In this document: piece after piece, positions 1-64,000 of the stretch | Position numbering within the stretch: the first letter of the stretch is position 1 | How the letters are laid out: every line of letters starts with the position of its first letter | IMG/VR virus record: IMGVR_UViG_3300025924_000004 | Coordinates: 6,834-70,833 of that record | DNA: 64,000 nt | DNA from: a virus | Lineage: Duplodnaviria; Caudoviricetes | Strand: one strand, 5' to 3' | Program-made: the position numbers and the translations under genes | The notes under the pieces: model-generated | What the model saw: the letters and a program-made list of their open reading frames with translations, nothing else | The model's database searches: none | Told to the model about the DNA's origin: nothing

Positions 1-62
1 GTAAAACTAATTACCGACCCGTTTACACTTTGACTTATGGTAGCAGAGGTTACAACTGACAT
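1..62 (-). CDS. 5' part of a probable tail/structural gene running off the left edge (MSVVTSATISQSVNGSVISF...)
   Basis: ATG at 62-60 immediately after the TAA of 64..336; open to the window edge; S/T/V-rich. Confidence 0.5.
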   Translation of the reverse strand, partial: MSVVTSATISQSVNGSVISF

Positions 63-63
63 C

Positions 64-336
64 TTAGTGGATGATTAAAGAGGCGATGGCATCAACCGCA
101 TTTTGAATGGTAAAACCACCTGCGGGTACGCTTGCGCCTATTGTTGAAATATCTGTTAATTTTGCCTCAAATATAGTCTGCTGCAACTCATTGGCGATAA
201 TTACATTCTGCTGATAGTTAGGGTCGCCATAAACGTTTACCGTTTGGTTGTTGCAAAGGTAATATGACCTCGGGGATGCAGAGGTGTTAGTCACTTTTAG
301 GCTTCCCACTGCGGGACTTGTAATCAAAATCGCCAT
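64..336 (-). CDS. hypothetical protein, probably virion-associated
   Basis: 90-aa ORF behind a TATATTTA -7 box; beta-rich S/T/N composition. Confidence 0.55.
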   Translation of the reverse strand: MAILITSPAVGSLKVTNTSASPRSYYLCNNQTVNVYGDPNYQQNVIIANELQQTIFEAKLTDISTIGASVPAGGFTIQNAVDAIASLIIH

Positions 337-399
337 TGTCGTAAATTTTTTCGTTATAAATATACATAATTGTTAGAATTAACAATAAATATTTTTTCG

Positions 400-511
400 T
401 ATATTTGAGTAGAGTAGCCAGCTTCGAAATTTGCTGCCCATAGGAAAATATTTTTAAGTCCTTATTGCCTTAGTACCGAGTCGAAGCCGGGAACGGGCGA
501 TAGGGATTTTT
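400..511 (+). promoter_or_regulatory. Bacteroidota promoter plus structured leader A
   Basis: TATATTTG at 400-407; GCTTCGA (421-427) complementary to TCGAAGC (481-487) inside an 11-bp hairpin (459-469/496-506) followed by T5. Confidence 0.6.
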
Positions 512-517
512 AATGTT

Positions 518-1111
518 ATGAATCGCTATTTACAAAGATTTAAATCTACAGAAGAAAGGTTTACAGAAAAGTATGTTGTCAACCAAGAAACCTGCTGTTG
601 GGAATGGGTAGCTTGCAAGGATAAGGGTGGATATGGTAAATTCGATCACGTAAGGGCTCATAGGTTTTCTTACGAATTTTATGTCGGGGAAATACCGGAA
701 GGAAAATTTGTCTGTCATCATTGTGACAATCCATGTTGCGTTAATCCTGAACACCTTTGGGTAGGAACAGCGGAGGATAATTCATTAGATGCAAGGCTAA
801 AAGGAAGGATGCCTATAGCTGTTCACGGAAGTTCTGCCATGTATAATTTATACGGATGCAGATGTGATTTATGTGTTGAAGCTGAAAGTGAAAGAGGCAA
901 AAATTACCATAAAAATAACCCGGAAAAGGAAAAAGAGCGTAGTAAGAGATATTACGAGCAGAACAAAGATAAAGTAAATGCACGGGTAAAAAAATATAAG
1001 CAAGAAAACATAGAGTGGTATAGAAAATACGACAGGGAATATAAGGCTAAAAAACTAAAAGAAAAAAAAGCTAATCAAATTTCAAACCCAATTTCTCCCC
1101 CTTCTTCATAA
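518..1111 (+). CDS. HNH homing endonuclease
   Basis: AHRFSYE...[27 protein letters not shown] motif; basic C-terminal tail; opposite strand to neighbours. Confidence 0.9.
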
Positions 1112-2351
1112 CTTCTGTCATGCCCTCTATAGCGCCTAACTTTATATCTATCCTGTACCCTTTTACACCATCTGCGTATTTTTTTACCTTTTTGATACAT
1201 TCTTCGATAGAATCCCCGGTAGCTACGATAGCCCCTATTTCGGGCAATTCTCCCTCTTGTGGAACAATGTAATAAACATCGTTAATTTTAGTTAGGTTTC
1301 TAAACTTACACCACTTTCTGACCTGTGGTTCAATATATAAAGCCTGCCAGTGATTATTAGCCCAATCTGAATGAACCAGTACTTCCACCCCATACTTACA
1401 ATTATACTCCGGTTCTACCAATGCACCCATAGCTCCGTGCCATAATATTTCACCCAAATTGTCTATCATGGTTTGGAATAATTCTGACGGGGGGCTGCCG
1501 AATCTCATGCAGGCATCAGTCATGTACGATACCTTATCAGAACCGACCCTGATTTCAGTAGACATGAAATTTCTGCACTTATATTCACGCAAAGTGTCGG
1601 ATATTTTTTCAAGGTATTCAGTTATTATAGGGGACATATCTTTCAACTCTTTTACACAGGCAAAATAGCCCTCATCTTTTTGCTCATAACCAAAGAGTGA
1701 CTTTTCAGGGTAATTTCCGTCTATTGAAAAAATATCACAGCCGGTTTCAATTACGTCATCCCCGTCTATAGCATCTTCCACTATAAACTTAACTACCGAT
1801 TGACTTGCGCCCAAAGTAGTTTCAAGTTCATCTAAAATAGGCTCTGTTAGTAAATAGGTGGAAGCGTGAAAAGTTTCGAAGCAACCTCGGTATGTTGAAA
1901 TCTTAATATACTTGTTTTCATTCTTTTGAAGATACTTTCTTAAATTCTCCAATCCCTCTATTTCTCTAACGGGTTGTACAGGTAAACCAATCTTTTTAAG
2001 ATGCTTTTTAGTTTCCATCCTTAAAAGTTCTAATTCATCAGATGCCCTTGAACCCCACACACGTTTACCTAAACTTTCAAGATGTAGCTGAATGTCTGCA
2101 TCATAGCAATCAGGAAAAATAAATAAATCAATCTCATCAACGTAATCCCAAAAGTTATTTATTCGATACAACCCCTCATCTTCTAATCCATCACCGATAA
2201 GAACACCGCTATTCTTTGGAAAAGGCGAAACCCACGGCGTGAAATAATATACCTTCTGAAAGTACTTGGAAATAGTTATTCCAAACTCCAAAAATAACCC
2301 GTGGTCATATATACAAACCGTCTTTTCCTTTAAATTAACCTTTTCGTTCAT
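1071..2351 (-). CDS. ATP-grasp ligase, PurD (GAR synthetase)-like
   Basis: [32 protein letters not shown] and [11 protein letters not shown] mirror PurD motifs (K.FM...GIP, VVKADG, VIEEFLDG, EFN.RFGDP). Confidence 0.8.
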
Positions 2352-2354
2352 ATT

Positions 2355-2486
2355 TTATAGTAAATATATTTCATCTTCATCCAAATCATCAAATGTCCAA
2401 TCGTCGCTATCTCCTTCATCCCCTATTTTTTCTTCGGGGTCATCATAACCCTCTCCTTTAGGTAAACAGTCGCAAACGGGTATCAT
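2355..2486 (-). CDS. 43-aa highly acidic peptide, not in the ORF track (MIPVCDCLPKGEGYDDPEEKIGDEGDSDDWTFDDLDEDEIYLL)
   Basis: ATG overlaps the TGA of 2483..6616 (ATGA); TAA lies 3 nt before the ATP-grasp ATG; 17/43 residues are D/E. Confidence 0.75.
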   Translation of the reverse strand: MIPVCDCLPKGEGYDDPEEKIGDEGDSDDWTFDDLDEDEIYLL

Positions 2487-5400
2487 TTTCCTTTTTTTAC
2501 GTTTTGTCTTAATCCCGGTATACCTGTTTCCAAGTCTTCCTTAACGTATTTTAAAAGTCCGTGCTTCTTGTCAGGGGCACGTTTTTGTTGGTTTTTAGGA
2601 TTTATGCTAAAGGTTGATTTGTCTTTTGTATCTGTCACCGTTGCTAGCTGCTGAATGATACCCGGCTCAACTTCACCCTTAACTATATTTCCTACTAATT
2701 TATCAAATTTCCCCGTACTTCCCAAAGCACCTAAAATTTGGTCAGCACCGTTAGCTAAAGGTATGGCTTGTGCAAGACCGGAAGCAGTTGCTAAAGTTGC
2801 AGCCTCAATACCGTCCTGTTTTCTTCTGTGAGCGTCTAATACCTGCCTAAATGTTGCCCCGACCTGCATGGCTAAGAATATAGGGTGTTCTGTCATCCAT
2901 CGTGGTACATCTTGCCCATATACTCTTATTCCCCCCGCTTCCGGTTGGCCTTTCTTTTGCTTTCCGGGGCGATAAAAACCGCCAAAAGACTGCGGGTTAT
3001 AAAATCCTAATAGTAATGCCGCGCCACCTATAGAACCCTTTTTTAAATTATTAAGTATTTGTTCGGCTTCTTCCGGTTTGAGTTCACCCATGCCCTTGTG
3101 AAAGAAATAAGCTAACTTTTCTGCACCCGCACGTCTTGTCAGGTCAGACAGTCCTACACGGGCTAATTTAAGAGCAGATAATGAACCGAAAGCATATCGC
3201 GAACCCTCTAAGGCTATATTGGTAGGAACTTTAACGAAAGGCAGTAAAATACGAAATAGGGCTGCTGTGTTTTTAGCCCCCGTAGAACTACTGTTTTCTA
3301 AAGTACGCATAGCGGCCTCGTAAGCGGATGAAAGTTTATTGTCCCCCATAAATATAGCTCTGTTAGCATCTTTATAAGCATTAAGCCTGTTTTGGGCATC
3401 TATTGTAGGGTCAAGAGGGTCAAGTCCTTTCTTTGCCGCCGCTTCAAATCTTTTGGCGTAAGAGTATTCAAATATAGCTCTTTTGAACGGTGCTTTAATG
3501 GCAGAGTGCAGGTGTCCCCAAAAGTCTGCTGCTTCCGGTGGTAGTCTTCCTGCTACTTCCTTTCCATATAGTGCCGATATATCGCTTTGACCGCCTTTAG
3601 AAAGACTTAATTCATCAAATGAGTCTTTCATACCCTGCGTGGCTGCGGTAGCGTAGGAACGTGCTAATGCCTTTAAATTAGCTCCTGCTTCAAAGTCTGC
3701 TTTTGCGGCAAGACGTGGCAGTAATTTAGAATAACCTGAACCTAAAAGTTCTTCCGGTATTTTTAGGGAAAGAGTAGTTAATCCCGCTGCTGCCAGTTTA
3801 CCCAACACGGTTATAGAAGCAAGTTTAGCCCACCTACCCCACTTAACAGCAAAGTCAACTACTTTTCTGCCCACCTCTTTTTTGCTATTCGCTATTTCCG
3901 CTATCTGCTTATTTATCTTTGCTTGCTCCCGGTTGATGTCGGCACGTATTTTAAGGTAGTCGTTATCAACTTGTAGTTTACGTTGAGTTTTTTCTTCTAT
4001 GGTTCCTGTTTCATTTTGTGATTTAAGGTCAGCGAGTTTAGTTTCGGCACGTTTTTTTGCTGTTCCTAACCTACGCTCGTTATCTTCTTTAATTGCTTTA
4101 TCAAAACCGTCTTTGATAACTTCCTCTACATCTTTGTGATTTAATCCCTCGATGTGGTCTTTCAGGTCATTATAAACCTTATCCACCACTATTGATAAAG
4201 TATTAATACCATCGTGAACATAATTAATAGCCAGTTTGGTTAACGGCTCAATCATTTCAACTGGTATCTTATTTGCACCAATATCTTTTAGTGACTTGCG
4301 GGCAATAGTATGTAATGTAGCCAGTAGTTCAGCGCGTTCTTCCCTTAATTTTGTTCGGGTAACTTCTTTACGCGTCCTCCGTGCTATTTCACCTACCTTA
4401 TTGACAGAGCCTTGTTCCTGTAGTTTGCGTACCTGTTCTTCACGGTCGGATAGGTCACTTTCAAGTTGCTTTATCCTTGCGGTAGCATCTGTAAGTTGCT
4501 TTTCAAGTTCAGGACTTAACCCCTCACCACCGTTAGCTTGTTTGGCACGGTTTAAAATACGAACACGGGAGTAATCCCGTTTAAGCATTTCCTGCCTGTC
4601 ACGAAGCGTGATGCCAGCCCTGCGTCCTATTTCTTCGGTAGCGGCACGGTTTTCTTCGAGCAAGGCTTCGGTGCGCTCAAACTCTAAATGATTTTCAGCG
4701 GCATTTTCGGGGTGTTCATCGCTATCCTTTAATAGCGCATCCTGCCTGTTTTCAAGTTTTGCCTTGTGGTAACGTAAGGCGGCCTGCTGTTCCTCGGTAG
4801 CTACTACCTTTCCTTTGACGATATCTTTGGAAATTTTTTCGGGGTCAAGTTCACCGCTATCAATAAGGCGTTTGCCCTCTTTGTCAACATCGGCTAATTT
4901 CTTTTTCTGACGCGGCACATCTTCGCCACGTTCTGCTTCAACTTTGGAGTTAGTGATACCAGTTAACTTTTCCTCGCTTGACTGAACGCTACCGCTATCG
5001 CCTGTTTGTTGGCTTTTTTCTTCCCGAACTTTTTCTTCGTCTTTTGGAATGTTTTCCCCTTGTGGAACTCCGATATGTTGTTCGCTATCGTTTTCTTCGA
5101 TTTTCCCTTTTTCAACGGCATTGTCTTGTTCTTTTAAATCGGGTTCAGCCGATGCTTCCCCCGATTTGTTTACATCAGGTTTTTCTTGTGTCCGCCCTTC
5201 TTCGCTTTGGCTGCTTTGCCCTTCTTCGGGTCGTTCTGCCACTTGCTGTCCGGGTCGCCCATTTTCTTCTTGGTGATCTTCGCTTTTGGATTTGTCTTTT
5301 TCATTGCCTTTTTGTTTTAAAATTACGTTTTTAAGTTGATTGTTCAGTTCTTCCCTGTCTTTTTCTGCCTGTTCTAAATTTATTTCGTTTTCGGCATTTT

Positions 5401-6616
5401 TAACAGGGTCATCGGTTTTTTCCGAATACTTTTTAATATCATTATCCAAATCAGCTATTTTGCTGCCTAGGTCGTATTTTTCCTTTTCAGCATCATTAGC
5501 ATGTAGTAGTCCTATTGTGCCGAATAAGGGTGCTTGCTTTAATACAGCATCACTAATATCCTGAATAGCACCACCAATGGTCTGATTAAAAACTGGCCTA
5601 TCCGAAGCTAAGTCAACGCCACCTTTTAATACTGCCTGTCCTGCCTGCAAAGCAGAAAGGTCAACTGCTGCTTTTGATGTGGCTTCACCGTATTTAGGTA
5701 TCAGTTCGCCTAACTTATCAATGAATTTGTCTTTGGTGTCGTTTAAAACGGTTTTAAAGCCATTCTGTGTAAGATTTTTATCTACCGTTTCCTTTAAAGC
5801 ATCTGTAACAATGCCCTGTACGATTTTGTCCTGTACTTCTGCCGATGCTTTTCCGAAAAGACCTACGTTTTTATCAGCGAATATTAACCCGTTCAAAGCC
5901 CCCGTACCACCTATGTAGGCATCCCTGACTAAAGGATTTAATTTGTGGTCGGGGTCAACTTCGTCCATAGTTTCCTGACCCTGACCAAATCCTTGTAATG
6001 CGAACATGGTTTTTGGTAGTTCGGCATATTCGCCCCCAACTGCTGCCGGGGCGATATTAGCCAACATACCCAAAGTTTTGGTAGCACCCATGCCCAAAGA
6101 TTTAGTATCTTCAATCTGTGATTTTTGACCGGGAGTAACGCCTAAATCGGTAAATTTATCTACAGGTTTAAAAGCCTTGTCAGGTATAATTTGCGTATCG
6201 GATAAACTTGTGTTTAAGTGATTAAGTACCCATGCCCCGCCTTTAAGAACTTGCGTACCACCTTTTAAGGCTTGCGAGGTTACATAAGCACCTGATTTCA
6301 TCACCTTACCCAACGTACTATCCATAGCGTGTTGCTGCTTAATTTCATCGGGTGTAGCTTTCCTTAATAGGTCTTTTGGCTTTTGTGCTGCTATTTGTTT
6401 GTACTGGTCAACTTTTTCCCTTATTTCGGGCGGTAATTGCTGATAAAGGTTAAAATCTTGGGATGGGGAAGGCTTTGAGCCAACCGATGAGGCGGGTGTA
6501 GTATCTACTTTTTTTTTTGAATCTACCAAAACATCAGATGCAGGTGGTTTCCATGTACTCTTTTGTGGAGTAACAACCTCATCCGTAGCGGGTGGTGTCC
6601 AATTAAACTGCCCCAT
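2483..6616 (-). CDS. large internal virion (ejected/DNA-transfer) protein
   Basis: 1377 aa, helical and charged; N-terminal W.PPA.D repeats; third of three genes after the tail, as in podovirus ejectosomes. Confidence 0.7.
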   Translation of the reverse strand: MGQFNWTPPATDEVVTPQKSTWKPPASDVLVDSKKKVDTTPASSVGSKPSPSQDFNLYQQLPPEIREKVDQYKQIAAQKPKDLLRKATPDEIKQQHAMDSTLGKVMKSGAYVTSQALKGGTQVLKGGAWVLNHLNTSLSDTQIIPDKAFKPVDKFTDLGVTPGQKSQIEDTKSLGMGATKTLGMLANIAPAAVGGEYAELPKTMFALQGFGQGQETMDEVDPDHKLNPLVRDAYIGGTGALNGLIFADKNVGLFGKASAEVQDKIVQGIVTDALKETVDKNLTQNGFKTVLNDTKDKFIDKLGELIPKYGEATSKAAVDLSALQAGQAVLKGGVDLASDRPVFNQTIGGAIQDISDAVLKQAPLFGTIGLLHANDAEKEKYDLGSKIADLDNDIKKYSEKTDDPVKNAENEINLEQAEKDREELNNQLKNVILKQKGNEKDKSKSEDHQEENGRPGQQVAERPEEGQSSQSEEGRTQEKPDVNKSGEASAEPDLKEQDNAVEKGKIEENDSEQHIGVPQGENIPKDEEKVREEKSQQTGDSGSVQSSEEKLTGITNSKVEAERGEDVPRQKKKLADVDKEGKRLIDSGELDPEKISKDIVKGKVVATEEQQAALRYHKAKLENRQDALLKDSDEHPENAAENHLEFERTEALLEENRAATEEIGRRAGITLRDRQEMLKRDYSRVRILNRAKQANGGEGLSPELEKQLTDATARIKQLESDLSDREEQVRKLQEQGSVNKVGEIARRTRKEVTRTKLREERAELLATLHTIARKSLKDIGANKIPVEMIEPLTKLAINYVHDGINTLSIVVDKVYNDLKDHIEGLNHKDVEEVIKDGFDKAIKEDNERRLGTAKKRAETKLADLKSQNETGTIEEKTQRKLQVDNDYLKIRADINREQAKINKQIAEIANSKKEVGRKVVDFAVKWGRWAKLASITVLGKLAAAGLTTLSLKIPEELLGSGYSKLLPRLAAKADFEAGANLKALARSYATAATQGMKDSFDELSLSKGGQSDISALYGKEVAGRLPPEAADFWGHLHSAIKAPFKRAIFEYSYAKRFEAAAKKGLDPLDPTIDAQNRLNAYKDANRAIFMGDNKLSSAYEAAMRTLENSSSTGAKNTAALFRILLPFVKVPTNIALEGSRYAFGSLSALKLARVGLSDLTRRAGAEKLAYFFHKGMGELKPEEAEQILNNLKKGSIGGAALLLGFYNPQSFGGFYRPGKQKKGQPEAGGIRVYGQDVPRWMTEHPIFLAMQVGATFRQVLDAHRRKQDGIEAATLATASGLAQAIPLANGADQILGALGSTGKFDKLVGNIVKGEVEPGIIQQLATVTDTKDKSTFSINPKNQQKRAPDKKHGLLKYVKEDLETGIPGLRQNVKKGK

Positions 6617-7938
6617 TATTTCTTTATGTATGTTTTACCATCAGGGCCGATATATTGCGTACCTTTTGGTAGTTTGTTATATTCTGCTTCGCTTTGTACC
6701 TGTAATACGTGCTTTTTACCGCCCTGTGTCTGTAAAGCAGAAATATCTACTTTCTCCCCTGTTAACTCATTGGTAAGTTCATTTAACTTTACTTTGGCGT
6801 TGGGGTCTTTTGGGTCAATAATAACCTTTCTTGCAGGCGCTTTTTGTTTCCATTCCTGATTAGTGGCGTCCCATTCCCTTTTTGGCGGTACGTTAAATTC
6901 CAGTTTACCATCTGGGTGTTTTCCTATATCCAAAGTACCATCATAGGTCGGGTCTGCGGCTAACTTAGCTTTTAATGCCTCACCGCTATCATGTACGCCT
7001 GTAAGCATATCATTTACCCATTTTTGCCTATAAATAGGAGTCAGGTTTTGCGCTTGTCCGAAAGTGGGGTATAATGACCTTAAACGTGCTGCGTTAGCTT
7101 GAAGGGCTTCTAAATTACCCATAGTCATGCCTGCGCCTGTTACCTTTTGGCTATTCTTACCGCCACCGCTTACGGCATCGTACATTCTTTGACCCTGTAC
7201 CAAAACAGCCTGTGCAGGGTCTTGTATCCCCGTTTCCCTTATAGCCGTTTTAACTTTATTAGGGTCGCCTGTATGTGACTGAACCCATGCTTTCATGAAT
7301 TTATCCTGTGGAATTTCTGTAGCTGTGGTAGCTACGTTTTCCATCCGTCCAGTAGCCCTATTATACCTTTGTTCAGTAGTTGTAGTTGTTCCTGAAATAT
7401 TTTTAACAATTTCCTGCGCATCTTTAATGGGGTCGCTTTTTGGGACAAGGTATTGCTTGTTTTTAAAGTCATTGTACTTCGGGTCAAATGTGGATACTTT
7501 TGCCCTTTCAGGCATATCTTTCCAAAAACTATCATCCAAATCTACGTTAGGATTGTGGGCTAAAGCGGCATCTTTGTGGTATTCGTCGTTTTCCTGTTTG
7601 CTCTGTTGCGCCTTGTATAAAAATTCATTCTGCATTTGGCGCATTTGCAGGTTTAATGCCTGTTGCTTTTTGGGGTCCGTTTCGGAACGGTACTGCTGAA
7701 ATGTTTTTAATATGTTGCCGTAATCGTTATGCAATACGGGCATATCGGCATCACGTGAGCCGTTGAAGTTTAGTTTAGCAAGTTCCTTAGTAAAATCAGC
7801 TACATTGGTCGCCTGCTGCTGTTGTTGGGTAGCATAGCGTTTATTTAAGTCATCAAGTCCGGGGTTGCCTTGCCATACGTGGGCTTGGCCGCGCCCGTCA
7901 GCGTAAATTTGTCCCCAATTTGGTTGTATCTCTGCCAT
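6616..7938 (-). CDS. internal virion (ejected) protein
   Basis: 440 aa, Q/A/K-rich; C-terminal EYNKLPKGTQYIGPDG motif of a kind seen in ejected proteins; position. Confidence 0.65.
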   Translation of the reverse strand: MAEIQPNWGQIYADGRGQAHVWQGNPGLDDLNKRYATQQQQQATNVADFTKELAKLNFNGSRDADMPVLHNDYGNILKTFQQYRSETDPKKQQALNLQMRQMQNEFLYKAQQSKQENDEYHKDAALAHNPNVDLDDSFWKDMPERAKVSTFDPKYNDFKNKQYLVPKSDPIKDAQEIVKNISGTTTTTEQRYNRATGRMENVATTATEIPQDKFMKAWVQSHTGDPNKVKTAIRETGIQDPAQAVLVQGQRMYDAVSGGGKNSQKVTGAGMTMGNLEALQANAARLRSLYPTFGQAQNLTPIYRQKWVNDMLTGVHDSGEALKAKLAADPTYDGTLDIGKHPDGKLEFNVPPKREWDATNQEWKQKAPARKVIIDPKDPNAKVKLNELTNELTGEKVDISALQTQGGKKHVLQVQSEAEYNKLPKGTQYIGPDGKTYIKK

Positions 7939-8621
7939 TACAGTGTCGATGTTAAGCCCTGACCATTTGAACCGTATGGATTAAAACCCGGTTGACCCAT
8001 GCCTGAATCTGTACCGCCTTGTGCGCTTATTGATGAACCATCGGGTGCGTCAGCTACAGAACCACTACCATTAAATGCACCCATCCTGCTTGCTGCTAAT
8101 CCACCGCCTGCAAAGTCATTGACACCCGAATTGATATTAGCATTTGCCGAACCTCGTAACGCCTGTGATTTAGCCAAATTACCCAAATACTTTTGCTGAA
8201 AGTTCCAATCCCATGCTTTGTCTTTTTGTTGTGCCAAAATAGAGCGTTGCTGTAAAAGGTTAAGCATGTTTCTATTTCGTGCTAATGCGTCTTGTGCGTT
8301 TAAATTATTTGTTGCTTGGTCGCCCTGACGTACTATACTCGCCAAATTTGCACCCGGATTAGCGGAACGGGATAATGTTTGTAAAGCACCTGCTTGGTTT
8401 TGCTGAATAGCCTGCGATTGATTATTATATGCCGGGGCTGCTATACCTTGATTAGCTAACTGCTGCGCGGTGTTTACGTTTTGACTGTACTCTTGCTGCA
8501 CTCCTTCTGTTGGATATGGGTTACTTTTTTCAATAGCATTGGCTTTTGAATTTTGACTTATGCCCTCCCCGATTTTTATGGCTCCGCTAACTGCGGTAAC
8601 TCCGACTGCGACCCAACTCAA
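7938..8621 (-). CDS. small internal virion (DNA-transfer) protein
   Basis: MSWVAVGVTAVSGAIKIG start; Q/N/A/G-rich; first ejectosome gene. Confidence 0.7.
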   Translation of the reverse strand: MSWVAVGVTAVSGAIKIGEGISQNSKANAIEKSNPYPTEGVQQEYSQNVNTAQQLANQGIAAPAYNNQSQAIQQNQAGALQTLSRSANPGANLASIVRQGDQATNNLNAQDALARNRNMLNLLQQRSILAQQKDKAWDWNFQQKYLGNLAKSQALRGSANANINSGVNDFAGGGLAASRMGAFNGSGSVADAPDGSSISAQGGTDSGMGQPGFNPYGSNGQGLTSTL

Positions 8622-9058
8622 CGTAAGTTCCTCACTTTCAATGATTTATCTTCAATTATTGTTCTTTTTCTAACCTTTTTACGGGCTATTACCATTTCTT
8701 TTTCGCTATCATCCTTTGGCATAACCTTAGTAGAATGAAAAGTACTCCATATCACGTCACTTATGCTCTCTGCAAACCGTACTCCCGGTTTGGTTATGCC
8801 CATGTAGGGAGCATGCAGCACTTCAACACCGCCATCCTCTGTAAATATCTTTATACTCCCTTGTGATAGCATGTATGGGTGTATGGTTTTATGCTTCTCT
8901 GAAATAACAAAACTGCCTGCGGGTATATGAACCGTCCGTACATAAAGTCCCGGTGTGAAAAGGTCGTAAGTAGGAAAATCAGACAAACCCATAAAAACCA
9001 TTTCCTTTTTGACTTCGGCTATGAGTTGTTCGTATGATAAAGTGGCTACTTCTTCCAT
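8618..9058 (-). CDS. cupin-fold protein
   Basis: FTPGLYVRTVHIPAGSFVISEKHKTIHPYMLSQGSI cupin barrel pattern. Confidence 0.65.
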   Translation of the reverse strand: MEEVATLSYEQLIAEVKKEMVFMGLSDFPTYDLFTPGLYVRTVHIPAGSFVISEKHKTIHPYMLSQGSIKIFTEDGGVEVLHAPYMGITKPGVRFAESISDVIWSTFHSTKVMPKDDSEKEMVIARKKVRKRTIIEDKSLKVRNLR

Positions 9059-9090
9059 TTTGGATATAAATATAAATATTTTTTACACGA

Positions 9091-9107
9091 TATAACAAAA
9101 AGTTACA
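9091..9107. promoter_or_regulatory. operator-like inverted repeat TATAAC-A5-GTTACA
   Basis: same motif as 14752-14770 and 19825-19841; overlaps the -33 TTTG of a minus-strand promoter. Confidence 0.5.
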
Positions 9108-10013
9108 CTAACGAATATTTTGATAAGAATGGTTATAACTTACTTCGGTTGTAAACAGGACTAAAATACCGCTTGGTGCTGTTGTTTCAAGCCCCATAGT
9201 TAAATAATTGCCTTTCAATGGATTTCCATTAACCAAGTCAGGGAACTCCCGCATAAAACTTCCTTTATAAAGCCCTTCTACTTCGTAACCTATCACCGTT
9301 ATCGCTCCGTCTGTTAATACCTGTTGCTCAAAATCTACGTTTATCAGTTCGCTTTTTTGCCCTGTAGAAGTGTTTATTCCTAAACTTGGCGTTACTAAAA
9401 GCTGATTTGCTTGGTAGTTAATAGTGAGAAATGTTTTCGATATACTTGGCTGCTGATTAGTTGAAAACCATATTGTAGCAGGGTATTGTACACCGTAAAA
9501 GTTACACCTGTCAGGCGTGTTTGCTTCGTGGAAATAGGTTTGCCCCCTAAAAGTGCTGTATGTCCTTGTAAATATAGAGAAAGCATTATCAGGAATAAAA
9601 GAATAGAACGATGTCCACTTGCCTAACTTTTCAGAAAGGGCTATGGTGTTTTGCTGATATGGACTTTCTTCAATAACATCAAGTACAATATTGAAATCAC
9701 TTATATTAAGCGTCCCGTTAGAGTAAAACCAAAATTGTGTTGATGTGGCTATTCCTGTTTCGTCAATAAATCCTACAATGGTCTGTTGAGCGCCTATGCT
9801 TGCCTGTACGTATCCCGAACTAATTGAGTTAAGGTAATATGTCCAACGGTATCTTTGCCCTATTATAAGCGTTGTATTTAGCAAATATAGGTTGCCATCA
9901 TTACAACTGTCATGGCTCGCTGAACCGTCTGCATTTGGCGACCATCCCGTAGTTGTTGCCAAATCTACAAGTGAAAATATAATACGGTTATTTTCAAACG
10001 CTGTGAAGCTCAT
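9108..10013 (-). CDS. tail stabilisation (muzzle) protein, C-terminal part, with an N-terminal beta-sandwich
   Basis: TIALSEKLGKWTSFYSFIPD...RCNFYGVQY resembles the C-terminus of crAss-type stabilisation proteins. Confidence 0.6.
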   Translation of the reverse strand: MSFTAFENNRIIFSLVDLATTTGWSPNADGSASHDSCNDGNLYLLNTTLIIGQRYRWTYYLNSISSGYVQASIGAQQTIVGFIDETGIATSTQFWFYSNGTLNISDFNIVLDVIEESPYQQNTIALSEKLGKWTSFYSFIPDNAFSIFTRTYSTFRGQTYFHEANTPDRCNFYGVQYPATIWFSTNQQPSISKTFLTINYQANQLLVTPSLGINTSTGQKSELINVDFEQQVLTDGAITVIGYEVEGLYKGSFMREFPDLVNGNPLKGNYLTMGLETTAPSGILVLFTTEVSYNHSYQNIR

Positions 10014-10014
10014 T

Positions 10015-13000
10015 TTAAAAAGTTGCTATACCTATAACCACCAATGTCGGGTCTGTTGCCATAGAACCCAAATTTAATTGATATAATGATTTACTGCCTA
10101 TTATAGTTTGTTGGTCAACTACCACGCCTGCTACCTCTAAGAATAAAGCCACATGACCCGGAATAACTCCCGGTTCTCCGCTTATCGTGACATTTATTGT
10201 TCCACCACTTATAGTAGAATAAACATACGCATGTGAATTATTTGGCACAAGGTTTATTGTTCCCGGTGCTGACGGTGCTATTGTGGCACTACCGTTAGAA
10301 ATATCTATGATTGTTATTCCGTACCGTGCTGACGCTGTTAAGTGCCCTGCTCCCGTAGTTGTGACAATATAGCTTGCGCTTTGTCCATCAATTGTAAGGG
10401 TACAGCTTGTCCCGGTGTTTAAGCTACCCGAACTGGTTACTTCTACCTGTACAATATCACCGTTATTTACTATTCCCGGTGAAGATGTGAAAGCACCGCC
10501 ATTAACTGAATAAGCAAATCCGGGGTCGCCTGTGATACTTATTGGAACCGGATAATCGTTTCCAGTTACCGAAATCGTGTTACTTTGCTCTAAAGTGCTT
10601 AATGGCGCGCCAGTTAACGGAGTGAAGTAAAAAGCATTTACACTGCCGCTTCCGGTTATCCAGTTGTAACATGCGGTGCGTACCGATGGGCTTCCGGGGA
10701 AACTAAACTGAAAGCTATCGTTACCCACGTAGTTAGTTGACGGTGTTACTACTACAATGCCCGTAATATCGTTATAAGACGGGCTTGAATGAAGTGGGTT
10801 AGTAATAATAGTTATGTCTGCGGGTAATACGCTGAACTGCGATTGATACTGCCAGTTTGCGGGACTGAAAGCAATATTCATTACAATGCCGCCCGGTTGT
10901 GGGATAGAAATAACGTACTCATCGTTATAGATGTCATACCACCCTATCGGCTGAAAACCTGCTGCGTAAGCTGCCTGTAGGGTTTGCCGGAAATACTTTG
11001 ACATTTTCCCGCTAATAGGGATACAGCCATCACCCGCCCACCTTACGGGTTCGTTCCTGTTTTCGTCAATCCAGTAAATAATATTATTATAAACCGCTAC
11101 GGAGCGCACCCCGTTACCTATGCCAATATGTTTACCTTGCGTGTAGCGAATGTTATTCAAAATAAACTCACTGATAGCTACATTCTGCTGCTCGGCTTGG
11201 TCTTCAATGATACTGATATAAACAGGTATTGAGCCGTGATTTAACTTTTGTATGCAGACCAATTCATTATTGATCTGAATTAACTTAATAATATTACCAA
11301 AGTTTGCCGATGTCTGACCGCCTGATTGCCCGTAAATATTGGCTGCGTAAAAAGTCGTAAGTCCGTTTACCTGTGAACCGACCACATATAATTGCGAATA
11401 GTTGATGCAGGCGATTTGTTCGACACGACCCATAATGTCGCTATAGGTTCGGGGTCTGCCGTATGAGTAAAATTTTGATGGGAAAAAGTCGGTATAATTA
11501 GGGTCTTCTACCAAGATAGTATATAGGGTATTAGGGTCGATACTTCCCGATACTTCCCGTGTCTTAAAATAGTTGTCCCCCTGTGTAATAACACCTGTTA
11601 AAGTTTGGTACTGCCCGTTAACAATATTATATACCTGTCCTGTTTCAAAAAAGGCTATTTCTGTTAAAGATTGGCTTTGTTTTTGTGGCGTATAAACTTC
11701 TACCAATATGTCAAGTCCAGCCAAGTTAGACGGTGGCACAGATGGCAGTCCGTTTACCCTTAACAGGAAGTTAGCAGCATCATACGACTGTACTTGCAGG
11801 TCGATTATCGGTTGAACCGTTCCGTCATACCATGTTGGCGGATTTCCTACTCCCGGAGTTTGCGAGTAATAAACGGTACACCTGTCACCCTCTGTAAAAT
11901 CATAAGAAAGTATAGATGAATTATTCTTGACGTTAAAGGCATTTAGCGAGTTGAAGTAAAAATAATAATCTGTCGTGGTAACTAAATTACCATAGGATGC
12001 AGGAAGTATAAACCAATATGTTCCGTTATTTACTACATAATCCCCTGTATTGTACGTTTGAACGCCATTACCCAAGTTAAGCGAAGTGTCGGTAGTTAGG
12101 TTTGGGGTGCTTATTTCGTATACCGTTCCTATATCATAGCCTGCACCGCTTTGATTTGGCGTTAAGGCTGCCGGACTCCCCGAACCACCACCACGTATAG
12201 TGGTCATATTAGTATGAGCGTCCCAAGTTCCGTTATAATTCAACACGGAAACCATAACGTCAAGCCACTGTAAGTGTGTGTTATTTTTGGAAAGCAACCA
12301 CTGATAAGTATAAGCTCCTACCGGGGCATTTTCTGCCAATAGCGCCCAATTTATTTCAGAGGTCAATCCGTGTGCTTGTGCGTAGCTATTGGTTTTTACG
12401 ATATATGTCGGGTCGGTTTGTATCGGGAATGGCCTACCCCAATAGTCGTAGTGAGCCAAAGCTACCTGATAGCTTGAGTTGCCCTTTAGGGCGTGTATAG
12501 ATTTAAAAAAACCGCTTCCCGCATTAAAATAAGTTATACTGCACGACTGCAAGGTAAAGTAAGGTGGCGTGATAATATTAATACCTATCGAGTTATTATC
12601 GGTAGGGAAATATACCGAAGTATTGGGAATTGTAGGTGCATTGTCAATGATATATGTCCTTGTATCGCCGCTTTCTGCAAATGAACAAGCTGCGAAATTA
12701 TAAGTAAGAATGTTGGAACTATTGCGTATATCCACTAAAATAATAGTCACAAAGTCCCCCTGCCTAACTACACCGCCAAATTCTATCACAACTAACCTCT
12801 TGTGATTCCCCTCACCGCTTCCTGACTGACCCGAATTGATAATGGTACGGCTCATTGGGAATGTATTTCCCGTAGGTGAGGTTAAATTCGGGTTGTAGTT
12901 GGTGCTGTTTAAACTTACTGGTGTATTCGGCCTATCATAACCTGTAGTTATGTCGCCAAGCATTACTTGGTTTCCGTTGACTATCTCTAAAGCACCCGCC

Positions 13001-13965
13001 TGCTGTGGTACGTTATCATACAGTTGGTCAGTAATTAAAGCGGGAATATTTACATACAACCCATCATTATAGAAAACAAAGCTGATTAAATTAGTAACGG
13101 GGTCATAGGCCAAATACTGCTGAATAGGGATATTTACAGTCAATGGTAAACTTGCAAGAGTTGACCTATCAATCGTTAATATGCTTTTCCAAAGGTTTGT
13201 ATTCTCGTTTTCCCTTGCTGCCAATACGATTTGCTTTACGGTGCTATCGCCTGCGTCAAATTGTATGGTTTGATTGTTGTTTACGGTTACGTCTGTAGTT
13301 CCCTCCGGCGTGGCACTTTCTGCGGGTATAGATAATGCTGAAATGCTTCCATAAGCCGATTGTTCGTAGTCTTGGAATACGTATTCTGACCGAAACTGAA
13401 AAAACCTGTTATTGAAGTTATTGATGTTTCGCGACGGGTCGTTTCCAAATATAGCAGTTGGTATAACCGATGGCTGCCTATGTATTAAAAGCAGTTGATT
13501 ATAACTTGTTATTTGCCCGGCTAAAAGTCTGTTATAGTTACAGTAGGCAGGTGGATTGAAGTTATCGTTAAAAAGCAAAAAGTCATTATTAACTAACTTA
13601 ATATCATTTACGTAGTGCTGTGGGTTTAAAGGCCAAAAGTGTATGTCAATTTCAGTTATTTCGTTAGTGTCGTAGTTAATGCTGTTTATCGTGTTGTGGC
13701 TTGCAGAATTGTAAATAAACTCCAAACCGATACGTGCTGATTCAAAACCTGCCGAACCGATACAAAGCGATATTCCGGGGAGTACCGATGCTGCTACGGA
13801 TGCGTTGGATTCAATATTAGTTATGTATCCTTCTTCTAAACTTTCTGTACCTGTAGTGCGAATATTGTAGGCGGGAAAGTAATCATTTTTTGGGCGGTAC
13901 TCTATGGCATCGTCGGAGTTCATAGAACCACCCTGAAAGAATTTAATATCCTTGAGTATAGCCAT
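10015..13965 (-). CDS. tail stabilisation (muzzle) protein, main part, ending in Ig-like domains
   Basis: 1316 aa; FQGGSMNSDD...AYNIR start, FFQFRSEYVFQDYEQS, SGKMSKYFR...GWYDIYNDEY; VTPSTNYVGNDSFQF Ig-like motif near the C-terminus. Confidence 0.7.
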   Translation of the reverse strand: MAILKDIKFFQGGSMNSDDAIEYRPKNDYFPAYNIRTTGTESLEEGYITNIESNASVAASVLPGISLCIGSAGFESARIGLEFIYNSASHNTINSINYDTNEITEIDIHFWPLNPQHYVNDIKLVNNDFLLFNDNFNPPAYCNYNRLLAGQITSYNQLLLIHRQPSVIPTAIFGNDPSRNINNFNNRFFQFRSEYVFQDYEQSAYGSISALSIPAESATPEGTTDVTVNNNQTIQFDAGDSTVKQIVLAARENENTNLWKSILTIDRSTLASLPLTVNIPIQQYLAYDPVTNLISFVFYNDGLYVNIPALITDQLYDNVPQQAGALEIVNGNQVMLGDITTGYDRPNTPVSLNSTNYNPNLTSPTGNTFPMSRTIINSGQSGSGEGNHKRLVVIEFGGVVRQGDFVTIILVDIRNSSNILTYNFAACSFAESGDTRTYIIDNAPTIPNTSVYFPTDNNSIGINIITPPYFTLQSCSITYFNAGSGFFKSIHALKGNSSYQVALAHYDYWGRPFPIQTDPTYIVKTNSYAQAHGLTSEINWALLAENAPVGAYTYQWLLSKNNTHLQWLDVMVSVLNYNGTWDAHTNMTTIRGGGSGSPAALTPNQSGAGYDIGTVYEISTPNLTTDTSLNLGNGVQTYNTGDYVVNNGTYWFILPASYGNLVTTTDYYFYFNSLNAFNVKNNSSILSYDFTEGDRCTVYYSQTPGVGNPPTWYDGTVQPIIDLQVQSYDAANFLLRVNGLPSVPPSNLAGLDILVEVYTPQKQSQSLTEIAFFETGQVYNIVNGQYQTLTGVITQGDNYFKTREVSGSIDPNTLYTILVEDPNYTDFFPSKFYSYGRPRTYSDIMGRVEQIACINYSQLYVVGSQVNGLTTFYAANIYGQSGGQTSANFGNIIKLIQINNELVCIQKLNHGSIPVYISIIEDQAEQQNVAISEFILNNIRYTQGKHIGIGNGVRSVAVYNNIIYWIDENRNEPVRWAGDGCIPISGKMSKYFRQTLQAAYAAGFQPIGWYDIYNDEYVISIPQPGGIVMNIAFSPANWQYQSQFSVLPADITIITNPLHSSPSYNDITGIVVVTPSTNYVGNDSFQFSFPGSPSVRTACYNWITGSGSVNAFYFTPLTGAPLSTLEQSNTISVTGNDYPVPISITGDPGFAYSVNGGAFTSSPGIVNNGDIVQVEVTSSGSLNTGTSCTLTIDGQSASYIVTTTGAGHLTASARYGITIIDISNGSATIAPSAPGTINLVPNNSHAYVYSTISGGTINVTISGEPGVIPGHVALFLEVAGVVVDQQTIIGSKSLYQLNLGSMATDPTLVVIGIATF

Positions 13966-14738
13966 TAGCTTTTGGGCGCCATCCTATCGCCCTGCCTGCT
14001 AACATTATAAAGGTCACTTGGATTGAATGGATGAAGTGATTTCCTTGCGTTGAGATATTGCACGTCAAAATCTCGTTGATTTAATTGTCTTTCGCCTTTT
14101 CCCTTACGGGCGTTGCCTATACTGTCTTGCCAGTTCAACCAAGCTATCATAGCTTCCTGAAAGAAAGGGTGTATAGCGTAATCCCCATCTGCGTTTGGTA
14201 CTGCCAAGTATTCAAAAATTACCTCTGTTTGCTGCGTGTGAAAGTTATAGATAATAACCCTGTTAGCCCAATCAATATTGTAAAATCCTATTACGGGTTG
14301 CGAACCAACGCCCAACGAACCGAAGCCACCGTACCCCGCATATCCCACATTAACACCGTCCTGTAGCGAAAATAACATTTGGTCGTTATCTACCAATGTT
14401 CCTTCTGTTTGTTGGCTATACCTGTCGTTTGAAGTGCTATCGGTTATGGATAAAAGTTGGTCGTAGGTTAAACTTGCTATTTCACCACGTTGATTAAGTA
14501 CGCCTATTGAAATATTACTCATGCAGTCCGTTGGCAGTACGCTTGTTCCGTTGGCTAAAATTGGTAAAGTCACCTGTTTTGGTATGCCCAAACTGTCACG
14601 GTAGAATAAACGATACCCTCTTATTGCCATTGAATAAATGCGCCTGTACTTGCTTTGGGGCATTTGGTGCATGTCGAGGAAGTTATTAACTATCTCGTCC
14701 AGTGTGATAAGCGGGGAAAGTGAGTTTATATCCATCAC
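13965..14738 (-). CDS. tail ring/adaptor protein
   Basis: ITLDEIVNNFL and IHPFFQEAMIAWLNW pattern; position between capsid and muzzle. Confidence 0.6.
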   Translation of the reverse strand: MMDINSLSPLITLDEIVNNFLDMHQMPQSKYRRIYSMAIRGYRLFYRDSLGIPKQVTLPILANGTSVLPTDCMSNISIGVLNQRGEIASLTYDQLLSITDSTSNDRYSQQTEGTLVDNDQMLFSLQDGVNVGYAGYGGFGSLGVGSQPVIGFYNIDWANRVIIYNFHTQQTEVIFEYLAVPNADGDYAIHPFFQEAMIAWLNWQDSIGNARKGKGERQLNQRDFDVQYLNARKSLHPFNPSDLYNVSRQGDRMAPKS

Positions 14739-14751
14739 TCAAATATAATCA

Positions 14752-14770
14752 TTATAACAAAAAGTTATAA
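14752..14770. promoter_or_regulatory. perfect palindrome TTATAAC-A5-GTTATAA upstream of a TATATTTG promoter (14747-14740, minus)
   Basis: read directly from sequence. Confidence 0.6.
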
Positions 14771-14777
14771 TATATTT

Positions 14778-15428
14778 TTAACCCCTCGGTTGTGGTGAAT
14801 CCATTGCCGGTAGTGGTGACGTATCTTGAATGGTTATCAACTGCCTTAGTTCTCCATAAATCTTTTGGTGTATCTCACCTATCATATCGTCGGGAAGGTT
14901 TAAAAATGCGTTTAAGTCATTTGCGCCCGATGTTACTACCGACATAGCTATGGTGGGATAAGTTGCCATTATCTGATAGCTGTCAATAAAATTAATATTT
15001 CCGTTATCGACAAAGCACCACACCTTTTTTATAGATGGCAAACTTCTTACAAACTGCACTTCGCTACGGGTTATCATTTTAAATAGAGTTGACTGTGCGC
15101 CACCACGATTGGCAGGTGCGTATATTTCAAAAGAACGGTTTGATGGTAGTCCTACGGGTTGTGCAGGAAGCGGGGTGGTATAATATCCCGAAATAGTGTT
15201 AAGCGTCACAGGTAGTGCCGTATAGGTTATTCTGAATATATCGTCAGCACAAACACAGCCGTCTAAATTATACGTACCAAAGGCTGATTTAACTGCCGCT
15301 GCCGCTATTTCGTCATTTACCTGTCTTAGTATGTATTGGTCTGAAATGGCACGGTCTGCAGATGGCATACCACCGTATAGGGCATATGCTATTTCCTGAA
15401 CTAATTCTTTTTTTGTAGTTAGTGCCAT
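14778..15428 (-). CDS. tail ring/adaptor protein
   Basis: 216 aa, structural operon, crAss-like synteny. Confidence 0.55.
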   Translation of the reverse strand: MALTTKKELVQEIAYALYGGMPSADRAISDQYILRQVNDEIAAAAVKSAFGTYNLDGCVCADDIFRITYTALPVTLNTISGYYTTPLPAQPVGLPSNRSFEIYAPANRGGAQSTLFKMITRSEVQFVRSLPSIKKVWCFVDNGNINFIDSYQIMATYPTIAMSVVTSGANDLNAFLNLPDDMIGEIHQKIYGELRQLITIQDTSPLPAMDSPQPRG

Positions 15429-16099
15429 TACGATGCTCCCTGTTCCATTTGTTGTGCTGCCTGCATCAATTCGTCGTCTTTAATCGAAATTGACATATAC
15501 TTTAAAATACGAGCCGATAAGCGGTATATTTCAGTGCCTTGCCACCCGAAGTCTAAAGTCCCCGTTGGGTTATAAACCGGACGACCATTTACTAATGAAT
15601 AGTTCCATAAAACTGCTGGCGGCTGACCTAAGTAAGTTAAATGATTATTGGTTAATGTTGGATAAATTTCAAAGGTATCCGGCAATTCAACGTATATAGG
15701 ATTATCCGTAGTTGGTGCGTCAATCGTACTATTAAGATAATTAGCAACCTTATCGTAATCAACTTTAGTATATAATGTAGTGGATGCGCTTGTTAATTGA
15801 AGGTCGTATAAATAATCGTCGGGTTGTGTTAAAACATTACCCGACTGCCCTAAAACAACATTGTATTGAACAAAAGTTGATAACACAGGTGGGACGAAAA
15901 TCTTCTCTCCCTGTTTGACTTTTACCAGTAGCTTTTCCCTTTCGTCATTGTAATAGTTGAAAAGGTCGATGTTTGCTAAATTAGCGTATTCGTTAAATTC
16001 TGCCGGGCTTGGAAATGCCGCTATTTGTTTAGCCGCTATCGAATAAACTAAGGTATGAACAGCGTCTATGCTAACATTTGCCATGACCAAATATAACAA
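15428..16099 (-). CDS. tail ring/tubular protein (probable start 16084)
   Basis: PSPAEFNEYANLA...WNYSLVNGRPVYNP...LSARILKYMSISIKD resembles crAss-type ring proteins. Confidence 0.65.
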   Translation of the reverse strand: MLYLVMANVSIDAVHTLVYSIAAKQIAAFPSPAEFNEYANLANIDLFNYYNDEREKLLVKVKQGEKIFVPPVLSTFVQYNVVLGQSGNVLTQPDDYLYDLQLTSASTTLYTKVDYDKVANYLNSTIDAPTTDNPIYVELPDTFEIYPTLTNNHLTYLGQPPAVLWNYSLVNGRPVYNPTGTLDFGWQGTEIYRLSARILKYMSISIKDDELMQAAQQMEQGAS

Positions 16100-16130
16100 A
16101 ACTTTTTTATTTCAATTTTGTTATTTTATT

Positions 16131-16295
16131 ATGAATATCACAACCATTTGGGTAATCGTGAGTACGATAGTTTTCACGCTTGCAGCTTTCGCATACCCGC
16201 CAACCGCACCTTACTCTTGGGGTTTTCGTGGATTTGCTATTATTTTAGCCATCATAGGATGGTTCATTGTATTTACTACCATGTGGCATCATTAA
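16131..16295 (+). CDS. 54-aa two-helix membrane peptide (moron-like)
   Basis: MNITTIWVIVSTIVFTLAAFAYPP...FAIILAIIGWFIVF; fills an intergenic gap on the opposite strand. Confidence 0.55.
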   Translation: MNITTIWVIVSTIVFTLAAFAYPPTAPYSWGFRGFAIILAIIGWFIVFTTMWHH

Positions 16296-16324
16296 AAAAA
16301 GCCGGGGAAAACCACTACCCCGGC
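16294..16324 (-). terminator. intrinsic terminator
   Basis: GCCGGGG/CCCCGGC stem with T7 on the minus strand. Confidence 0.7.
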
Positions 16325-16351
16325 CAAACCTAACCACTATTCACCTAAATC

Positions 16352-17242
16352 TTACTCTAAGGTAAGTTTTACTTTTGATCGAAGCAATATATACCAGTTT
16401 TTACCTGCGTCTGATAGGGAGTACTCTACCAACTCTTTTATGGCATTTTTGGTATTTAAATGCGTTACTAAGGTATCGCCCATCATTACTTCGCCCTTAT
16501 CCCTGTTTACGGTAAGCACTCCGTTATCAATACCCCATTGTATATTGAACTCCCTGTGCAGCCTTTTATTTGTAAGGTTGTCAAGCACCTTTTCTGCGTT
16601 GCTTTGCTTTGTGCCCTGCTTGTCTTTTTTGACAAACTCATTCATGGCATTTACAATAGCCAAGTCGGACGTTTCTGTTATGCCGAATACTACCCTTGCA
16701 ATGGGTCTTAAATCTTCTATAGCCATATCCGCTATAGCATCCAAAGCCCTCTTTTCGGTAGCGTGTCTTTTTGCCTTTATTTGTTCCTGAACTTCCTTGT
16801 CTACCAAAGTATACATGGCAGGTCGGTTCATCACCCGGAAAGGGGATTGGTCGTAAAGGGGATGATTGAAAATGTATTCTATCTTACGAATATCCTCGCC
16901 CAATACGGTTAATTGATTGCGCCAAAAGCCCAAAGGTTCTTCGGGTCTTTCCAAGAAACTTTCGTCCCATTCTTCGGGGAAAATACTTGGTGCTGTAGCA
17001 ACGTAGCGTAAGTCCCGGTATCTTTTTTCTTCCGGGTCAAAAGCCTTTGTTGTTGCGCCTAAATTTTCATAGCGCGGTATCTCTGATTTTTTTAAGGTTT
17101 CAAAAATGTAAACCTTTGTCGGGTCAATTTCAAACCCTAAATCAATTTTCTCCGGGGTGTCGTTCTGTTGGGGTTCTTCCTCTCTTTTTTTTGGAGGTCT
17201 GCCCATACGCACGGGTTTCCGGGTTACTGGTGATTGTTGCAT
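16352..17242 (-). CDS. conserved head-associated protein following the MCP
   Basis: FDPEEKRYRDLRYVATAPSIF...YIFNHP pattern; crAss-like synteny. Confidence 0.6.
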   Translation of the reverse strand: MQQSPVTRKPVRMGRPPKKREEEPQQNDTPEKIDLGFEIDPTKVYIFETLKKSEIPRYENLGATTKAFDPEEKRYRDLRYVATAPSIFPEEWDESFLERPEEPLGFWRNQLTVLGEDIRKIEYIFNHPLYDQSPFRVMNRPAMYTLVDKEVQEQIKAKRHATEKRALDAIADMAIEDLRPIARVVFGITETSDLAIVNAMNEFVKKDKQGTKQSNAEKVLDNLTNKRLHREFNIQWGIDNGVLTVNRDKGEVMMGDTLVTHLNTKNAIKELVEYSLSDAGKNWYILLRSKVKLTLE

Positions 17243-17290
17243 GATGTCAAAGAATTAAGGGTGAGCGACATTGCCCACCCTTGCTTTATT

Positions 17291-18655
17291 TTAGCTTGCT
17301 AATTGCAGCCATTGGTATCCGTTGATGCCAAAAGCCTGTAAGCCTTTGGTAGCCACGGTCGATACAACCAAGTTTTCAGTATCATTTGTCGGTACGGGTG
17401 CGTAACCGCCTGTCAGACGAAGTTTAATTGCCGAAGCACCTTCGCTCACTCCCTGCCACCTTACTTGGAAACGCGGCACGTTAGTACCATCTTCCGGGTT
17501 AACACCGTCACCGCGAGGTATCATTGCGCAGGCGTTGTTGTACAAGCCGCTGTTTGGCTGTCCACCGAACACGTTGGCGATAGAGAAGTAGTCGTAAGTC
17601 ATGAAGTTCAATTGGATGCCGTGAAGCTCGTAAGCCTTGAAATTCCTGTTGATTTCTGCACCTTCTCCCATAAATGCGTCCCTGTTTGCCAGTACCAAAG
17701 TACCCGCGTTGTAGGTTGACATCATGAAGTTTTCCCACTTGATACGAAGCTCGATGTTAAGCAAGCAGTCGTAGTTCATGGAATACCCCTGTGCGTCAAC
17801 GTTCCTACGGATATTGTCGAAGTACGCCTGATTCACAATGGTTGACACCGTATCAGTTGTGGCGTTAGCCTGCATGTTAGGTATCAAACCTGTGTGGTTG
17901 TTGGTCACACCCGATATATTGGTCATCGGCTTGCCAAACATCAAAAGGTCTTCCTGTTGGAATAGGAAACGGTCGCGTTCATCTGCCTGCTGACGGAAAC
18001 GAATACGGTCGAAACCTGACGGGTTGTTTGGAATATCCAAACGCTCGAACATTGACCAATCGGTAAATGTCTGCGTAGTTTTGATGGTAGCGCAATAGTT
18101 CGTTACCTTAACGTCCACAGTTGCCATTGTTGTTTGGCTTCCCGATGCTTCACCCACTACCGTTGCTGACCAAGTCATAATATCGGTAGCGTTGATTAAC
18201 AGGTTGCTTCCATCAGTGGTGGTGGCTGTAGCTGTAGTAGCACCGCCTGCATTTACCACGTTTGTCAACTGAACTACCTGACCGCTTGTTTGGTTACGGA
18301 AATAAAGACCGTTGCCAAAAGGGGAAAGGGTGTTGTTGTCAAACTGGTAAGCAGTGGAGCAGGTAATGGTTCCTGACGATGCGCCCGGATTAGCGGTAGT
18401 AGCTACCTGAAAAGCAGGTGCGTTCTTACCTTTTTGTGTCCACTGGTAGAATTGTTTATTTGCAGTGTAAAGACCTGCGTTCTGCGCTTCACGTAGTACA
18501 ATGTAATTTTTTGATGCCAGTGAAGGAAATTGCTTGATAAATTTTGGATAAGCCCTCGGTACAAGCATGGAAAGGTCGGATTCAAACTGATAGTTTAAGC
18601 CCGGCGTAAGTCCTAATGTTATTTGTGAGGGGTTTTGTCCACCCGGTTGTGCCAT
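17291..18655 (-). CDS. major capsid protein
   Basis: 454 aa after portal and scaffold; KQFYQWTQ, TNYCATIKTTQTFT, EDLLMFGK; biased codon usage; followed by a hairpin at 17257-17282. Confidence 0.85.
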   Translation of the reverse strand: MAQPGGQNPSQITLGLTPGLNYQFESDLSMLVPRAYPKFIKQFPSLASKNYIVLREAQNAGLYTANKQFYQWTQKGKNAPAFQVATTANPGASSGTITCSTAYQFDNNTLSPFGNGLYFRNQTSGQVVQLTNVVNAGGATTATATTTDGSNLLINATDIMTWSATVVGEASGSQTTMATVDVKVTNYCATIKTTQTFTDWSMFERLDIPNNPSGFDRIRFRQQADERDRFLFQQEDLLMFGKPMTNISGVTNNHTGLIPNMQANATTDTVSTIVNQAYFDNIRRNVDAQGYSMNYDCLLNIELRIKWENFMMSTYNAGTLVLANRDAFMGEGAEINRNFKAYELHGIQLNFMTYDYFSIANVFGGQPNSGLYNNACAMIPRGDGVNPEDGTNVPRFQVRWQGVSEGASAIKLRLTGGYAPVPTNDTENLVVSTVATKGLQAFGINGYQWLQLAS

Positions 18656-18691
18656 TTTGTTGTTGATTTAAAAGTTCGAAAAATCTGTTAA

Positions 18692-19798
18692 TTATTTCCC
18701 GGCATAGTTATCATAATAGTAACTAACAAAGTCAAAAGGTTTGTCTACCGTTTCAGAAACATCATTATTCCTTAACGTGGAATTTTTGAGTTCTTTTTCG
18801 ATAAATGCTTCCCTGTCCTGTGATAAGCCCTGACGGAGCGCTGCCTTAACAATATCCTTGTAGAAAAGACGGTTGGCTAACTCTGCCTGATACGATTTGA
18901 AGTCGAACTTGCCTTCTGTGTCTGTAAACTGTGCTATCTCCGCGTCTGTAGGGGAGTAGCGTTTAGAGTAGTCAATTAATTGCTTTTGCTTATCAGCATC
19001 GACCTTAAATTTAACATCAACCGCGAACTTGCGGTCGTCGATGTCTATTTCTGTCGGTACTGATAACTCGGAAATTGAATTGGTAGCTTTTGTTATTTGC
19101 TGTATGGTGTTTTGTAAATTTTGTTCTTGTTCTGCTTGGCGTTGCGCCTGTTCTGCCTGCTGTTGGCGATAGGTTTTAAATTCCTCGTTGTCCTCAATAG
19201 GGTCAACTGCGTTTAACTCTATCTTGCTTGCCTCGTCCTTAAAATAGTTATCTGCCTTTAGAAAAAGCTGTTTACGGGCTATATCCTGCTTTTTAAGGGC
19301 AATAACCTGTTCATCGGTTAATTCTGCTTCGTCGGGCTTGGTGACGCCTATTCCATATTCAGAAGATGCTATGAACATTAATTCGTCGTCCTCCAATCCC
19401 GGATTTTCCTTTGCTATAAATGCCAAAGCCTTTTCTTCGGGCTTCATGCGGTCGGGGCGATACTTTTTGTCAAGCATTTCATAGATTGATTTCTCGTCAT
19501 CTATGGAAACATACTTTTTGTTGGATTTGGTTTGTATAGCAGTCTGCGCCTCTTTAACCTTTCTTTCTTCTTCCTCTTTCTTGGCTAATTCATCGGCTAT
19601 TTTAGATTGATTGGCTGCTTCCTGTTCTTCGATTAACTTAGCATTAGCGGCTTGCTTATCAGCAAGTTCTTGGGCTGCTTTTGCAGCATCGTCGTCCTGT
19701 TGGTTTTGTTTTTCTTTATCCTCATCACCGCCACCATTTCCTTCAATAATGTCCTTATAAAATTCCTGTTCAAGTTCTGAAAGTCCTGCTGCTGCCAT
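18692..19798 (-). CDS. capsid scaffolding protein
   Basis: acidic, coiled-coil, lies between portal and MCP. Confidence 0.7.
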   Translation of the reverse strand: MAAAGLSELEQEFYKDIIEGNGGGDEDKEKQNQQDDDAAKAAQELADKQAANAKLIEEQEAANQSKIADELAKKEEEERKVKEAQTAIQTKSNKKYVSIDDEKSIYEMLDKKYRPDRMKPEEKALAFIAKENPGLEDDELMFIASSEYGIGVTKPDEAELTDEQVIALKKQDIARKQLFLKADNYFKDEASKIELNAVDPIEDNEEFKTYRQQQAEQAQRQAEQEQNLQNTIQQITKATNSISELSVPTEIDIDDRKFAVDVKFKVDADKQKQLIDYSKRYSPTDAEIAQFTDTEGKFDFKSYQAELANRLFYKDIVKAALRQGLSQDREAFIEKELKNSTLRNNDVSETVDKPFDFVSYYYDNYAGK

Positions 19799-19824
19799 AA
19801 AGTTTAATCAATTTATTACTAAGG

Positions 19825-19841
19825 TATAACAAAAAGTTATA
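19825..19841. promoter_or_regulatory. palindrome TATAAC-A5-GTTATA upstream of scaffold/MCP
   Basis: read directly from sequence. Confidence 0.55.
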
Positions 19842-19857
19842 ATGAACCAAATTTATT

Positions 19858-22287
19858 TTACGCGACTTGTGGCTGCCCCTGTCCCTGCTGTTGATTTTGT
19901 TGCTGCTGTGCGGCTTGTTGCATTTGGTTCTGTTGGGCTATCTGCGTCATTTGCAAATCGTGTTCTTCTAACGATGCTTCCATTTCAGCAATCTTCATTT
20001 CAAGCTGATTTTGCTGCAAGGCTTCCTGATTTGCTATTAGGTTTTGCACATAAACCGGGAGTTTACCCTTACCTTGTTGCGCTAATAGTAACGATTGGTT
20101 GATAAGGTCTTGCAGCTTATTCATGTGTTCGCCACTTGTTTTCTTCTCTACCTTAACCATTTCACGCTTATCGCTTGCTGCATCTGATTGTTCCTTCATC
20201 TGCATTTGCTGCTGTGCCTGTTGCGCGGTGGCCTGTTGTTGCTGTTTAGCCATTTGCTGTTGAGCTTGTTGCTGCTCTTTCATACGCTTCTTTTGAATGA
20301 AAGTCAGATAGCGTATGCCATACTCCATATCAAACTTGCAGTACTTCTTAACCATCATAGCATCGTCAGGCATCATTTGTTTCTGCTGCACTGCTGTAGT
20401 TAAAAACTCACTTAGCCATTGCATATCCTCTGCGTTCATATTTACCGATATTTTGGTCAGGTAGTTTGATTTGGTTAATTCCTTGTTGTACTTAATGAAG
20501 TCAGCATTGGACTTTCCCAATAGCCTAATGTACATATCGTTGGTTTCGGGCGTGTTTAAGGCATCCCAAAGCAAAATGGCTATTGACTTAGCCGTATCGG
20601 TTAAAATGCTTACATAGCCGTTATAAATGTGCGCTGTGGACATATTTGAGGCTTGTACCTGTCCCTGCATAACGCCTAGCCCTATTCTTGACGGAACACC
20701 GCTTCCGTCCTTAACCTCATTAATGCCTAAATAGTCCCTGATATTATTTAGTTCAAAGTTATACACCGCTATCTGCTCTGATAGCATATTTCCGTAAGAA
20801 GAAATGATTTGCTCTACAGGTGGCATGTTTACCCTATCACCTGATATTTTAGAACTACGCCACGGAATGTCACCTGTTTCTTGGTACAATTCACGTAGTT
20901 TCATGTATCCGATAGACTTGCTTCCTGTACCCAAATCCATTTCGGTAACAGCGTCCAAATCTATTTTTACCCCCGGTGGCGCAACTTTAGCCAATACGTT
21001 CTGCATCCTTAGTATAGATAAATCCATCTGAATAATAGAGGACTTAATGCTTTGCATAGGTGAAACAGGCAACATATCGCCATCGTTATTCAGCATATAC
21101 AAAGCGTAACCCGACATTACATCTTCAACATCTTCGTTGTTTCTTATCAGGTTAGGCATTTCTTTCCACTCCAAAACATCGGTCGCTCCGATTAACCAAG
21201 CACCCTGATACCAAGTGGGGATATATTGTTTGTAGTTTTTCTTCTTGGGATTGTCTTTAATGACACGATATTCGACAATTTTGTTACCGTAAATATCTTC
21301 GCCTTTAGTATAATTGATTTCCTTTTGTACTTTGTACCTAAAAAATAACACGTCAATTAAAAATGAGTCGTAAGGACGTGTATAGGATATTTCGTAGTCT
21401 GCTATAAAGTCAACCAAAGTATCGGGGTTTCCGTAAAATCCTTTAAATTGATAAGCTAATTTATACAGTTGTTTTTCAGGATATTCGGGGTACATTAGCC
21501 TTACGTCCAGTATAGATATGCGCTCAACGTGACCTACGTAGGGTATGTTTCTAAAGTTTAACGTTAGTGTCGTGCCGTAAACCAAGTATTCGGGGCGTAT
21601 TCTTTTGCTTACTATCCTTTTCCTACCATTAAAACCCGTGAACTCGCAGGCTAACCCACAGTCTACCAAGTCTTCTGCCAATAATTTTTTCGTGGCTTCC
21701 TGACCGTTATTCTCTAAAATGAATGAAACGCCCTCTGACATCAGCGTTTCTTCTTTCTCTTTATCGTTTAACCCTGCCCATAATTCCAGCTCATCGTCTG
21801 TTTCCGGCTGAAAGTCATTGTCAGGCGATAGTTTCATTCCGGTTGATTGTTCTGCCGCCTGCACGAAGTCGCCATGCTTCATTTTGAACGCCATTTCGTT
21901 CTTCTTGTCGTCCTTGCGCTGCTGAATACCCTGTGCTAATCCTGTACAGTCCACGCTCTCCAAACGAGCCATAATGTCATTGACGAGAATATTTCGGAAT
22001 TTGGGTGCTATTGGACGGGGATGATAATCATAGTTCATATAAGAGGCTTTCCCGTCAACCCCTAATATGTCCAAATAAGTCTGAAATGGTTGTTTACCTG
22101 CGCCAAAAACTCGGTTGTCGGCAAATTGTGTGTTTCGGATACCGTAGTAGCTATTCTCGCCCCATATACAGGAATTATAAATAGCCTGTGCCGTCTGATA
22201 GCCCGTTTCGGGCTTGTTCAATTCCTCACGGGGCATTATAGGGCTTGGGAACTGACCCTTATAATTAGAATTTTCTACGTCTGGCAT
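19858..22287 (-). CDS. portal protein
   Basis: 809 aa directly after TerL; RPIAPKFRNILVN, RDYLGINEVKDGS; Q-rich C-terminal barrel. Confidence 0.85.
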   Translation of the reverse strand: MPDVENSNYKGQFPSPIMPREELNKPETGYQTAQAIYNSCIWGENSYYGIRNTQFADNRVFGAGKQPFQTYLDILGVDGKASYMNYDYHPRPIAPKFRNILVNDIMARLESVDCTGLAQGIQQRKDDKKNEMAFKMKHGDFVQAAEQSTGMKLSPDNDFQPETDDELELWAGLNDKEKEETLMSEGVSFILENNGQEATKKLLAEDLVDCGLACEFTGFNGRKRIVSKRIRPEYLVYGTTLTLNFRNIPYVGHVERISILDVRLMYPEYPEKQLYKLAYQFKGFYGNPDTLVDFIADYEISYTRPYDSFLIDVLFFRYKVQKEINYTKGEDIYGNKIVEYRVIKDNPKKKNYKQYIPTWYQGAWLIGATDVLEWKEMPNLIRNNEDVEDVMSGYALYMLNNDGDMLPVSPMQSIKSSIIQMDLSILRMQNVLAKVAPPGVKIDLDAVTEMDLGTGSKSIGYMKLRELYQETGDIPWRSSKISGDRVNMPPVEQIISSYGNMLSEQIAVYNFELNNIRDYLGINEVKDGSGVPSRIGLGVMQGQVQASNMSTAHIYNGYVSILTDTAKSIAILLWDALNTPETNDMYIRLLGKSNADFIKYNKELTKSNYLTKISVNMNAEDMQWLSEFLTTAVQQKQMMPDDAMMVKKYCKFDMEYGIRYLTFIQKKRMKEQQQAQQQMAKQQQQATAQQAQQQMQMKEQSDAASDKREMVKVEKKTSGEHMNKLQDLINQSLLLAQQGKGKLPVYVQNLIANQEALQQNQLEMKIAEMEASLEEHDLQMTQIAQQNQMQQAAQQQQNQQQGQGQPQVA

Positions 22288-22352
22288 CTATGAAAAAAAT
22301 AATCGTAAATATAAAACATTATTCCAAATATTTATAATGACTATTTTTGTTA

Positions 22353-25300
22353 CTAAGCTGTTCTTTTACCATATTTTGCTCTAAGGTCATATATCCTGTA
22401 CATTTGAACGGTATCTTCATCATGAACCATTTGACGGTGCTTGTCCTTCAACCCCATGAGTGCGTATCCAAAGGACATGCAAGCATCGTACAAAGTACGT
22501 TCTTTAACGTTAAATCCGAACATATCTCTTAATACTCTTAAATACCAAATTTTCCCTACGTTGGCAGATGCGTACTCAATCATTTCCGTTAAATGTTGTT
22601 CCCTACCCTCTCCATCCTGCGCGGCAATACCGTAGCGCTCCTCACCTGTTATTTTTAAATTGGTTTTAACACAGTACCCTAATAATTTTTTATCTAAAGC
22701 ATAGTCATACCACGTTATAGGGGAGCGTTCTATAAGTGCTTTTATACCGCAATACCGTAAACAAAGAAAGAGTTGTTCATGCATAAATGCTACTGAACTT
22801 GGCCTGCCTATACCAAGTCCCGCTATCATACCTGAATTATCGGGGTCTAAAGCATTGTACCGCTTAAAAATACAAATAGAGGCGTCAGAGCCTTTCTCTG
22901 CGGTAGTTTCGGAGTTGTTGATTAAGTCAGCGCCAGCTACACCCCAATCGGTATTTGTGGGTGTCCTGTGACCGCCTATCCAAGTGTATTTGTTAGCATC
23001 TTTTTGTTCGGGTAAATCAAGAAAGTACCACATAAATTCAGGACTTTCATTTGGCGTTCCCAATTCAGCATCTTCAAAATAAGCATCACCATTTGAACTT
23101 GCCCTGAATAAACCTTTTCGATATAGCGAAGCGTATTCTAATTTTGCTTCTACCCGTTCAACTTGGTCATTCAAGTCTTTTATGTTAAAATAACAGGAAT
23201 TATTAGCGCCCCTGAAAACTTCTTCGGGTGTAAAGGGAAACATTCGTATTTCTTCCTGTAGCTTTTCGGGGTCATCAGCTTTTAATCTTCGCTGTAACTC
23301 ACAGTATGCTTTGCACCCCATGTATGGGTCAAGCGTATAGGGGTCGTTTTTCAACCATTCTGTCTGCGCCTCTGTCGGGGTGTCCCAAACCGAATTTCCA
23401 AACTTATCAACCCATCCCAAATCCCTGCCACCCATGTAGCCGGGGATGAAATATTGAATGAGTTTATTTTTAGTTTGCCCCAATTCATCTAGGTCGTCCT
23501 GATCTGAACCATCCCAAACGATTTTATATCGTGTACCACCCTTATCTCCTTTGTTTACAGTAGTGATGCAGACTATTCGCCCCATTTCCTCACCTGCTGT
23601 AATAATATTGGATGCAATCTCCAAATATTCATCTATGGGTACATCTGTAGGCCATTTACCACAATTCATAGTTATAGTAAAGTCTTCTAATATTAACCTC
23701 CTATCTTCATCGCAATCCGCCTTTACCTGTATACCAATATACTGACCTATACCTAATTTACTTATTTCAATTCTATTCCTTCTAAAAGCATACTGCTTTT
23801 CATACTTATTAAAATTTTTCCTTTTTACAATGGTTGGTATTGTTGATAAGTCACCGCTAATGGATAGTTTCCATGTATCCGAACCAAAATTTGATTTAGC
23901 GTACTTTATATTGGATACGGAAAAACCTAAACTTTTAGCCAAAAATGAAATATCTTCTATTATACCCATTTTTGACATAGCAAAAGTTATTGAACCGTGT
24001 CGTTTGCCTTTAGAGGCGTGCCCATCCGTATCTATTAATCCGGCAAGTAGTTTAAGCCTATTTTCTCGTGAATTGTGTAAATAATCGGTTGGTATCCTTT
24101 TGTTTTTATAAACGCCAAGTCGTTTAAGTTCTGTTGTTAAGTAATTAACACTACCATGCTTTTTATTAAGATTATATATAACCCACACGGCTTTTTTACA
24201 GTAACTTATTGGATTAACTGTTGTTATATATCCCTTTTGCTGACCGTAATTAACAAGATGTGATAACAATTCAGGCTCATCAACAAAATTACATATAAAA
24301 GATAGCCCAGTATACCTGCCATCCCCTATCCACGCTCCAAAAATATACGGGTCAATAAGCATTTCTTTTTCAGGAAAAACTAAACCCAAACTTCTTAATC
24401 CATGTGTAGTTCTTTTTCTATACTTTCCTAATTTTATAAACTGTTCTGGTGTATAATACTTTATTCCGTCATCTTTTATACTGTCAACCTTACATCTTTG
24501 CTCTAAGTACAATCTATGCCTAGAGGAAACTATATAATCTTTTGAATATGGTTGATGAATACGATACATTTCATCATAACCTTCAAATTTTTGCATAACA
24601 GGTAATAATTTACCTCCTTCAACATAAACTAAGTCACCTATTTTAATATCTTTTATTGGTCTAAAAATATATCCCTCACAAAGTATTTTAGTGTCGGGGT
24701 GTAGACATTCATCCAGTAGCAAAAACCATAGTCCGTCACCGTCAAATACGTTTGATTTTGGTGCGCGCCACTCTATCCTATTGTTTAATCCGTCCTTACT
24801 TGCGCCCGTGGCTTGGTCTTTGGTTATTTTACCTGCCTGCTTAGTAATATGCAGCGTTGTTTTTGGGTCGTCTGTTCCGCTGATACGAGGCTTTAAGAAG
24901 TTAGGAAGTCGTGAATACCCATTAACAAGCATTAATTGAAATATCTTTTCAGCGTCTTTAGCAGCCATTGAAGTAATACCTTCTTCAATATTTTGCTTAA
25001 TAAGACCAAATTGAAGCATAATAGACATGCACATGGTGGAAACGTGCTTACGCCTACCCTTCATGGTATTTCCACCCCTGCATTTATGATTTTTAAAAAA
25101 CACATGCTCCATGAAGTACATGAAGCTGATGCAGGTATCTTTAAACTTAGGGTAAAACCCTTCTTTGGTAACAAACCATTGAAAATAGAAATATGCGAAC
25201 AGGTTTAAATAAACGGGTCTTCCTTCTATCATTACCCATTCACCATGCAAAATCCTGTCTATTTCGTCGTAATACCATTCAAGCTGACCGGGTGATGGTT

Positions 25301-25481
25301 TATCCCACCACATTGCGCCCTTTTTGGGGTCGTCATTCCAATTCCACTGCTTGTATTCAGTATGCCGCGTCCATACTTGGTCTTGAAGTTTAAGGTGGCT
25401 ACCTCTTATTTTTTTTAAGGGGGGTATTTCAGGTGTTTCGTACCAAGTGGATTTCCATAAATTAAACCTTTGTGTTGCCAT
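22353..25481 (-). CDS. terL: terminase large subunit with intein
   Basis: MKGRRKHVS (Walker A region), LLLDE/CGKW (Walker B, split by the intein), nuclease domain ending YDACMSFG. Confidence 0.9.
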   Translation of the reverse strand: MATQRFNLWKSTWYETPEIPPLKKIRGSHLKLQDQVWTRHTEYKQWNWNDDPKKGAMWWDKPSPGQLEWYYDEIDRILHGEWVMIEGRPVYLNLFAYFYFQWFVTKEGFYPKFKDTCISFMYFMEHVFFKNHKCRGGNTMKGRRKHVSTMCMSIMLQFGLIKQNIEEGITSMAAKDAEKIFQLMLVNGYSRLPNFLKPRISGTDDPKTTLHITKQAGKITKDQATGASKDGLNNRIEWRAPKSNVFDGDGLWFLLLDECLHPDTKILCEGYIFRPIKDIKIGDLVYVEGGKLLPVMQKFEGYDEMYRIHQPYSKDYIVSSRHRLYLEQRCKVDSIKDDGIKYYTPEQFIKLGKYRKRTTHGLRSLGLVFPEKEMLIDPYIFGAWIGDGRYTGLSFICNFVDEPELLSHLVNYGQQKGYITTVNPISYCKKAVWVIYNLNKKHGSVNYLTTELKRLGVYKNKRIPTDYLHNSRENRLKLLAGLIDTDGHASKGKRHGSITFAMSKMGIIEDISFLAKSLGFSVSNIKYAKSNFGSDTWKLSISGDLSTIPTIVKRKNFNKYEKQYAFRRNRIEISKLGIGQYIGIQVKADCDEDRRLILEDFTITMNCGKWPTDVPIDEYLEIASNIITAGEEMGRIVCITTVNKGDKGGTRYKIVWDGSDQDDLDELGQTKNKLIQYFIPGYMGGRDLGWVDKFGNSVWDTPTEAQTEWLKNDPYTLDPYMGCKAYCELQRRLKADDPEKLQEEIRMFPFTPEEVFRGANNSCYFNIKDLNDQVERVEAKLEYASLYRKGLFRASSNGDAYFEDAELGTPNESPEFMWYFLDLPEQKDANKYTWIGGHRTPTNTDWGVAGADLINNSETTAEKGSDASICIFKRYNALDPDNSGMIAGLGIGRPSSVAFMHEQLFLCLRYCGIKALIERSPITWYDYALDKKLLGYCVKTNLKITGEERYGIAAQDGEGREQHLTEMIEYASANVGKIWYLRVLRDMFGFNVKERTLYDACMSFGYALMGLKDKHRQMVHDEDTVQMYRIYDLRAKYGKRTA
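23664..24707 (-). mobile_element. intein with LAGLIDADG homing endonuclease (348 aa)
   Basis: starts CLHPDT, ends ITMN before +1 Cys; FGAWIGDG and LAGLIDTDG motifs. Confidence 0.9.
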
Positions 25482-25761
25482 TTCTACTCACCTTCTTTAC
25501 TGCATGTTCGAACATATTCTCAATAGGTTTTTGTTCAACGGCTAATTCTCGTAGTTTTAATTCAGGGTTAGCTATTTTTTCAAGTTGTTCAAAACTAGTT
25601 ATTTCTTTTGTCATTTTAAGAACAGTTTCTACCATCCTATCTTCTATGACATATTTTATTTCTTCTCCTTTGGCTACGGAGTCTAAATTATCAGCGTATG
25701 CCTCCCAAAAGGATTCTATAGATTTAATCAACTTTCTTACGGGTGAAACTTTTTCGCTCAT
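25462..25761 (-). CDS. probable terminase small subunit
   Basis: 99-aa helical protein overlapping the TerL start; positional only. Confidence 0.45.
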   Translation of the reverse strand: MSEKVSPVRKLIKSIESFWEAYADNLDSVAKGEEIKYVIEDRMVETVLKMTKEITSFEQLEKIANPELKLRELAVEQKPIENMFEHAVKKVSRNGNTKV

Positions 25762-26558
25762 GCCACTGGTTTTAAATGATGTATGTTTTTAGCTTCATGG
25801 TCATTCCACACACCAATAATACTTTCATAGGGTATACAATAGCCTTGTGGTGTTTCTATACCCTGATTGCGGTAAATCTGCAAAACATCACCTACCATGA
25901 TGTCGTTTAAGGACGTAAGAGCTATGGCGGTTTGGTTGTTGGTCTTTAGGGTGAATATCTCATGCTCCTTTTCGGGAAGTCGTCTTACCAACAGGTTTTC
26001 ACCAACTACCTTTCCGTTAACCCAAACTACTTCGTCCATTCTTACTTTATAGTAACTTTTTTTGTCTAAAGTTATGAGATACATTGCATTTTTCAAAACC
26101 AATACTTCTTTTCCCTCGTATACTCCGTGTGTGCAACGTATCGTCTGCTTTTCACCGAAGTAAACGCCAAAGTGTTCTTCCACCTCTATGTCGTAGCTGC
26201 AAAGGATATAATTAGGGAAAGTTTCCGGTGTTTGGTTATTGTATTTGAAGAACATTTGAAAGTCAGTAGACCTGAAATACTTTTTTCCGTTTAATTCGAA
26301 GTGGTCACGGAACTCGAAAGATTTATCCTTGCCTATATCACCGTAAAAAGTAAAATGATTAACTGCTACCGTGTCACCAACTTCAAGATTAAGCCAGTTA
26401 TCTTCCGGCACGGCTTCTACCATGCCTAACTGTGGGTTGCGTTCCCTTAAATTATTCTCAAATGACTTATCAATAGCTATGGTGATGTCATCAGTCAGTT
26501 GATAACTGTCCTTGTGAAGTATAGGTGAAAGTAAGTATGTGCCTTTATTCGCTATCAT
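25758..26558 (-). CDS. GroES-like co-chaperonin-domain protein
   Basis: GMVEAVP...LEVGDTVAVNHF and MVGDVLQI: repeated GroES-like beta pattern. Confidence 0.55.
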   Translation of the reverse strand: MIANKGTYLLSPILHKDSYQLTDDITIAIDKSFENNLRERNPQLGMVEAVPEDNWLNLEVGDTVAVNHFTFYGDIGKDKSFEFRDHFELNGKKYFRSTDFQMFFKYNNQTPETFPNYILCSYDIEVEEHFGVYFGEKQTIRCTHGVYEGKEVLVLKNAMYLITLDKKSYYKVRMDEVVWVNGKVVGENLLVRRLPEKEHEIFTLKTNNQTAIALTSLNDIMVGDVLQIYRNQGIETPQGYCIPYESIIGVWNDHEAKNIHHLKPVA

Positions 26559-27115
26559 CTGTTCATCCTTTTTGCTATCCTTACCTTAATTAACTTCTGA
26601 TTATACACGTAGTCTAAAATCTCGTTAAGCCTGTCCTGACCGGAAACGGTAAGGTAGTATTTCATCCTTCCTTCTTTTTTTACAAACCCGGTGTCTATCA
26701 TGGCCTGTATATCCCCCTTAATGCCGTACCACCTGTCAGCCCTTTCCAGTATGTTTTTTAGAGTGAAATGTTCGTACTGATACCCTGAAACTAATATCGC
26801 AAATTCTTTGAATGAGAATGTGCCGTCTTCTGAAAGGTTATGATAGCAAATAATGGAACGCATGATGATTTCAAGGTGTGCGTTCTTGCTTGACTTTTTG
26901 CCTATGTCTTGGAACTTTTTACCTTGATTGTCGTAGTATGCTTGTAGTTTTTTGTAGCGTTCTTTCTCCCTGTTTAACTTTACGATGTAGTCCAGTACCT
27001 TAAATTCAAGACGTTTTATCTCCTTGTCTTTATTTTTAAGGCTTTTCTTCATACGGTCTATTGCGAAACCTCTTATGCTTCGTCTTTCCCGTGGTTTTAT
27101 GTCTGCGTCCGTCAT
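26555..27115 (-). CDS. coiled-coil plus winged-helix DNA-binding protein
   Basis: C-terminal MIDTGFVKKEGRMKYYLTVSGQDRL, MarR-like wing. Confidence 0.5.
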   Translation of the reverse strand: MTDADIKPRERRSIRGFAIDRMKKSLKNKDKEIKRLEFKVLDYIVKLNREKERYKKLQAYYDNQGKKFQDIGKKSSKNAHLEIIMRSIICYHNLSEDGTFSFKEFAILVSGYQYEHFTLKNILERADRWYGIKGDIQAMIDTGFVKKEGRMKYYLTVSGQDRLNEILDYVYNQKLIKVRIAKRMNR

Positions 27116-28077
27116 AAGTTTTCAAGTATGCGGTTAACACGTAGTTTATTTATATTGGATAGTAAAAGTTCGTCACAGATATATTCCCATGATTCGTGGT
27201 TCATTCTTTCCAGTAAAGGCATATCCCATTCATTTCCAAAAGCCTCTATTGGTAAAATAAACTCCTTATTAAATTCGGGTAGTCTTGTATTACCAAAGAA
27301 CGCTGCGCCCGAATACGAAGCCTCTAACCAGCTTATATTGCTCTTTCCCCGATTAAAAATCGTATCACATAGTGGAAATATCATAGCACAGGGATTGGTT
27401 TCGTTCAAATATCTGAAAAATTCCAATATTGTCATTGGCGGTATAATGTGGTGGTTATCGCCAGTTCTTTGCTCAATATAAGTAAATCTATCGCCCTGAA
27501 ACATAAAAGTCCATTCGGGGCTATCATTTATTACCTTAACCAAAGTATCGGCTACCTGCATAACATCGGCTTGATGTGAGCCACCACCTCTATAGTATAC
27601 GGTTTTATTTGGTGCAAAAAGGCGTTTAAGTTTTATATTGAATATATAGTTATTGTGGGCGTTGGGTATAACGTGAATGTTTTTATTAAAAGGAAGATAG
27701 GATTGCTTAATACTTTCTGTTGATGTCCAAATTTCATCGGACAGTTGTAGGCATGTTTGCAAATTAGCTTGGTTTGATTTATATAGTTCGTAAGTAGGGT
27801 TGTACATATCCACGCAAGTCAGGTCGTCGTCATAGTCTAATATGATTTTAAGACCCATGTTTTTTGCTGCCGTTATAACCTGTGTGTGTTCCCGTCCAAA
27901 TGGTCTTTGTATCCATAGGATTGAATACCCTAAAAAGGTTGTCCAATCAAATATCTTATTATCGGATATGTCTTTTATCTCAAAATCCTTGTGATTGATG
28001 TACGCATGGAAGGTTCCGCGCCAAAAAGCCGTGGTATCACGCTTGTCTAAGCAAAATGTTAGTATTTTTGGCTTCAT
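27112..28077 (-). CDS. glycosyltransferase (GT-B/GT4-like)
   Basis: ILDYDDDL, DEIWTSTESIK, VIPNA, FPLCDTIFNRGKSNISWLE. Confidence 0.75.
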   Translation of the reverse strand: MKPKILTFCLDKRDTTAFWRGTFHAYINHKDFEIKDISDNKIFDWTTFLGYSILWIQRPFGREHTQVITAAKNMGLKIILDYDDDLTCVDMYNPTYELYKSNQANLQTCLQLSDEIWTSTESIKQSYLPFNKNIHVIPNAHNNYIFNIKLKRLFAPNKTVYYRGGGSHQADVMQVADTLVKVINDSPEWTFMFQGDRFTYIEQRTGDNHHIIPPMTILEFFRYLNETNPCAMIFPLCDTIFNRGKSNISWLEASYSGAAFFGNTRLPEFNKEFILPIEAFGNEWDMPLLERMNHESWEYICDELLLSNINKLRVNRILENL

Positions 28078-28760
28078 TTCTTCCTATAAACTACGATATG
28101 ACACAAACTAAACTGAAATTCAAATCCCTCTTTATCCCAATCCCTTACCGCATTTGATACAGCTTCGTGTCCTGAATACATACCATCAGGCAAGTCAAAA
28201 TATCGTCCGGCGTCGTCAATTACTAAGTATCCTCCTTTAGTTACCATTGGCGAATAGTTAATCAAGTCAGCCATACACCCGTCATACGAATGGTCGCCGT
28301 CCACGTAAATTACATCAAATGGAGAGTGATTATTAACTCCCTTGATAGCCCATTCATTTTGGCTATACTCGTTTATTATTATCGGCGGGTCTTGATTAAA
28401 TGTTTTATGTACGGTACATATTAGTTTCCAGTAGTCCTTTTCTTTATACCCATCACTATTATTAAGCGGTGAAACCCCATAAATATAGGCTTTTGGCTTT
28501 AATAGTCGCCACAAGGATAGCGTAGCACCGCAGTAAACACCAATTTCTAATAGTTTTGCATCGTCAGGTAGTTCTTCTAAAATTAACTTCCATAACCACC
28601 AAAAACTTTTCTCGCCAAATCCCCACTCATTTTCGTTTATAAGGTCACGGTGGTCACGTAGTTCGGTATTAGAGTTGACACACTCCACGAAGTAATCATT
28701 AATTTCTTTGTGAAATATTTTAGTGTCAGTCCAGTTTTCTTTTATGTCGGTTATGGTCAT
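28074..28760 (-). CDS. class I SAM methyltransferase (Methyltransf_24-like)
   Basis: LLEIGVYCGAT, DVIYVDGDHSY, GGYLVIDD. Confidence 0.85.
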   Translation of the reverse strand: MTITDIKENWTDTKIFHKEINDYFVECVNSNTELRDHRDLINENEWGFGEKSFWWLWKLILEELPDDAKLLEIGVYCGATLSLWRLLKPKAYIYGVSPLNNSDGYKEKDYWKLICTVHKTFNQDPPIIINEYSQNEWAIKGVNNHSPFDVIYVDGDHSYDGCMADLINYSPMVTKGGYLVIDDAGRYFDLPDGMYSGHEAVSNAVRDWDKEGFEFQFSLCHIVVYRKK

Positions 28761-29398
28761 AAAAGTTCAATTATTTTACTTCCGTCATGTTTGCCGTTAA
28801 AATGGCAAAATACAGGATTTGTACCGGTTTCCTTATTAATTATTCGACCATCTATAAAATCAAAGTCATTCCAAGTGGTCATACATAAATTTTGAAAAAC
28901 ATCGCAATTAGTGTCCAAAAACATTTGGTACTCTCTCCTATTTATTAGGAACGTTTTTGCCAATATAACTTGGTCATTTGATTCAGATGTTATAGGATTA
29001 TCCTCAAACATATTGATAAATTCCTTAACACAAACAAACGCCAAGCCGCCATTAAGATATTTGTACCTACTATTAGATTCAGGATACAAATATGCCCATT
29101 GCTCATAAGGCCACGCATTGATTTCAGAACCAAACAAAATGCACTCCATATTAAATACCTTACTCAATGCTTCATCCATTGTTCCCAAAACCACCACGTC
29201 ATAAGCATCGACAATAAACAGGTGGGTGCAATCGGTAGTCTTGGCGTAGCTATAAGCATTGACCATCTTTGAACCAAATTGGTGATACTCTGTCCCGCAT
29301 ATCTCGTAATCCCATCCAAACTTTTCTAGTGAGTATTTTAGGGTTAGCCAACCCGTATGAGTTGGGTCGCTGACGGTGGTTATTAATTTACATTTCAT
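28757..29398 (-). CDS. PLOD/LH3-type glycosyltransferase domain protein
   Basis: FIVDAYDV, ILFGSEINAWP, KYLNGG, NDQ, LDTNCDVFQNL, VFCHFNG. Confidence 0.8.
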   Translation of the reverse strand: MKCKLITTVSDPTHTGWLTLKYSLEKFGWDYEICGTEYHQFGSKMVNAYSYAKTTDCTHLFIVDAYDVVVLGTMDEALSKVFNMECILFGSEINAWPYEQWAYLYPESNSRYKYLNGGLAFVCVKEFINMFEDNPITSESNDQVILAKTFLINRREYQMFLDTNCDVFQNLCMTTWNDFDFIDGRIINKETGTNPVFCHFNGKHDGSKIIELL

Positions 29399-30141
29399 TC
29401 AAAGTTCTCCCATAGCTGTCGTGTACCATTGATATATTCTTCGTGCCATTTATGATACTCGTCCCAAACAGCACCTGCCAATCCCCATTTAACTTGTGTT
29501 TGTGGATTAGCCCCGGTATCAATATGGTCAATATTAATATGTGGTAAGTAGCAGTTCCAAAATCCTGCCAGTTCAGACCTAAGGCAATATAGGCAATCGT
29601 CAAAACCATAAAGACCCGGCTGTGACATCGCCCCTATTTTATCAATCATCATGTGGTTAAACATTGTGCAAGTACCCATAATACTACCGCCACGTTCCAC
29701 CATTATCCACCTTTGTCCTGAAATATGCGGTAACATCAATACCTGACCGTTAAAGTCTATATCTTTTCTTTTAAGCCCGATGATACCAATGGCAGGGTCA
29801 CGATTAATGGCTTCTTCCATTTCATCAACCCACCCCGAACTATGGATAACTATATCGTTGTCAAGTTTTATCACATTTTCCCCCGTCCTACGCATCTTCA
29901 TACCTTTATTTACCGCTTTGGCTGTGCCTAAGTTTTCCCCATTATGAATGACGTGGGCGTTACAGAGAGGGGCTAACTTGCGTAATATTTCCTGCGTTTC
30001 CTCACAACTGCCGTTATCGCTTATAATAAGTCGGTGCTTTTTAAAGTCAACCGTATCACGTAGTCCCATCAAAGTTTCTTTGGTGTATTGGGAACGACCG
30101 TTGTCTTCGGTGTCATAGCAAGCCATTACTATAAGACTCAT
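29395..30141 (-). CDS. GT2-family glycosyltransferase
   Basis: IISDNGS, NLGTAKAVNKG, IKLDNDI, YGFDD. Confidence 0.85.
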   Translation of the reverse strand: MSLIVMACYDTEDNGRSQYTKETLMGLRDTVDFKKHRLIISDNGSCEETQEILRKLAPLCNAHVIHNGENLGTAKAVNKGMKMRRTGENVIKLDNDIVIHSSGWVDEMEEAINRDPAIGIIGLKRKDIDFNGQVLMLPHISGQRWIMVERGGSIMGTCTMFNHMMIDKIGAMSQPGLYGFDDCLYCLRSELAGFWNCYLPHINIDHIDTGANPQTQVKWGLAGAVWDEYHKWHEEYINGTRQLWENFE

Positions 30142-30356
30142 AATAATTCAGTTTCAGTGTATACTATAACTGTTGAATATGAGTCATTGCTATTTAAGAA
30201 CGTTTGTATGGATACTATTTCTTTTTCGGGAATAAAATCCTTTCTGTCTAAAAACGAATCTATATCTTGCTTTACGGACTCTATATTACTCCCATGACTA
30301 GTTGCCCATACCTTATAAAAGGTACGTAACTTTTTGTGCTTTGACTTACCTATCAT
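30138..30356 (-). CDS. hypothetical protein
   Basis: ORF with 4-nt overlaps at both ends. Confidence 0.55.
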   Translation of the reverse strand: MIGKSKHKKLRTFYKVWATSHGSNIESVKQDIDSFLDRKDFIPEKEIVSIQTFLNSNDSYSTVIVYTETELL

Positions 30357-30544
30357 TCAGCCATGCCCTCCATAAACCAATCGAATATTTCTTTGGCATC
30401 GGCCAATATTTCCTTTTTACCCGCCAAGTTTAAGTTTACATCGGACTCGTTCAGGTTTTCAGCAAGGTGTAATGCCTGCATCTTTGCTTCCAGTATTACC
30501 GTTTTACAAATACCGTAATAAGGTAGTTCTTTTTCTTCTTCCAT
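30353..30544 (-). CDS. hypothetical protein
   Basis: ORF directly downstream of leader B. Confidence 0.55.
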   Translation of the reverse strand: MEEEKELPYYGICKTVILEAKMQALHLAENLNESDVNLNLAGKKEILADAKEIFDWFMEGMAE

Positions 30545-30557
30545 GATTTTACCGTTT

Positions 30558-30668
30558 AAAAAGACCCGTCAGCCACGGATAAGACATAACTAAGCAATCA
30601 GTGATGAAAACACCGTAAAGACTGACGGGAATATTTTTGATTGGGTGTTTCATTATAACCTGATTGCT
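30558..30668 (-). promoter_or_regulatory. structured leader B
   Basis: 5' segment 30644-30668 complementary to 30593-30614, which lies in the loop of the CCCGTCAG/CTGACGGG stem (30565-72/30622-29); T5 follows on the minus strand. Confidence 0.6.
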
Positions 30669-30727
30669 GTTTGTAAATGTCGTAACTATTTCCCATATTT
30701 ACAAGAAAAAAACAAAAATATAAAACT

Positions 30728-30982
30728 ATGGGCAAGCTCATTTCAGTAACCGCTTACGTACTCGACTCAACAGCTTTTACGTCAGCATCGGTAATGGCCA
30801 TCAATGCAGACCACTTTTCACGGCCTGCACAAAACGCCACATTAGCGCAACGGCAGTCTAATCCTGCGGCATCAGCAAATATTAACACCGCTATTTATGC
30901 AAACTGGCCGTCTAACAACGAGGGAGAGAACCATATTATTTTAGTTAGCGACTCGCTGTCTACCATAGTTTCGGGTTCATAA
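30728..30982 (+). CDS. hypothetical protein (inverted single gene)
   Basis: 84-aa ORF, A-rich start context, hairpin downstream. Confidence 0.6.
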   Translation: MGKLISVTAYVLDSTAFTSASVMAINADHFSRPAQNATLAQRQSNPAASANINTAIYANWPSNNEGENHIILVSDSLSTIVSGS

Positions 30983-31038
30983 AAAATCCCGCTAATTACT
31001 TAGCAGGCGACCGTTCTTTGAAATAGGGAACGGATTTT

Positions 31039-31314
31039 TTATGCAGCAGGTTCAGTACTTACCGTAAAGCTCAACTGAAAGGCAGCAATAGCTTGCTGTG
31101 CCGTATCTAAGTCAGCCAAAGCCTGTGTCAAGTTAGCCAGCGTACTACCCTGTAAAGCGGCAAACGCCGTTTGAAAGTTAGCTACCGCTGTTTGCAGGTC
31201 AGCTACATTTGAGTTTATATCAATGGTTACTTTTTCCATCACTTTATATTTTTTTCCGTCTATTTTTACCCACACAATACCCCTTCGGTCATGCACCGAA
31301 TGACACCGCATCAC
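31039..31314 (-). CDS. heptad coiled-coil protein
   Basis: INSNVADLQTAVANFQTAFAAL heptads. Confidence 0.5.
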   Translation of the reverse strand: MMRCHSVHDRRGIVWVKIDGKKYKVMEKVTIDINSNVADLQTAVANFQTAFAALQGSTLANLTQALADLDTAQQAIAAFQLSFTVSTEPAA

Positions 31315-31592
31315 TTCTTTTTACTCCCTTGTAATCCTTTTTTAATCGCATCGCTGGCATCAGCACCATAGGTAGTGTTACCGTACCTATCCTTGCTTCC
31401 GGCTCCAACGGCCTTACCCCATCCCGCTCGATTTAAAGAGTCTACTCGCCTTTTTGCTACCGTGCCTCCCTTAACTAAAACCTTTTCTTCGGTATGTTTG
31501 GGTCTTTTAGCGGTTATCTTAACCTCCTTGAGCATTTTTGGTGCAGGCTGTGCAGCCTTTTTACCTCCGTCTTTTTTCTTTGCCATGCCCAA
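31311..31592 (-). CDS. small basic K-rich protein
   Basis: MAKKKDGGKKAAQP...; possible DNA-condensing protein. Confidence 0.55.
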   Translation of the reverse strand: MGMAKKKDGGKKAAQPAPKMLKEVKITAKRPKHTEEKVLVKGGTVAKRRVDSLNRAGWGKAVGAGSKDRYGNTTYGADASDAIKKGLQGSKKK

Positions 31593-31686
31593 ATCTAACT
31601 ACCTTATTCCGTATTTACAATAGGCGGTGTAAAATAGTAGTCTGTCTTTTAGTGAGGGGGACTATCCCCTATTCTGTAACCAAGAC

Positions 31687-31731
31687 ACCGGGGGTGGTAA
31701 CATACCCGGGGGGCTACCTACCCCCACCCCC
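31687..31731. other. G/C-run imperfect palindrome, candidate packaging-initiation site
   Basis: GGGGGTGGTA...CCCGGG...TACCTACCCCC in an AT-rich intergenic region at the head of the late operon. Confidence 0.35.
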
Positions 31732-31842
31732 TAACTTTTTGAACAGCACCAAAGCAACCAAACTGTTACTGCCCCGGTGAAGCAAAATAAACTGGTAACA
31801 GGGTGTTATAAGTATTACTTTTTGGAATGACCATGATAGTGG

Positions 31843-32415
31843 TTAAACCGTCTCATAACTCCAACCGTTTATATTATCTTTGGCGTATCGTGTTAATGTC
31901 TTATAATTAAAGCCAGTTGCTTTGGCAGCTTCATAACTTGAACCGTATCGTTCGCCACCATAACAATACCATCCTTTAAACTTCGGGTGTTTAGAGCCTA
32001 TTTTAGCCTCGCTCATTAACTTTCTTGTTGTTTGTGGTACTTCTCTACCAAAATTATAATGATCTTCACCTTGTGGCATCTTATGACCTAATACCTCAAA
32101 CCTGTGTTTATGGTTTTGGCTGTGTGTAACCCATTCTAGATTTGTCTCATAATTATTTAGCTTATTGCCATCGTAATGGTTTATCTCCGGCAGGTTGTCA
32201 GGATTGGGTATAAAATGCTGACCAACTAACCTATGCGCATACTCCCACTTGCCAGCAATCCAGTACATTTTATAGCCATCGGGTTTAACTGCTCCCCTTA
32301 CAATAGCTGTCCCATAACGCTTGATGATTGTTTCGTCGGTGCGTTTTAGTGTCCCATAATTACCAATCAGGAATTTATTATCCTGTTTGCAGGGTTTAAA
32401 TACTTCATTTTCCAT
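31843..32415 (-). CDS. HNH homing endonuclease
   Basis: YAHRLVGQHFIPNPDNLPEINHYDGNKLNNYETNLEW. Confidence 0.9.
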   Translation of the reverse strand: MENEVFKPCKQDNKFLIGNYGTLKRTDETIIKRYGTAIVRGAVKPDGYKMYWIAGKWEYAHRLVGQHFIPNPDNLPEINHYDGNKLNNYETNLEWVTHSQNHKHRFEVLGHKMPQGEDHYNFGREVPQTTRKLMSEAKIGSKHPKFKGWYCYGGERYGSSYEAAKATGFNYKTLTRYAKDNINGWSYETV

Positions 32416-32742
32416 GTTTAAAGATAACTATTATTCTGTTATGAGACAAATAAATTATTGGTTTGTTGGTATTAAAATGGCTTAAATGCGGCTGTTTGGC
32501 TGTTGAAAATGGTTTATCACCACCAACAAATTAGGTCAATGTCCTATGATTATACTTGGATTGATTGTGTATTGTTGCTTTTAACTATGACTTGTAAACT
32601 TAGTTTAGTATTTGTAAACAAAAGTGTTGGAGTAATTAGATAGTTATCTAACTGTTTAAATACTTGTTTCTTTCTGTGTGATACTATACTTTGTTTAGTA
32701 GGGCTAAACTTTTAGTCTTTTATTACTGTGGAAATATAGGCG

Positions 32743-32958
32743 TTATTCCGCTTTGTAAGGCACGTTTTCAGTCAACGTTAGGTTTAGGTTTAATGCTTCA
32801 CAATGATTGATTAGAGCGCCTAATTTGACGTTTGCGCCGTTTTCTACAGTTGCTACATACTGGCGTTTCTTGCCTATCTTGATTGCTACGTCCTGTAGGG
32901 TTAGTTTTAGCTCCTTCCGGCGGTTTTTTAATGCTCCAGTTATCTCATTTATTTGCAT
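32743..32958 (-). CDS. XRE-family HTH regulator
   Basis: LKNRRKELKLTLQDVAIKIGKKRQYVATVENG. Confidence 0.85.
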   Translation of the reverse strand: MQINEITGALKNRRKELKLTLQDVAIKIGKKRQYVATVENGANVKLGALINHCEALNLNLTLTENVPYKAE

Positions 32959-33088
32959 ACATAAAGGTAATTATTATATTTTGTAAATGCAAATGAAAAA
33001 TTAATTTGATTGATATTCAATTAGTTATAATAATAATGCAACTTTAGTATTGACAATTACGTTTTAGTAGTTATATTTATATTGTCAA

Positions 33089-33391
33089 ATGGATGACAGA
33101 TTAAAACTTAGCAAAATGAAATCCTTAAACGTTACCCACATCTTTGAAATTAACCGCTACAATGACTGTATAGCTATTGGTGAATGCAGGTTAATCGGAA
33201 ACTATTTCCGAGCTATTAGAAAAAACTTTAGTAATGGTAATGAATATATCGGTCCGTGGGTTAATTGGTCTAATCATACCGATTTGACCTATCTGTTTAC
33301 GGCCTTACCTGTTGGAGAACGCTTTACATTTACAGAAAACCCAATGGATTACGAAAGTGACGTTTGTCATAATGAGTCACTATGGGACTAA
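33089..33391 (+). CDS. early hypothetical protein
   Basis: first ORF after a TTGACA...TATATTTA promoter. Confidence 0.55.
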   Translation: MDDRLKLSKMKSLNVTHIFEINRYNDCIAIGECRLIGNYFRAIRKNFSNGNEYIGPWVNWSNHTDLTYLFTALPVGERFTFTENPMDYESDVCHNESLWD

Positions 33392-33404
33392 GATACTCTA
33401 AGTT

Positions 33405-33497
33405 CTGCTAAGTCTTAGCAGTCTGCCAGCGCGACACTCTTAGGGGTTCGCGCTTAAGGCAGTAGAAAACGATCTGTTTTCGCTTTAGTTCTTTGAA
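33405..33497 (+). promoter_or_regulatory. hairpin cluster plus boxA-like element
   Basis: CTGCTAAG-T-CTTAGCAG palindrome, long CTGCC/AGCGCGA hairpin, GAAAAC/GTTTTC hairpin, then AGTTCTTTGAA. Confidence 0.4.
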
Positions 33498-33588
33498 GGT
33501 GTCTCAATTAAGAGAAAAAATGTATAACCCTGTTAACTAAGGTAACGATGTGTTCGTGACACAAACAGGGGCTAAAAATCACAAAATT

Positions 33589-33867
33589 ATGAAAACACTT
33601 TGGAATATGTCAAACTACGGTAATGACTTAAAATTAACCCGTATAGATGCTCAAGATTGCTCACACAGCGGTCAATGCGATGACGATGTAAAGCGCATAA
33701 TGGCTAAACCATACGTAGCTAGACAATTAAAAAATATCAACCCCGACCAACTTATTAAAGAATTACGCGAGTATGGAGCATGGGATGATTTTGAATTAAC
33801 TAACCACGAAGATAATTTAATGCGTTGGACTTGGATTAGTGCTGGTGATATTACAGACCGCGACTAA
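33589..33867 (+). CDS. early hypothetical protein
   Basis: in-frame ATG with AAAATCACAAAATT context. Confidence 0.65.
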   Translation: MKTLWNMSNYGNDLKLTRIDAQDCSHSGQCDDDVKRIMAKPYVARQLKNINPDQLIKELREYGAWDDFELTNHEDNLMRWTWISAGDITDRD

Positions 33868-33877
33868 TCCCCCTACA

Positions 33878-33921
33878 GACTGTAACGGTTATCCTTTCAG
33901 GTTCGATTCCTGATACAGTCG
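33878..33921 (+). ncRNA. tRNA-like minihelix (acceptor stem plus T-arm only)
   Basis: GACTGTA/TACAGTC 7-bp stem stacked on TCAGG-TTCGATT-CCTGA. Confidence 0.6.
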
Positions 33922-33946
33922 CTAAAATATTTAAAACCACAAAATT

Positions 33947-34378
33947 ATGCAAACTACAATCAAAACTACCAAAAACTTTGACAAGCTGATAGAGGCTATC
34001 AAAGCCGGGCAACTGGAAAGTAATAATCAATTAACCTACATGATGTCATGCCTGAATAATAAGCCCGAACTAAAGGGATTAATAGACGAGGCTTTAGAAT
34101 GTTCAGAAGTTAGCCTCGATGCTGAACAGGTTCAAAAGGGCTATGATTGGCTTTTAAATCAGTGGAAAACCCCACGAGGCATGGAGCGCAAAAACAATCC
34201 TTTCGGCTACCGTGAACAAGACGCTATTACCAACTTTAAAACCATTACATTTTATGGTTACTATGATGCCGGGAATTATTACCGTTCATTCTATGTGCCT
34301 ATCTACTATGTTTCCGGCACTGATGGCAGCGGCTTTGAGTATTACGTATCAGGTGGTCAAATTTCAATAATAGGCTAA
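33947..34378 (+). CDS. early hypothetical protein
   Basis: 143-aa ORF, AAAACCACAAAATT start context. Confidence 0.7.
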   Translation: MQTTIKTTKNFDKLIEAIKAGQLESNNQLTYMMSCLNNKPELKGLIDEALECSEVSLDAEQVQKGYDWLLNQWKTPRGMERKNNPFGYREQDAITNFKTITFYGYYDAGNYYRSFYVPIYYVSGTDGSGFEYYVSGGQISIIG

Positions 34379-34469
34379 TACGCTTAACCCTTTACCCTAA
34401 CCTGTTAAACGAAAACGATACATTCATGATGTAAACAGGTTACTAATCAATAACTTAACATTTAAAATT

Positions 34470-34682
34470 ATGAAAAAAGATCACACTTACATGACCGTAA
34501 AGATTTTAGGCCTGCACTGGTCAGAATGTCCGCAAACTTACCTCGGTAACATTGATTGGAAAACGGCTGTAGATATAGCCAAACAACAGTCAGCCGAAGT
34601 CAGGCTTTGCCATAGTGCCGGATATAATAATCAAGGGCATTATATTCAACCCGATAAATATTACTCAAATCCTACGGTATGA
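34470..34682 (+). CDS. early hypothetical protein
   Basis: ORF, overlap-coupled to the next gene. Confidence 0.6.
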   Translation: MKKDHTYMTVKILGLHWSECPQTYLGNIDWKTAVDIAKQQSAEVRLCHSAGYNNQGHYIQPDKYYSNPTV

Positions 34683-34918
34683 ACTACGAACAGGCTGAAA
34701 TAATTTGGCGTGCGCGTCCGCTTGGATATGCTTGCTTTGTACTGGTTCACATCGTGTATGTGCTTCCGGTCGCTTACCTTACCTACAGGGATGGATTTAA
34801 CCATTTATGGGAACATGAAAGGGTTTTATATTATTGGGTTGCTTTCTGTATGGCCGGAGTTTGGTTTCAAATGTGGTGTCACAGAAGAGCAAAAACTATA
34901 CTTAAAAGAGGGTATTAA
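34679..34918 (+). CDS. small two-TM membrane protein
   Basis: two hydrophobic segments. Confidence 0.55.
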   Translation: MNYEQAEIIWRARPLGYACFVLVHIVYVLPVAYLTYRDGFNHLWEHERVLYYWVAFCMAGVWFQMWCHRRAKTILKRGY

Positions 34919-34919
34919 C

Positions 34920-35297
34920 ATGACAAACGACGAACATAAGGCGTATCTACAAAAACACACCGAAAACGGTGTATCTCTCTTTAATGAGATAATGAACATT
35001 GACGATAATATCGCTGAACTGAAAAAACAAAAAAGGCTGTTAATAAAGAAATACGCCCATGATAGCCATTTATTAAACGAGGGTGACAGGATTGAAATTA
35101 CTTGGCCTAATGGCATAACCGAAACGGTTGATATTTGCACACCTGGCGCTTCTAAGGTAATGCACGAACGCAACGAATACGATGTTGTGTATGGATACCG
35201 CATCCCTAACAAAGACGGTACACGTTCTAAAATAGGCGCGTTACGAACCTTGTGGCAAGGTCAGCTATTCGTCAATGGATATAAAAAATTAACCTAA
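34920..35297 (+). CDS. early hypothetical protein (probable start 34920)
   Basis: ATG right after the stop of the preceding gene. Confidence 0.6.
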   Translation: MTNDEHKAYLQKHTENGVSLFNEIMNIDDNIAELKKQKRLLIKKYAHDSHLLNEGDRIEITWPNGITETVDICTPGASKVMHERNEYDVVYGYRIPNKDGTRSKIGALRTLWQGQLFVNGYKKLT

Positions 35298-35308
35298 CTT
35301 TTCAAGTT

Positions 35309-35710
35309 ATGAAAACAATAAAGATAGAAATAGCGGATAATCTTTCACCGAAAGAAGAGGCTCTTGCAATTAGTAAACAGCTTGTGCAAAAGTCTTTGAC
35401 AACTGGCGGACAAAACAAAGACGTTAAACGCATAGGTACGCAAGTTGACGTTATTGACCTTAAAACAATCATTGAGATTGAAAGGATATCAACTGAAAAA
35501 CCCGTTACGATGCTTACTTGTAACGTTTGTGGCTGTGAATATCAATCCGATATGGCTAAACATTACTTCCATAACTACGGCGGTAACAGGACTAAGCGCT
35601 CTGTTTGCTCTGATAAATGTCGCGACTTTATGGTTGATATGTTCGGGGTTAGGATAGCTAAATCAGCAAGCAAATTACCCGCACCAATAAACTATTTTAG
35701 AAAATACTAA
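35309..35710 (+). CDS. zinc-finger protein
   Basis: CNVC...CSDKC. Confidence 0.6.
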   Translation: MKTIKIEIADNLSPKEEALAISKQLVQKSLTTGGQNKDVKRIGTQVDVIDLKTIIEIERISTEKPVTMLTCNVCGCEYQSDMAKHYFHNYGGNRTKRSVCSDKCRDFMVDMFGVRIAKSASKLPAPINYFRKY

Positions 35711-35783
35711 CTTTTCAAATAACATCTACTATTAATTCACCATTAATAACTCTTAAATATAACTAATTTAAATCAATAAAACA

Positions 35784-35939
35784 ATGGCAAAAAAAGAAAA
35801 TGTACGCAATATTCAACTCTCTGATTCGATAGTTGATTGCTTAATCAAAGAAGGACTGGATAAGGGCTTTAAAGGCTTTAAATCTTATGCCGAACACTTA
35901 CTGACTGAAATAGCTAAAAAATCAAAGTATGCAGCTTAA
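35784..35939 (+). CDS. 51-aa protein, possibly ribbon-helix-helix; not in the ORF track
   Basis: MAKKENVRNIQLSDSIVDCLIKEG...FKSYAEHLL. Confidence 0.45.
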   Translation: MAKKENVRNIQLSDSIVDCLIKEGLDKGFKGFKSYAEHLLTEIAKKSKYAA

Positions 35940-35951
35940 AAACATGTAAAG

Positions 35952-36125
35952 ATGAAAACATTTAATAAGGCACGTATAGAAAGTTTGATTATTAAATACG
36001 AAAATCAAGCCAAAGATTATCGCCAACATGCGGATGATTGTAACCCAATGGACTCCAATTGGTTCAAAGCTAAAGCCTAAATGCTCAAAATCGTAATTAA
36101 AGATTTAAAGCAAGCTATTAACTAA
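35952..36125 (+). pseudogene. small gene with in-frame TAA (36078-36080)
   Basis: ...NWFKAKA*MLKIVIKDLKQAIN*. Confidence 0.35.
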
Positions 36126-36452
36126 TTCACCCTATCACCCATAAATAAAAAACCACATGGAAATTTTAGAAATAAAAGAGGATTTTTGGGTCACATTTGA
36201 TGATTCAGATAATGATATTGAGTTTGAAATATCAAATTCCGAAACTACAGTACGTAAGTGGCTTAAAAGACAGGAAGCCCGTGAACTCTACGAGTTTCTT
36301 AAAAAGAAGTTTGACTTTTAACCTGTCAAAGAACTAAACTTAAATATAAGCAATAATTAGTTTACTTACAAATTTAAAAACCACAAAATAACAGGTATCC
36401 TTTCATTTTTTTACTGTTTTTATTTAGTATATTTGAATAAAAAAAATAAAAC

Positions 36453-37130
36453 ATGAAAAAAGATTATTCCCACTTAATTGGAGTAAAGAAGGATTTTTTA
36501 ACTCCGATAAAAATAGTGACAAAAATGTGCACTGGCGAACGTTGGAGGCGTACCTTCTTGGAATGCAAGTGTGACTGTGGTAATACATACCTTGCTCTTT
36601 GCTATATTTTCGACAAAAACAAGAGAAAGATATTTTCATGCGGTTGCAAACATGTGTGGGGAGGGGTGACACATGGCAAATACAATACCTCTGAATATCG
36701 CTCTTGGGCTGCGATGAAACAAAGATGCTACTCTCCTAAAAACGCTTATTATCATTTATACGGTGGTAGGGGTGTGTCTGTGTGTGATCAGTGGAAAAAT
36801 AGTTTTACTGCTTTCATAGAAGATATGGGACAAAAGCCAACCCCAAAACACACCATTGACAGAATTGATACAAACGGTAACTACGAACCCGGCAATTGCA
36901 GGTGGGCAACCGCTTATCAACAGGCCAACAATCAAAGAAATACTATTTTGGTAGAATTTAACGGCAAAACTCAAAGCACCTCTGAATGGAGTAAAGAGGT
37001 GGGCATTTCAAAAAATACGATATACACTAGAATTAGAAATGGGTGGACTGTAAAAGATACCTTAACAAAACCAATAACCTCACATAATTTAAAACCTAAA
37101 ATTAAAAAGAAATGGAAACACTTGAATTAA
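36453..37130 (+). CDS. HNH-type endonuclease
   Basis: CKCDCGN, YGGRGVSVC, HTIDRIDTNGNYEPGNCRWAT; own TATATTTG promoter. Confidence 0.85.
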   Translation: MKKDYSHLIGVKKDFLTPIKIVTKMCTGERWRRTFLECKCDCGNTYLALCYIFDKNKRKIFSCGCKHVWGGVTHGKYNTSEYRSWAAMKQRCYSPKNAYYHLYGGRGVSVCDQWKNSFTAFIEDMGQKPTPKHTIDRIDTNGNYEPGNCRWATAYQQANNQRNTILVEFNGKTQSTSEWSKEVGISKNTIYTRIRNGWTVKDTLTKPITSHNLKPKIKKKWKHLN

Positions 37131-37261
37131 TTATAAGAGAAGTAGCAATAAGTCTATTCTGCTGTGCTCTTTGTACCATGCTTCACTTTGGGTGGGCTAA
37201 TCGTAAAAGTATTGTTAATGAACTTAATTTAAAAAAAGGTTAAGGCTTTCACCCCCTTATA

Positions 37262-37291
37262 GACCAGCCCCTAAAAAAGGTTGGTTTTTTT
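37262..37291 (+). terminator. intrinsic terminator
   Basis: ACCAGCC/GGTTGGT stem plus T-run. Confidence 0.65.
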
Positions 37292-37326
37292 GTGCCTTTT
37301 GGGCGTTCCCCTGCGGGTCGCGCTTT

Positions 37327-37704
37327 TCAGGGCTGCGCTTCTCGAACAGTAACTAAGCGTCCGTTAACCATTTTTCTATTTCTTTTTTTAGGTATCCCCT
37401 TTGTTGGACGCCTTCCTTTTGCTTGGGCGTCCAGTACATTCTCTCGCTGTGTCCCCGCGAACAGATGAAATGGATTCACACAACGCGGATTATCGCATTT
37501 ATGTTAAACATTGAATTGATTAATGTCCCCAATAAATAGTTGGTAACTTACCCGATGTGCTTGGCACACTTTTTTATTAAAACGAAAAGCCCCGTAACCT
37601 GTGCCTATAATGCCCCTAATCCACTCCCAACAACCCGTTTCTGAATTAACCTCGTATCTCTCATTAAACCGTTCCATAGTTGGACGCCAAACATTAGATG
37701 CCAT
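37327..37704 (-). pseudogene. HNH endonuclease broken by a single in-frame TAA (37506-37504)
   Basis: QAHRVSY...[25 protein letters not shown] continues in frame to TGA at 37329-37327. Confidence 0.8.
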
Positions 37705-37721
37705 AATGCAATATAACTATT

Positions 37722-38288
37722 TTAATCGTTTAAACCAAGATATTTCTTTAATCTGTTTAACTTATTTTCGGGTATCAGGTGTATAAAAAGTTTCACCCGT
37801 TCAACTATTTTTGGGTATATTGGCATTTGTTTACGGGTGTCCGCGTCTAAGTGGTCGAAAGTATTATGGCAACTGCAATCACTAAAAAGAGCAACCCCCA
37901 TAAACGCCCGGTTTGACGGATGCGTGGCAACTTCGGGGAATAAACTTTTGGGCACAATATGAGCCGTAACACAGCGTTTAGCCCACTTGTTAAATGCGTT
38001 TAGCTTTTGGTTGCAGTTCTCGCATCTTTCGGGTACGTCTTGGCTCTCATACCATTTATCTAAATCGCTTTTGTTGTTTAGCCTTTCAACTGTTTTGGAC
38101 ACATTGCGTTTAAGGTGGTTTTTAGGCTCTACAATCAATTTTGGGTCAATTGTGGTGTATGTGTCCACCGGTAGCATAGAACGTTTATTACAGAGGCAGT
38201 AAAGCCCATCAGGGCGGATATTATTTAGGTACCATGTTTCGCCCTCAAAAATATATTCTTTTCCTCTCTTTGGTCTTGGGTTCATCAT
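37722..38288 (-). CDS. HNH-like/zinc-binding nuclease
   Basis: CENC...AHIVPKSLFP...CSCHNTFD. Confidence 0.6.
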   Translation of the reverse strand: MMNPRPKRGKEYIFEGETWYLNNIRPDGLYCLCNKRSMLPVDTYTTIDPKLIVEPKNHLKRNVSKTVERLNNKSDLDKWYESQDVPERCENCNQKLNAFNKWAKRCVTAHIVPKSLFPEVATHPSNRAFMGVALFSDCSCHNTFDHLDADTRKQMPIYPKIVERVKLFIHLIPENKLNRLKKYLGLND

Positions 38289-38851
38289 GAATTTTTTACT
38301 AATTTATCAATTCTGCCTTTGTGCAATCCCTGTAGTGTTAATAATTGTTTCTCAAGTTGGGCAAACTGTTTAATATTCAAACCTTTGTTTCTACTTAAAA
38401 CAACGTTAATAATCCTAATAACAATATCGGGTGCAAGAACGGTGATGTTTTTGGAAACATTACATCCCTGACAGGCAGTTATTAAATTATCCATAACCGT
38501 TAATCCTCCAATTACAATAGGGTTAATATGTTCTACGTTTAACTTAACCCCATCCTCAATTGAGGATTTACCACAATAAATACATCTAAATCCATCCCGA
38601 TGAAATATTGAAAAATCGCTCATTTTGGTTTTTTGCAATCGCGCCCTATTAAAAAGTGTGCAACACCTGTGCGAACAATATAGATTAGCGTCTGTAGTTG
38701 GCTGAAATTCATTTCCACAATGCAAGCAATTTTTTCTCTCTAAATTATTCCTTAAAGCCATTGATTTTCTATATTCTTTATAGCAATCTTTTGAACAATA
38801 CGTAGAAAGTGTCCATTTTTCTTGGCAATTTAAACATAACTTCCTTCCCAT
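38285..38851 (-). CDS. HNH endonuclease with N-terminal zinc fingers
   Basis: IFHRDGFRCIYCG...VEHINP..GG...NLITACQGCN. Confidence 0.85.
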   Translation of the reverse strand: MGRKLCLNCQEKWTLSTYCSKDCYKEYRKSMALRNNLERKNCLHCGNEFQPTTDANLYCSHRCCTLFNRARLQKTKMSDFSIFHRDGFRCIYCGKSSIEDGVKLNVEHINPIVIGGLTVMDNLITACQGCNVSKNITVLAPDIVIRIINVVLSRNKGLNIKQFAQLEKQLLTLQGLHKGRIDKLVKNS

Positions 38852-38860
38852 AATAAATTA

Positions 38861-38985
38861 ACTGGAACACGCAAAAGGCTTGTCAACAATGCCTATGAAG
38901 GATGGTTGCTTCTGCGCGTCCAGTATATTCTAAATATGTAAATCTGTTGTCTGCATAAACATTGTTAACAAGCGATATAAAGATA
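38861..38985 (-). promoter_or_regulatory. promoter plus structured leader C
   Basis: TATCTTTA at 38985-38978; 20-nt segment 38954-38973 pairs with 38878-38897, in the loop of hairpin 38861-79/38908-24. Confidence 0.65.
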
Positions 38986-39070
38986 AGAAAAATATTTTTA
39001 TCAATCAATAGCGTCACAGACCAAAACCTGACCGTTCTCTAAATCCCTTTCAACCCAAACAGGTTTTCCA

Positions 39071-39457
39071 TCATGCAGGAACTGCGTCCCCCGTTTCAAT
39101 TTCGTCATGGCTTACTAATGCTAAAATTTCCTCTACCTTATGCTTAAAAAACTTGTTAGTGTCCATTAAGTCTAAAACTGTTTCCTTTGCGTAAATTACC
39201 GTGCTGTGGTCACGCCCCCCGAAGTACCGCCCTATCTCTTTTAAACTGGCGTGTGTTTTTAAGGTTAAAATATACATGGCTATTTGCCGGGCTTCCACTT
39301 CGTGCCTGTATCGGCCTTTACTGGTTGCCATTAATAAGTCCACGCCCAAATAATCAAATACGGTTCGGGTTATTGCCCCGGCTTCGCCTATTGGTAGCTT
39401 GTACCTAAACTCTAATTGAGTATCGAAGTCAAGTCCGCAATAAATATTAGCATCCAT
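39071..39457 (-). CDS. stand-alone DnaA C-terminal (domain IV) HTH protein
   Basis: ARQIAMYIL...SLKEIGRYFGGRDHSTVIYA. Confidence 0.85.
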   Translation of the reverse strand: MDANIYCGLDFDTQLEFRYKLPIGEAGAITRTVFDYLGVDLLMATSKGRYRHEVEARQIAMYILTLKTHASLKEIGRYFGGRDHSTVIYAKETVLDLMDTNKFFKHKVEEILALVSHDEIETGDAVPA

Positions 39458-39494
39458 AATTGTTTAAAGGTTAGTATTGTATTTGTTGTAAAGT

Positions 39495-39719
39495 TTAAAT
39501 AAATGGGTCAAATAGTCGCTTAAATCGCTTATAGTCGTTGCTTAGTTCAAATTGTTCGCCGCCATCAATTAGTTCTTTGATCTGATTTGTTAAATCTTCT
39601 CCCGCTTTATTTTTAACCGAAAACCATTCACCAAAAGGTAAATTACGCAATTTTTTAATAGTTTCTAATATTTCAGAATGGGGCTTTTGCATCAAAATCA
39701 TAGTTCGGTTCAAGTTCAA
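39495..39719 (-). CDS. hypothetical protein
   Basis: ORF in the replication operon. Confidence 0.5.
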   Translation of the reverse strand: MNLNRTMILMQKPHSEILETIKKLRNLPFGEWFSVKNKAGEDLTNQIKELIDGGEQFELSNDYKRFKRLFDPFI

Positions 39720-41634
39720 ATTCCCGGCGTGAAACGGTTATGTCAATTATTTTAACAGGTTCTTTTCTTTTGTGATACTCCAATATCGGGTTGTAACCGC
39801 TTAATCCATTTGTACGACTAGGTACGGTTTCAAATCCAGAATAGCAGTTTACCATTTTTAAATCTACCGGGTTAGCAAAGAATGTTACTCGCCCCCCGGT
39901 TTCTGTTTCTTTAACTTTCCTCACATGAAATTCTGTGTACATCCAGTCCGTTTCATGCTGTGTAACCCGGTGTATGGTTATAAACTCGTCCGCTTTGTTA
40001 CCAAACATTACACCACCCTCGGTATCTTCTTTCTGTGGCGCACGGGTATATCCTGATTTATCCTTGTTCCTTGCGCCCGGCGTACCCACGTGGCAATTTA
40101 AATATACGGAAATATTATTTTTTTTCGCAAATAATTGTAACACACTTGCGGCCTCATAATGATAGTCATAAACGCCCTGTTTTGACTTAGCCGGAATATC
40201 GACCTTTAAAGAATTGTAAGGGTCAATCAGTAACATTTTATAGGTTTTTTTACCCATAGCCTTAACGGTCATGTTTAAAATATCCTGATAGTTGTACATC
40301 TTTTCAGAGCATTTTATAATATCGAAGTTTTCGCTTACAAATTTTTTTGCTATTTGAAACTTTTCGTCGCTCATACCATCTATTGGTTCGCTCCAATAAA
40401 ATTCAATCAACTTGCGAACTATTCCACCCACCCTATTTTCTGAACTAAATATCAAAGAACGCCACCCGTGCAATATTGCTGCAAGCATTGAAAGATACCA
40501 CGCCACCGAAGATTTACCCACGTTATCAATCCCATTTATAATAACCAAATTACCCTCTTTGAATAAAAAATGTTTGTCCAGTGTAGGTATTCCAGTAGAT
40601 TTACCCATTTCAAACGTTCCACTTCTCCACCGTTCTAAATATTCCTCATAGTCGTCTGGCGTAGCCAAAAACGATAAATCATCGTCGGATGTATCAACAA
40701 TGCTTGGAATAGATATTTCTTTGGCATCTTCAATCCGTTCTCCATATCCCTCATCATACAGCATTTTAGGAACTTTCGTAAAGTCACCACCGCATTTTAA
40801 CAGGCAATAAACCGCATAGGGTTGATATGGTGTTTGCGCTTCAAACTCTGTCGATGTGGTAAAAACACTAAACCACCTTTTTTCCTCATCATAATTACCG
40901 GAATGAATTGCTTTGGTATCCCCCGGTCTTTTAAGTAAAACTTTACTCCCTTTTCTACCAACTACCGACCATCCGTATTCACAAAGCAATCCTACAACAT
41001 CCCCTCGTTCGTTATAATCTTCGCTTGGCTTTAATCCTTTGATTTGTTTGCGCTGATTAATTACCGGGGGTCGATATTCTTTAACAACCTCATTAAAGCT
41101 ATACGCTACATTAAAAAGCGTTTCCCGCTCGGCTGGGGTTATGGTTTGAATATTTTCAAAAGTCCCGTAAATCAATTCATACCCCGGCGTAGGATAGCAA
41201 GCGATATAACCATGTTCGCCCCGTGTTTCAAAAAGTACTTTTATTTTGTCACCGTTTTGTTTTTCGGTTTCTGTGGCATATCGCTGGGCTAATTTTTTAT
41301 TACCCTCAATGGTTTCACATCGGTAAATAAAGTGATAACCGCCGCTAACTGTTTTTTGAACGGTCAATTTTTTTAGCAACTCCGGCGATATTTCGAGAAC
41401 AGTTTTTTTATACTCGGTAAACAACCTGCCCGTCAAATCATATTTTAGGTCTATGTCGATTGCTTCTACATTCCCTGATATTTTACCGCACACAAGGCCG
41501 ATACCATAGCATTTTGAGATTTCATGTTTAACCGTACTACTTTCCCATTTTTCAACCAACGGAATTTTTTTATCATTGATTGGAATGATTTGCAGTCCGG
41601 GGATGTTCTGTATGCCTGAATAGCTTTGCATCAA
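39673..41634 (-). CDS. Prim-Pol primase/polymerase fused to SF4 (DnaB/Twinkle-like) helicase
   Basis: AIDID and KTVSGGYHF (Prim-Pol); GIDNVGKS (Walker A), LLIDPYN, FGNKAD (SF4). Confidence 0.85.
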
Positions 41635-42317
41635 AAAGCGGGTTTTACTTGCCTAGTCGGCAACGGTTCATCAATCGAAAAAATAGGGGTTACTTTTTTG
41701 GGTTCATTTGAAACGTCTTTTTTCAACCACTTGCTTGCGGTAAGATAGAGTGATTTGTATTTTTTATTTTCCTTGTAATTTTCAATGTCGTCTAAAATTC
41801 CATCAATCTGATTTTTTGTAAATCCAGCGTCCTGTAGTTTAATAAATTCGTCGTGAGTTATCGCAAGATGCGCAAACTTTCTGTAGTAAGTTAAACTTTC
41901 TTTTCCACTATTAACAGGTATAGTTATATTTCCTTTAATAGCATTGCTTTCGCAATGCGTTCGCAATGCGTTCGCATTTTCCCATCTTTTCTTTGCTGAT
42001 AATGAGGTCTTTACAGATTTTTCATTTCGCTTAGATATACGCAATAATACGCTATCTGACCAGAAGTTCTCGCCATCTTTTTTGAACAAATTAAAGTCAT
42101 TAATTAAAGACGTAATGCAATCGCATTCCGTTCGCAATGCGAACGCATAGTTTTCGCATTCTGATAGTTTTAAATAGCCGTCTTGTTCATAGAGCATTTC
42201 GATTAAATCCCAAAAAATACTTTTGCCAGTATGCCCTAATTTCATCAAAACTTTTTGTAATTTAGGGTCATTACGAGCGTTATAATCGTGGCTAAAGTAA
42301 AAGGTATCCTTTGCCAT
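41631..42317 (-). CDS. replication initiator (DUF4373/Lin1244-like)
   Basis: [14 protein letters not shown]...FWDLIEML N-terminus; internal iterons. Confidence 0.75.
41941..42160. repeat. iteron-like TTCGCAATGCG repeats (probable ori)
   Basis: tandem copies at ~41949-41976 and further copies at ~42113-42150 inside the initiator gene. Confidence 0.65.
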
Positions 42318-42319
42318 GA

Positions 42320-42595
42320 TTAAACAGTTTTTAAGTGGGCATCAACTTGTTCTTTGACTTTAGGCTTTAGCCACGTTTGTATAGTAAGCCATTGAAGATA
42401 GCGTACTTCCTCATCAGAAGTAAGGGACTTGATTTCACGACCGGAATACTTACCGAAATATAACGCCGGGGGCTGATACGCTACATTTTTGATGTATGAA
42501 CCGCAACCATTGCAAAAGGCGGTTTTATGAACACCCCTGTCTGATATTGTATAATCATCAACAAGGCCGCATTTATTACAGGAAAGAGTTTCCAT
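42320..42595 (-). CDS. zinc-finger plus DUF3820-like protein
   Basis: CNKC..CNGC; LYFGKYSG...YLQWL. Confidence 0.6.
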
Positions 42596-42601
42596 AAAAT
42601 T

Positions 42602-42675
42602 AAAAAAGCCCGATGTATGTTAGAGCTACAATCGGGCAATGTTTAATGCGTGTGCATGGTTTCTGTAGCTCTAAC
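42602..42675 (-). promoter_or_regulatory. structured leader D
   Basis: perfect 12-nt pair 42664-42675 with 42619-42630, in the loop of the GCCCGAT/ATCGGGC stem; T6 follows. Confidence 0.65.
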
Positions 42676-42749
42676 CTTACAAAAACTATGCCTTAATTAT
42701 TTCATAGGCTAATTTAAAATAAAAAGTTGAATTAACCAAATCTTTTTTA

Positions 42750-42947
42750 TTAATCTAAATCCCATCTTTTCTTTGCCAGTTTAACATTTTTTTCGTATTT
42801 TACACGTACAAAAACATTTTCACTACTATGATACTTCCAATAGTTTTCAGCCCATGCTTCGATACGGTCAACATGAATGTACTTCCCGGTTTTGGTGTTT
42901 AAAAACCAGTTAGCGTTCTTTTTGACGATATGGCCGGGGAGCTGCAT
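42750..42947 (-). CDS. hypothetical protein
   Basis: ORF coupled to the upstream gene. Confidence 0.5.
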   Translation of the reverse strand: MQLPGHIVKKNANWFLNTKTGKYIHVDRIEAWAENYWKYHSSENVFVRVKYEKNVKLAKKRWDLD

Positions 42948-43144
42948 TATGGATAAAGTTTAAAGTCCTTATATTTTTCACGAAATGCCCGTGAGCCAAT
43001 TTCTTTATACTCCAACATATAGTCATAAACTTCATCGGCCAAATCTTCCTGACCATATAAGTCATCACTATATTTGAGTTGTTCATAGCCATAGCCTTTT
43101 TCAGCGTACTTACTGGCTATCCAAATTTTGTCTGCGTTTTCCAT
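42947..43144 (-). CDS. hypothetical acidic protein
   Basis: ORF. Confidence 0.55.
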   Translation of the reverse strand: MENADKIWIASKYAEKGYGYEQLKYSDDLYGQEDLADEVYDYMLEYKEIGSRAFREKYKDFKLYP

Positions 43145-43174
43145 ATCATTTTTAATTTAAAACATTTCAGATTG

Positions 43175-43546
43175 TTAGTTTTGAGGTAGGTTTTGCATTT
43201 CGGATTTAATATAACTTAGCATACTCCTTAATCCGTCTATGCCATGCGTAAGTGCTGCGTTTTGGCGTTCAGTTAAGGTGACGTAATAAATCTCTAACTT
43301 TGCCCGGCCACCGAATACCATCTTTTTATCGGTAGCCGTTAATTTGGCAAATTGAGTGTCCTCTGCAAGCTCCATTAATTTTTGGTTATACTTGCCCTCT
43401 GCCACCGAAACGGCCTCGCTGGAGCTTCCTAACAGGCTTGTAAGCTCGTTCATTTTACCTAATATTTCATCAGGGTTTGAATGGTCTATCTTTTGGCTTA
43501 ACGCTGCTCCTATTTGGTCGCAAATATCTTTTAAACTATATGCCAT
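43175..43546 (-). CDS. coiled-coil hypothetical protein
   Basis: ORF in the recombination/replication block. Confidence 0.6.
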   Translation of the reverse strand: MAYSLKDICDQIGAALSQKIDHSNPDEILGKMNELTSLLGSSSEAVSVAEGKYNQKLMELAEDTQFAKLTATDKKMVFGGRAKLEIYYVTLTERQNAALTHGIDGLRSMLSYIKSEMQNLPQN

Positions 43547-44109
43547 TACTTTATCGAAATTTTATAGCCTGCCGTTTGTGTTTTCACCGGAGGGTATGCT
43601 GTATAAACCTCACCAGTTGACACGTCTACCAAATTAGCCGATTTATTAATGGCCTTTAAAAAATTCTGCCTGTCTTTAACAGCGTTGTTAGCCGATAGTG
43701 CCATTTGTTCAAGTTGGTCTAATTCGTGGTCATTACAACCCGAATAATCAAACTTTGTGCCCAACGATGCGGGTTCTATTTCACACCCGTAAAGGCTTTG
43801 TTTTTCATACTGCTTGCCGTAAACATAGTGTTTGGCGTTTTCCTCGATAGCTCCGAAAAGTTCTAAGCCCTTTTTAGCCATTATAAGCACTTCTAACGGG
43901 TCTTTGTTGCCCTCGGCTATATCAGCTATAATTCCCTGCGCTATCTCTTTTAAAGAGGCTTTAGAAGCGTTTAAAAGGCTGTTACGATTAAAGGGCAATA
44001 TCTCTTTGCGCTCGTTTAACATTTCGTTGTATTCCCGACCTTGTTCCTGTAGATTCATAAAGTCGTTTTTTGATTGTCCCATGATAAAATAAATTTGGAA
44101 TAATCCCAA
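43546..44109 (-). CDS. hypothetical phage protein
   Basis: ORF; FDYSGCND motif. Confidence 0.6.
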   Translation of the reverse strand: MGLFQIYFIMGQSKNDFMNLQEQGREYNEMLNERKEILPFNRNSLLNASKASLKEIAQGIIADIAEGNKDPLEVLIMAKKGLELFGAIEENAKHYVYGKQYEKQSLYGCEIEPASLGTKFDYSGCNDHELDQLEQMALSANNAVKDRQNFLKAINKSANLVDVSTGEVYTAYPPVKTQTAGYKISIK

Positions 44110-44147
44110 AGCATTATTAACTTTGGGATTATAAAGTTAACTAATAG

Positions 44148-44849
44148 TTAGAAAGGCAAATCGTCCTCTATATTTTCTGTAGCTGAATTGTATATTGGTT
44201 TCCCCTTTTCGTCAATAAATTCATCCTTATGAGGATTAATCATATCCTGATATTCAAGGCTGCTTACAATTTTAGCCTTAATAAAGTCAGGTTGCGATTG
44301 AAAAATATGTTCATCCCACGCATCAAAGGATAGCACTTGTGCCGGGTTAAACATTTTGGGTTTTGGTACGCTTTTTGGTAGCGGTGTAATGCCTGCAATT
44401 TGCTCATAGGTTTTAGTACCCGCATCATTGGTTTTGTGAATGATGTTAAGCAGGCAGGGTGCGCCTACCAATTTTGTTATATCAAAGTCTTGTGCTTCTT
44501 TGTCGGTAAAGGCAGCCCCGCGCCATGACTGTAAATCTTTTCTTAAATTAGATTTGTCGGTCATAAACAAGGTATACTCTTTTTCAATCGCATAGGGTTT
44601 GGCTACTTCGCCCTCTTTCCAAATTTTTAGCTCATCGGAAAGTTCCCATCCTATGCGTACCATAGGCTTTTTTGAGGTGACGCCCTGATAGACGTTATCA
44701 ATGGTGCCGATTTGTAACATCTTCCAACAAACCGCTACATAGTTGCCTGCCGGGATTAGTTCTCGTTGCTGAATTTCTTGTGCTTTAATTGCCATCGTTG
44801 TAATTTTTAAATTGTTGCTTTTTAATAATGTTAATTTACGTATAATCAT
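44148..44849 (-). CDS. SSB-like replication protein (probable start 44795)
   Basis: IPAGNYVAVC..., SNLRKDLQSWRG, FDITKLVGAPCLLNI; acidic DDLPF tail. Confidence 0.7.
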   Translation of the reverse strand: MIIRKLTLLKSNNLKITTMAIKAQEIQQRELIPAGNYVAVCWKMLQIGTIDNVYQGVTSKKPMVRIGWELSDELKIWKEGEVAKPYAIEKEYTLFMTDKSNLRKDLQSWRGAAFTDKEAQDFDITKLVGAPCLLNIIHKTNDAGTKTYEQIAGITPLPKSVPKPKMFNPAQVLSFDAWDEHIFQSQPDFIKAKIVSSLEYQDMINPHKDEFIDEKGKPIYNSATENIEDDLPF

Positions 44850-44864
44850 TTGGTTTTCAAAGTT

Positions 44865-45437
44865 TTAATGCTTATATTTATCGTCATAAAGTAAGCGATT
44901 TAGTAATAGTTCCGCTTCTTTTTTGTTCTTTGGAATTTCGATTTTAGGCAACTTTGCGTAATAGTGATTTTCGTAATGGTCGTACAATAGCCGTTTGAGT
45001 AATTTCATCTTTAAGGGCGCAACATCATTAGCGAAACCTTTAGTATCTATAATTATCGCCTCATTAAACAGCAACGGTACAAAAAAATCCACCGTCAACG
45101 TAATAGCCCTTACAGCCTCTTTGCCGTAACGAAACTTTTCTTGAAGTACATATACCTTTTGAAATTCAAATTCAATCTTAGCGCCCCGTAGCAGGTCGTA
45201 CATGTATTTTTCAAGCAGGCTATCAAATTTAACTCCGTCAACAACTGTTTTAGTAGCGTTACGTATTTTTTTGTTTTCAGAAATTGGCGCAAACGGCTCA
45301 ATTTTAATTGGGTTTGGGTCAACTAAATCTTCTGATTTTACCAACCCATTACCAACCATAATCAGCCCTTTTTTGTTCCAATCTGAAAGAGAAGTGTTTT
45401 TACTTTTGCTCATTGCCTGTATCTTTAATTTCAACAC
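44865..45437 (-). CDS. DUF1064-like PD-(D/E)xK nuclease
   Basis: VDGVKFDSLLE, VDFF...IIDTKG. Confidence 0.75.
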   Translation of the reverse strand: MLKLKIQAMSKSKNTSLSDWNKKGLIMVGNGLVKSEDLVDPNPIKIEPFAPISENKKIRNATKTVVDGVKFDSLLEKYMYDLLRGAKIEFEFQKVYVLQEKFRYGKEAVRAITLTVDFFVPLLFNEAIIIDTKGFANDVAPLKMKLLKRLLYDHYENHYYAKLPKIEIPKNKKEAELLLNRLLYDDKYKH

Positions 45438-45788
45438 TACTTATTAAAATCCATCCCAACAAATACCAACCCGAATGAAAATAGATAGCCAACACAACGG
45501 GGAGTGTTAGTCCTAAAACGATAAAAACTAAAAATATTAAATTTGTGCTTGGCTTCATTTTTGTCTATTTTTAAATTCCTGTAAACTTATGTAGTACTTA
45601 ACTTTGCCTATTTTGACGTTTTTTCCAACTTTATAAAGTGTACCAATAAACCATTGGCTTTTGTTGTTTAAGGTAATCGGTTATTTTATCAACTGGTATT
45701 GTTTTATTGGTAATCATATTTAAATAACAGCCAAATTTCTTGCAGTTATGATAACCGTAAGGCTTATAAATGATATGTGGCGGCAGTT

Positions 45789-46010
45789 TCATTTAAACAA
45801 CCTTTCCCACCATGTCCTTTTAACAGGCTCAACTTTAGGTGTATTTATTTCGGCTATCCTGCGCTTAATATGGCTGACAGGCTTTGGTTGTTCGCTGTCT
45901 ATAGGGAACTCCGGGCGTGTTAAAACAGGTTTAACATACGCTCGGTCTGTAGCCCAACTTTCTCGGGGTTCATCCTGTTTAACTACTCGTAAAGTATTAG
46001 TTGCTTTCAT
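45789..46010 (-). CDS. hypothetical protein
   Basis: ORF ending WWERLFK. Confidence 0.55.
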   Translation of the reverse strand: MKATNTLRVVKQDEPRESWATDRAYVKPVLTRPEFPIDSEQPKPVSHIKRRIAEINTPKVEPVKRTWWERLFK

Positions 46011-46192
46011 TTTAAATTAATTACAATTAAGAAAATAATCCACGCAAGGTATCCATATAAAAAGGCGGACATTTGCCACCTATCCCTAAAAAGGTAGTCG
46101 TCACGCATTGAAGGCCACCCATATCTACTAATCCAATACAGATTAAAGGAAAGCCAAATAAGGACTACCAAAACAACTGATAGGATTTTCAT
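46007..46192 (-). CDS. small two-TM protein
   Basis: hydrophobic segments. Confidence 0.55.
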   Translation of the reverse strand: MKILSVVLVVLIWLSFNLYWISRYGWPSMRDDYLFRDRWQMSAFLYGYLAWIIFLIVINLK

Positions 46193-46352
46193 ACCTTTAT
46201 CGTATTAACATTTGGACAACATACCATTGCATTATACAACAAATAAGATTTTTTACGGGCATCTATTGATTCCCTGTATTTTCCGGCATCCCAATATTCA
46301 TTAGCCAAAGCTTCCATAGCCATCCATTGTTGCCTTAAAGTTGCGTAATTGC

Positions 46353-46574
46353 TCATATCGTTTCTTGCCGTGCTTTAATTAATAATAAATCTGTTTCCAG
46401 TTCAAGTATTTCAGATGCGTTTGCGTCCAGTTCCTTTACGATACCTTTAAGTATCTTCTTTTCGGTTTTACCGCAGCGTAAACAACGCCTGTGCTTAAAT
46501 AGGTCAAGCCATTGATGACCGAATATTCTACAGCGCAGGCTCATACAGCCAAATCCTTTCCTAAGATACTCCAA
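46353..46574 (-). CDS. hypothetical protein with C-x-x-x-G-H...C-x-x-C-G
   Basis: CRIFGHQW...CLRCG. Confidence 0.55.
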   Translation of the reverse strand: MEYLRKGFGCMSLRCRIFGHQWLDLFKHRRCLRCGKTEKKILKGIVKELDANASEILELETDLLLIKARQETI

Positions 46575-46801
46575 CCCTTTGTCGATGGAATAAAGCGTTC
46601 AGCCCGTTCATCACACCATGCAGCATGAAGTTCATTTAATAGGGCGCAATTATCCGTTTCCCCCAATAGGTCGGGAGCGATAGCATTACCCGTATGAACG
46701 TCTGTCATAAACAGGATTTCGGGTTCGCCAAAGGTTATGCGATATTCAACTAACACTTCGGTAGGAATATCATTAATGTCGATTGTGGTTACAAGTTTCA
46801 T
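46541..46801 (-). CDS. hypothetical protein
   Basis: ORF. Confidence 0.55.
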   Translation of the reverse strand: MKLVTTIDINDIPTEVLVEYRITFGEPEILFMTDVHTGNAIAPDLLGETDNCALLNELHAAWCDERAERFIPSTKGWSILGKDLAV

Positions 46802-46867
46802 AGCTTTAAATTTTAGCCGTTAAAAACAGGTGGTCTGCTAACGGGGTGAAGTTTGTGGTTTGTGGTT

Positions 46868-47080
46868 TCATTTTTTATCGTGGTTTAATAATTTTGATAT
46901 TGAATAAAAAAATGTTGTCAAAATACCTATTAACATCAAGGCAAATAGTATACCATCCCACGTATTAAAATCTTTTGAATGATGTACGTTTGGGTTATGC
47001 GAGGCGTCATGTATAAGATATAATAGCACTCCACATACCTATGCCAAGTAGCTAAACCAAATCCTGTCGGATGTTTTCAT
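46868..47080 (-). pseudogene. two-TM gene with in-frame TAG at codon 14
   Basis: MKTSDRIWFSYLA*VCGVLLYLI...ILFALMLIGILTTFFY; strong start context. Confidence 0.45.
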
Positions 47081-47105
47081 CTTCTTTGTGGTTTTAAATC
47101 TTCAC

Positions 47106-47210
47106 CAAAGATAAAACAATAGGAATGACATTTGCAACAGGTATTTGTAATTTATAATCATTCTAAATTGCAAATAAATTATAATTAATTAAAAATAGTA
47201 CTTATGTTTG
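47106..47210. promoter_or_regulatory. divergent promoters
   Basis: TATCTTTG (minus, 47113-47106) and TATGTTTG (plus, 47203-47210). Confidence 0.65.
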
Positions 47211-47229
47211 TGGTGTCGAAAGACAAATA

Positions 47230-47416
47230 CGCGTTGTAGCTCAGTTGGTAGAGCATCATTCTGATATTGGATGTAAAAGAACGCCTCTAAAGAATAAAAG
47301 TAAAGAAAATATCTCTAAGGTTCGAAACTTAGGATAGAAGTAAATAAATTGTTTGAATAAAGGCCGGGAATTACTGATAACGATGGGGGTCATTGGTTCG
47401 AGTCCAGTCAACGCGA
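47230..47416 (+). tRNA. tRNA-Ile(GAU)-like gene interrupted by ~114 nt in the anticodon loop
   Basis: acceptor CGCGTTG/CAACGCG+A73; D arm GCTC-AGTTGGTA-GAGC; anticodon stem TCATT/GATGG; GGGTC; T arm ATTGG-TTCGAGT-CCAGT. Confidence 0.7.
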
Positions 47417-47417
47417 C

Positions 47418-47972
47418 ATGAAACAGATAAGGGAAACACCTGACTTAGTTTGCAAAAAACTAATCAGCAAATTGCCGATAACAGATGGGAGCAAGATTCT
47501 TGAACCGTCTATTGGCGAGGGTAAAATAATTGAATATCTATTAAAGCACTATACAATGGGTGGTTTGGATATTCACGGATTGGAATTAAATAAGGAGCGC
47601 ATGGTTAGGGCATCCGATGTTTTGTATCCGTACCGAAACGTAAGAGGCATAAAGATAAACATTCAGCAAGGGGATTTTATGGAGTATAAAGCTCCGCATA
47701 AAAATCTTTTTGATATAGTTATAGCCTGTCCGCCATTTAAAGCAGGGGCAGATTTGAGACACATTGGTAGAATGTACGAAATGCTTAAATACAAAGGTAT
47801 GATGGCATCGTTAACAAGTCCTTATTGGATAACCAATAATGAACCCCTGCAAATTGAGTTTAGAAAGTGGCTTGTCGGAAAGGATTATCAATTTGAGTTA
47901 TTGCCGGACAATACGTTTATTGAAAAAGACAAAAATCAGCCCACGGGTATATTGACAATTTATAAAAAATGA
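47418..47972 (+). CDS. class I SAM (N6-adenine-type) methyltransferase, atypical
   Basis: ILEPSIGEG motif I; motif IV reads CPPF instead of NPPF. Confidence 0.75.
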   Translation: MKQIRETPDLVCKKLISKLPITDGSKILEPSIGEGKIIEYLLKHYTMGGLDIHGLELNKERMVRASDVLYPYRNVRGIKINIQQGDFMEYKAPHKNLFDIVIACPPFKAGADLRHIGRMYEMLKYKGMMASLTSPYWITNNEPLQIEFRKWLVGKDYQFELLPDNTFIEKDKNQPTGILTIYKK

Positions 47973-48385
47973 TACCGACTAAAAATTTTCAAATAAGATG
48001 GAATGAGCCTTTAGGTGAGGATAATTGCCCCTATGCCTATAGGTGGGTTCTTATCTTATTTGGCTATTCAATACGCGTCCACAGGTGGATTAGAAGCGAT
48101 GATAAAAGATATATGCATAATCATCCGTGGTGGTTTATTACCTTTGTTTTAAGGGGTAGCTATAAAGATGTTTCACTTAATGGAGTTGAGTATTTAAAAA
48201 GATGTAGTCTTAAATACAGAAATTCAATGCACACGCATTATGTTGAAATACCCAAAGGTGGTGCATTAACATTATTAATAACCGGGAAACCTATGAACAA
48301 GTGGGGTTTTTGGATTAAAGACAGATATTTAAGACCTTTAAGATTTTTTAGTAGATATGGACATCCTGCATGTGACGAACAATAA
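47969..48385 (+). CDS. cupin-fold protein
   Basis: MHNHPW, VLRGSY, HTHYVE, TLLITG. Confidence 0.75.
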   Translation: MIPTKNFQIRWNEPLGEDNCPYAYRWVLILFGYSIRVHRWIRSDDKRYMHNHPWWFITFVLRGSYKDVSLNGVEYLKRCSLKYRNSMHTHYVEIPKGGALTLLITGKPMNKWGFWIKDRYLRPLRFFSRYGHPACDEQ

Positions 48386-48507
48386 AATCGAAGATGTTGT
48401 AGATAATATTGAAGACTACATAAAAATCTTATACGCTGATTTTAAAATACAAAAAGTGGATGCTGACCAATTAATGAAATATACAAGGCAAATAAAAGAT
48501 ATTATAA

Positions 48508-48714
48508 ATGGCACACGGAAATAAAAAATACTTTTTTGAGGAACTTAAACAGCCCGGCGACACAATATTGGCCAAACCAAACCCCTCACAGGTAAGAGTA
48601 AATGTGTACTCATTAAAAAATCAGATTAAGAACTTCTTTAAATTTAATGAACCGTTTGAGTACGAATTTGAAGAACATAAAAACGGAACTGTAACTATAA
48701 AACGCATCGCATGA
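48508..48714 (+). CDS. hypothetical protein
   Basis: ORF. Confidence 0.55.
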   Translation: MAHGNKKYFFEELKQPGDTILAKPNPSQVRVNVYSLKNQIKNFFKFNEPFEYEFEEHKNGTVTIKRIA

Positions 48715-48911
48715 AACCACATCACAAAGCCATGATTAAAGCCCTGCTCACCCGCTGGCAATTCTATTGCATCCTGCTTTTAGTAGCTACCACCTACTTG
48801 TTTTTAAAGGTAACAGAGCCTAAACAACAGGTGAAAGTAAGTAAGGTGGATGAGTCGGATACAATTTCACTTTTGCAAGGCGGTGATATTTTAAAGGGGG
48901 ATGGGAAATGA
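48711..48911 (+). CDS. small membrane protein
   Basis: one hydrophobic helix. Confidence 0.5.
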   Translation: MKPHHKAMIKALLTRWQFYCILLLVATTYLFLKVTEPKQQVKVSKVDESDTISLLQGGDILKGDGK

Positions 48912-49159
48912 AAGAAGAAATTAACCAAATAGCAGTCCGGGTAGCCATCGAACTTAGCGGATGCTTTGAAGATAACGAAAACGGATCGTCGCTTATTGAT
49001 ATGGATAACTACGAAGAAACCGTAAAGGATTTTTTGTATGGACTAATATTAGCAACGGGTGTAACGTTAGATAAATTAACCGGGAACAAAGGCGATAATA
49101 TAGATACCATTTCTATGTTAACTCGAATAGCGTTTGAATATTCAAATCAAGAATCATGA
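48908..49159 (+). CDS. hypothetical acidic protein
   Basis: ORF. Confidence 0.55.
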   Translation: MKEEINQIAVRVAIELSGCFEDNENGSSLIDMDNYEETVKDFLYGLILATGVTLDKLTGNKGDNIDTISMLTRIAFEYSNQES

Positions 49160-49372
49160 AAAAAGCAGAACAGGCAATACAGCAATGGATTATTGATAAT
49201 TATAAAGATAATCCAAGTTATATAATACTTAATTGTGCGGAACATGGCGTCTTTGCGAGGATAAAATCTGACGATAATAAAACCTGTCCGCATTGTAAAA
49301 AAAAATGTAACGTATACAAATTAACCTAAAAAAAAGCACCCACACCAATAAGGGGGCATAAACAAATAGAAA

Positions 49373-49603
49373 ATGACAACACGAAAACCACATTTAGCCG
49401 GAATTTTAGGAATGGCAGCCATGTTTGACGCATTGGGTACTATGCCCTTAGCGCCAAGTCGCCCAACGGTTTCAGCCCGTATGCAATTAACAGGCGTTAA
49501 GGGCGGACATATATCATGGGGCAATCCACACGATGCTTCGGTTAAAAAACGCAGAGCCAAAGAACGACGCGCTAAACAAGCCCGTAAAATCAATTGGGGC
49601 TAA
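49373..49603 (+). CDS. small basic protein
   Basis: KKRRAKERRAKQARK tail. Confidence 0.5.
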   Translation: MTTRKPHLAGILGMAAMFDALGTMPLAPSRPTVSARMQLTGVKGGHISWGNPHDASVKKRRAKERRAKQARKINWG

Positions 49604-49666
49604 CTTTCAACACACTAATATAGCAAATAAAAACGGATATTTACATACACATTAATCAAATCAAAA

Positions 49667-50221
49667 ATGGGACTCATTTCAGACATCGTATCGGCATGGA
49701 ACTGGCTAAAAAACGGTTTTATAGACCACATTCAAAGCGGCAATAAAATAGCTATCTTTATTACACAAACGGTAAAATCCTTGTTGGTCAATCCGGCTAC
49801 GGGCTTTCTTTTAAATATAGCGGATGCTGTAACGCACTCGCAGTTACCAACAGAAATAGCCAATACTGTAGTAAGCGTCATTCCAAAGATACTTGCCTTT
49901 GAATTGGGCATACAGGAGCTTCCTGCGAACCCCGCAGAGGCCGATATACTTGCCTTTGAACAATCAGTACTGGCAGCGTTTAAAGTGACGTCAGACGCCT
50001 CTAAGGTATACACAACGCTTGCCGCCCAAGTATATTCACTCATAAAAGCAGCATCGGCAGACGGTAAGGTAACCTTTGGCGAGGCTGTAACTATTGTTGA
50101 ACAAGCCTATCAGGATTACCAAGCTGATTTAAAAAACACGGCTGCAACCGATATTGGGATTGTTGATAAACCACCGGGAACAGTTTTGGCAGACGGTTTA
50201 AATATTGTACTCCCAAACTAA
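49667..50221 (+). CDS. helical A/I/L-rich hypothetical protein
   Basis: 184-aa ORF with A-rich start. Confidence 0.7.
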   Translation: MGLISDIVSAWNWLKNGFIDHIQSGNKIAIFITQTVKSLLVNPATGFLLNIADAVTHSQLPTEIANTVVSVIPKILAFELGIQELPANPAEADILAFEQSVLAAFKVTSDASKVYTTLAAQVYSLIKAASADGKVTFGEAVTIVEQAYQDYQADLKNTAATDIGIVDKPPGTVLADGLNIVLPN

Positions 50222-50267
50222 ACAGCCCAAGCATAAGATTTTGGGCAAGTATTTGGAGTAAGATAAA

Positions 50268-50406
50268 AGCATTGTGGCGGAATTATACGCAGGTAACAAG
50301 GATTGATAACGCTTCAAAGCCTTGAACTAAAAATGGCTGCCCTTGTAGAGCTTTCTCGTTGTAAACACGAGTAAGCCATTGCAGGTAACCAATCCTGCCA
50401 ATGCTT
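50268..50406 (+). ncRNA. tRNA-like structured RNA with elaborated arms
   Basis: AGCATTG/CAATGCT closing stem; TG-GCG-GAATTATA-CGC; two internal arms; GCAGG-TAACCAAT-CCTGC. Confidence 0.5.
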
Positions 50407-50502
50407 ATTTAAGACAAAGGGTACGCCTACTACCTATCGACAGGGGCAATATAAGTTTATAGTTTTGTGGGGCTAACCATCTTTAGGGGTGGTTGGCTTT
50501 TT

Positions 50503-50838
50503 TTACGATGCAGGTGGTGTATCAGGTGTTGGCGCAGGTGGTGGATTATTAACCACGTTAGTATTGTTGCCCGTAACCGCAGTGTCTGCTTTCTTTGTAT
50601 TACCACCAAAGTAAACAGCGTTCGGCCCATTAAGCAAGCTACCGCCAATCAACCCGATTATCAAGGTGAGTATCTCCATCTTATCCCCCCAACGGAATAA
50701 GATATAACCTAAAAGAATTAATGCGCCTAAAACGTACATGTACGATATATTAGACCTTGTTTTTTCGTCTTGGGGTTGTGGTGTTAAATCTGCCATTTTT
50801 ATTGTGAGTTTAGAATTTTTCATTTTTCTTGTCGACAT
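50503..50838 (-). CDS. holin-like membrane protein (probable start 50796)
   Basis: two TM segments next to the endolysin. Confidence 0.55.
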   Translation of the reverse strand: MSTRKMKNSKLTIKMADLTPQPQDEKTRSNISYMYVLGALILLGYILFRWGDKMEILTLIIGLIGGSLLNGPNAVYFGGNTKKADTAVTGNNTNVVNNPPPAPTPDTPPAS

Positions 50839-50892
50839 CTCTCATAACATCAACGTAGCAAGCTACCATGCCAAGTATGAAAGCTAAGTAAA

Positions 50893-51483
50893 TCATAACG
50901 CTGCCAGTTGTTCTACAGTCCCGTTAAAATAATCTAAGTCCAAATCACCGCCAGTTGAGCTTCCGTGAGCCACACCCTGTTGGTCGCCAAATTGTGAAAA
51001 CTGCCACAACGTCCACGGTATATGAGGCGGTTCAGGTTGCCAAGCTGCTATCCAATAATAACAATCAAATTGAGTACCTTTTAGATTATCTTTATAAAAT
51101 GATGGGTCACAATACAGTATTGGTTTACGTCCTGTTTTTTCTTGTGCAGCCGTTAGCCATTCAGTAACCATTTCGGGAGTAATTCCGTCCACTTCCGCAT
51201 CTAATATAGGGGGTAGCGAATTAGCAACCCGCCCGTTAAAGTAATTATCAAGCTGCGCCTGTACCGAAACGCCCGGTTTCATAAAGTGATAGTCGCCCCA
51301 AACTAAATCTGTTTTTGGCAGGTATCCCGAACGATAGGCGTAAGTTTTAGCGGTGAAAGTACCGCCCTCTGATTTTTTTATAATCACAAATTTAAAGTCA
51401 GGCGAAATGGTCTGCCAGTTAATATCGTTATTGTCGCTACAGTCAAACCCTTTTATCATTTTACGCCGTTTACGTTTGGTCAT
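50893..51483 (-). CDS. GH25 endolysin
   Basis: IKGFDCS, IIKKSEG, YHF, PILDAE, WIAAW, LWQFS, LDLDYF. Confidence 0.9.
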   Translation of the reverse strand: MTKRKRRKMIKGFDCSDNNDINWQTISPDFKFVIIKKSEGGTFTAKTYAYRSGYLPKTDLVWGDYHFMKPGVSVQAQLDNYFNGRVANSLPPILDAEVDGITPEMVTEWLTAAQEKTGRKPILYCDPSFYKDNLKGTQFDCYYWIAAWQPEPPHIPWTLWQFSQFGDQQGVAHGSSTGGDLDLDYFNGTVEQLAAL

Positions 51484-51679
51484 ATCTCTTTATTATGCCT
51501 TTCTGCCCAAACTGAAAGCGTCACCACAATTAAAGCTATTGCCAATATAAGTGCGGTGAGTAGTTTGATTAGCATTTACTAAGGTAATTAAAATAATTTA
51601 AAAATAAAATGCAATTAGGCGAAAATAAATTTGCGTATATCAAAACTATTCACGATATTTGATTTGTTAATTAAGAAGT

Positions 51680-51997
51680 ATGAAAATAATAACATTAGAC
51701 GAAACGCTTGACTTTTACCACGAAGGACGTAACTTTAATTATGACGATGTGCGTAAATCTATGGGTCGTTATTACAGGCAGGGTCGTTACGAATTATTCC
51801 CTTTAATATTCAGGGGACAGCAATGGGCGATTTGGGAAAACCTTATGTCAACAGAACCCACTAGTACGGGGAAGATAGCCGAATTGACAGGCATACCATC
51901 TAAAAACCTTGCCACGCAATTAAAGCAAATGGCGCGTACTGGATTGGTTAAATCCACATCAAACGGCAAGCTAAAAAGTTGGACTAAAATTGATTAA
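51680..51997 (+). CDS. winged-helix DNA-binding protein
   Basis: STGKIAELTGIPSKNLATQLKQMARTGLV; promoter TTTG-21 nt-GATATTTG upstream. Confidence 0.65.
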   Translation: MKIITLDETLDFYHEGRNFNYDDVRKSMGRYYRQGRYELFPLIFRGQQWAIWENLMSTEPTSTGKIAELTGIPSKNLATQLKQMARTGLVKSTSNGKLKSWTKID

Positions 51998-52492
51998 ATC
52001 TAACCACCCTAAGTAAAGGCTATTGAAAGAGTAAGGCCGATGTTGAGATCGGCGGGATTTTAAAATAGAAAAGATTATGAAATATTCGAGAAAATGCCTT
52101 GTATGCGGCAAAGAAGTGGTTAGTTCTAATATGAGAACATTTGTTCATGAGGAATGTAAAAAACCAAAGGCCGCTGATGCTGATAATGGCGCTATTGACT
52201 TAATGGTAAAGGAAAGTGTTCACGCTTGGAATGAAAGCACTAAAAACTACAATATATAACCCTATAGCGTGTTAAAACGCCCCAAAAAAAGGAAGAAGAT
52301 GAAAAAGTTAAAAGTACACAATACAGCAAGCCAAAACTACAATTCCGTAGTTCTGTGGGCTAATCAATCTGAAAGCACAAATGCAGAAATAGTTAGCATC
52401 GTTTTCAGCCCACTTGGTGAGGGAACTTGGCTCATTTACTATTATTAATCGCTATCACCCACCAAGAATTAACTATTAAGTTGTAAGAAGAT

Positions 52493-52711
52493 ATGAGATA
52501 TTACAAAGCCATCATAAGCCATTATTGTAGTTTCAAATTTTATCTTGAAAATGGTGAAAATGCTGACAGGCTTGTGAGAGAATGGGTGAGAGGACAAAAT
52601 TCCGGTGAAGCTAAAAGCGATAGACTGAACGTAATTCAAGTGCGGTCTGTTACTCAAAAAGAATATGATAATTGTAACTGGCCTGACAATACATATCTGT
52701 TCACAAAGTAA
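52493..52711 (+). CDS. hypothetical protein
   Basis: ORF. Confidence 0.5.
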   Translation: MRYYKAIISHYCSFKFYLENGENADRLVREWVRGQNSGEAKSDRLNVIQVRSVTQKEYDNCNWPDNTYLFTK

Positions 52712-52740
52712 ATTAAGTTAGTCTAAATACCATAAAGAAA

Positions 52741-52962
52741 ATGAAAACAGAAGGAAATGATCTGATGCACCCATTTGAGGAAACTGATACGGGCGGGAAT
52801 CATTATCATACACATTATGGCCTCACCAAACGAGAATATTTTGCGGTTATGGCTATGCAGGGAATGATGTCCTATGTAAACACACCAATGCCACCGTCTG
52901 AAATTTGTGAAGAAGCGGTGCGTTTGTCGGGCGCCCTTATTGAAGCACTTAATAAACAATAA
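52741..52962 (+). CDS. hypothetical phage protein
   Basis: GLTKREYFAVMAMQG, a motif recurrent in phage proteins. Confidence 0.65.
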   Translation: MKTEGNDLMHPFEETDTGGNHYHTHYGLTKREYFAVMAMQGMMSYVNTPMPPSEICEEAVRLSGALIEALNKQ

Positions 52963-52964
52963 CC

Positions 52965-53534
52965 ATGGCCCAAAAACTCGAACTCAAAGACCTTGCCTGC
53001 TATTTGCCGTATGGTATCATGTGCCAGTACGAGGGTATTATCAATGGCAAAGAACTTGCAGCTGAACAAAAGCAATTTGCCACAGATGGTCACCCGTTCG
53101 ATTTTGCAGCCAAGCCAAAAAAGGGTTTAAAGATTGCACCTATAAAAGAAATTCGGCTTTATAAAAATTACTGGAAAGCGTATATAGGTAATTACCCGCG
53201 TCACGCAAAATCATTTGTTAATGGTATTGGTTTCAAACCCCTAGTCATTCCTTTGAGCCAGTTGACAAAAGAAGAGTGGGTTGAGGTGTTTAAGGCGGGA
53301 TGCGCTGAATTTAACGACAAGTTTTCGGTTGACATCGACAATGAAAATTGGGTGACATTGGACTTGTGTTATGATATTTCGACATTTGATTTTCGCTGGA
53401 AGGAATTTAAAATCAGCCATCACATGCCGCCGTTCAACCAACTCGCAGCCTTTCAAAAACTATACTCACTCCACGCAGATTTGGATGACCTTATAGGCAA
53501 GAAAATTGGATTAAATAAATTAGATTTTAAATGA
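52965..53534 (+). CDS. hypothetical phage protein (YopX-like position and pattern)
   Basis: LACYLPYG...[11 protein letters not shown]. Confidence 0.6.
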
Positions 53535-54334
53535 ACCGCTCAAAAATGACATCAAGTATAATACCTTACGATGGTGAAATCGTTAAGATGATCGATGATG
53601 CGTTTTCAGTAACATCATTTGGGCGAGTGTTTGCAAATCCGTTTTCAGTATTAATGCCTTCTGGGCATTACCGAAAATTTGGATATAGGGAACTTGCGAG
53701 AGAATTAAACACGAATGGATACCCAACGGTCAGAAAACATCGTAGAGTTACTATTCATAGACTGGTAGCTACTGCCTTTATTCCAAATCCTGAAAATAAG
53801 CCACAGATTAACCATATCGATGGTAATAAACTAAATAACCGCGTAGAAAATTTAGAATGGTGTACTTGCGCTGAAAACATAAGACATGCGGTTATAACTG
53901 GTCTAATGAAAACCAAAAAAGTGCATTGTTACAACTTGGATGGAGATTATTTAACCACATTTAAGTCAATAGACGATGCTATGTCATTCGCTAATATAAA
54001 AAGTGGCATTTCCTCGTCTATAAGAAGAAAACAAAGCGCAGGTGGCTATCAATGGAGATACGATAACATAAGCTATAAAGACAATATCGGCAAATACGAT
54101 AGGAATTATTGTAGCCTGCGGGGAGAATTGCATCATAATAGCAAAAAAGTAGTGCAAATCGATTTAGCCGGAAATAAAATTCAAGTTTTTAGTAGCGTTA
54201 AAATCGCTCAAGATACATTAGGGATATACAATGTTGGCACTGTTTGTCTTGGTAAAAGAAATAATGCAGGAGGTAAATACTTTCTATACGAAGATGATTT
54301 TATGGCATTGAATAAGAACGATTATTTAAAGTAA
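53531..54334 (+). CDS. HNH homing endonuclease with two NUMOD1-like repeats
   Basis: [36 protein letters not shown]; [20 protein letters not shown]. Confidence 0.9.
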
Positions 54335-54340
54335 AGAGAT

Positions 54341-54667
54341 ATGGAAAGTCAACTTAAAAACCCAAATGGACTACATCAAAGGTATGTAGTAAAAAATATC
54401 AAGGTAATACCCAATCCGAATTTTGGCTTAAACCTGAGTAGCACTCGATACGGCAAGCGAAAAAACACCACTTCTGAATTTTTAACAGAGGTAAAAGATG
54501 TCGATAAAGACTCGGAATACTTCGTTATGCGTCTCGATACTGGCGGTTCCGATATGGAACATATTAAAGCCTGCCGTATTGGTGTACACGCCTATGCAGA
54601 AGCTATTAAGCATCATTTACCTGATCTTGCTAAAGAACTTATTGAAAGGTATCCACTTATACCATAA
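54341..54667 (+). CDS. hypothetical phage protein
   Basis: GLHQRYVV...YFVMRLD...AYAEAI. Confidence 0.65.
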   Translation: MESQLKNPNGLHQRYVVKNIKVIPNPNFGLNLSSTRYGKRKNTTSEFLTEVKDVDKDSEYFVMRLDTGGSDMEHIKACRIGVHAYAEAIKHHLPDLAKELIERYPLIP

Positions 54668-54704
54668 ACGGCACATCCCCCATAACCAATAAAGTAATAA
54701 CACC

Positions 54705-54896
54705 ATGAGTAAAGAAACGTTAAAAGAGCATTATCAAATCGGTACCAGTGTTAAAGATACAGAGGTGCCCAGACTTGGTTCGGGAACCATTATAAAGGTA
54801 ACAACTAAAACAGTACAGGTAAAATACGAAACAATGAAAGTGGTTTATTTCCATATTAAGCTGCCTGAATTTTTTGATCAAATCGTTAAATCTTAA
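54705..54896 (+). CDS. small SH3-like beta protein
   Basis: IGTSVKD..LGSGTIIKV..VQVKY. Confidence 0.5.
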   Translation: MSKETLKEHYQIGTSVKDTEVPRLGSGTIIKVTTKTVQVKYETMKVVYFHIKLPEFFDQIVKS

Positions 54897-54910
54897 CCCC
54901 CCATAAAAAG

Positions 54911-55189
54911 ATGAGTAAAGAGCAGGCGGGAGCCAAGACAGCGGAACAGCGTATAGCAGCATTTTCAGGCGGAAAGCAGAAAATAACAATTGGCGATAAA
55001 TTCAAATGGAATGGAATGTGCCCCGGCCAATACGAGGTAGTTGAATTTGTTGATGAAAATGTCGTGTACTCACCAAGCAGATTAGGCGGAACATTTGGCG
55101 TAATAGTTAAAAATATAGCTAATGGTGCTACCGATGAATGGTGTGCTGACAGTGTGGCAAACGGAATATTTCACAATAAAATCGATTAA
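54911..55189 (+). CDS. hypothetical protein
   Basis: ORF. Confidence 0.55.
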   Translation: MSKEQAGAKTAEQRIAAFSGGKQKITIGDKFKWNGMCPGQYEVVEFVDENVVYSPSRLGGTFGVIVKNIANGATDEWCADSVANGIFHNKID

Positions 55190-55191
55190 CC

Positions 55192-55734
55192 ATGAATGGA
55201 ACGAAGGCACACGAACTAAAAACAGTCCAGCCCTATTTTAACCAGCTTTTAAGCGGTGAAAAGACTTTTGAACTTAGGTTTAACGACCGTGATTTTCAGG
55301 TAGGCGACACACTTATTTTAAAAGAATACACTATTACAGATCATGACTTTTATGGCGGTGATGAGTATTCAGGTAGGTCAATAACCGTAAAAGTAACAAA
55401 TGTCCTTAGTGGGTTTAGAGGATTGGAAAACAGCTACTGTATTTTGTCTTTCGCCTCCCTCCAAACAGCCGGGCTTGAAGCCAAAATTATCGAATACGAA
55501 AAATGGCAAAAGTTGGATACTGATAAGATTATTGCGCTTGAGGAAGAACGGGATAGGTATAAAAAGGCACTGGAGGAAATAAGCGAACCAATGAGGTCGG
55601 AATACGAAGCCGCTTGCGCTGATGCTGACTGGTACAATAACAATATGCCCGGCGTAGGCCAATCCCTTGATTATAAGTCACGGCCTGCAAAACCAAAGGC
55701 ACTTGAAATTATTGATATAGCCCTAAATAAGTAG
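55192..55734 (+). CDS. ASCH/PUA-domain (DUF3850) protein
   Basis: HELKT..YF..LLSGEKTFELRFNDRDFQVGDTLILKEY. Confidence 0.85.
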   Translation: MNGTKAHELKTVQPYFNQLLSGEKTFELRFNDRDFQVGDTLILKEYTITDHDFYGGDEYSGRSITVKVTNVLSGFRGLENSYCILSFASLQTAGLEAKIIEYEKWQKLDTDKIIALEEERDRYKKALEEISEPMRSEYEAACADADWYNNNMPGVGQSLDYKSRPAKPKALEIIDIALNK

Positions 55735-55737
55735 ACA

Positions 55738-56019
55738 ATGAACCGATTTATAGTAACCATCAATCCTACTAAAGTTGAGCATCCGATATTAGAATGCTCA
55801 ATTCCCTTTGACGATCAGCTAACTTATTTATTTAAAGAAGGTACCTCGTTAGGTATTGACATTTTAAAGGCCGACAAAGAGTTTTATAACGATGGTGAGT
55901 ACGAAATGGTTCGATACACCTTTAATGATTTGACGCCTGAAAAATCGGAAGAACTCGAATGGTTCGCCAAAAAACTGTGCATCTATTTCAATCACGCTAT
56001 TAACCAAAATTTAAATTAA
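55738..56019 (+). CDS. hypothetical protein
   Basis: ORF. Confidence 0.55.
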   Translation: MNRFIVTINPTKVEHPILECSIPFDDQLTYLFKEGTSLGIDILKADKEFYNDGEYEMVRYTFNDLTPEKSEELEWFAKKLCIYFNHAINQNLN

Positions 56020-56058
56020 CCTCTATCTTTCAACCAAATAACAACTCAATATATCCCG

Positions 56059-56346
56059 ATGGACAAAGCGCATACATACATAAAAGAAGACGGTAAGACA
56101 TTTTGGGTACAGCCAAACGGTGAGCTAGTCCGTTCGCATGATGATAACTTTACAGGGCCACGTTTTAGGCACAGAAGATGCCCATTTTGCAATCGAATTA
56201 CTTCTATCCATGTTCTGCATTGGTTTAATCATATGACGGCTTGTGCACCTTCTCAATACGATGATAGCGATCTAAATGAATTAAGATACCGTCCACTAAA
56301 TGAAGTTATTGAAACCAGTTATAATTTAAATAAACCAATCAAATGA
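56059..56346 (+). CDS. zinc-finger protein
   Basis: CPFC...HMTAC. Confidence 0.55.
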   Translation: MDKAHTYIKEDGKTFWVQPNGELVRSHDDNFTGPRFRHRRCPFCNRITSIHVLHWFNHMTACAPSQYDDSDLNELRYRPLNEVIETSYNLNKPIK

Positions 56347-56918
56347 AAACACTAATAGTAACCACCAAAGACGATATGACCGGAAAAGAAATTATACAAG
56401 CCGAACGCCAGCGCCAAATCGAAAAAGAGGGCTGGACTGCAAAGCATGATGATAGCCACAATCGTGGACAATTGGAACGCGCTGCCGATTGTTATTTTGA
56501 TTTTGCCGACTATAACGACTACGCCAATACAAAAGTACCTAAGCATTGGCCGTGGAGTGATAATTGGTGGAAACCCAAAAACCAACTTGAAGATTATATC
56601 CGCGCAGGTGCATTGTATCAAGCCGAAATGGATAGACACGAGCGAAAAGGTTCCGGGTCATCATATTGGACAAGTATGAAACTTATGCGTATTGAGTGCG
56701 AAAACAGAATCAATACCCTCATCACCCCCTCAACATCAACTACATTACTGGGTGGGGAAACGGAGATAGTTATAAACGGCGATAATGTTAGCTTTGATAT
56801 TTTTGAAAACAACGTCAAATTTATCGTAATAGGAAATGAAGATGAGCCTCGTATATGGTATTGTAGCGATAGCGATTTAATCCGCTTACGTGACTTTCTT
56901 AACCAATTGCCACTTTAA
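56343..56918 (+). CDS. hypothetical phage protein
   Basis: ERQRQIEKEGW..HDD...WPW...WWKP...RAGAL. Confidence 0.65.
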   Translation: MKTLIVTTKDDMTGKEIIQAERQRQIEKEGWTAKHDDSHNRGQLERAADCYFDFADYNDYANTKVPKHWPWSDNWWKPKNQLEDYIRAGALYQAEMDRHERKGSGSSYWTSMKLMRIECENRINTLITPSTSTTLLGGETEIVINGDNVSFDIFENNVKFIVIGNEDEPRIWYCSDSDLIRLRDFLNQLPL

Positions 56919-56952
56919 CACCACCCTTAACGGGTAAAACACAGCAGAAAAG

Positions 56953-57198
56953 ATGAAAGAGCAAAAAATGACCAATAAAGACTTTATACAGGGATTTGTT
57001 TTATTGATAGGATTAGCTATATTGATAAATTCAATTATTTACATGGGATTTGCCTTGTATGAAGCGAAGTTTAACATCTCATTATGGGAAACCGACCATA
57101 GGAAATCTTATGCCATAGGCTCTACGATTATTTTCTTGGCAGCTATTGTTCTATGGATATTAGCCGCAGCTAATAGCGATACAGAAAAAGACTCTTAA
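56953..57198 (+). CDS. two-TM membrane protein
   Basis: hydrophobic segments. Confidence 0.55.
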   Translation: MKEQKMTNKDFIQGFVLLIGLAILINSIIYMGFALYEAKFNISLWETDHRKSYAIGSTIIFLAAIVLWILAAANSDTEKDS

Positions 57199-57211
57199 CT
57201 CCCCCACCCCG

Positions 57212-57553
57212 ATGACAACAATAGAAACGAAATACGACGAAAGCAACCTGCTCATTGCACTATTTATGTGTGCAGAAAAAGACGGTGGCTCAACCATGGC
57301 GATAGATGGCACCTATGCCGAATCATATAAAGTTTGTCCTGATCCTAAATATCCGTTTCTGGATGAAACATTTCATAATAAACGCACATATAATGAAATT
57401 CATTCAATTTCAAACCTGCAATATCACACATCATGGTCATGGTTAATGCCCGTTTGTATAAAATTGAAAATTGATTATATTTGTACTGATATTGATAAAG
57501 CATATCAACAAGTTATAGATGAAATTAAAAAAAGAAAATTGGAAAAAAGTTGA
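57212..57553 (+). CDS. NinX-like hypothetical protein
   Basis: LLIALFM...YHTSWSWLMPV. Confidence 0.55.
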   Translation: MTTIETKYDESNLLIALFMCAEKDGGSTMAIDGTYAESYKVCPDPKYPFLDETFHNKRTYNEIHSISNLQYHTSWSWLMPVCIKLKIDYICTDIDKAYQQVIDEIKKRKLEKS

Positions 57554-58097
57554 AGGATGTGAATTTTATGAGGTATCTGATTTCGGCAACGTTAGGAGTT
57601 TAGATAAACCTGTTAATGGATGGAATGGCGTCAAAACAAAAACAGGTCGAATACTAAAGCCGGGAATCAGAAACGGATATAAGTCTATAGTTTTATCGGA
57701 TGGCGATAAGCAAAAAAATGCTCACATACATAGATTAGTAGCTTATGCTTTTATCCCTAATCCCCAAAATAAGGAAACTGTAAACCATATAGACGGTAAT
57801 AAACTGAATAACCATGTTGATAATTTAGAATGGGCTACCCGTTCAGAGCAACAACAACACGCTTTTAGAACCGGATTATATAAACCATACATCATCAATG
57901 CTGGTAAATCAGGCGCCTTGCATAATCGAAGCAGGGGTGTTATTCAAATGGATATGCAAGGTAAAATTATTATGCAGTTTGGGTCGCAATCGGAAGCGGC
58001 AAGAGAAACGGGATTTTATCAAACTGGTATATCTAAATGTTGCAGGGGCGAAATCGAACAGCATAAAGGCTTTAAATGGGTGTTCCACCAAACTTGA
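57519..58097 (+). CDS. NUMOD4-HNH-NUMOD1 homing endonuclease
   Basis: ENWKKVEG..YEVSDFGNVRS; IHRLVAYAFIPN...[17 protein letters not shown]. Confidence 0.9.
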   Translation: MKLKKENWKKVEGCEFYEVSDFGNVRSLDKPVNGWNGVKTKTGRILKPGIRNGYKSIVLSDGDKQKNAHIHRLVAYAFIPNPQNKETVNHIDGNKLNNHVDNLEWATRSEQQQHAFRTGLYKPYIINAGKSGALHNRSRGVIQMDMQGKIIMQFGSQSEAARETGFYQTGISKCCRGEIEQHKGFKWVFHQT

Positions 58098-58148
58098 AGC
58101 TACCTACCAAGCCGTTGTAGAGTTTTTGGAGTTTTTAAAGAAAGAGAA

Positions 58149-58445
58149 ATGAAAAAATTTATTTACATCATAACAGACAAAGATCACCATAATTTACATA
58201 TGGGACTTTGCGCCGATCTTGTTAAGACTATTGAATTTTACGAGCAAATGCCAACGCTGTTTTTTGATGCTTCTCAAATGCTGAATAAGTTGGTTTATTT
58301 CGAGGAAATTGATGGTGAAGATGTCGCATTTGAAAAATATAAATCCATGAGTACATTCACACGGTCGCGTAAAGAAGAACTAATCGCCTCAATAAATCCT
58401 AATATGGTTGATATAAGAAAACGTTTAACCCATCAGCAGAAATGA
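58149..58445 (+). CDS. degenerate GIY-YIG (UPF0213-like) protein
   Basis: FIYII...LHMG...KLVYFEE...RKEELIASINP. Confidence 0.65.
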   Translation: MKKFIYIITDKDHHNLHMGLCADLVKTIEFYEQMPTLFFDASQMLNKLVYFEEIDGEDVAFEKYKSMSTFTRSRKEELIASINPNMVDIRKRLTHQQK

Positions 58446-58960
58446 AAGAAGATAAAACATTCACTTGTAATGAGTGTGGCAGAGAGTTCGATGAAGGGGC
58501 GTGTCCGTCATGTGGCAGCCTTGATTTCTACTCCAATTCGGAATATGATGCTAAGATACTAGCCGATGCAAAGCGATTAGCCACACCACTAGAAACGGTA
58601 GAGGAAATACAAAAGGCTAAGAACGAATTTGCCGACAAATTGGCTAATGATATTCTTGCTGAAATGAAAAAGGACATCACAACTCATGCTCAAATATTCG
58701 ACTATATAACCGCTTCAATACACTCGTTTGATGCTAAATTTGGCTCTCAATGGCAATTAAGGCAGCGGCAGGTAGATAAAGACGGATGGATTTATTGCGA
58801 AATGCCACTCTTGCCATCGACCGGAGAGTACGAGGTTATTGATAGTGATAATAATATATTCAAAGCTATTTATATTGATTTTGGTGAAGATCACGGATGG
58901 CAAGTAGATAAGCACATAGTCGCCTACCGCGAAATCAAACAACCACCTATCAGCAAATAA
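58442..58960 (+). CDS. zinc-ribbon hypothetical protein
   Basis: CNECG...CPSCGS. Confidence 0.6.
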   Translation: MKEDKTFTCNECGREFDEGACPSCGSLDFYSNSEYDAKILADAKRLATPLETVEEIQKAKNEFADKLANDILAEMKKDITTHAQIFDYITASIHSFDAKFGSQWQLRQRQVDKDGWIYCEMPLLPSTGEYEVIDSDNNIFKAIYIDFGEDHGWQVDKHIVAYREIKQPPISK

Positions 58961-58969
58961 CTAAAAACC

Positions 58970-59353
58970 ATGAAAACTCTCACCACATTACTTCTTATCT
59001 TAACCTCTACCTTTTGCTTTGGGCAGACCAAAATAGGTAACATTACAATTCCTGACAGCGAAGCGCAACGGTACTTTTTAGATTGCTACAGACATCCTGA
59101 TACTGTTTATGAAAAAACTGAAAGTGATGGCGTTATCATCCACTGGAACGCAGAACATACAGCCGGATATGGCGACCCGGAAAGCAGGAAGCAATCGGAG
59201 GCGAGGAAACAGCGTGTTGATGCTTACAATGCCGATTTACGTAGAATTGCCATAGCTAAGTACGGTGATAGTATTCCACAAAAATGGTTAGTCGCTCGTA
59301 AACCATCGGAAATTGACTTTATTAAGTGGAAAGCAAGAACTCAATCCAAATGA
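58970..59353 (+). CDS. secreted hypothetical protein
   Basis: signal peptide MKTLTTLLLILTSTFCFGQ. Confidence 0.6.
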   Translation: MKTLTTLLLILTSTFCFGQTKIGNITIPDSEAQRYFLDCYRHPDTVYEKTESDGVIIHWNAEHTAGYGDPESRKQSEARKQRVDAYNADLRRIAIAKYGDSIPQKWLVARKPSEIDFIKWKARTQSK

Positions 59354-59450
59354 AAAACAACTACGTTACACAAAGGCGGAATAGAATTTTAGCCAAATAC
59401 CGATCTATTAAACTACTTGAAGATTTAAAAAAGTTTTTAATTGAAATGAT

Positions 59451-59837
59451 ATGAGTAAACAAGCCCTAATAATTCTAATCCTATTTCAACTCACACATTG
59501 GTTAGCTGATTATACTAATTTGTCAACAAAATGGATGCTTGATGCGAAGCGATTGGGGAAACCGCTTATTCCGATATTCACACATGCTATTATTCATGCA
59601 ATTTTAGTTGGTTTTGTTTTAATACCATTATCCGTTGTAAACCCGGTGCTGTGGATGAAATTGATGGGATTTCAATTAATCAGCCATTTTTTAATTGACG
59701 TTTGGAAAGGTAGAATGAACGGATGGTTCCCGTCACTACAAAGCCCTGCTAATAAGTTCCATTGGTATATTTTTGGTTTTGACCAGCTATTGCATCAAAT
59801 AGTTCTGATAATTATAACCTTTTTGGCGGCTTTTTAA
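59451..59837 (+). CDS. DUF3307 membrane protein
   Basis: HWLADY...HAIIH...SHFLID..K...GFDQLLH. Confidence 0.8.
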   Translation: MSKQALIILILFQLTHWLADYTNLSTKWMLDAKRLGKPLIPIFTHAIIHAILVGFVLIPLSVVNPVLWMKLMGFQLISHFLIDVWKGRMNGWFPSLQSPANKFHWYIFGFDQLLHQIVLIIITFLAAF

Positions 59838-59886
59838 AAACCTTTCTTTTGGAAATTGGTTCTTAAAATAGCTTTCATTATATCTC

Positions 59887-59923
59887 AAAAGCCCGGTAAG
59901 TGTCCATTTAGCTACCGGGCTTT
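59887..59923. terminator. bidirectional intrinsic terminator
   Basis: AAAA-GCCCGGTA...TACCGGGC-TTT between convergent genes. Confidence 0.75.
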
Positions 59924-60218
59924 ATTTCCCATATTTAACATGCCTATACCATTGTACGGCTACTAATATTAAAGGGGCGTTACAAATAAGCCTTATATAG
60001 ATGCTATAGTCGTTCTCAATCACTTTAATGTCCCAAAGCAGGTAATATATCCCCGCGACGCCAAAGAGCCATGTAAGGGCTGAAAACAGGTTTATAGCCA
60101 GTATCCTTATTTTGCCGTCTACAGATAAGTAAAATAACCGTGCTATGCTGCCAAAGAAAATTGTGTTGCCCCAAAACAGTACTTGGGAAATAAGCATTTC
60201 AATCATTGGCGGTCTCAT
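59922..60218 (-). CDS. three-TM membrane protein
   Basis: hydrophobic segments. Confidence 0.55.
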   Translation of the reverse strand: MRPPMIEMLISQVLFWGNTIFFGSIARLFYLSVDGKIRILAINLFSALTWLFGVAGIYYLLWDIKVIENDYSIYIRLICNAPLILVAVQWYRHVKYGK

Positions 60219-60472
60219 TTTTTATTTTTGAGTAAGGTTGTTAGTTCTGTTAAGGCTTGTGTAGCGTTGTTGGTTTGCTTGTTTGATTCGTCGAATTGCT
60301 TCTCTATGGTCTTTCTGAAATCGTCCCGTTCAATTCGGTGCAGTCGTTCTAGGTCTTCGCGTTCAGATTTATGGTCTTTAATCATGTCTTTTATGAACTT
60401 AACAAGCCACGTTATTGCGGCGATGCCTATCATACCAACAACACCGATTGGGCCATAGTGTTCTAAGTCCAT
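60215..60472 (-). CDS. holin-like (BhlA/UviB-type) protein
   Basis: N-terminal TM plus charged coiled-coil. Confidence 0.55.
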   Translation of the reverse strand: MDLEHYGPIGVVGMIGIAAITWLVKFIKDMIKDHKSEREDLERLHRIERDDFRKTIEKQFDESNKQTNNATQALTELTTLLKNKK

Positions 60473-60732
60473 TATTTCTTATTTTGCAACCCCCAAATGG
60501 CTTTGCTTAAATCGGCAATTTTATCGCCCAATTCAGTTATGGTCGGGTTCATTTCATCGTGAACTATCTTGCGTAATTCCGCGTCCCTAGCCTCTGAAAA
60601 ATACTTAAAAACCTTATCGATTCCCTTCCACAAAAGGCCAAAGCACATTGCCCAAGGTGTCACATCTTCTATAAATTTTAAAATTGGCGACCACGTGTCG
60701 TTTGTTGGTGGTGTCATTATTTTAGTAGTCAT
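60472..60732 (-). CDS. holin-like protein
   Basis: amphipathic/TM segment plus coiled-coil. Confidence 0.45.
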   Translation of the reverse strand: MTTKIMTPPTNDTWSPILKFIEDVTPWAMCFGLLWKGIDKVFKYFSEARDAELRKIVHDEMNPTITELGDKIADLSKAIWGLQNKK

Positions 60733-60795
60733 TGTTAAACTGTCTAATCTAATAAAAAAATTCGTTTCGGCAATAGGGTATTAACACCCAATTTT

Positions 60796-61182
60796 TCAGT
60801 ACATTTTAAAAGTCTTATGCCGTATTCCCGCTACCAAGAACATTGTAGTGGTAACAAAAACAGAGCCATTAAACGCAAAGAATAATTTAATTGCCTGCGG
60901 GTGTTCTGCATCTCCCAATACGCCAATCCAGTTCATGAACCAAAGCAGGTTGTTTACCGCGATTACAAGTATAATAACCTCGTTGAATTTACGGTGAAAC
61001 CACCCATTAAAGCCATTATACCTGTCGGCCATGTAATATATTAGCATTAAAAAACTAAAGGCATTATAAAACGCCCTTTTGGTGTCGTACAGCCAATAAG
61101 AGTGCGTCAACTCATAAATATATAAATTGACGCAAAAAGTGTACAGGCAAATAGCCAGTAAAGTGAGGCAGGTTCTTATCAT
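60796..61182 (-). CDS. four-TM membrane protein
   Basis: hydrophobic segments. Confidence 0.6.
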   Translation of the reverse strand: MIRTCLTLLAICLYTFCVNLYIYELTHSYWLYDTKRAFYNAFSFLMLIYYMADRYNGFNGWFHRKFNEVIILVIAVNNLLWFMNWIGVLGDAEHPQAIKLFFAFNGSVFVTTTMFLVAGIRHKTFKMY

Positions 61183-61361
61183 CCGCCACCACCGTCTAGC
61201 TTACAAACGCCACTCACACAAATATACCCGGTGGGGCAGCTTGTATTGGTGCAGCCTCCGCCATTTGGATGCACCGTATGGTTATTATACGCTTCTATGA
61301 CTGCTACCGCGCCATACTGCGCTACTAGCGCGTCAAATTGTTCTTGTACCTCGTTTTGCAT
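61179..61361 (-). CDS. 60-aa Cys/Gly-rich peptide
   Basis: ...GGGCTNTSCPTGYICVSGVCKLDGGGG. Confidence 0.6.
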   Translation of the reverse strand: MQNEVQEQFDALVAQYGAVAVIEAYNNHTVHPNGGGCTNTSCPTGYICVSGVCKLDGGGG

Positions 61362-61373
61362 TGTATTATAAGT

Positions 61374-61883
61374 TTAAAGTTGAACTTCTTGAGATGATGT
61401 TAAAACACTGAATGTCGGGCTACCTGTTGTAGCAGCGGACACCAGTTTATAATAATAATTAGGCGGTAATACGGCGCTTAAAACCGCGCCATTGGTATTG
61501 GTTATATTCAGACCAATGGTGAGGGAACCGCTATTAGCGTTAGTTAGTTGTTGTACGGTAGTATAAGTGATATTGTCCGGGCTTGTTTGCAGGGATACGT
61601 TCCCGGCTGCACCGCCAGTTAAGCTTAAAGCGCAGGCTACCTGCACCGAAACAGACACCATTGTATACCTTGACGTGCTTGGCTGATAAGCCGTTCCGGT
61701 AGCTATGCTTCGCGTGTTTACCACTATTGGCCGATATTCAGGTGAGGTTACTTTGGCGAAAATAAAACACACCACAATTCCCAAAATGACAATCAAGGAT
61801 AGTTTTAGCTGTAAAACCTGATTAATGAGTTTCTTTTCTTTTTCTGTAGCTTCCATGTTAGTTTTGTTGCCAGTTAGTACCAT
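61374..61883 (-). CDS. beta-sandwich structural protein with N-terminal TM
   Basis: T/S-rich; tail region. Confidence 0.55.
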   Translation of the reverse strand: MVLTGNKTNMEATEKEKKLINQVLQLKLSLIVILGIVVCFIFAKVTSPEYRPIVVNTRSIATGTAYQPSTSRYTMVSVSVQVACALSLTGGAAGNVSLQTSPDNITYTTVQQLTNANSGSLTIGLNITNTNGAVLSAVLPPNYYYKLVSAATTGSPTFSVLTSSQEVQL

Positions 61884-62346
61884 TTGAAACGAATGTTTTT
61901 ACCGTGTTTTGTATACCTATAAGATTATCGTAGGAGCATCCCGATATGGTCAGCAGGTTTGCGCTGTTGTCTGTTTTTCCCACGTGTATAGTGTAACCTG
62001 ATAAAGAAGCCGCAGACGGTAGCGTTACTGTTACAGCGCCGCCCGTGCAGTCAGCCCACAGGTGAAGGATAGGAAGATGTGAGGCAGCAAAGTCAGCGGA
62101 TAAAATAGTGTAGTTACCCGTTTTGGTTAAGAAATTACAAACCGTGTTTATTGCCACGCCGTCCGTAATTCCATATCCTGATACAGTAGTGGGCGTAGAG
62201 GTTAGTTTGCTCCATGCTAAAGCGGTCAGCCACGATGGGTTTGAATAGCTTGATGCAGGACTGGCATACCGGGTTAAGTCAATGGGCGGTGTTTGTGCTT
62301 CGGCTAAAAACGGAAGTAGCAGCAAAACTAAAAGTAGCTTTTTCAT
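61858..62346 (-). CDS. tail fibre-related protein with signal-like N-terminus
   Basis: PTTVSGYGITD and AVTVTLPSAA fibre motifs. Confidence 0.6.
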   Translation of the reverse strand: MKKLLLVLLLLPFLAEAQTPPIDLTRYASPASSYSNPSWLTALAWSKLTSTPTTVSGYGITDGVAINTVCNFLTKTGNYTILSADFAASHLPILHLWADCTGGAVTVTLPSAASLSGYTIHVGKTDNSANLLTISGCSYDNLIGIQNTVKTFVSNGTNWQQN

Positions 62347-62500
62347 TTTTAATTTGTTTGTTGGGTTGATATATCAATAATGGTTTCTCTCACATGATAT
62401 TTACCGTCTTTATAAACCATTTTAACTACCTTTCCCTTTATAGGTTCAGCCTCATCAATTAGAAGTTTGCCGTTTTTTCTGATTTTTGTGTAATCTATTT

Positions 62501-63724
62501 TCATGCCAGTGCCGCTAAAGTTGTTGTTGCCATAGCTGCGTGTCCCGCTTCGTTCGGGTGCCCGTTGCTGCCAATTAAGTTAGGTGTGCCAAGCCACTGT
62601 GTATAACAATCAGCAAGTCTTATGCCTAAATTACTTGCTATGGCTTGAATATAAGGCACGGATGCAGCTACTGCCGGGGCTGCGGATGCCAGTTGTGTTA
62701 AAATAGCTATTTTGTTTTTATCATATCCCCTGTCCAAAAATCTTTGTATGATAGATTGGTAGTATGCTCCCCAATTAGCGTCTATGGTTTCGTTGGTGGC
62801 ATAACAAAAAGTAATGTAGCCGCTTGTGCCAATTCCTAAATCAAGCGTGTCTGCAAGGGAATTAAGGTCGTTGCTTGGGGCTGTAGCCGTGTATCCTATA
62901 TTTGTTGAGGGTATTCCTGCGTTAAAATAATCAGCACCCAACCCATTTCCGACCAACCAAACGTAGGTGTTCTGAATATTAGAAATGCCGAAACCCTGCG
63001 TAATACTATCGCCCCAAGCGAAGTATGTTTTTACCAAAGCGGGTTTGTATTTTGGTTTAAAGTACGACCAAACATTTTTGTGTTCGTCTTTAGAAACAGA
63101 ATGACCGAAAACTACCGCCGCCTGTATGGAGAAATCGGTAGCTTCCCCCGTATTGTCACCTACAATAAAATTGGTGAGTGTGTTTGTGCCTACATTATAT
63201 GACCCGTTGGGTATATCCCCGAAAATCGGGCCGTCATCAATGCTCATTATAACGTTACCACCGTTGTTAGCATAGCGGTACAGGTGCCAATCGGATTTGT
63301 AGGAAAACTTTGTACGTGGTTGTCCGTTGCTGCCCCCTATGAGGCTTAAGCAGCCAGTACCGCCGTCTGTTGATGTCCCTTGAGTAATAGAGCCATGAAG
63401 GTAGTCACTTCCTAACTGAACTAGAATACTTCCTGTACCCTGAAAGGTGGTTTGTTTAAGGTATAAGTATATCGTATAATTAATGGGTAGCGAGAATGAT
63501 GCAGCCTGAATGTATTTACTTGTTTGACACCTTAGTGCGGGTAAGCCGTTCGTATCGCTCAAAACCATTATGGGCTGATGTGATGAATTGGCCTGAACTA
63601 AGTTAATTCCGTTGCCCGATTTATCGTTAATAGCCGACACCTGTAAAGAAGTATTCATAGATATTGTCCCCAAGTCGGACGTTTCCACAAACAGTTTTGG
63701 AGCCATTGATTCAATTATGTTCAT
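62501..63724 (-). CDS. LamG-like plus SGNH/GDSL esterase tail protein
   Basis: AWGDSITQG, NAGIP, YATNE, NGHPNEAGH. Confidence 0.8.
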   Translation of the reverse strand: MNIIESMAPKLFVETSDLGTISMNTSLQVSAINDKSGNGINLVQANSSHQPIMVLSDTNGLPALRCQTSKYIQAASFSLPINYTIYLYLKQTTFQGTGSILVQLGSDYLHGSITQGTSTDGGTGCLSLIGGSNGQPRTKFSYKSDWHLYRYANNGGNVIMSIDDGPIFGDIPNGSYNVGTNTLTNFIVGDNTGEATDFSIQAAVVFGHSVSKDEHKNVWSYFKPKYKPALVKTYFAWGDSITQGFGISNIQNTYVWLVGNGLGADYFNAGIPSTNIGYTATAPSNDLNSLADTLDLGIGTSGYITFCYATNETIDANWGAYYQSIIQRFLDRGYDKNKIAILTQLASAAPAVAASVPYIQAIASNLGIRLADCYTQWLGTPNLIGSNGHPNEAGHAAMATTTLAALA

Positions 63725-64000
63725 AGTGTCGTTATAGTTACGTAGTCATCATAAGTTATCGTTCCGGTTATTGTAGCTACAACAGTTATCACAGATGCTG
63801 CTTTAGCATATATGGTCATCGGCGGAAACGGGTAAGCCCCGGCTACGCTTAAAGATGATGATGTTGCCCCCTGCATGTAAAAAGTACCTGTTTGGCTTGC
63901 GCTATTTTCATCAGTATAGGTAACTGTTAAAACTAATGTGCCGCCCGATACAGAAGTAATATTGGCAAAATCGTGTATATCATACAAGCCTGCGGTTACG
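63721..64000 (-). CDS. 3' part of a tail/structural gene, probably entering from beyond the right edge
   Basis: beta-rich ORF whose frame stays open to the window edge. Confidence 0.55.
   Translation of the reverse strand, partial: VTAGLYDIHDFANITSVSGGTLVLTVTYTDENSASQTGTFYMQGATSSSLSVAGAYPFPPMTIYAKAASVITVVATITGTITYDDYVTITTL

Follow-up and report, generated by a model that had tools for sequence, protein, structure and literature searches.

Four leader RNAs of a Bacteroidota-type phage carry, in the loop of a hairpin just before the start codon, a segment complementary to an earlier part of the same RNA

Several described leader RNAs regulate the genes that follow them by alternative pairing or termination. 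The P4 CI and P1/P7 c4 RNAs (Rfam C4, RF01695, which also includes IsrK) arise by processing and work in trans on two copies of their target; they are embedded in leaders, expose a segment that can pair with RNA further upstream in their own transcript and are tied to premature termination. The phage lambda late operon is headed by a promoter, a leader and an intrinsic terminator (PR′, 6S RNA, tR′); Q protein loaded at the promoter is required there, and no pairing joins the terminator loop to the 5′ part of the leader. In terminator/antiterminator attenuators and in pseudoknot riboswitches (ZTP, preQ1), helices of similar energy compete, the earlier one forms first and the terminator lies just before the gene. 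The E. coli pyrBI leader carries a short open frame that extends across the attenuator and stops shortly before the structural gene, whereas the hairpins before T4-family homing endonuclease genes (I-TevI and others) hide the ribosome binding site. Shine-Dalgarno pairing is largely missing in Bacteroidota. In T7, abortive transcripts are reported to relieve termination by pairing with the upstream half of a terminator (PMC2952870).

Here we describe a Bacteroidota-type phage of ~71 kb (genome 70.8 kb) in which four gene leaders hold a strong hairpin, P, before the start codon, with a loop segment, X′, that is complementary to an earlier segment, X, of the same RNA. In the window, a stretch of 64,000 nucleotides, leaders A and C precede HNH genes, B precedes the glycosylation block and D precedes the replication genes. 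All four helix pairs proposed in the original prediction were located, and in each leader the strands follow the order X, P5′, X′, P3′, a crossing (H-type) topology which the B-type homologues also show. The parts are as follows.

400–407, plus strand: leader A, exact −7 box (TAnnTTTG, Bacteroidota-type; motif match)
414–437, plus strand: leader A, small 5′ hairpin with X in its loop (MFE fold)
421–427, plus strand: leader A, X, 7 nt, pairs with X′ at 481–487
456–470, plus strand: leader A, P5′ of the 15-bp form of the hairpin, with two G-U pairs on the plus strand only
481–487, plus strand: leader A, X′ within the P loop, 7 bp with X
495–511, plus strand: leader A, P3′ followed by a five-U run (507–511), 6 nt before the HNH ATG at 518
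30713–30720, minus strand: leader B, exact −7 box, ~45 nt upstream of X1
30660–30668, minus strand: leader B, 5′ strand of X1, 9 bp with 30601–30593
30644–30653, minus strand: leader B, 5′ strand of X2, holding a conserved AUG (30653–30651), 10 bp with one bulge with 30614–30604
30620–30629, minus strand: leader B, P5′, beginning with a conserved CCCG, 10 bp with 30574–30565
30604–30614, minus strand: leader B, 3′ strand of X2 in the P loop, pairs with the X2 5′ strand
30593–30601, minus strand: leader B, 3′ strand of X1 in the P loop, pairs with the X1 5′ strand
30558–30574, minus strand: leader B, P3′ (ending CGGG) and U-run (30564–30558), 20 nt from the P3′ end (30565) to the ATG at 30544
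30549–30653, minus strand: leader B, open frame of 34 codons that starts at the X2 AUG, crosses the terminator and stops 4 nt short of the main start
30552–30666, minus strand: leader B, 115-nt module missing from relative L011, between the imperfect direct repeats AAACAG(C)AA and AAACGG(T)AA
38954–38973, minus strand: leader C, X, 20 nt, pairs with X′ at 38897–38878
38909–38921, minus strand: leader C, P5′ of a 13-bp stem, pairs with 38877–38865
38878–38897, minus strand: leader C, X′, adjoining P3′ with a 0-nt linker, 20 bp with X
38865–38877, minus strand: leader C, P3′, with no U-run after it, 13 nt before the HNH ATG at 38851
42664–42675, minus strand: leader D, X, 12 nt, pairs with X′ at 42630–42619, 12 bp perfect
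42631–42637, minus strand: leader D, P5′, pairs with 42614–42608
42619–42630, minus strand: leader D, X′, taking up 12 of the 16 bases in the P loop, 12 bp with X
42602–42614, minus strand: leader D, P3′ and six-U run (42607–42602), 6 nt before the ATG at 42595

The hairpin ends 6–20 nt before the start codon across A–D. In A, B and D a G+C-rich stem stands directly before a U-run, and because of that run we read these hairpins as intrinsic terminators; C lacks one and is therefore not a terminator switch, so that, as to terminator-like hairpins, the original prediction is supported for three leaders and not for the fourth. Their loops are large (24–26 nt in A, 45–49 nt in B and 16 nt in D, vs 3–10 nt in the ordinary terminators of the phage), and the short loop of typically 3–10 nt that marks an intrinsic terminator is missing from all three. 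X′ lies wholly within the P loop in A and B, overlaps the stem by one optional G-U pair in D and abuts P3′ in C. An alternative helix built from terminator-stem bases, the mark of a classical attenuator, was not found. The energies of the X and P states are close (−26.5/−31.3 in B, −31.5/−32.5 in C and −20.9/−20.9 in D), and the start region is unpaired in both states. BLAST against the 70.8-kb genome found no similarity among the leaders or to other places in it, in agreement with the claim that their primary sequences differ. The word "family" used for them thus fits a common design but not common descent: judged by sequence, A–D are analogous, not homologous, and share design rather than ancestry. 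The −7 boxes claimed for A and C proved exact in A, whereas C has a one-mismatch version only; an exact TAnnTTTG also lies upstream of B (30720–30713), where it had been missed, and D has a one-mismatch form only. X begins ~10 nt or less from the predicted start site in A and C. The suggested link to potentially toxic genes is loose: of the window's five HNH genes, three lack such a leader.

Set against the described systems, the leaders resemble P4 CI and c4 RNA in their place within a leader, in the exposed segment that matches upstream RNA and in the tie to premature termination, but differ in having one cis partner, inside the terminator loop, and no immunity context. Rfam cmscan of the whole window at gathering score matched no family to the leaders, a search of 30300–32000 and 38700–42900 (covering B, C and D) at E ≤1 gave only chance-level matches to unrelated families, and region 300–560 around A had no match at E ≤5; therefore none of A–D is a C4-family member. 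Nor did BLAST against the 70.8-kb genome find a further X or X′ copy beyond chance, as the two target boxes of C4 would call for. The proposed kinship with P1 c4/P4 CI thus comes down to a resemblance of logic. B is like the lambda late leader in its promoter, leader (~150–190 nt) and intrinsic terminator at the late operon head, but a scan of 20 early/middle proteins recognised none as Q-like. The attenuators and riboswitches are matched in helix energies, proposed order of folding and terminator position; unlike in them, the competing helix in A, B and D fills the terminator loop and shares no stem bases. The likeness to pyrBI concerns B only, which has an extra long-range helix over the start codon of its frame; that frame is weakly supported and shows no sign of nucleotide-sensitive pausing. 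The HNH genes behind A and C are free-standing, and the two leaders would hold their expression low, as the T4 hairpins do, but leave the start region unpaired. The likeness to T7 is that an RNA segment from the transcript start acts, or in our leaders would act, on a terminator hairpin by base pairing, and the difference is that T7 pairing is in trans with the stem (PMC2952870), here in cis with the loop.

In an unbiased survey of ~38 leaders, A, B, C and D were the only ones to have a hairpin of −17 kcal/mol or lower no more than 30 nt from the start. The proposed pairing of the loop with upstream RNA proved above chance in each of the four when the upstream part or the loop was shuffled (p = 0.004–0.012 for A, 0.0025–0.0045 for B and ≤0.0005 for C and D); under a harsher null of real genomic segments, p was 0.046 for A, 0.021 for B, 0.03 for C and 0.0007 for D. 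Crossing stem pairs counted across the whole window were not above shuffles. The strongest uninterrupted stem of the window is the X helix of C, and by our own estimate ~0.4 perfect 12-bp inverted repeats within 100 nt are expected per window. Among relatives, the same pairing was present in all three pre-start large-loop terminators found.

Leaders A, C and D are present only in near-identical genomes. A is the weakest of the four, and its X helix is short. Extension of X to 418–427/481–490 pairs nine of ten positions, the one A·C mismatch being a G·U on the opposite strand; the P core (460–469/496–505) extends to 15 bp (456–470/495–509). The strand signals of A conflict, the X mismatch favouring the opposite strand and P the sense strand. 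No homologous locus was found for A in relatives. In C, three positions of the 20-bp helix are non-Watson-Crick, all of them G-U on the sense strand; this pattern is strand-specific and favours action on the sense strand. If C acts at all, it would do so as a two-state structure and not as a terminator. A 20-bp helix is of sufficient length for RNase III. C is absent from three loci of relatives (L006, L018 and L019) and D from four (L001, L019, L020 and L041), with helicase identity of 64–78% in both sets. D lies between small early genes and the replication genes, which are headed by the Zn-ribbon gene at 42595.

The B design, by contrast with A, C and D, recurs in three other diverged phage lineages (L041, L016 and L006), always before the glycosyltransferase block, and the order and spacing of its six strands are the same in these and the window. 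In a hand alignment fitted to the structure and covering four lineages only, 111 of 118 pair cells are canonical (94%, vs 34–44% with the partner slid), and 11 of 35 helix columns carry compensatory changes, nine of them in X and two in P. Pairing from upstream to loop was also above chance in the homologues (p = 0.0005 in L041, 0.012 in L016, or 0.018 in a locus scan, and 0.012 in L006), with X/P energies of −28.4/−24.6, −21.4/−22.0 and −23.5/−22.5, respectively. In all four B-type leaders, a transcript ending just before P3′ folds into the X helix. Few unpaired positions are conserved among the four sequences, the invariant ones lying mostly in helices, and there is therefore no sign of a ligand pocket, although in so few sequences one could go unseen. 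A natural variant, L011, has lost precisely the 115-nt module as one unit. These comparisons give good support to the view that B, which heads the glycosylation/late operon, represents a conserved family of leader RNAs not yet catalogued, and the family probably serves to meter transcription into the late genes.

We consider the best explanation to be that A–D are cis-acting structured 5′ leaders of one design, with promoter-proximal attenuation as their likeliest role, a proposal to which we give an even chance. The long-range X helix would form first, during RNA synthesis, and would stiffen the terminator loop into a duplex, so that closure of the P stem would be delayed or blocked; the balance of the X and P helices would then set how much transcription enters the downstream gene, and occupying or removing the 5′ arm would bring termination back. 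Since X′ shares no P-stem bases in A, B and D, mutual exclusion in these leaders rests on sterics. If the 5′ arm is always present, a trigger for switching is hard to see.

The two helices might instead coexist in a static pseudoknot that never switches, the fold being a fixed element of a constitutive terminator or of an insulator, or else a 5′ structure that resists nucleases. Consistent with this, X′ and the P stem draw on different bases in A, B and D, the linkers of the B family (12–18, 2–9 and 13–18 nt) are long enough to cross the helices, and compensatory change preserves both helices there. The pseudoknot of the original prediction holds as a crossing order, but coexistence of the helices is sterically plausible in A and B, doubtful in D and excluded in C: by count only, the linkers are 32/11/8 nt in A, 14/5/18 nt in B and 26/0/4 nt in D, where 4 nt would span a 12-bp helix, and C has 0 nt across 20 bp. 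A strong constitutive terminator 6–20 nt before essential late or replication genes would also need a separate antiterminator, and none was recognised among the 20 early/middle proteins scanned; we regard the static structure as unlikely. We are similarly doubtful of translation-coupled attenuation of the pyrBI type, which would apply to B only. Here a short frame would be translated from the X2 AUG across the terminator; a ribosome trailing the polymerase closely would keep the hairpin from forming, and the X2 helix would mask the AUG when translation lags. In each of the four lineages no stop interrupts this frame of 28–38 codons between the conserved AUG and the far end of P5′, X′, P3′ and the U-run; it ends 4–12 nt ahead of the main start in three lineages and has similar N-termini (MKxxIKNxP type) in the window, L041 and L006, and the other two frames contain stops. 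However, the chance of an open frame is 0.27–0.44 per lineage, or ~0.015 jointly on the assumption, untrue here, of independent lineages; the window and L041 differ in the frame in which the conserved P5′ string is read, so that conservation there is at the RNA level; the peptides are otherwise unrelated, no gene caller calls the frame, and A, C and D have none.

An antisense mechanism of the P1 c4/P4 CI type, in which the terminated leader is a small RNA whose X′ or X pairs in trans with nascent leaders, appears very improbable to us. Expression would then stop by itself once an early pulse was over. In A and B, promoter, leader (~75–150 nt) and terminator do make up a small-RNA gene, and X′ is displayed in a hairpin loop, with X also looped in A, as in kissing antisense geometry. 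Against it, RF01695 and other Rfam families are unmatched, a second target copy is absent elsewhere in the genome, and intramolecular pairing should win over pairing in trans. It is also possible, if rather improbable, that there is no common mechanism and that B is a real conserved leader to which A, C and D are unrelated look-alikes. Candidates for such look-alikes are ordinary terminators in which repeats arose by chance, an RNase III site (C) and DNA-level inverted repeats near replication and nuclease genes. This reading is favoured by the confinement of A, C and D to near-identical genomes, the window-wide count of crossing helices no higher than in shuffles, the p of 0.046 (genomic null) and conflicting strand signals of A, the lack of a U-run in C together with a helix long enough for RNase III, and the ~0.4 perfect 12-bp inverted repeats (within 100 nt) expected per window. 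It is opposed by the presence of the pairing in all four of the strongest pre-start hairpins and in three of three pre-start large-loop terminators of relatives, and by the strand-specific G-U pattern of C. Going beyond attenuation in cis, one may picture a "self-addressed terminator", a widespread, portable phage device in which the loop displays a private address matching the 5′ end of its own transcript, and the leaders cut short by termination build up and feed back on nascent copies of that address, giving each gene block (nucleases, replication, late genes) a protein-free, self-limiting pulse; we offer this as speculation with little probability.

To our knowledge, the timing of gene expression in Bacteroidota phages has hardly been studied, and antitermination or attenuation systems have not been described in them. 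B provides a concrete, conserved and testable RNA element where transcription enters the late operon in a group of ~70-kb phages from soil and freshwater, and the L011 deletion variant can be used as its natural control. If a helix occupying the loop does tune termination, the principle would be a compact one, the terminator carrying in its loop the address that determines its strength. This phage appears to have used the design independently at several operons, and under the same condition it could be borrowed for synthetic circuits.

We found all eight helices of the four leaders at the positions assigned to them in the original prediction.

400-511, plus strand: leader A, before an HNH gene
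30558-30668, minus strand: leader B, before the glycosylation block
38861-38985, minus strand: leader C, before an HNH gene
42602-42675, minus strand: leader D, before the replication initiator genes

In each of A, B, C and D a 5' segment (X; X1 and X2 in B) is complementary to X', which lies in the loop of a hairpin with stem strands P5' and P3', and the strands run in the crossing order X, P5', X', P3'. The U-runs at the ends of A, B and D were borne out and lie 6-20 nt upstream of the start codon; C is without a terminal U-run. A -7 box had been claimed for A and C; the TAnnTTTG motif is exact at A (400-407), but C has a one-mismatch version only, while B carries an exact box at 30720-30713 and D a one-mismatch box only. 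A small 5' hairpin in A (414-437) shows X in its loop and the X/X' contact is therefore loop to loop. As predicted, the leaders share a design and not a primary sequence: A-D are unlike by BLAST, which found no paralogues when they were compared with the genome, each other and all fetched loci, and among the fetched loci nothing homologous to A, C or D at the sequence level. The design is thus common to A-D, and descent is not. A 14-nt exact match between the D spacer (42634-42647, minus strand) and positions ~48227-48240 (plus strand) inside the gene at 47969-48385 (BLAST E 0.019 for the genome) is probably due to chance. An Rfam search, proposed with the original prediction, returned no family for A-D at gathering or permissive thresholds.

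The window spans bases 6834-70833 of one 70.8-kb contig. Annotation of the window agreed with the genes originally assigned and revealed phage genes throughout, including HNH nucleases, a primase-helicase, a Lin1244-type replication initiator, glycosyltransferases and an endolysin. Since the named relatives of the replication initiator belong to Sphingobacterium, Mucilaginibacter, Adhaeribacter and Hymenobacter, the phage probably has a Bacteroidota host, and the TAnnTTTG boxes upstream of many window genes are in keeping with such a host. Megablast of 8 kb of the phage against INPHARED phages gave no match, and IMG/VR scans using the helicase, an alignment of the 63-aa protein encoded downstream of B, and the ATP-grasp protein found few or no relatives. 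At several late genes, exact boxes lie 3-8 nt before ATG and would result in leaderless or near-leaderless mRNAs:

16095, minus strand: exact TAnnTTTG box
14747, minus strand: exact TAnnTTTG box
10076, minus strand: exact TAnnTTTG box
31597, minus strand: exact TAnnTTTG box
19855, minus strand: exact TAnnTTTG box

Five HNH nuclease genes lie within the 64-kb window, and structured leaders precede two only (A and C):

518-1111: HNH nuclease gene
31843-32415: HNH nuclease gene
36453-37130: HNH nuclease gene
38285-38851: HNH nuclease gene
53531-54334: HNH nuclease gene

An Rfam tRNA match at 47230-47416 (plus strand, 187 nt, 43.8 bits), without an ARAGORN call, is consistent with a tRNA split by a ~114-nt insert.

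Across the whole window, crossing pairs of uninterrupted stems are no commoner than in dinucleotide shuffles, so crossing helices per se are not a trait of this genome. In the leaders the helices are non-random. Among ~38 leaders (those of genes preceded by a spacer of 70 nt or more), A-D are the only ones with a hairpin of -17 kcal/mol or below ending no more than 30 nt from the start codon, the next best reaching -11.5 kcal/mol, and of all uninterrupted stems within 140 nt in the window the strongest is the X helix of C and the fourth the P stem of A. Pairing between loop and upstream segment stood up against shuffled controls, with p values of 0.004-0.012 (A), 0.0025-0.0045 (B) and 0.0005 or less (C, D). 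A null of real genomic segments gave weaker values (0.046 for A, 0.021 for B, 0.03 for C and 0.0007 for D), partly because the G+C content of those segments exceeds that of the leaders. Terminator loops measure 3-10 nt in the ordinary terminators of the phage versus 16-49 nt in the three that adjoin start codons, and all three of these large-loop terminators carry loop-upstream pairing. In the X helix of C, all three non-Watson-Crick pairs are G-U on the sense strand, which favours RNA over DNA. The X helix of A has 7 bp, and its single mismatch would become a G-U pair in RNA from the opposite strand, unlike the G-U pairs of its P stem, which are on the sense strand; A is the weakest of the four leaders and marginal. 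The crossing scan also picked out an intergenic region with G and C runs and many alternative stems (31650-31780, minus strand), which was dropped as it folds no better than shuffles (z 0.06); a similar stretch (2420-2480) lies upstream of the B-type leader of locus L016.

Leader B offered comparative evidence. Exact look-ups of the 63-aa protein retrieved two short contigs from a closely related strain. In L012 the leader is present and carries two substitutions. In L011 exactly 115 nt are missing between imperfect direct repeats, a stretch that begins a little inside X1 and extends slightly beyond the U-run, and the B module is therefore gained or lost as a single unit. Leaders of the same build occupy the same place before the glycosyltransferase block in three more distant lineages:

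L016/L015: B-type leader, 63-aa protein 70% identical
L006 (identical to L021 and L022): B-type leader directly before a GT2 gene, helicase 66% identical
L041: B-type leader, helicase 71% identical

BLAST sees no similarity between B and the L016 and L006 leaders (L041 was outside that BLAST set). MAFFT alignments were out of structural register and were set aside, and pairs were therefore counted in an alignment made by hand and fitted to the structure, covering four lineages only, in which 111 of 118 cells of the helix strands hold canonical pairs and in 11 of 35 columns (9 from X1/X2, 2 from P) both partners changed. When the partner strand was slid by 1-3 positions as a control, 34-44% of cells were paired and 0-3 columns changed on both sides. 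Strand spacing is nearly constant across the four lineages: the strands start at 5-8 (X1), 19-26 (X2), 43-52 (P5'), 58-65 (X2'), 68-79 (X1') and 90-103 (P3'), with 16-20 nt from the end of P3' to the ATG, and loop-upstream pairing was significant in each homologue (p 0.0005 in L041, 0.012-0.018 in L016 and 0.012 in L006). Both helices of B are thus conserved, and B belongs to an uncatalogued, conserved leader family. IMG/VR pattern scans for B-type leaders, two patterns of which were one T too strict, yielded nothing beyond copies of the L006 form and unrelated G+C-rich matches. L017, whose 63-aa protein is a 60% relative, was not counted, its upstream region being different and strongly folded (560-700, plus strand; -50 kcal/mol, z -4.95; terminator at its end, ~90 nt upstream of the probable true start).

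Leaders A, C and D turned up, unaltered, in near-identical genomes only. Gene orders differ in helicase relatives of 64-78% identity; a D-like leader before the replication genes is absent from L001, L019, L020 and L041, a C-like leader after the helicase is absent from L006, L018 and L019, and an IMG/VR scan with the ATP-grasp protein found no relatives of the neighbouring genes of A. C and D are statistically strong and wanting in comparative support. The design is seen again in relatives: searching the fetched loci for large-loop pre-start terminators gave three, all with significant upstream-loop pairing. Two are B-type; the third (L015 3800-4010, plus strand) proved to be a classical alternative of long hairpin versus terminator, in which, within a leader ~200 nt long that precedes a 90-aa gene, a very long hairpin of -69 kcal/mol competes with a 10-bp terminator for a shared strand. 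An IS1595-type transposase gene (2145-3056) lies on that contig as well.

Under nested folding alone, little energy separates the X and P states of B, C, D and all B-type homologues, and the P state of A is favoured by 10 kcal/mol. In predicted folds of B-type transcripts truncated just before P3', the X helix forms in all four B-type leaders, giving X a head start. X' uses no P-stem bases in A, B and D, so that mutual exclusion there would be a question of geometry. This bears on a static pseudoknot in which both helices coexist and nothing switches: the linkers of A and B are long enough for a real pseudoknot, but coexistence is impossible in C, where 0 nt would span 20 bp, and unlikely in D, where 4 nt would span 12 bp, and we regard this reading of the leaders as improbable. 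For B, attenuation might instead be coupled to translation of a short frame of 28-38 codons, which starts at a conserved AUG within X2, spans P5', X2', X1', P3' and the U-run, and is open in all four B-type lineages:

Window 30549-30653, minus strand: short frame of B
L041 5837-5953: short frame
L016 2550-2636: short frame
L006 4142-4246: short frame

Three lineages have its stop 4-12 nt upstream of the main start, in L041 the stop lies 25 nt beyond the main start, and the N-termini are alike in three lineages; yet the chance of an open frame that long is 0.27-0.44 per lineage in shuffles, and the conserved P5' string falls in a different reading frame in the window than in L041. No gene caller predicted the frame, and A, C and D have none like it. 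Translation is suggested by these sequences and not settled, and the coupled mechanism seems doubtful to us.

The original prediction likened the leaders to P1 c4 and P4 CI. The pairing logic of A-D does resemble that of these RNAs, but Rfam did not place the leaders in C4 (RF01695) and the genome holds no paralogues of them; a trans-acting antisense role like that of c4/CI seems very unlikely. That A, C and D have no common mechanism would fit their confinement to near-identical genomes and the lack of a window-wide excess of crossing stems; against this, the strong pre-start hairpins among the ~38 leaders are those of A-D alone, and all have loop-upstream pairing, so that we consider it rather unlikely. 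The energetics are similar to those of classical attenuators, whose defining trait, bases common to both helices, is absent from A, B and D. B sits in the same position as the lambda PR'-6S-tR' unit, and among 20 early or middle proteins scanned against PHROG no Q-, N- or RinA-like antiterminator was recognised. Full-text literature searches found no description of a phage leader whose terminator loop pairs with the leader's own 5' end; nearest in spirit are a paper on sRNA terminator loops (PMC11979758) and T7 abortive-transcript work (PMC2952870).

The observation of four leaders with X' in the loop is confirmed, and for their function we put the chances of promoter-proximal attenuation at about even. 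Under promoter-proximal attenuation, the U-runs are predicted to terminate transcription and the two helices to exclude one another. The 5' arm would pair with the terminator loop once the loop is transcribed, and the paired loop would stiffen and hinder closure of the stem. Relative helix strength would then set the fraction of polymerases entering the gene, which may be how the leaders regulate the phage genes behind them.

Follow-up and report, generated by a model that had tools for sequence, protein, structure and literature searches.

The window, i.e., the whole 64-kb stretch of DNA that was analysed, contains the last genes of a late operon on the minus strand and a gene facing them:

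518..1111, plus strand: HNH endonuclease gene (Pfam HNH_3, 2.5e-12; PHROG endonuclease)
1071..2351, minus strand: gene P0001 for a 426-aa PurD-fold ATP-grasp protein, a predicted carboxylate–amine ligase; last gene of the late operon
2355..2486, minus strand: gene P0002 for a 43-aa acidic mini-protein, recognized from ORF reading, relatives, and codon comparison
2483..6616, minus strand: ORF for a 1377-aa protein, directly upstream of the 43-aa ORF

Coordinates, lengths, and translations of the three minus-strand ORFs are exactly those given in a preceding sequence-only reading of this DNA. The packing for which that reading had suggested translational coupling is also observed: the start codon of the 43-aa ORF shares nucleotides with the stop codon of the 1377-aa gene (ATGA), and 3 nt separate the TAA of the ORF from the ATG of the 426-aa gene. 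The HNH gene is convergent with the ligase gene, has 41 nt in common with its 3′ end, and marks the boundary of the late operon; an HNH gene occupies the equivalent position in the related locus L009. The examined neighbours of the ligase are virion genes. The 1377-aa protein has no family match in Pfam, PHROG, or NCBIfam and no match in the search of cultured phages; its earlier designation as an ejected protein, and that of the operon as an ejectosome, are accordingly putative. Its homologues precede the same slot, filled either by a mini-protein or by the PYRxxH protein described below, in L009 (41% identity), L091 (43%), and L004, L006, L092, and L090 (24–28%). A scan for promoters and terminators at 1071–2486 yielded nothing notable.

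The 43-aa ORF is a genuine gene, constrained by selection. It is the sole match in the 64 kb, both strands included, to the criteria for acidic mini-ORFs (22–70 aa, D/E content ≥ 30%, D/E excess ≥ 7). The peptide has 17 D/E, 2 K/R, and one CxC motif; its N-terminal half, with the CxC, is conserved, while the tail with its DDW core varies among peptides of this type yet remains acidic. Comparison with the peptide of L090 (P0277) shows 9 synonymous and no non-synonymous differences in codons 1–24, whereas the 132 nt upstream are only 32% identical and the flanking DNA is unalignable; hence, the ORF is coding. Peptides of the window type number four in all (P0002, P0277, and those of L004/5 and L092), and each (4/4) adjoins a ligase gene from directly upstream, so the small ORF proposed earlier is a real and conserved gene. 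No C-terminal residue is conserved among these peptides (n = 4) or among the DPDEWRD peptides discussed below, and the peptide alignments show no conserved Thr, Ser, or Lys column.

By fold, the 426-aa protein is an ATP-grasp of the PurD type, yet no ordinary purD product. Its AF2 model (pLDDT 95, pTM 0.93) is matched best by the GAR synthetase 2yw2_A over the full length (Foldseek E 1e-19, TM 0.74); PurD, PurT, PurK, and biotin carboxylase are the best structural matches, and the structure neighbours of its Atlas cluster are GARS. The profile of 47 family members, searched against PDB sequences, has PurD for all of its top five matches (best E 2.8e-6). At the level of family models the relation vanishes: there is no Pfam, PHROG, or NCBIfam match, the Pfam GARS_N/A/C and NCBIfam PurD (TIGR00877) models do not match even at E ≤ 1, no RimK family match is seen, and identity to PurD is 12–14%. 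The earlier label of a PurD-like ATP-grasp thus stands by fold and falls by family model. The BFVD search retrieved no close viral structure (TM ≤ 0.47).

Two segments can be aligned with PurD by sequence; here, RxGDPE and GGRVL of PurD are RxGSPP and eIGAVV in the ligase family. The N-terminal motif of PurD is GGREHA; that of the family is V-x-D-x-G-x-F. Charged residues invariant in the family are K150, R155, E202, D206, E223, K225, E266, R268, and R283, and K150, E202, D206, E266, D279, and R283 show no or almost no variation. D279 and R283 align within the PurD segment LEFNVRLGDPE, at the Glu and Arg of LEFNVR, which we take to be the Mg-binding Glu and a conserved Arg; the Asn of this segment is replaced (C281).

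The ligase family comprises at least 1,232 representative clusters at 50% identity, and its Atlas cluster is 96% viral; cultured phages are nearly without it (matches in 2 of 50,697 phage records). Throughout, its genes are positioned in late (virion and packaging) modules. Database names of relatives, where any are given, are "phosphoribosylamine-glycine ligase" and "phosphoribosylaminoimidazole carboxylase". Some members contain inteins, which usually occupy conserved sites of functional enzymes. Fusions are seen with an HAD phosphatase, an acylphosphatase, and the PYRxxH domain, the latter at the ligase C-terminus in P0230. N-terminal extensions of approximately 125 aa were considered as fused forms of the upstream 119–141-aa gene, but proved to be HAD phosphatases. 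Neither the N- and C-terminal extensions nor a search of longer proteins revealed a fusion of ligase and acidic peptide.

Related loci, collected by a scan with the tighter family alignment A2, show three recurring partners of the ligase: a SpeD-type pyruvoyl decarboxylase, the zincin-like PYRxxH protein, and short acidic peptides. The commonest is the decarboxylase, which adjoins the ligase as an AdoMet_dc-like gene at 47 of the 91 loci; these class-1b homologues have an invariant processing Ser and an invariant catalytic Cys. This partner had gone unnoticed in the sequence-only reading. The order peptide–decarboxylase–ligase is contiguous in L018 and L021. The window carries the peptide partner only: the complete 70.8-kb genome to which it belongs has no PF02675 match (positive controls were detected) and no PYRxxH homologue. 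Approximately 15% of the well-flanked loci lack all three partners. In pyroviruses, no acidic mini-ORF is found, and the upstream ORFs, considered as PYRxxH or decarboxylase partners, are of neither type.

Within the 5-member ligase clade of the window, the acidic peptide and the PYRxxH protein alternate in one slot. The closest relatives, L006 and L091, with ligases 70% and 64% identical to that of the window, have no small ORF and carry a 119–122-aa PYRxxH protein in its place; over L006, L007, and L091 the proteins filling the slot measure 119–141 aa. Absence of the small ORF from relatives had been named in advance as evidence against the proposed pairing, and the outcome is divided, as the ORF is missing from L006 and L091 and kept in L090, L004/5, and L092. 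Of 55 loci, 2 have both the peptide and the PYRxxH protein (Fisher p 0.006, without phylogenetic correction). The PYRxxH protein has invariant H, E, D, H, and E and weak zincin-fold matches (Z 4–5); as a weak structural lead, it looks like a small metal-dependent hydrolase. Derivation of the 43-aa peptide from a truncated PYRxxH protein was rejected (hhalign probability 0.1%). Between L090 and the window, identity is 70% for the peptide, 47% for the ligase, and 24% for the giant protein. The peptide keeps its place beside the ligase here although both neighbours have diverged much further; its far better conservation, at the same time, speaks against tight co-evolution of ligase and peptide.

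The search of relatives for an acidic ORF near the ligase, suggested by the earlier reading, shows that such peptides recur in several lineages. Among 78 related loci, 27 acidic mini-ORFs lie on the ligase strand, none on the opposite strand, and none in shuffled sequences; 24 of the 55 well-flanked loci have one. An abutting peptide requires at least six changes on the ligase tree, and the flanking genes differ. In the reverse direction, a motif-only search of IMG/VR with DPDEWRD found nine genuine small acidic ORFs, all (9/9) with a same-strand ligase 373–1382 nt away; matches inside other proteins have no ligase near, except for L097, where a peptide with a mis-called start lies about 3 kb from the ligase. 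The DPDEWRD peptide family is thus specifically linked to the ligase. In this clade, the peptide lies 0.4–3 kb from the ligase, with other genes between, and follows a protein of approximately 490–545 aa. The latter is TerL-sized; its identity as TerL is established for L088 alone, and there the peptide adjoins the ligase. As these peptides stand apart from the ligase and behind a TerL-sized protein, shared synteny could explain part of the linkage. Homology of the window-type and DPDEWRD peptides is not demonstrable (hhalign of A3 against A8, probability 0.9%; the DPDEWRD family HMM misses the window peptide at E 1e-3), and their likeness consists of size, charge, the DDW core, and position only; therefore, strictly taken, the reverse test does not extend to the window-type peptide.

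Taken together, the pairs of family ligases and acidic peptides point to an uncharacterised amide-forming module. The reading we prefer, on which we judge the balance to be even, is that of a PurD-related ATP-grasp ligase that does not make GAR and has the acidic mini-protein as its working partner. The ligase would descend from PurD, or share ancestry with it, having lost GAR synthesis; it would activate a carboxylate as an acyl-phosphate for coupling to an amine. For most relatives, the probable source of this amine is the adjacent SpeD-type decarboxylase, whose product would resemble agmatine or putrescine; in the window phage, which has no decarboxylase gene, it would be supplied by the host. 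The acidic peptide may provide the carboxylate, as substrate or carrier, or else serve as a docking partner bringing the ligase to its target, and the product would have a role in assembling the virion, in packaging its DNA, or in ejection. We infer, rather than observe, that the ligase is catalytically active, which acid and amine it joins, and that it covalently modifies the peptide; the last of these is plausible. For the peptide-ligation module put forward originally, this means a mixed outcome: the conserved peptide, the PurD-fold ligase, and the recurring pairs argue for it, and the lack of a fusion and of a conserved C-terminal or Thr/Ser/Lys residue argues against it, as do the closest relatives that dispense with the peptide and the loci that lack all three partners. 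An extended version of the preferred reading, which we consider unlikely as a whole, is a phage system of many lineages in which the PurD-derived ligase puts a decarboxylase-made or host amine on carboxylates of the mini-protein, the carrier-bound or charge-reversed product serves packaging or ejection, and the zincin-like hydrolase acts as an alternative or releasing component.

Other readings assign the two proteins differently. The mini-protein might be functionally independent, i.e., a virion-associated or co-injected acidic protein that serves as a DNA mimic, as an anti-defence factor, or as a peptide of the internal or scaffold type, and a mere late-module neighbour of the ligase. Its location behind the giant protein, where the virion operon ends, the conservation contrast with L090, the placement of the DPDEWRD peptides after a TerL-sized protein rather than next to the ligase, and the lack of fusions all agree with this; however, the motif-found peptides invariably have a ligase nearby, abutment appears at no fewer than six separate tree positions amid different genes, and the peptide alternates with a PYRxxH protein that is itself found fused to the ligase, with hardly any co-occurrence. 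PADLOC gives no match either, although this negative weighs little, since the library models proteins of defence systems and not anti-defence factors. We regard independence as rather improbable, if the strongest of the competing explanations. Slightly more doubtful is a peptide acting non-covalently as a regulator, chaperone, or adaptor, for example as an acidic tail that either occupies or gates the active site or tethers the ligase to a basic component of the virion or portal, and interchangeable with the PYRxxH protein. Such a role is suggested by the alternation in the 5-member clade with near mutual exclusivity, the PYRxxH domain at the C-terminus of P0230, and the combination of a strongly conserved N-terminal half with a variable but acidic tail. 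On the other hand, since the PYRxxH protein looks like a metal-dependent hydrolase and the 43-aa peptide looks disordered, their functional equivalence is not obvious, and no profile similarity connects them. Finally, a plain GAR synthetase encoded by an auxiliary purine gene would account for PurD being the best match of both fold and profile, as well as for the purine-enzyme names on some records; it is hardly compatible with the failure of the curated PurD models at E = 1, the low identity, the altered RxGDPE and GGRVL segments, and an overwhelmingly viral family set in late virion modules with decarboxylase, peptide, or PYRxxH partners, and we consider it very improbable.

As the ligase is always found among virion and packaging genes, its probable role is to modify a component required for assembling or firing the particle. 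The selection-constrained acidic partner is a concrete candidate substrate, and the decarboxylase a would-be supplier of the amine. A product in the form of a polyamine-conjugated peptide or protein would represent a new kind of virion chemistry and would also correct a systematic mis-annotation, in viromes, of "purD" as an auxiliary metabolic gene.

Among known systems, PurD (2yw2, 1gso, 2qk4) shares the four-domain ATP-grasp architecture (TM 0.74) and a weak yet specific profile similarity with the ligase family, including an acidic residue and Arg kept in the segment aligned with LEFNVRLGDPE. Unlike PurD, the family is viral, resides in virion modules, and is accompanied, among the neighbours examined, by the decarboxylase, peptide, or PYRxxH protein rather than by purine genes. 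The amidoligase module of LUZ24-type phages likewise includes an ATP-grasp for which a part in modifying peptides or forming amides is predicted, together with a GS-like amidoligase, GATase, and GGCT (PMC3890496); however, that ATP-grasp has 291 aa, belongs to an early-gene module with other partners, and is not found by tblastn with P0001. The commonest partner of the family resembles the phage SpeD homologues described as arginine or ornithine decarboxylases, SpeDA and SpeDC (PMC9992855; PMC10407285), although the window genome has no such gene; neither paper contains the terms ATP-grasp, PurD, or ligase, and the ligase partner is apparently unmentioned there.

Graspetides of the microviridin type pair conserved core Thr, Ser, or Lys with Asp or Glu in side-chain macrocyclisation and use MdnB/C-type ligases, whereas the peptide here has no Thr/Ser/Lys column and the ligase is of the PurD type. 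An ATP-grasp ligase with an acidic tail is also seen in RimK with ribosomal protein S6 and in TTL/TTLL with tubulin tails; these belong to another ATP-grasp clade, and the acidic target here would be a free-standing mini-protein. A possible zincin-like hydrolase in the module, itself a weak call, recalls the ligase–peptidase cycles at tubulin tails, which involve metallo-carboxypeptidases. LysW/LysX (ArgW/ArgX) differ in that LysX is a RimK-type ATP-grasp and that LysW contains a complete zinc ribbon and an EDWGE motif with an invariant C-terminal Glu, while the window peptide has one CxC and the C-termini vary; LysZ, LysY, LysJ, and LysK are absent among the neighbours examined. Like the window pair, however, they consist of an ATP-grasp ligase and, encoded beside it, a small and highly acidic protein that has cysteines in its N-terminal part as well as an acidic motif containing Trp; the logic of LysW/LysX is that of amide formation on the carboxylate of a carrier.

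The source virus record is complete (70,833 bp, with direct terminal repeats), and the window covers its bases 6834–70833. Three consecutive genes on the minus strand and one convergent gene are considered here:

2483..6616, minus: 1377-aa ORF, first of three consecutive genes
2355..2486, minus: 43-aa ORF, middle gene
1071..2351, minus: 426-aa ORF (ligase), third gene
518..1111, plus: HNH endonuclease gene, convergent with the ligase gene and closing the operon

The ATG of the 43-aa ORF overlaps the TGA of the 1377-aa ORF (ATGA), and its TAA is followed after 3 nt by the ATG of the 426-aa ORF; ORF analysis thus bears out the coordinates, the overlap, and the 3-nt gap of the three-gene arrangement described by the sequence-only reading. 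The 3' ends of the HNH gene (518–1111, plus) and the ligase gene (1071–2351, minus) overlap by 41 nt; an HNH gene is seen in the equivalent position beside the ligase of a distant relative (locus L009). The 1377-aa protein has no match in family databases and no relative among cultured phages, and its name, "ejected protein," is putative, being based on size and position only. In the phage contigs L004 and L005, an IS1595-family transposase gene (L004:1–912, L005:185–1069) lies a few kb upstream of the genes for the giant protein, peptide, and ligase. Upstream genes of the window encode a portal (phrog_6547), a large terminase, virion structural proteins, and a tail-fibre-like protein. The portal is ~25% identical to portals of Cellulophaga phi38:1/phi40:1 and of Flavobacterium and Maribacter podoviruses, and this likeness indicates that the phage is a distant Bacteroidota-type podovirus. 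The large terminase (22353–25481, minus; 1042 aa) is unusually long, roughly double the normal length; matches to PHROGs cover residues 259–544 and 607–1015, leaving unmatched a ~250-aa N-terminal part and the gap between the two stretches, and it could contain an extra domain or insertion.

The 426-aa protein has no match in Pfam, PHROGs, NCBIfam, or PDB sequences. A word-indexed search yields 499 relatives, and an exhaustive search gives a family of 1,232 representative clusters at 50% identity, with members nearly all of 415–450 aa. The AlphaFold model (alignment of 47 sequences; pLDDT 95.1, pTM 0.93) has GAR synthetases as its top PDB matches, aligned along the entire length at 12–14% identity (2yw2_A, E 1e-19, TM 0.74); biotin carboxylases, PurT, PurK, and L-amino-acid ligases come next. 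Hence, the earlier designation "PurD-like ATP-grasp" stands by fold and finds no backing in the Pfam and NCBIfam models. The family profile, compared with PDB sequences, has PurD as its top five matches (best E 2.8e-6), with the family motif D-x-x-x-R-x-G-S-P-P opposite E-F-N-V-R-L-G-D-P-E of PurD. The acidic residue and Arg of this segment are retained, but the family lacks its Asn as well as the GDPE and GGRVL motifs. The enzyme is very unlikely to be a true PurD. The invariant residues K150, R155, E202, D206, E223, K225, E266, R268, and R283 are compatible with an active ATP-grasp enzyme. The ESM Atlas cluster of the ligase is 96% viral, its nearest cellular structural neighbours being GARS; BFVD contains no close viral structure, and among 50,697 phage records a relative turns up in just two, both hot-spring Aquificae viruses. 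Taken together, these results indicate a PurD-derived carboxylate-amine ligase, probably active, with a different predicted substrate.

Several family members contain inteins, at two or more insertion sites: near the residue equivalent to 282 of the window protein in P0129, P0144, P0176, P0203, P0227, and P0259 (~760–790 aa; recognised by LAGLIDADG or Hint matches), and following residue ~226 in the ligase of locus L090 (3036–4514). Other homologues are N-terminally fused to a HAD phosphatase (P0151, P0156, P0158, P0165, P0207, and P0221, with the DxDGT motif; Pfam matches the domain in P0151 only, with no match in P0156) or carry an acylphosphatase domain (P0267, Pfam 6e-14), consistent with small-molecule or acyl-phosphate chemistry.

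The 43-aa peptide contains 17 Asp/Glu, two Lys/Arg, and a CxC close to the N-terminus; no other ORF of 22–70 aa on either strand of the 64 kb reaches both 30% D/E and a D/E excess of 7. A database search reveals one further 43-aa relative (P0277 at L090, 70% identity), and the context of ligase homologues two more versions (L004/L005, 37 aa; L092, 36 aa). All four versions lie directly upstream of the ligase gene, and all four are annotated as genes in the source collections. Compared with L090, codons 1–24 differ at nine positions, all nine synonymous; the last 19 codons show 13 non-synonymous changes, with the acidic character kept. The 132 nt upstream are unrelated (32% identity), and the neighbours have diverged far beyond the peptide (ligase 47% identical, giant protein 24%). 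Synonymous-only N-terminal changes next to unrelated upstream DNA show purifying selection on the protein, not recent DNA exchange. The claimed acidic CxC peptide is thereby confirmed, and the comparison shows a genuine gene under protein-level purifying selection.

Short acidic peptides also recur by the ligase more widely. In 78 distinct loci (833 kb), 27 ORFs of 25–60 aa with a D/E content of 33% or more and a net charge no higher than –8 are found on the ligase strand, and none on the opposite strand or in shuffled sequence. M-x-P-E/D-D-E at the N-terminus and D-P-D-E-W-R-D in the core are common to many of them. Peptide and ligase genes are directly adjacent in the window, L004/5, L092, L090, the L009 group, L025/29, L088, L008, and L023, and, with the peptide downstream, in L042; a decarboxylase gene separates the upstream peptide from the ligase in L018 and L021. 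In a large clade, a ~490–545-aa (TerL-sized) protein is followed by the peptide, by decarboxylase and ligase 0.6–3 kb on, and by a portal-sized protein; PHROG confirms TerL and portal in L088 only, a locus whose peptide gene directly adjoins that of the ligase. When adjacency of the peptide is mapped onto a quick maximum-likelihood tree (79 ligases), it needs at least six changes over well-supported branches. In the reverse test, IMG/VR was scanned with the back-translated DPDEWRD core motif only. Of 43 motif sites, 10 fall within small acidic ORFs, nine with a ligase on the same strand 373–1382 nt away, the remaining one being a spurious 15-aa ORF. Sites inside other proteins have no ligase near, except at L097, where the motif belongs to a peptide whose start was mis-called and a ligase is ~3 kb distant. 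Thus, the DPDEWRD family is specifically linked to the PurD-like ligase. The window peptide resembles this family in size, charge, DDW core, and position only; homology could not be demonstrated (profile comparison probability 0.9%; family HMM not significant).

Neighbour classification at 91 loci reveals two further recurring partners. An AdoMet_dc (SpeD class 1b) homologue of 115–145 aa, present in 47, mostly abuts or overlaps the ligase start; two were matched by PF02675 (E 6.5e-17 and 6.4e-14), and the processing Ser (T-E-S-F context) and catalytic Cys are invariant. Phage SpeD homologues are described as arginine or ornithine decarboxylases (PMC9992855, PMC10407285); term searches of both articles found no occurrence of "ATP-grasp," "PurD," or "ligase." The PYRxxH protein (114–158 aa, 21 loci) has invariant H49, E53, D71, E88-P-G, P96-Y, H101, and E108. 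Foldseek found nothing significant for its model (pLDDT 93), and exhaustive structural comparison gave weak matches only (Z 4–5), nearly all zincin-fold metallohydrolases (CapP, PprI, minigluzincins, YbeY, SPRTN), a lead, not proof, that it may be one. In P0230 it forms a C-terminal extension of the ligase; fusions with an Erv1/Alr sulfhydryl-oxidase domain (Pfam 1.5e-7) occur downstream of the ligase at L078:6298–7002 and L069:7307–7996. Among 55 distinct well-flanked loci, 24 contain the peptide, 24 the decarboxylase, 15 the PYRxxH protein, and 47 any of the three; both decarboxylase and PYRxxH genes are missing from the complete genome to which the window belongs. In one ligase clade (L077, L086, L087, L089), very basic mini-protein ORFs of 50–89 aa with a common K-Q-A-V-A-I-A-Y type core end 0–4 nt before the ligase, replacing the acidic peptide.

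The reading with the best support is an amide-forming module of ligase and acidic mini-protein, its chemistry being predicted. The ATP-grasp ligase would join a carboxylate to an amine, which in most relatives the neighbouring pyruvoyl decarboxylase probably supplies; the mini-protein would be a substrate, a carrier, or a docking partner, with the module acting during virion assembly or packaging. In a rival explanation, the peptide would be an acidic protein of the virion, or an injected one, that works independently and is a mere neighbour of the ligase. In its favour, no peptide–ligase fusion was found among the ligase extensions and longer proteins searched; against it, the DPDEWRD peptides are tied to the ligase even in a motif-only scan. 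Another has the mini-protein regulate the ligase, or act as its adaptor, non-covalently, with the PYRxxH protein able to take the peptide's place. In the window's well-supported clade of five ligases, the two swap between sister taxa (peptide in L092, PYRxxH in L091; PYRxxH in L006, peptide in the window and L005), and they co-occur in only two of the 55 well-flanked loci (Fisher p 0.006, a statistic that ignores phylogeny); homology between them was ruled out by profile comparison. The shared slot reflects either functionally alternative partners or a recombination hot spot.

Compared with known systems, the amide-forming module resembles LysW/LysX, RimK/S6, and graspetides in logic only, as in each case one or more of the defining features tested is lacking.

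Follow-up and report, generated by a model that had tools for sequence, protein, structure and literature searches.

The only tRNA gene of a complete phage genome, a tRNA-Ile(GAU), is interrupted in its anticodon loop by an intervening sequence of 114 nt, which is predicted to form an unbranched rod of four helices, Pa-Pd, and which, judging from the pattern of changes among its homologues, appears to be conserved as an RNA structure and to be under ongoing selection. None of the known kinds of tRNA intron fits the insert, so that it is either removed by a route not yet described or left in place in an RNA that functions without splicing. The explanation that is tentatively preferred here, although it falls somewhat short of an even chance, is an intron of a class not described before, passed on vertically, which host enzymes would cut out before sealing the exons.

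Splicing of tRNA by proteins is regarded as an archaeal and eukaryotic trait, and the established tRNA introns of bacteria and their viruses are, to our knowledge, all self-splicing group I introns. In the present case a non-group-I insert of ~110 nt is found at or beside the archaeal/eukaryotic position and has been kept through deep phage divergence, which makes it a testable question whether bacterial cells can splice such a tRNA, and with what. If the RNA is spliced, either an RNA-processing activity or a ribozyme that is new would be implied; if it is not, it would represent a new type of tRNA-like phage RNA. Tailed phages might thus possess a third kind of tRNA intron, a rod of ~110 nt that is removed by an undescribed pathway, through a new small ribozyme or a bacterial endonuclease together with a ligase; this broader proposal is possible, but on balance doubtful.

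The interrupted tRNA-Ile(GAU) gene

The source record is a 70,833-bp IMG/VR virus with direct terminal repeats, rated 100% complete; the window, that is the whole stretch of 64,000 nt that was analysed, corresponds to its bases 6834-70833. The phage genome encodes a terminase, a portal protein, a GH25 endolysin and a primase-helicase, together with five HNH endonucleases, and the virus is therefore a tailed bacteriophage.

The Rfam model RF00005 covers positions 47230-47416 with 43.8 bits (gathering score 29), from model position 1 to 71, with a 116-nt insertion state in the anticodon loop (Table 1). With default settings ARAGORN reports no tRNA; when introns are allowed, it reports a single tRNA gene in the whole genome, an Ile(GAU) interrupted at the canonical position by an intron of 114 nt, while the free mode names a 'Tyr(AUA)' with the intron at 33/34. 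Once 47267-47380 is deleted in silico, default ARAGORN names a tRNA-Ile(GAU), and the same identity is obtained for the in silico spliced genes of all the six full members of the family described below. The acceptor stem is CGCGTTG/CAACGCG, followed by A73. A preliminary description of this DNA, made from the letters alone, had recognised a complete tRNA-Ile(GAU) body split in the anticodon loop; the Rfam score agrees with it, as does ARAGORN, which finds the Ile(GAU) gene solely when introns are allowed, and its base-level statements on the sequence all hold on re-reading.

Table 1. Positions in the window of the interrupted tRNA gene, of the helices of its insert and of the adjoining genes
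Feature	Positions	Strand	Remarks
TAnnTTTG element TATGTTTG	47203-47210	+	20 nt upstream of tRNA position 1; read from sequence
tRNA-Ile(GAU) 5' exon, positions 1-37	47230-47266	+	Rfam RF00005; ARAGORN with introns
Acceptor stem, 5' strand	47230-47236	+	
D arm	47239-47254	+	
Anticodon stem, 5' strand	47256-47260	+	partner 47382-47386
Loop CUGAUA	47261-47266	+	
Intervening sequence (predicted rod), 114 nt	47267-47380	+	junction may shift 1 nt either way; homologous inserts in L172, L122, L123, L173 and L176
Helix Pa, 5' strand GUAA	47273-47276	+	partner UUAC 47371-47374; manual structural alignment
Helix Pb, 5' strand GCCU-C-UA	47283-47289	+	partner UA-A-AGGC 47358-47364; columns aligned in MAFFT alignment A4
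Helix Pc, 5' strand GAAUAA	47292-47297	+	partner UUGUUU 47349-47354
Terminal hairpin Pd	47311-47335	+	3 bp, bulged U (47314), 5 bp, 8-nt loop GUUCGAAA (47320-47327)
tRNA 3' exon, positions 38-73	47381-47416	+	C38, variable loop, acceptor 3' strand, A73; CCA not encoded
Anticodon stem, 3' strand	47382-47386	+	partner 47256-47260
T arm	47387-47408	+	
SAM-dependent methyltransferase, 184 aa	47418-47972	+	amino-methyltransferase type, xPPF motif; weak Pfam matches to N6_Mtase and Methyltransf_25
His-rich cupin, 138 aa	47969-48385	+	virus-only family without Pfam model; phrog_4786

Upstream of the gene, the element TATGTTTG may be a promoter box of the Bacteroidota -7 type; the pattern TAnnTTTG is mildly enriched genome-wide, with 59 and 54 sites against ~41 and 30 expected.

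Two features that had been noted in the insert proved uninformative. The first is a direct repeat of CTGATA, said to bound the insert: copies are present at 47261-66 and at 47374-79, and with 43 occurrences of the hexamer on the + strand (58 sites in the window), a second copy inside 114 nt has a chance of ~8%; furthermore, the repeat is absent from every relative examined. Being specific to this lineage and within chance, it was rejected as a target-site duplication. The second is an open frame of 24 codons, which has no start codon and is not conserved; there is no conserved ORF in the insert family, and a coding role was rejected as well. A MITE-like origin, from a small non-autonomous mobile DNA element that duplicated its CTGATA target on landing in the tRNA gene, is hardly credible. 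The 6-bp repeat that flanks the insert in the window and the five HNH endonuclease genes of the genome would be in keeping with such an element; however, the repeat is missing from all relatives and expected by chance at the level given above, terminal inverted repeats are lacking, each genome has a single copy and the phylogeny of the insert tracks that of the neighbouring gene.

The rod and its relatives

Relatives were reached via the downstream gene for the 184-aa SAM methyltransferase. A homologous insert of 106-121 nt interrupts the orthologous tRNA at the same site in five other uncultured phages, and a sixth contig holds its 3' part. The full members are thus six, all metagenomic: the window, L172 (66% methyltransferase identity), L122 (53%), L123 (51%), L173 (44%) and L176 (39%); the partial one is L121 (81%), a contig that begins within the insert. 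Intron similarity tracks these identities (81, 66, 53, 51, 44 and 39%), therefore inheritance looks vertical rather than the result of recent mobility. Other loci have a diverged insert (L171, 55%), different inserts (L174, 41%; L177, 40%, 195 nt long) or an intact tRNA with the loop CUGAUCC (L179, 37%).

The preliminary description had considered that the insert could be an assembly chimera, or a unique decaying remnant with intact genes in the relatives. Neither is the case: L123 and L124 have identical sequences, one from a JGI assembly and the other from the Logan assembly of an SRA run, and L122 comes from an NCBI MAG contig, so that a chimera is excluded by the agreement of independent assemblies; moreover, the search for homologues that had been proposed produced six full members in which the structure of the insert is conserved, showing that the relatives have the same structured insert.

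The tRNA body is conserved too. C1-G72, A73 and CUGAU followed by A or G are common to all these homologues; the acceptor and anticodon stems covary among them, and C32-U36 (CUGAU), a purine at 37 and A73 are fixed. Methyltransferase homologues are found in L175 and L178 too; the tRNA-like genes beside them have inserts but no CUGAU loop, and were left out of this comparison. Four intron-less phage tRNA-Ile genes (L197-L200) have an anticodon arm identical to that of L173, with the loop CUGAUAA; together with the intron-less L179, they indicate that an ordinary tRNA is the ancestral state.

Starting from its base, the predicted rod consists of the anticodon stem, the bulged CUGAUR, a pairable linker, Pa (4 bp), a purine-rich internal loop, Pb (4 bp, a C.A mismatch and UA/UA), the AA and GAA junctions, Pc (6 bp), an A-rich internal loop and the terminal hairpin Pd. 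The linkers, 47267-72 and 47375-80, can prolong Pa to the ends of the intron (U-A, U-A, G.U, G.A, A.G, U.U). At homologous positions of Pa, the pair types found in the manual structural alignment are GC/UA/AU, UA/CG/UG and AU/UG. The C.A mismatch of Pb (47287 with 47360) is kept in five of the six sequences and is replaced by a C-G pair in L176, and double changes are found at four of the six Pb pairs in the MAFFT alignment A4. Pb and Pc are separated by the conserved junctions AA (47290-91) and GAA (47355-57); in Pc, 97% of the cells are paired, three of the six pairs have double changes and position 4 is an invariant U.G. The hairpin at 47311-47335, with its T-loop-like loop GTTCGAAA, had already been recognised and is confirmed in the sequence; its loop contains the palindrome UUCGAA, R-UUCGAA-R caps Pd in all six members, and covariation is seen at all three pairs of the outer stem and at four of the five pairs of the inner one. 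The K-turn, the loop E, the 11-nt tetraloop receptor and box C/D were considered for the conserved internal loops and rejected, because Pc position 2 covaries in a Watson-Crick manner, the GAA junction does not always keep its G, and the receptor would require a G at a site where A is conserved.

Evidence for the structure came from several comparisons. When folded separately by MFE, the inserts of L172, L122, L173 and L176 are all predicted to form this rod. In the manual structural alignment, for which the six sequences were segmented by length, 137 of 143 intron cells are standard pairs, and compensatory double changes are found at 17 of 24 pairs. Since this alignment had been fitted by hand, the count was repeated on the plain MAFFT alignment A4: here the columns of AC, Pb and Pc agree in all six sequences and those of Pd-inner in five; 91.7% of the cells are paired, against 73.6 ± 2.3% in shuffles and 32-47% when the partners are slid; and 17 of the 24 pairs are changed on both sides, against 7.3 in shuffles. 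None of the 500 shuffles equalled A4 on any measure.

A covariance model built from A4 (R1) scores the six members with 79-119 bits and the diverged insert of L171 with 26 bits (E ~1e-3); the inserts of L174 and L177 are not matched. When R1 was run on the two parent records of members, each gave a single copy; three jumbo-phage records gave none, and 886 kb of unrelated phage loci rich in tRNA genes were also blank. Other scans were less productive. In IMG/VR, exact scans gave no match either for the hairpin alone or for the hairpin together with CTGATA, and a scan for the hairpin plus GTYTNAATAAG recovered L172 and L173 again and nothing else; in metagenomes, the hairpin plus T arm pattern had 42 matches, all due to chance or to tRNA arrays, and blastn against GenBank phages had none. 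Genome-collection scans by a methyltransferase profile and by a three-motif pattern were also empty, therefore they gave no lead to a host or to a prophage. Sites with a D arm and a T arm 125-155 nt apart are nearly all tandem tRNA pairs; in this spacing scan, one possible intron of 110 nt was noticed in the high-GC phage L002.

Comparison with known classes of inserts

The exact splice junction has some freedom. Three registers (36/37, 37/38 and 38/39) yield a 7-nt loop with GAU, and each of them fits a part of the family. With the 37/38 register, all six members have a purine at 37 followed by a pyrimidine at 38; comparison of L173 with the intron-less tRNAs that share its anticodon arm maps the insertion of L173 to 38/39; and with 36/37 the intron could end in G in six sequences, whereas it could not in the window, L172 and L176. 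The splice sites are not marked by any conserved sequence.

Group I introns have a minimum size of ~200 nt, as in the tRNA-Ile(CAU) of Azoarcus (~205 nt); their 5' exon ends in U and the intron itself in G. Similarly to the group I introns of tRNA genes, the rod sits in the anticodon loop of a bacterial-type tRNA, and U36 may be taken as the end of the upstream exon. Unlike them, at 106-121 nt it has about half the minimal size, and it has no P3-P9 core. The group I model RF00028 has no match in the window at 47100-47550, even at E up to 10, nor does it reach the gathering score in the rod inserts of the relatives or in the 195-nt insert of L177; the tRNA-Asn group I intron of L175, used as positive control, scores 70.1 bits. 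Furthermore, in the registers with a 7-nt GAU loop the last base of the intron is an A in the window, L172 and L176, and only L121, L122, L123, L173, L171 and L174 could have a G there; in the window, a register with U33 before the insert and G at its end would lead to the anticodon AUA. A group I intron was therefore rejected on size, on the lack of RF00028 signal and on the terminal A of three members.

The same results bear on the idea that the insert is a degenerate group I remnant, or another dead insertion, and the tRNA gene a pseudogene. Group I introns do occupy anticodon loops of phage tRNAs, as in the tRNA-Asn of L175 (70 bits); in six of the ten sequences covering the 3' junction the second nucleotide upstream of the 3' strand of the anticodon stem is a G, U36 precedes the insert, and in L174 and L177 this site is taken by unrelated inserts. 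However, the inserts are far below the group I minimum and give no RF00028 signal, the terminal G is replaced by A in the window, L172 and L176, and the compensatory changes across both rod and exons are a sign of ongoing selection, which a dead gene would lose; this reading is thus very unlikely.

Archaeal and eukaryotic introns at 37/38 are cut by the splicing endonuclease, and the exons are sealed by RtcB or Trl1. The phage insert resembles them in the lack of an ORF and of a ribozyme core, and in that the exon halves would be held by the tRNA body; moreover, if the insert is read one nucleotide 3' of the anticodon, as in those introns, purine 37 is kept in all six members. On the other hand, the rod has no bulge-helix-bulge and no anticodon-intron pair, it is found in a tailed phage and EndA is not matched in the phage genome. 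Indeed, nucleotides 32-35 (CUGA) would need UCAG, or a wobble equivalent, at intron positions n-5 to n-2, where the window has UGAU and L122 has GACC, and a bulge-helix-bulge intron was rejected because of this missing complement upstream of the 3' junction. A tmRNA was also rejected, since ARAGORN reports none and the 3-70 pair is C-G rather than G3.U70. Hence the earlier view that the insert fits neither group I, bulge-helix-bulge nor tmRNA was upheld when each of them was tested, and the proposed Infernal/Rfam check gave a match to the tRNA model and no group I signal. In yeast tRNA-Ile(UAU) and in archaeal tRNA-Trp, the intron helps the modification of the anticodon loop; in the phage, by comparison, the tRNA is accompanied in synteny by methyltransferase and cupin genes, and the rod may present the anticodon loop to these co-encoded proteins before its removal.

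In Bacteria, intervening sequences are found in helices 25 and 45 of 23S rRNA, where they are excised by RNase III and the ends are not religated. The phage inserts are like these AU-rich hairpins of ~100-150 nt in being placed at the tip of a functional helix and in lacking an ORF and a ribozyme, and the four-helix rod has the extended irregular hairpin, in place of a loop, that characterises RNase III-type intervening sequences. Here, however, a ligation step or a function of the unspliced RNA is needed, because a tRNA nicked in the anticodon loop would not decode; cuts by RNase III with a 2-nt stagger were rejected, as they would leave an anticodon loop of 9 nt. Excision of a tRNA-like intron by RNase P or RNase Z was also rejected, because the intron has no tRNA shape: ARAGORN at lowered threshold does not find one in nine inserts, and the T-loop-like hairpin is flanked by 45-50 nt on either side, with no adjoining acceptor-like stem.

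In the open literature that was searched, 'enigmatic' introns are described for tRNA genes of Lak megaphages (Devoto et al. 2019, PMC6784885); nothing like the rod family was found. The Lak introns and the rod share the lack of an ORF, the location in the anticodon loop, the need for intron-aware prediction, the conservation among related phages and the lack of a class in Rfam (PMC6784885). They differ in that the Lak Thr(TGT) intron is itself tRNA-shaped, while the rod family is an unbranched series of four helices with its own conserved motifs; so far, the family is found only in tRNA-Ile(GAU). A further comparison, geometric only, can be drawn with T-box Stem I and with the specificity domain of RNase P, which act in trans as tRNA 'rulers' by means of two interdigitated T-loops (PMC4919913). 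As in these RNAs, a rod of ~100 nt goes from the anticodon to a T-loop-type motif and could reach the tRNA elbow; unlike them, it has a single T-loop-like hairpin and is attached in cis.

Processing and the neighbouring genes

A six-frame Pfam search of the complete phage genome gave no match for an Rnl2-type ligase, RtcB, EndA (PF01974) or RNase III. Rnl1-type ligase (PF09511) was not matched either; this blank carries little weight, because the model was silent in all the control genomes too. All the other models were matched in controls, PF01974 in archaea only and RtcB in Bacteroides thetaiotaomicron. Family scans of ~60 ORFs found an ASCH/DUF3850 protein (window 55192-55734), HNH endonucleases, methyltransferases and a 2OG-oxygenase-like protein, and no recognisable RNA ligase or splicing nuclease among them. 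Since the phage genome has no matches, protein machinery of these kinds would come from the host.

Alternatively, the rod could be a new small self-splicing or self-cleaving RNA, whose ends are joined autocatalytically or, if they carry a 2',3'-cyclic phosphate and a 5'-OH, by RtcB. The hairpin ribozyme is a two-domain RNA, and in a similar manner the domain with the Pb/Pc internal loop would dock on the splice-site loop across the purine-rich hinge between Pa and Pb. The compact fold, which is under strong selection and has unpaired nucleotides that do not vary, is consistent with such an activity, as are the lack of an ORF, the absence of a detected phage endonuclease or ligase and the presence of two internal loops parted by a short helix and a flexible junction. 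Nevertheless, a ribozyme is improbable: no Rfam ribozyme model has a match in the window at 47100-47550, even at E up to 10, the presumed cleavage-site nucleotides are not conserved, and the resemblance to the hairpin ribozyme is topological only; furthermore, we know of no precedent for two cuts and one ligation carried out by an RNA of ~110 nt.

A removable intron is the simplest synthesis, because the exons appear to be selected as a decoding tRNA-Ile and the insert as a rod, and an ordinary tRNA is the ancestral state; a host endonuclease and a host ligase are favoured, because no known autocatalytic fold and no phage enzyme were found. We infer splicing, its exact site and its enzymes along the following lines. 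The tRNA gene would be transcribed with the 114-nt intervening sequence at or beside 37/38; the first and last nucleotides of the intron would pair, so that the two splice sites would lie opposite one another at the rod base, beside the 5-bp anticodon stem, with the six loop nucleotides CUGAUR bulging out. An endonuclease that is not detectably phage-encoded would then cut both strands at the rod base, the Pb/Pc internal loop and the R-UUCGAA-R loop possibly serving it as a handle or as a ruler; we know of no bacterial endonuclease that cuts such a substrate. The tRNA body would keep the exon halves together until a host RNA ligase, such as RtcB, seals them into a 73-nt tRNA-Ile, which host enzymes would trim and provide with CCA.

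The tRNA gene is closely followed by two others. The start codon of the methyltransferase lies 2 nt past A73; the protein has no DNA-recognition domain, and its nearest solved relatives are M.BseCI, MJ0882 and the RsmD-like HI0767. Its gene adjoins the tRNA in all the related loci that were found through it, with the exception of the P0016 loci L167-L170, which have no tRNA. The next gene encodes a protein of 138 aa that is predicted to be a small metal cupin of the TM1459 type: its AlphaFold2 model has a pLDDT of 94.5, and the best Foldseek matches are to the cupin TM1459. The family has more than 190 homologue clusters, with invariant His, Cys, Arg and Asp residues, and by tblastn it is found in every related locus. 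Cupin homologues beyond the methyltransferase set also adjoin tRNA-Ile genes, which are intact in L202 and L203 and carry inserts in L204 and L201. The methyltransferase and the cupin may act on the tRNA.

This arrangement is one of the arguments for the view that the RNA is never spliced. The product would then be a tRNA-like RNA of ~187 nt, processed by RNase P and RNase Z and perhaps aminoacylated, with the rod as its working domain, for example as a handle for the methyltransferase and the cupin, as a regulator or as a decoy for tRNA-targeting defence enzymes. The conserved unpaired motifs (C.A mismatch, AA/GAA junction and R-UUCGAA-R) are typical of a binding surface, the UUCGAA loop both complements and resembles the T loop of the tRNA itself, and no splicing machinery was found in the phage genome. 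In addition, the distant relative L201 has tRNA-like ends, with acceptor, D and T arms, and a diverged rod-type insert but no CUGAU loop, which hints at a role other than decoding, and L204, read as tRNA-Ile-like with the anticodon AAU, has an insert of ~100 nt that follows an intact anticodon hairpin. Against this view, CUGAU, purine 37 and all the features of the tRNA-Ile body are strictly kept in nine homologues, as would be expected for a decoder, and the gene is the only tRNA of the phage. Moreover, intron-less orthologues (L179, L202 and L203) occur in the same module, which indicates that the methyltransferase and the cupin do not need the rod; a permanently unspliced RNA is thus considered somewhat unlikely, and an intron removed by host enzymes is retained as the preferred explanation. 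In either case, the comparison has uncovered a widespread phage module of unassigned purpose, in which the genes for a tRNA-Ile, a small methyltransferase and a cupin stay in tight synteny across phages of 70-675 kb.

A tRNA-Ile, methyltransferase and cupin module

The tRNA-Ile(GAU) gene belongs to a recurrent three-gene module; its two companions encode a SAM methyltransferase of 184 aa and a His-rich cupin of 138 aa. The module occurs both with and without the tRNA intron, in phages of 70-675 kb. The cupin family comprises more than 190 clusters, all viral, and no Pfam model exists for it. The tRNA may be the modification target of the module. In the window and in the related locus L172, the methyltransferase start codon lies 2 nt downstream of the tRNA discriminator (A73-C-ATG), an arrangement in which processing of the tRNA 3' end would leave the methyltransferase mRNA nearly leaderless.

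Inserts in orthologous and tRNA-like genes

Two orthologous tRNA-Ile(GAU) genes, on phage contigs L177 and L174, carry unrelated inserts, both starting directly 3' of CUGAUA; neither insert matches R1, the covariance model of the rod insert, or group I introns. The position after CUGAUA in tRNA-Ile(GAU) seems to be an insertion-prone site. Two further tRNA-like genes are linked to the cupin. The L204 gene encodes CCA, and its anticodon hairpin is intact, with the loop UUAAUAA and the anticodon AAU; an insert of roughly 100 nt comes after this hairpin. In the L201 gene, a hairpin of 8 bp carries a 10-nt loop and CUGAU is absent; the insert is of the rod type, with the GGGUUCGAAACC hairpin retained.

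Features and their positions (nt)
Feature	Locus	Position
Methyltransferase and cupin part of module	window	47418-48385
Module, other loci	L121, L122, L123, L171-L179, L202, L203	
A73-C-ATG	window	47416-47420
A73-C-ATG	L172	2999-3003
tRNA-Ile(GAU), unrelated 195-nt insert	L177	2525-2796
tRNA-Ile(GAU), unrelated insert of about 125 nt	L174	216-415
Cupin-linked tRNA-like gene, C1-G72	L204	1468-1652
Cupin-linked tRNA-like gene, C1-G72	L201	1516-1716
tRNA-Asn(GUU), group I intron	L175	2281-2504
Two tRNA genes, unusual T loop	L171	1420-1780
Predicted tRNA-Thr(CGU), 110-nt insert	L002	4149-4327
Amber-suppressor-type tRNA	L173	3724-3796
Amber-suppressor-type tRNA and tRNA-Ile(UAU)	L179	863-936, 2817-2982
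Amber-suppressor-type tRNA	L202	1180-1252
Amber-suppressor-type tRNA	L203	277-349
Large terminase (- strand)	window	22353-25481
HNH homing-endonuclease genes	window	31843-32415, 36453-37130, 38285-38851, 53531-54334, 57519-58097
GGTTCGAAAGAGTAGACTCCGCCCTACC stretch (- strand)	L184	9487-9549

Other tRNA genes and features of the phage genomes

A related phage contig (L175) has a tRNA array in which the tRNA-Asn(GUU) gene is split by a genuine group I intron (RF00028, 70.1 bits). Two adjacent tRNA genes of one phage (L171) share an enlarged, unusual T loop, UAAUCGAAA, and ARAGORN detects neither of them; in intron mode, the same program predicts a tRNA-Thr(CGU) with an anticodon-loop insert on a high-GC phage contig. 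Amber-suppressor-type tRNAs (anticodon CUA) adjoin the tRNA-Ile module in several relatives, one of which (L179) also carries tRNA-Ile(UAU), and may be a sign of stop-codon recoding in the phages carrying them.

The window phage has five free-standing HNH homing-endonuclease genes in its 71-kb genome, and its large terminase ORF encodes 1042 aa, with a PHROG match split between residues 259-544 and 607-1015; this ORF may contain inserted sequence, for example an intein or additional domain. Over both strands of the whole window CTGATA occurs 58 times, versus 24 ± 5 in dinucleotide-preserving shuffles.

Separately, a non-coding stretch surrounding GGTTCGAAAGAGTAGACTCCGCCCTACC is conserved among four IMG/VR contigs (L184, L186, L187 and L190) and may be an unrelated structured RNA; upstream of it lies a promoter-like AT-rich region.
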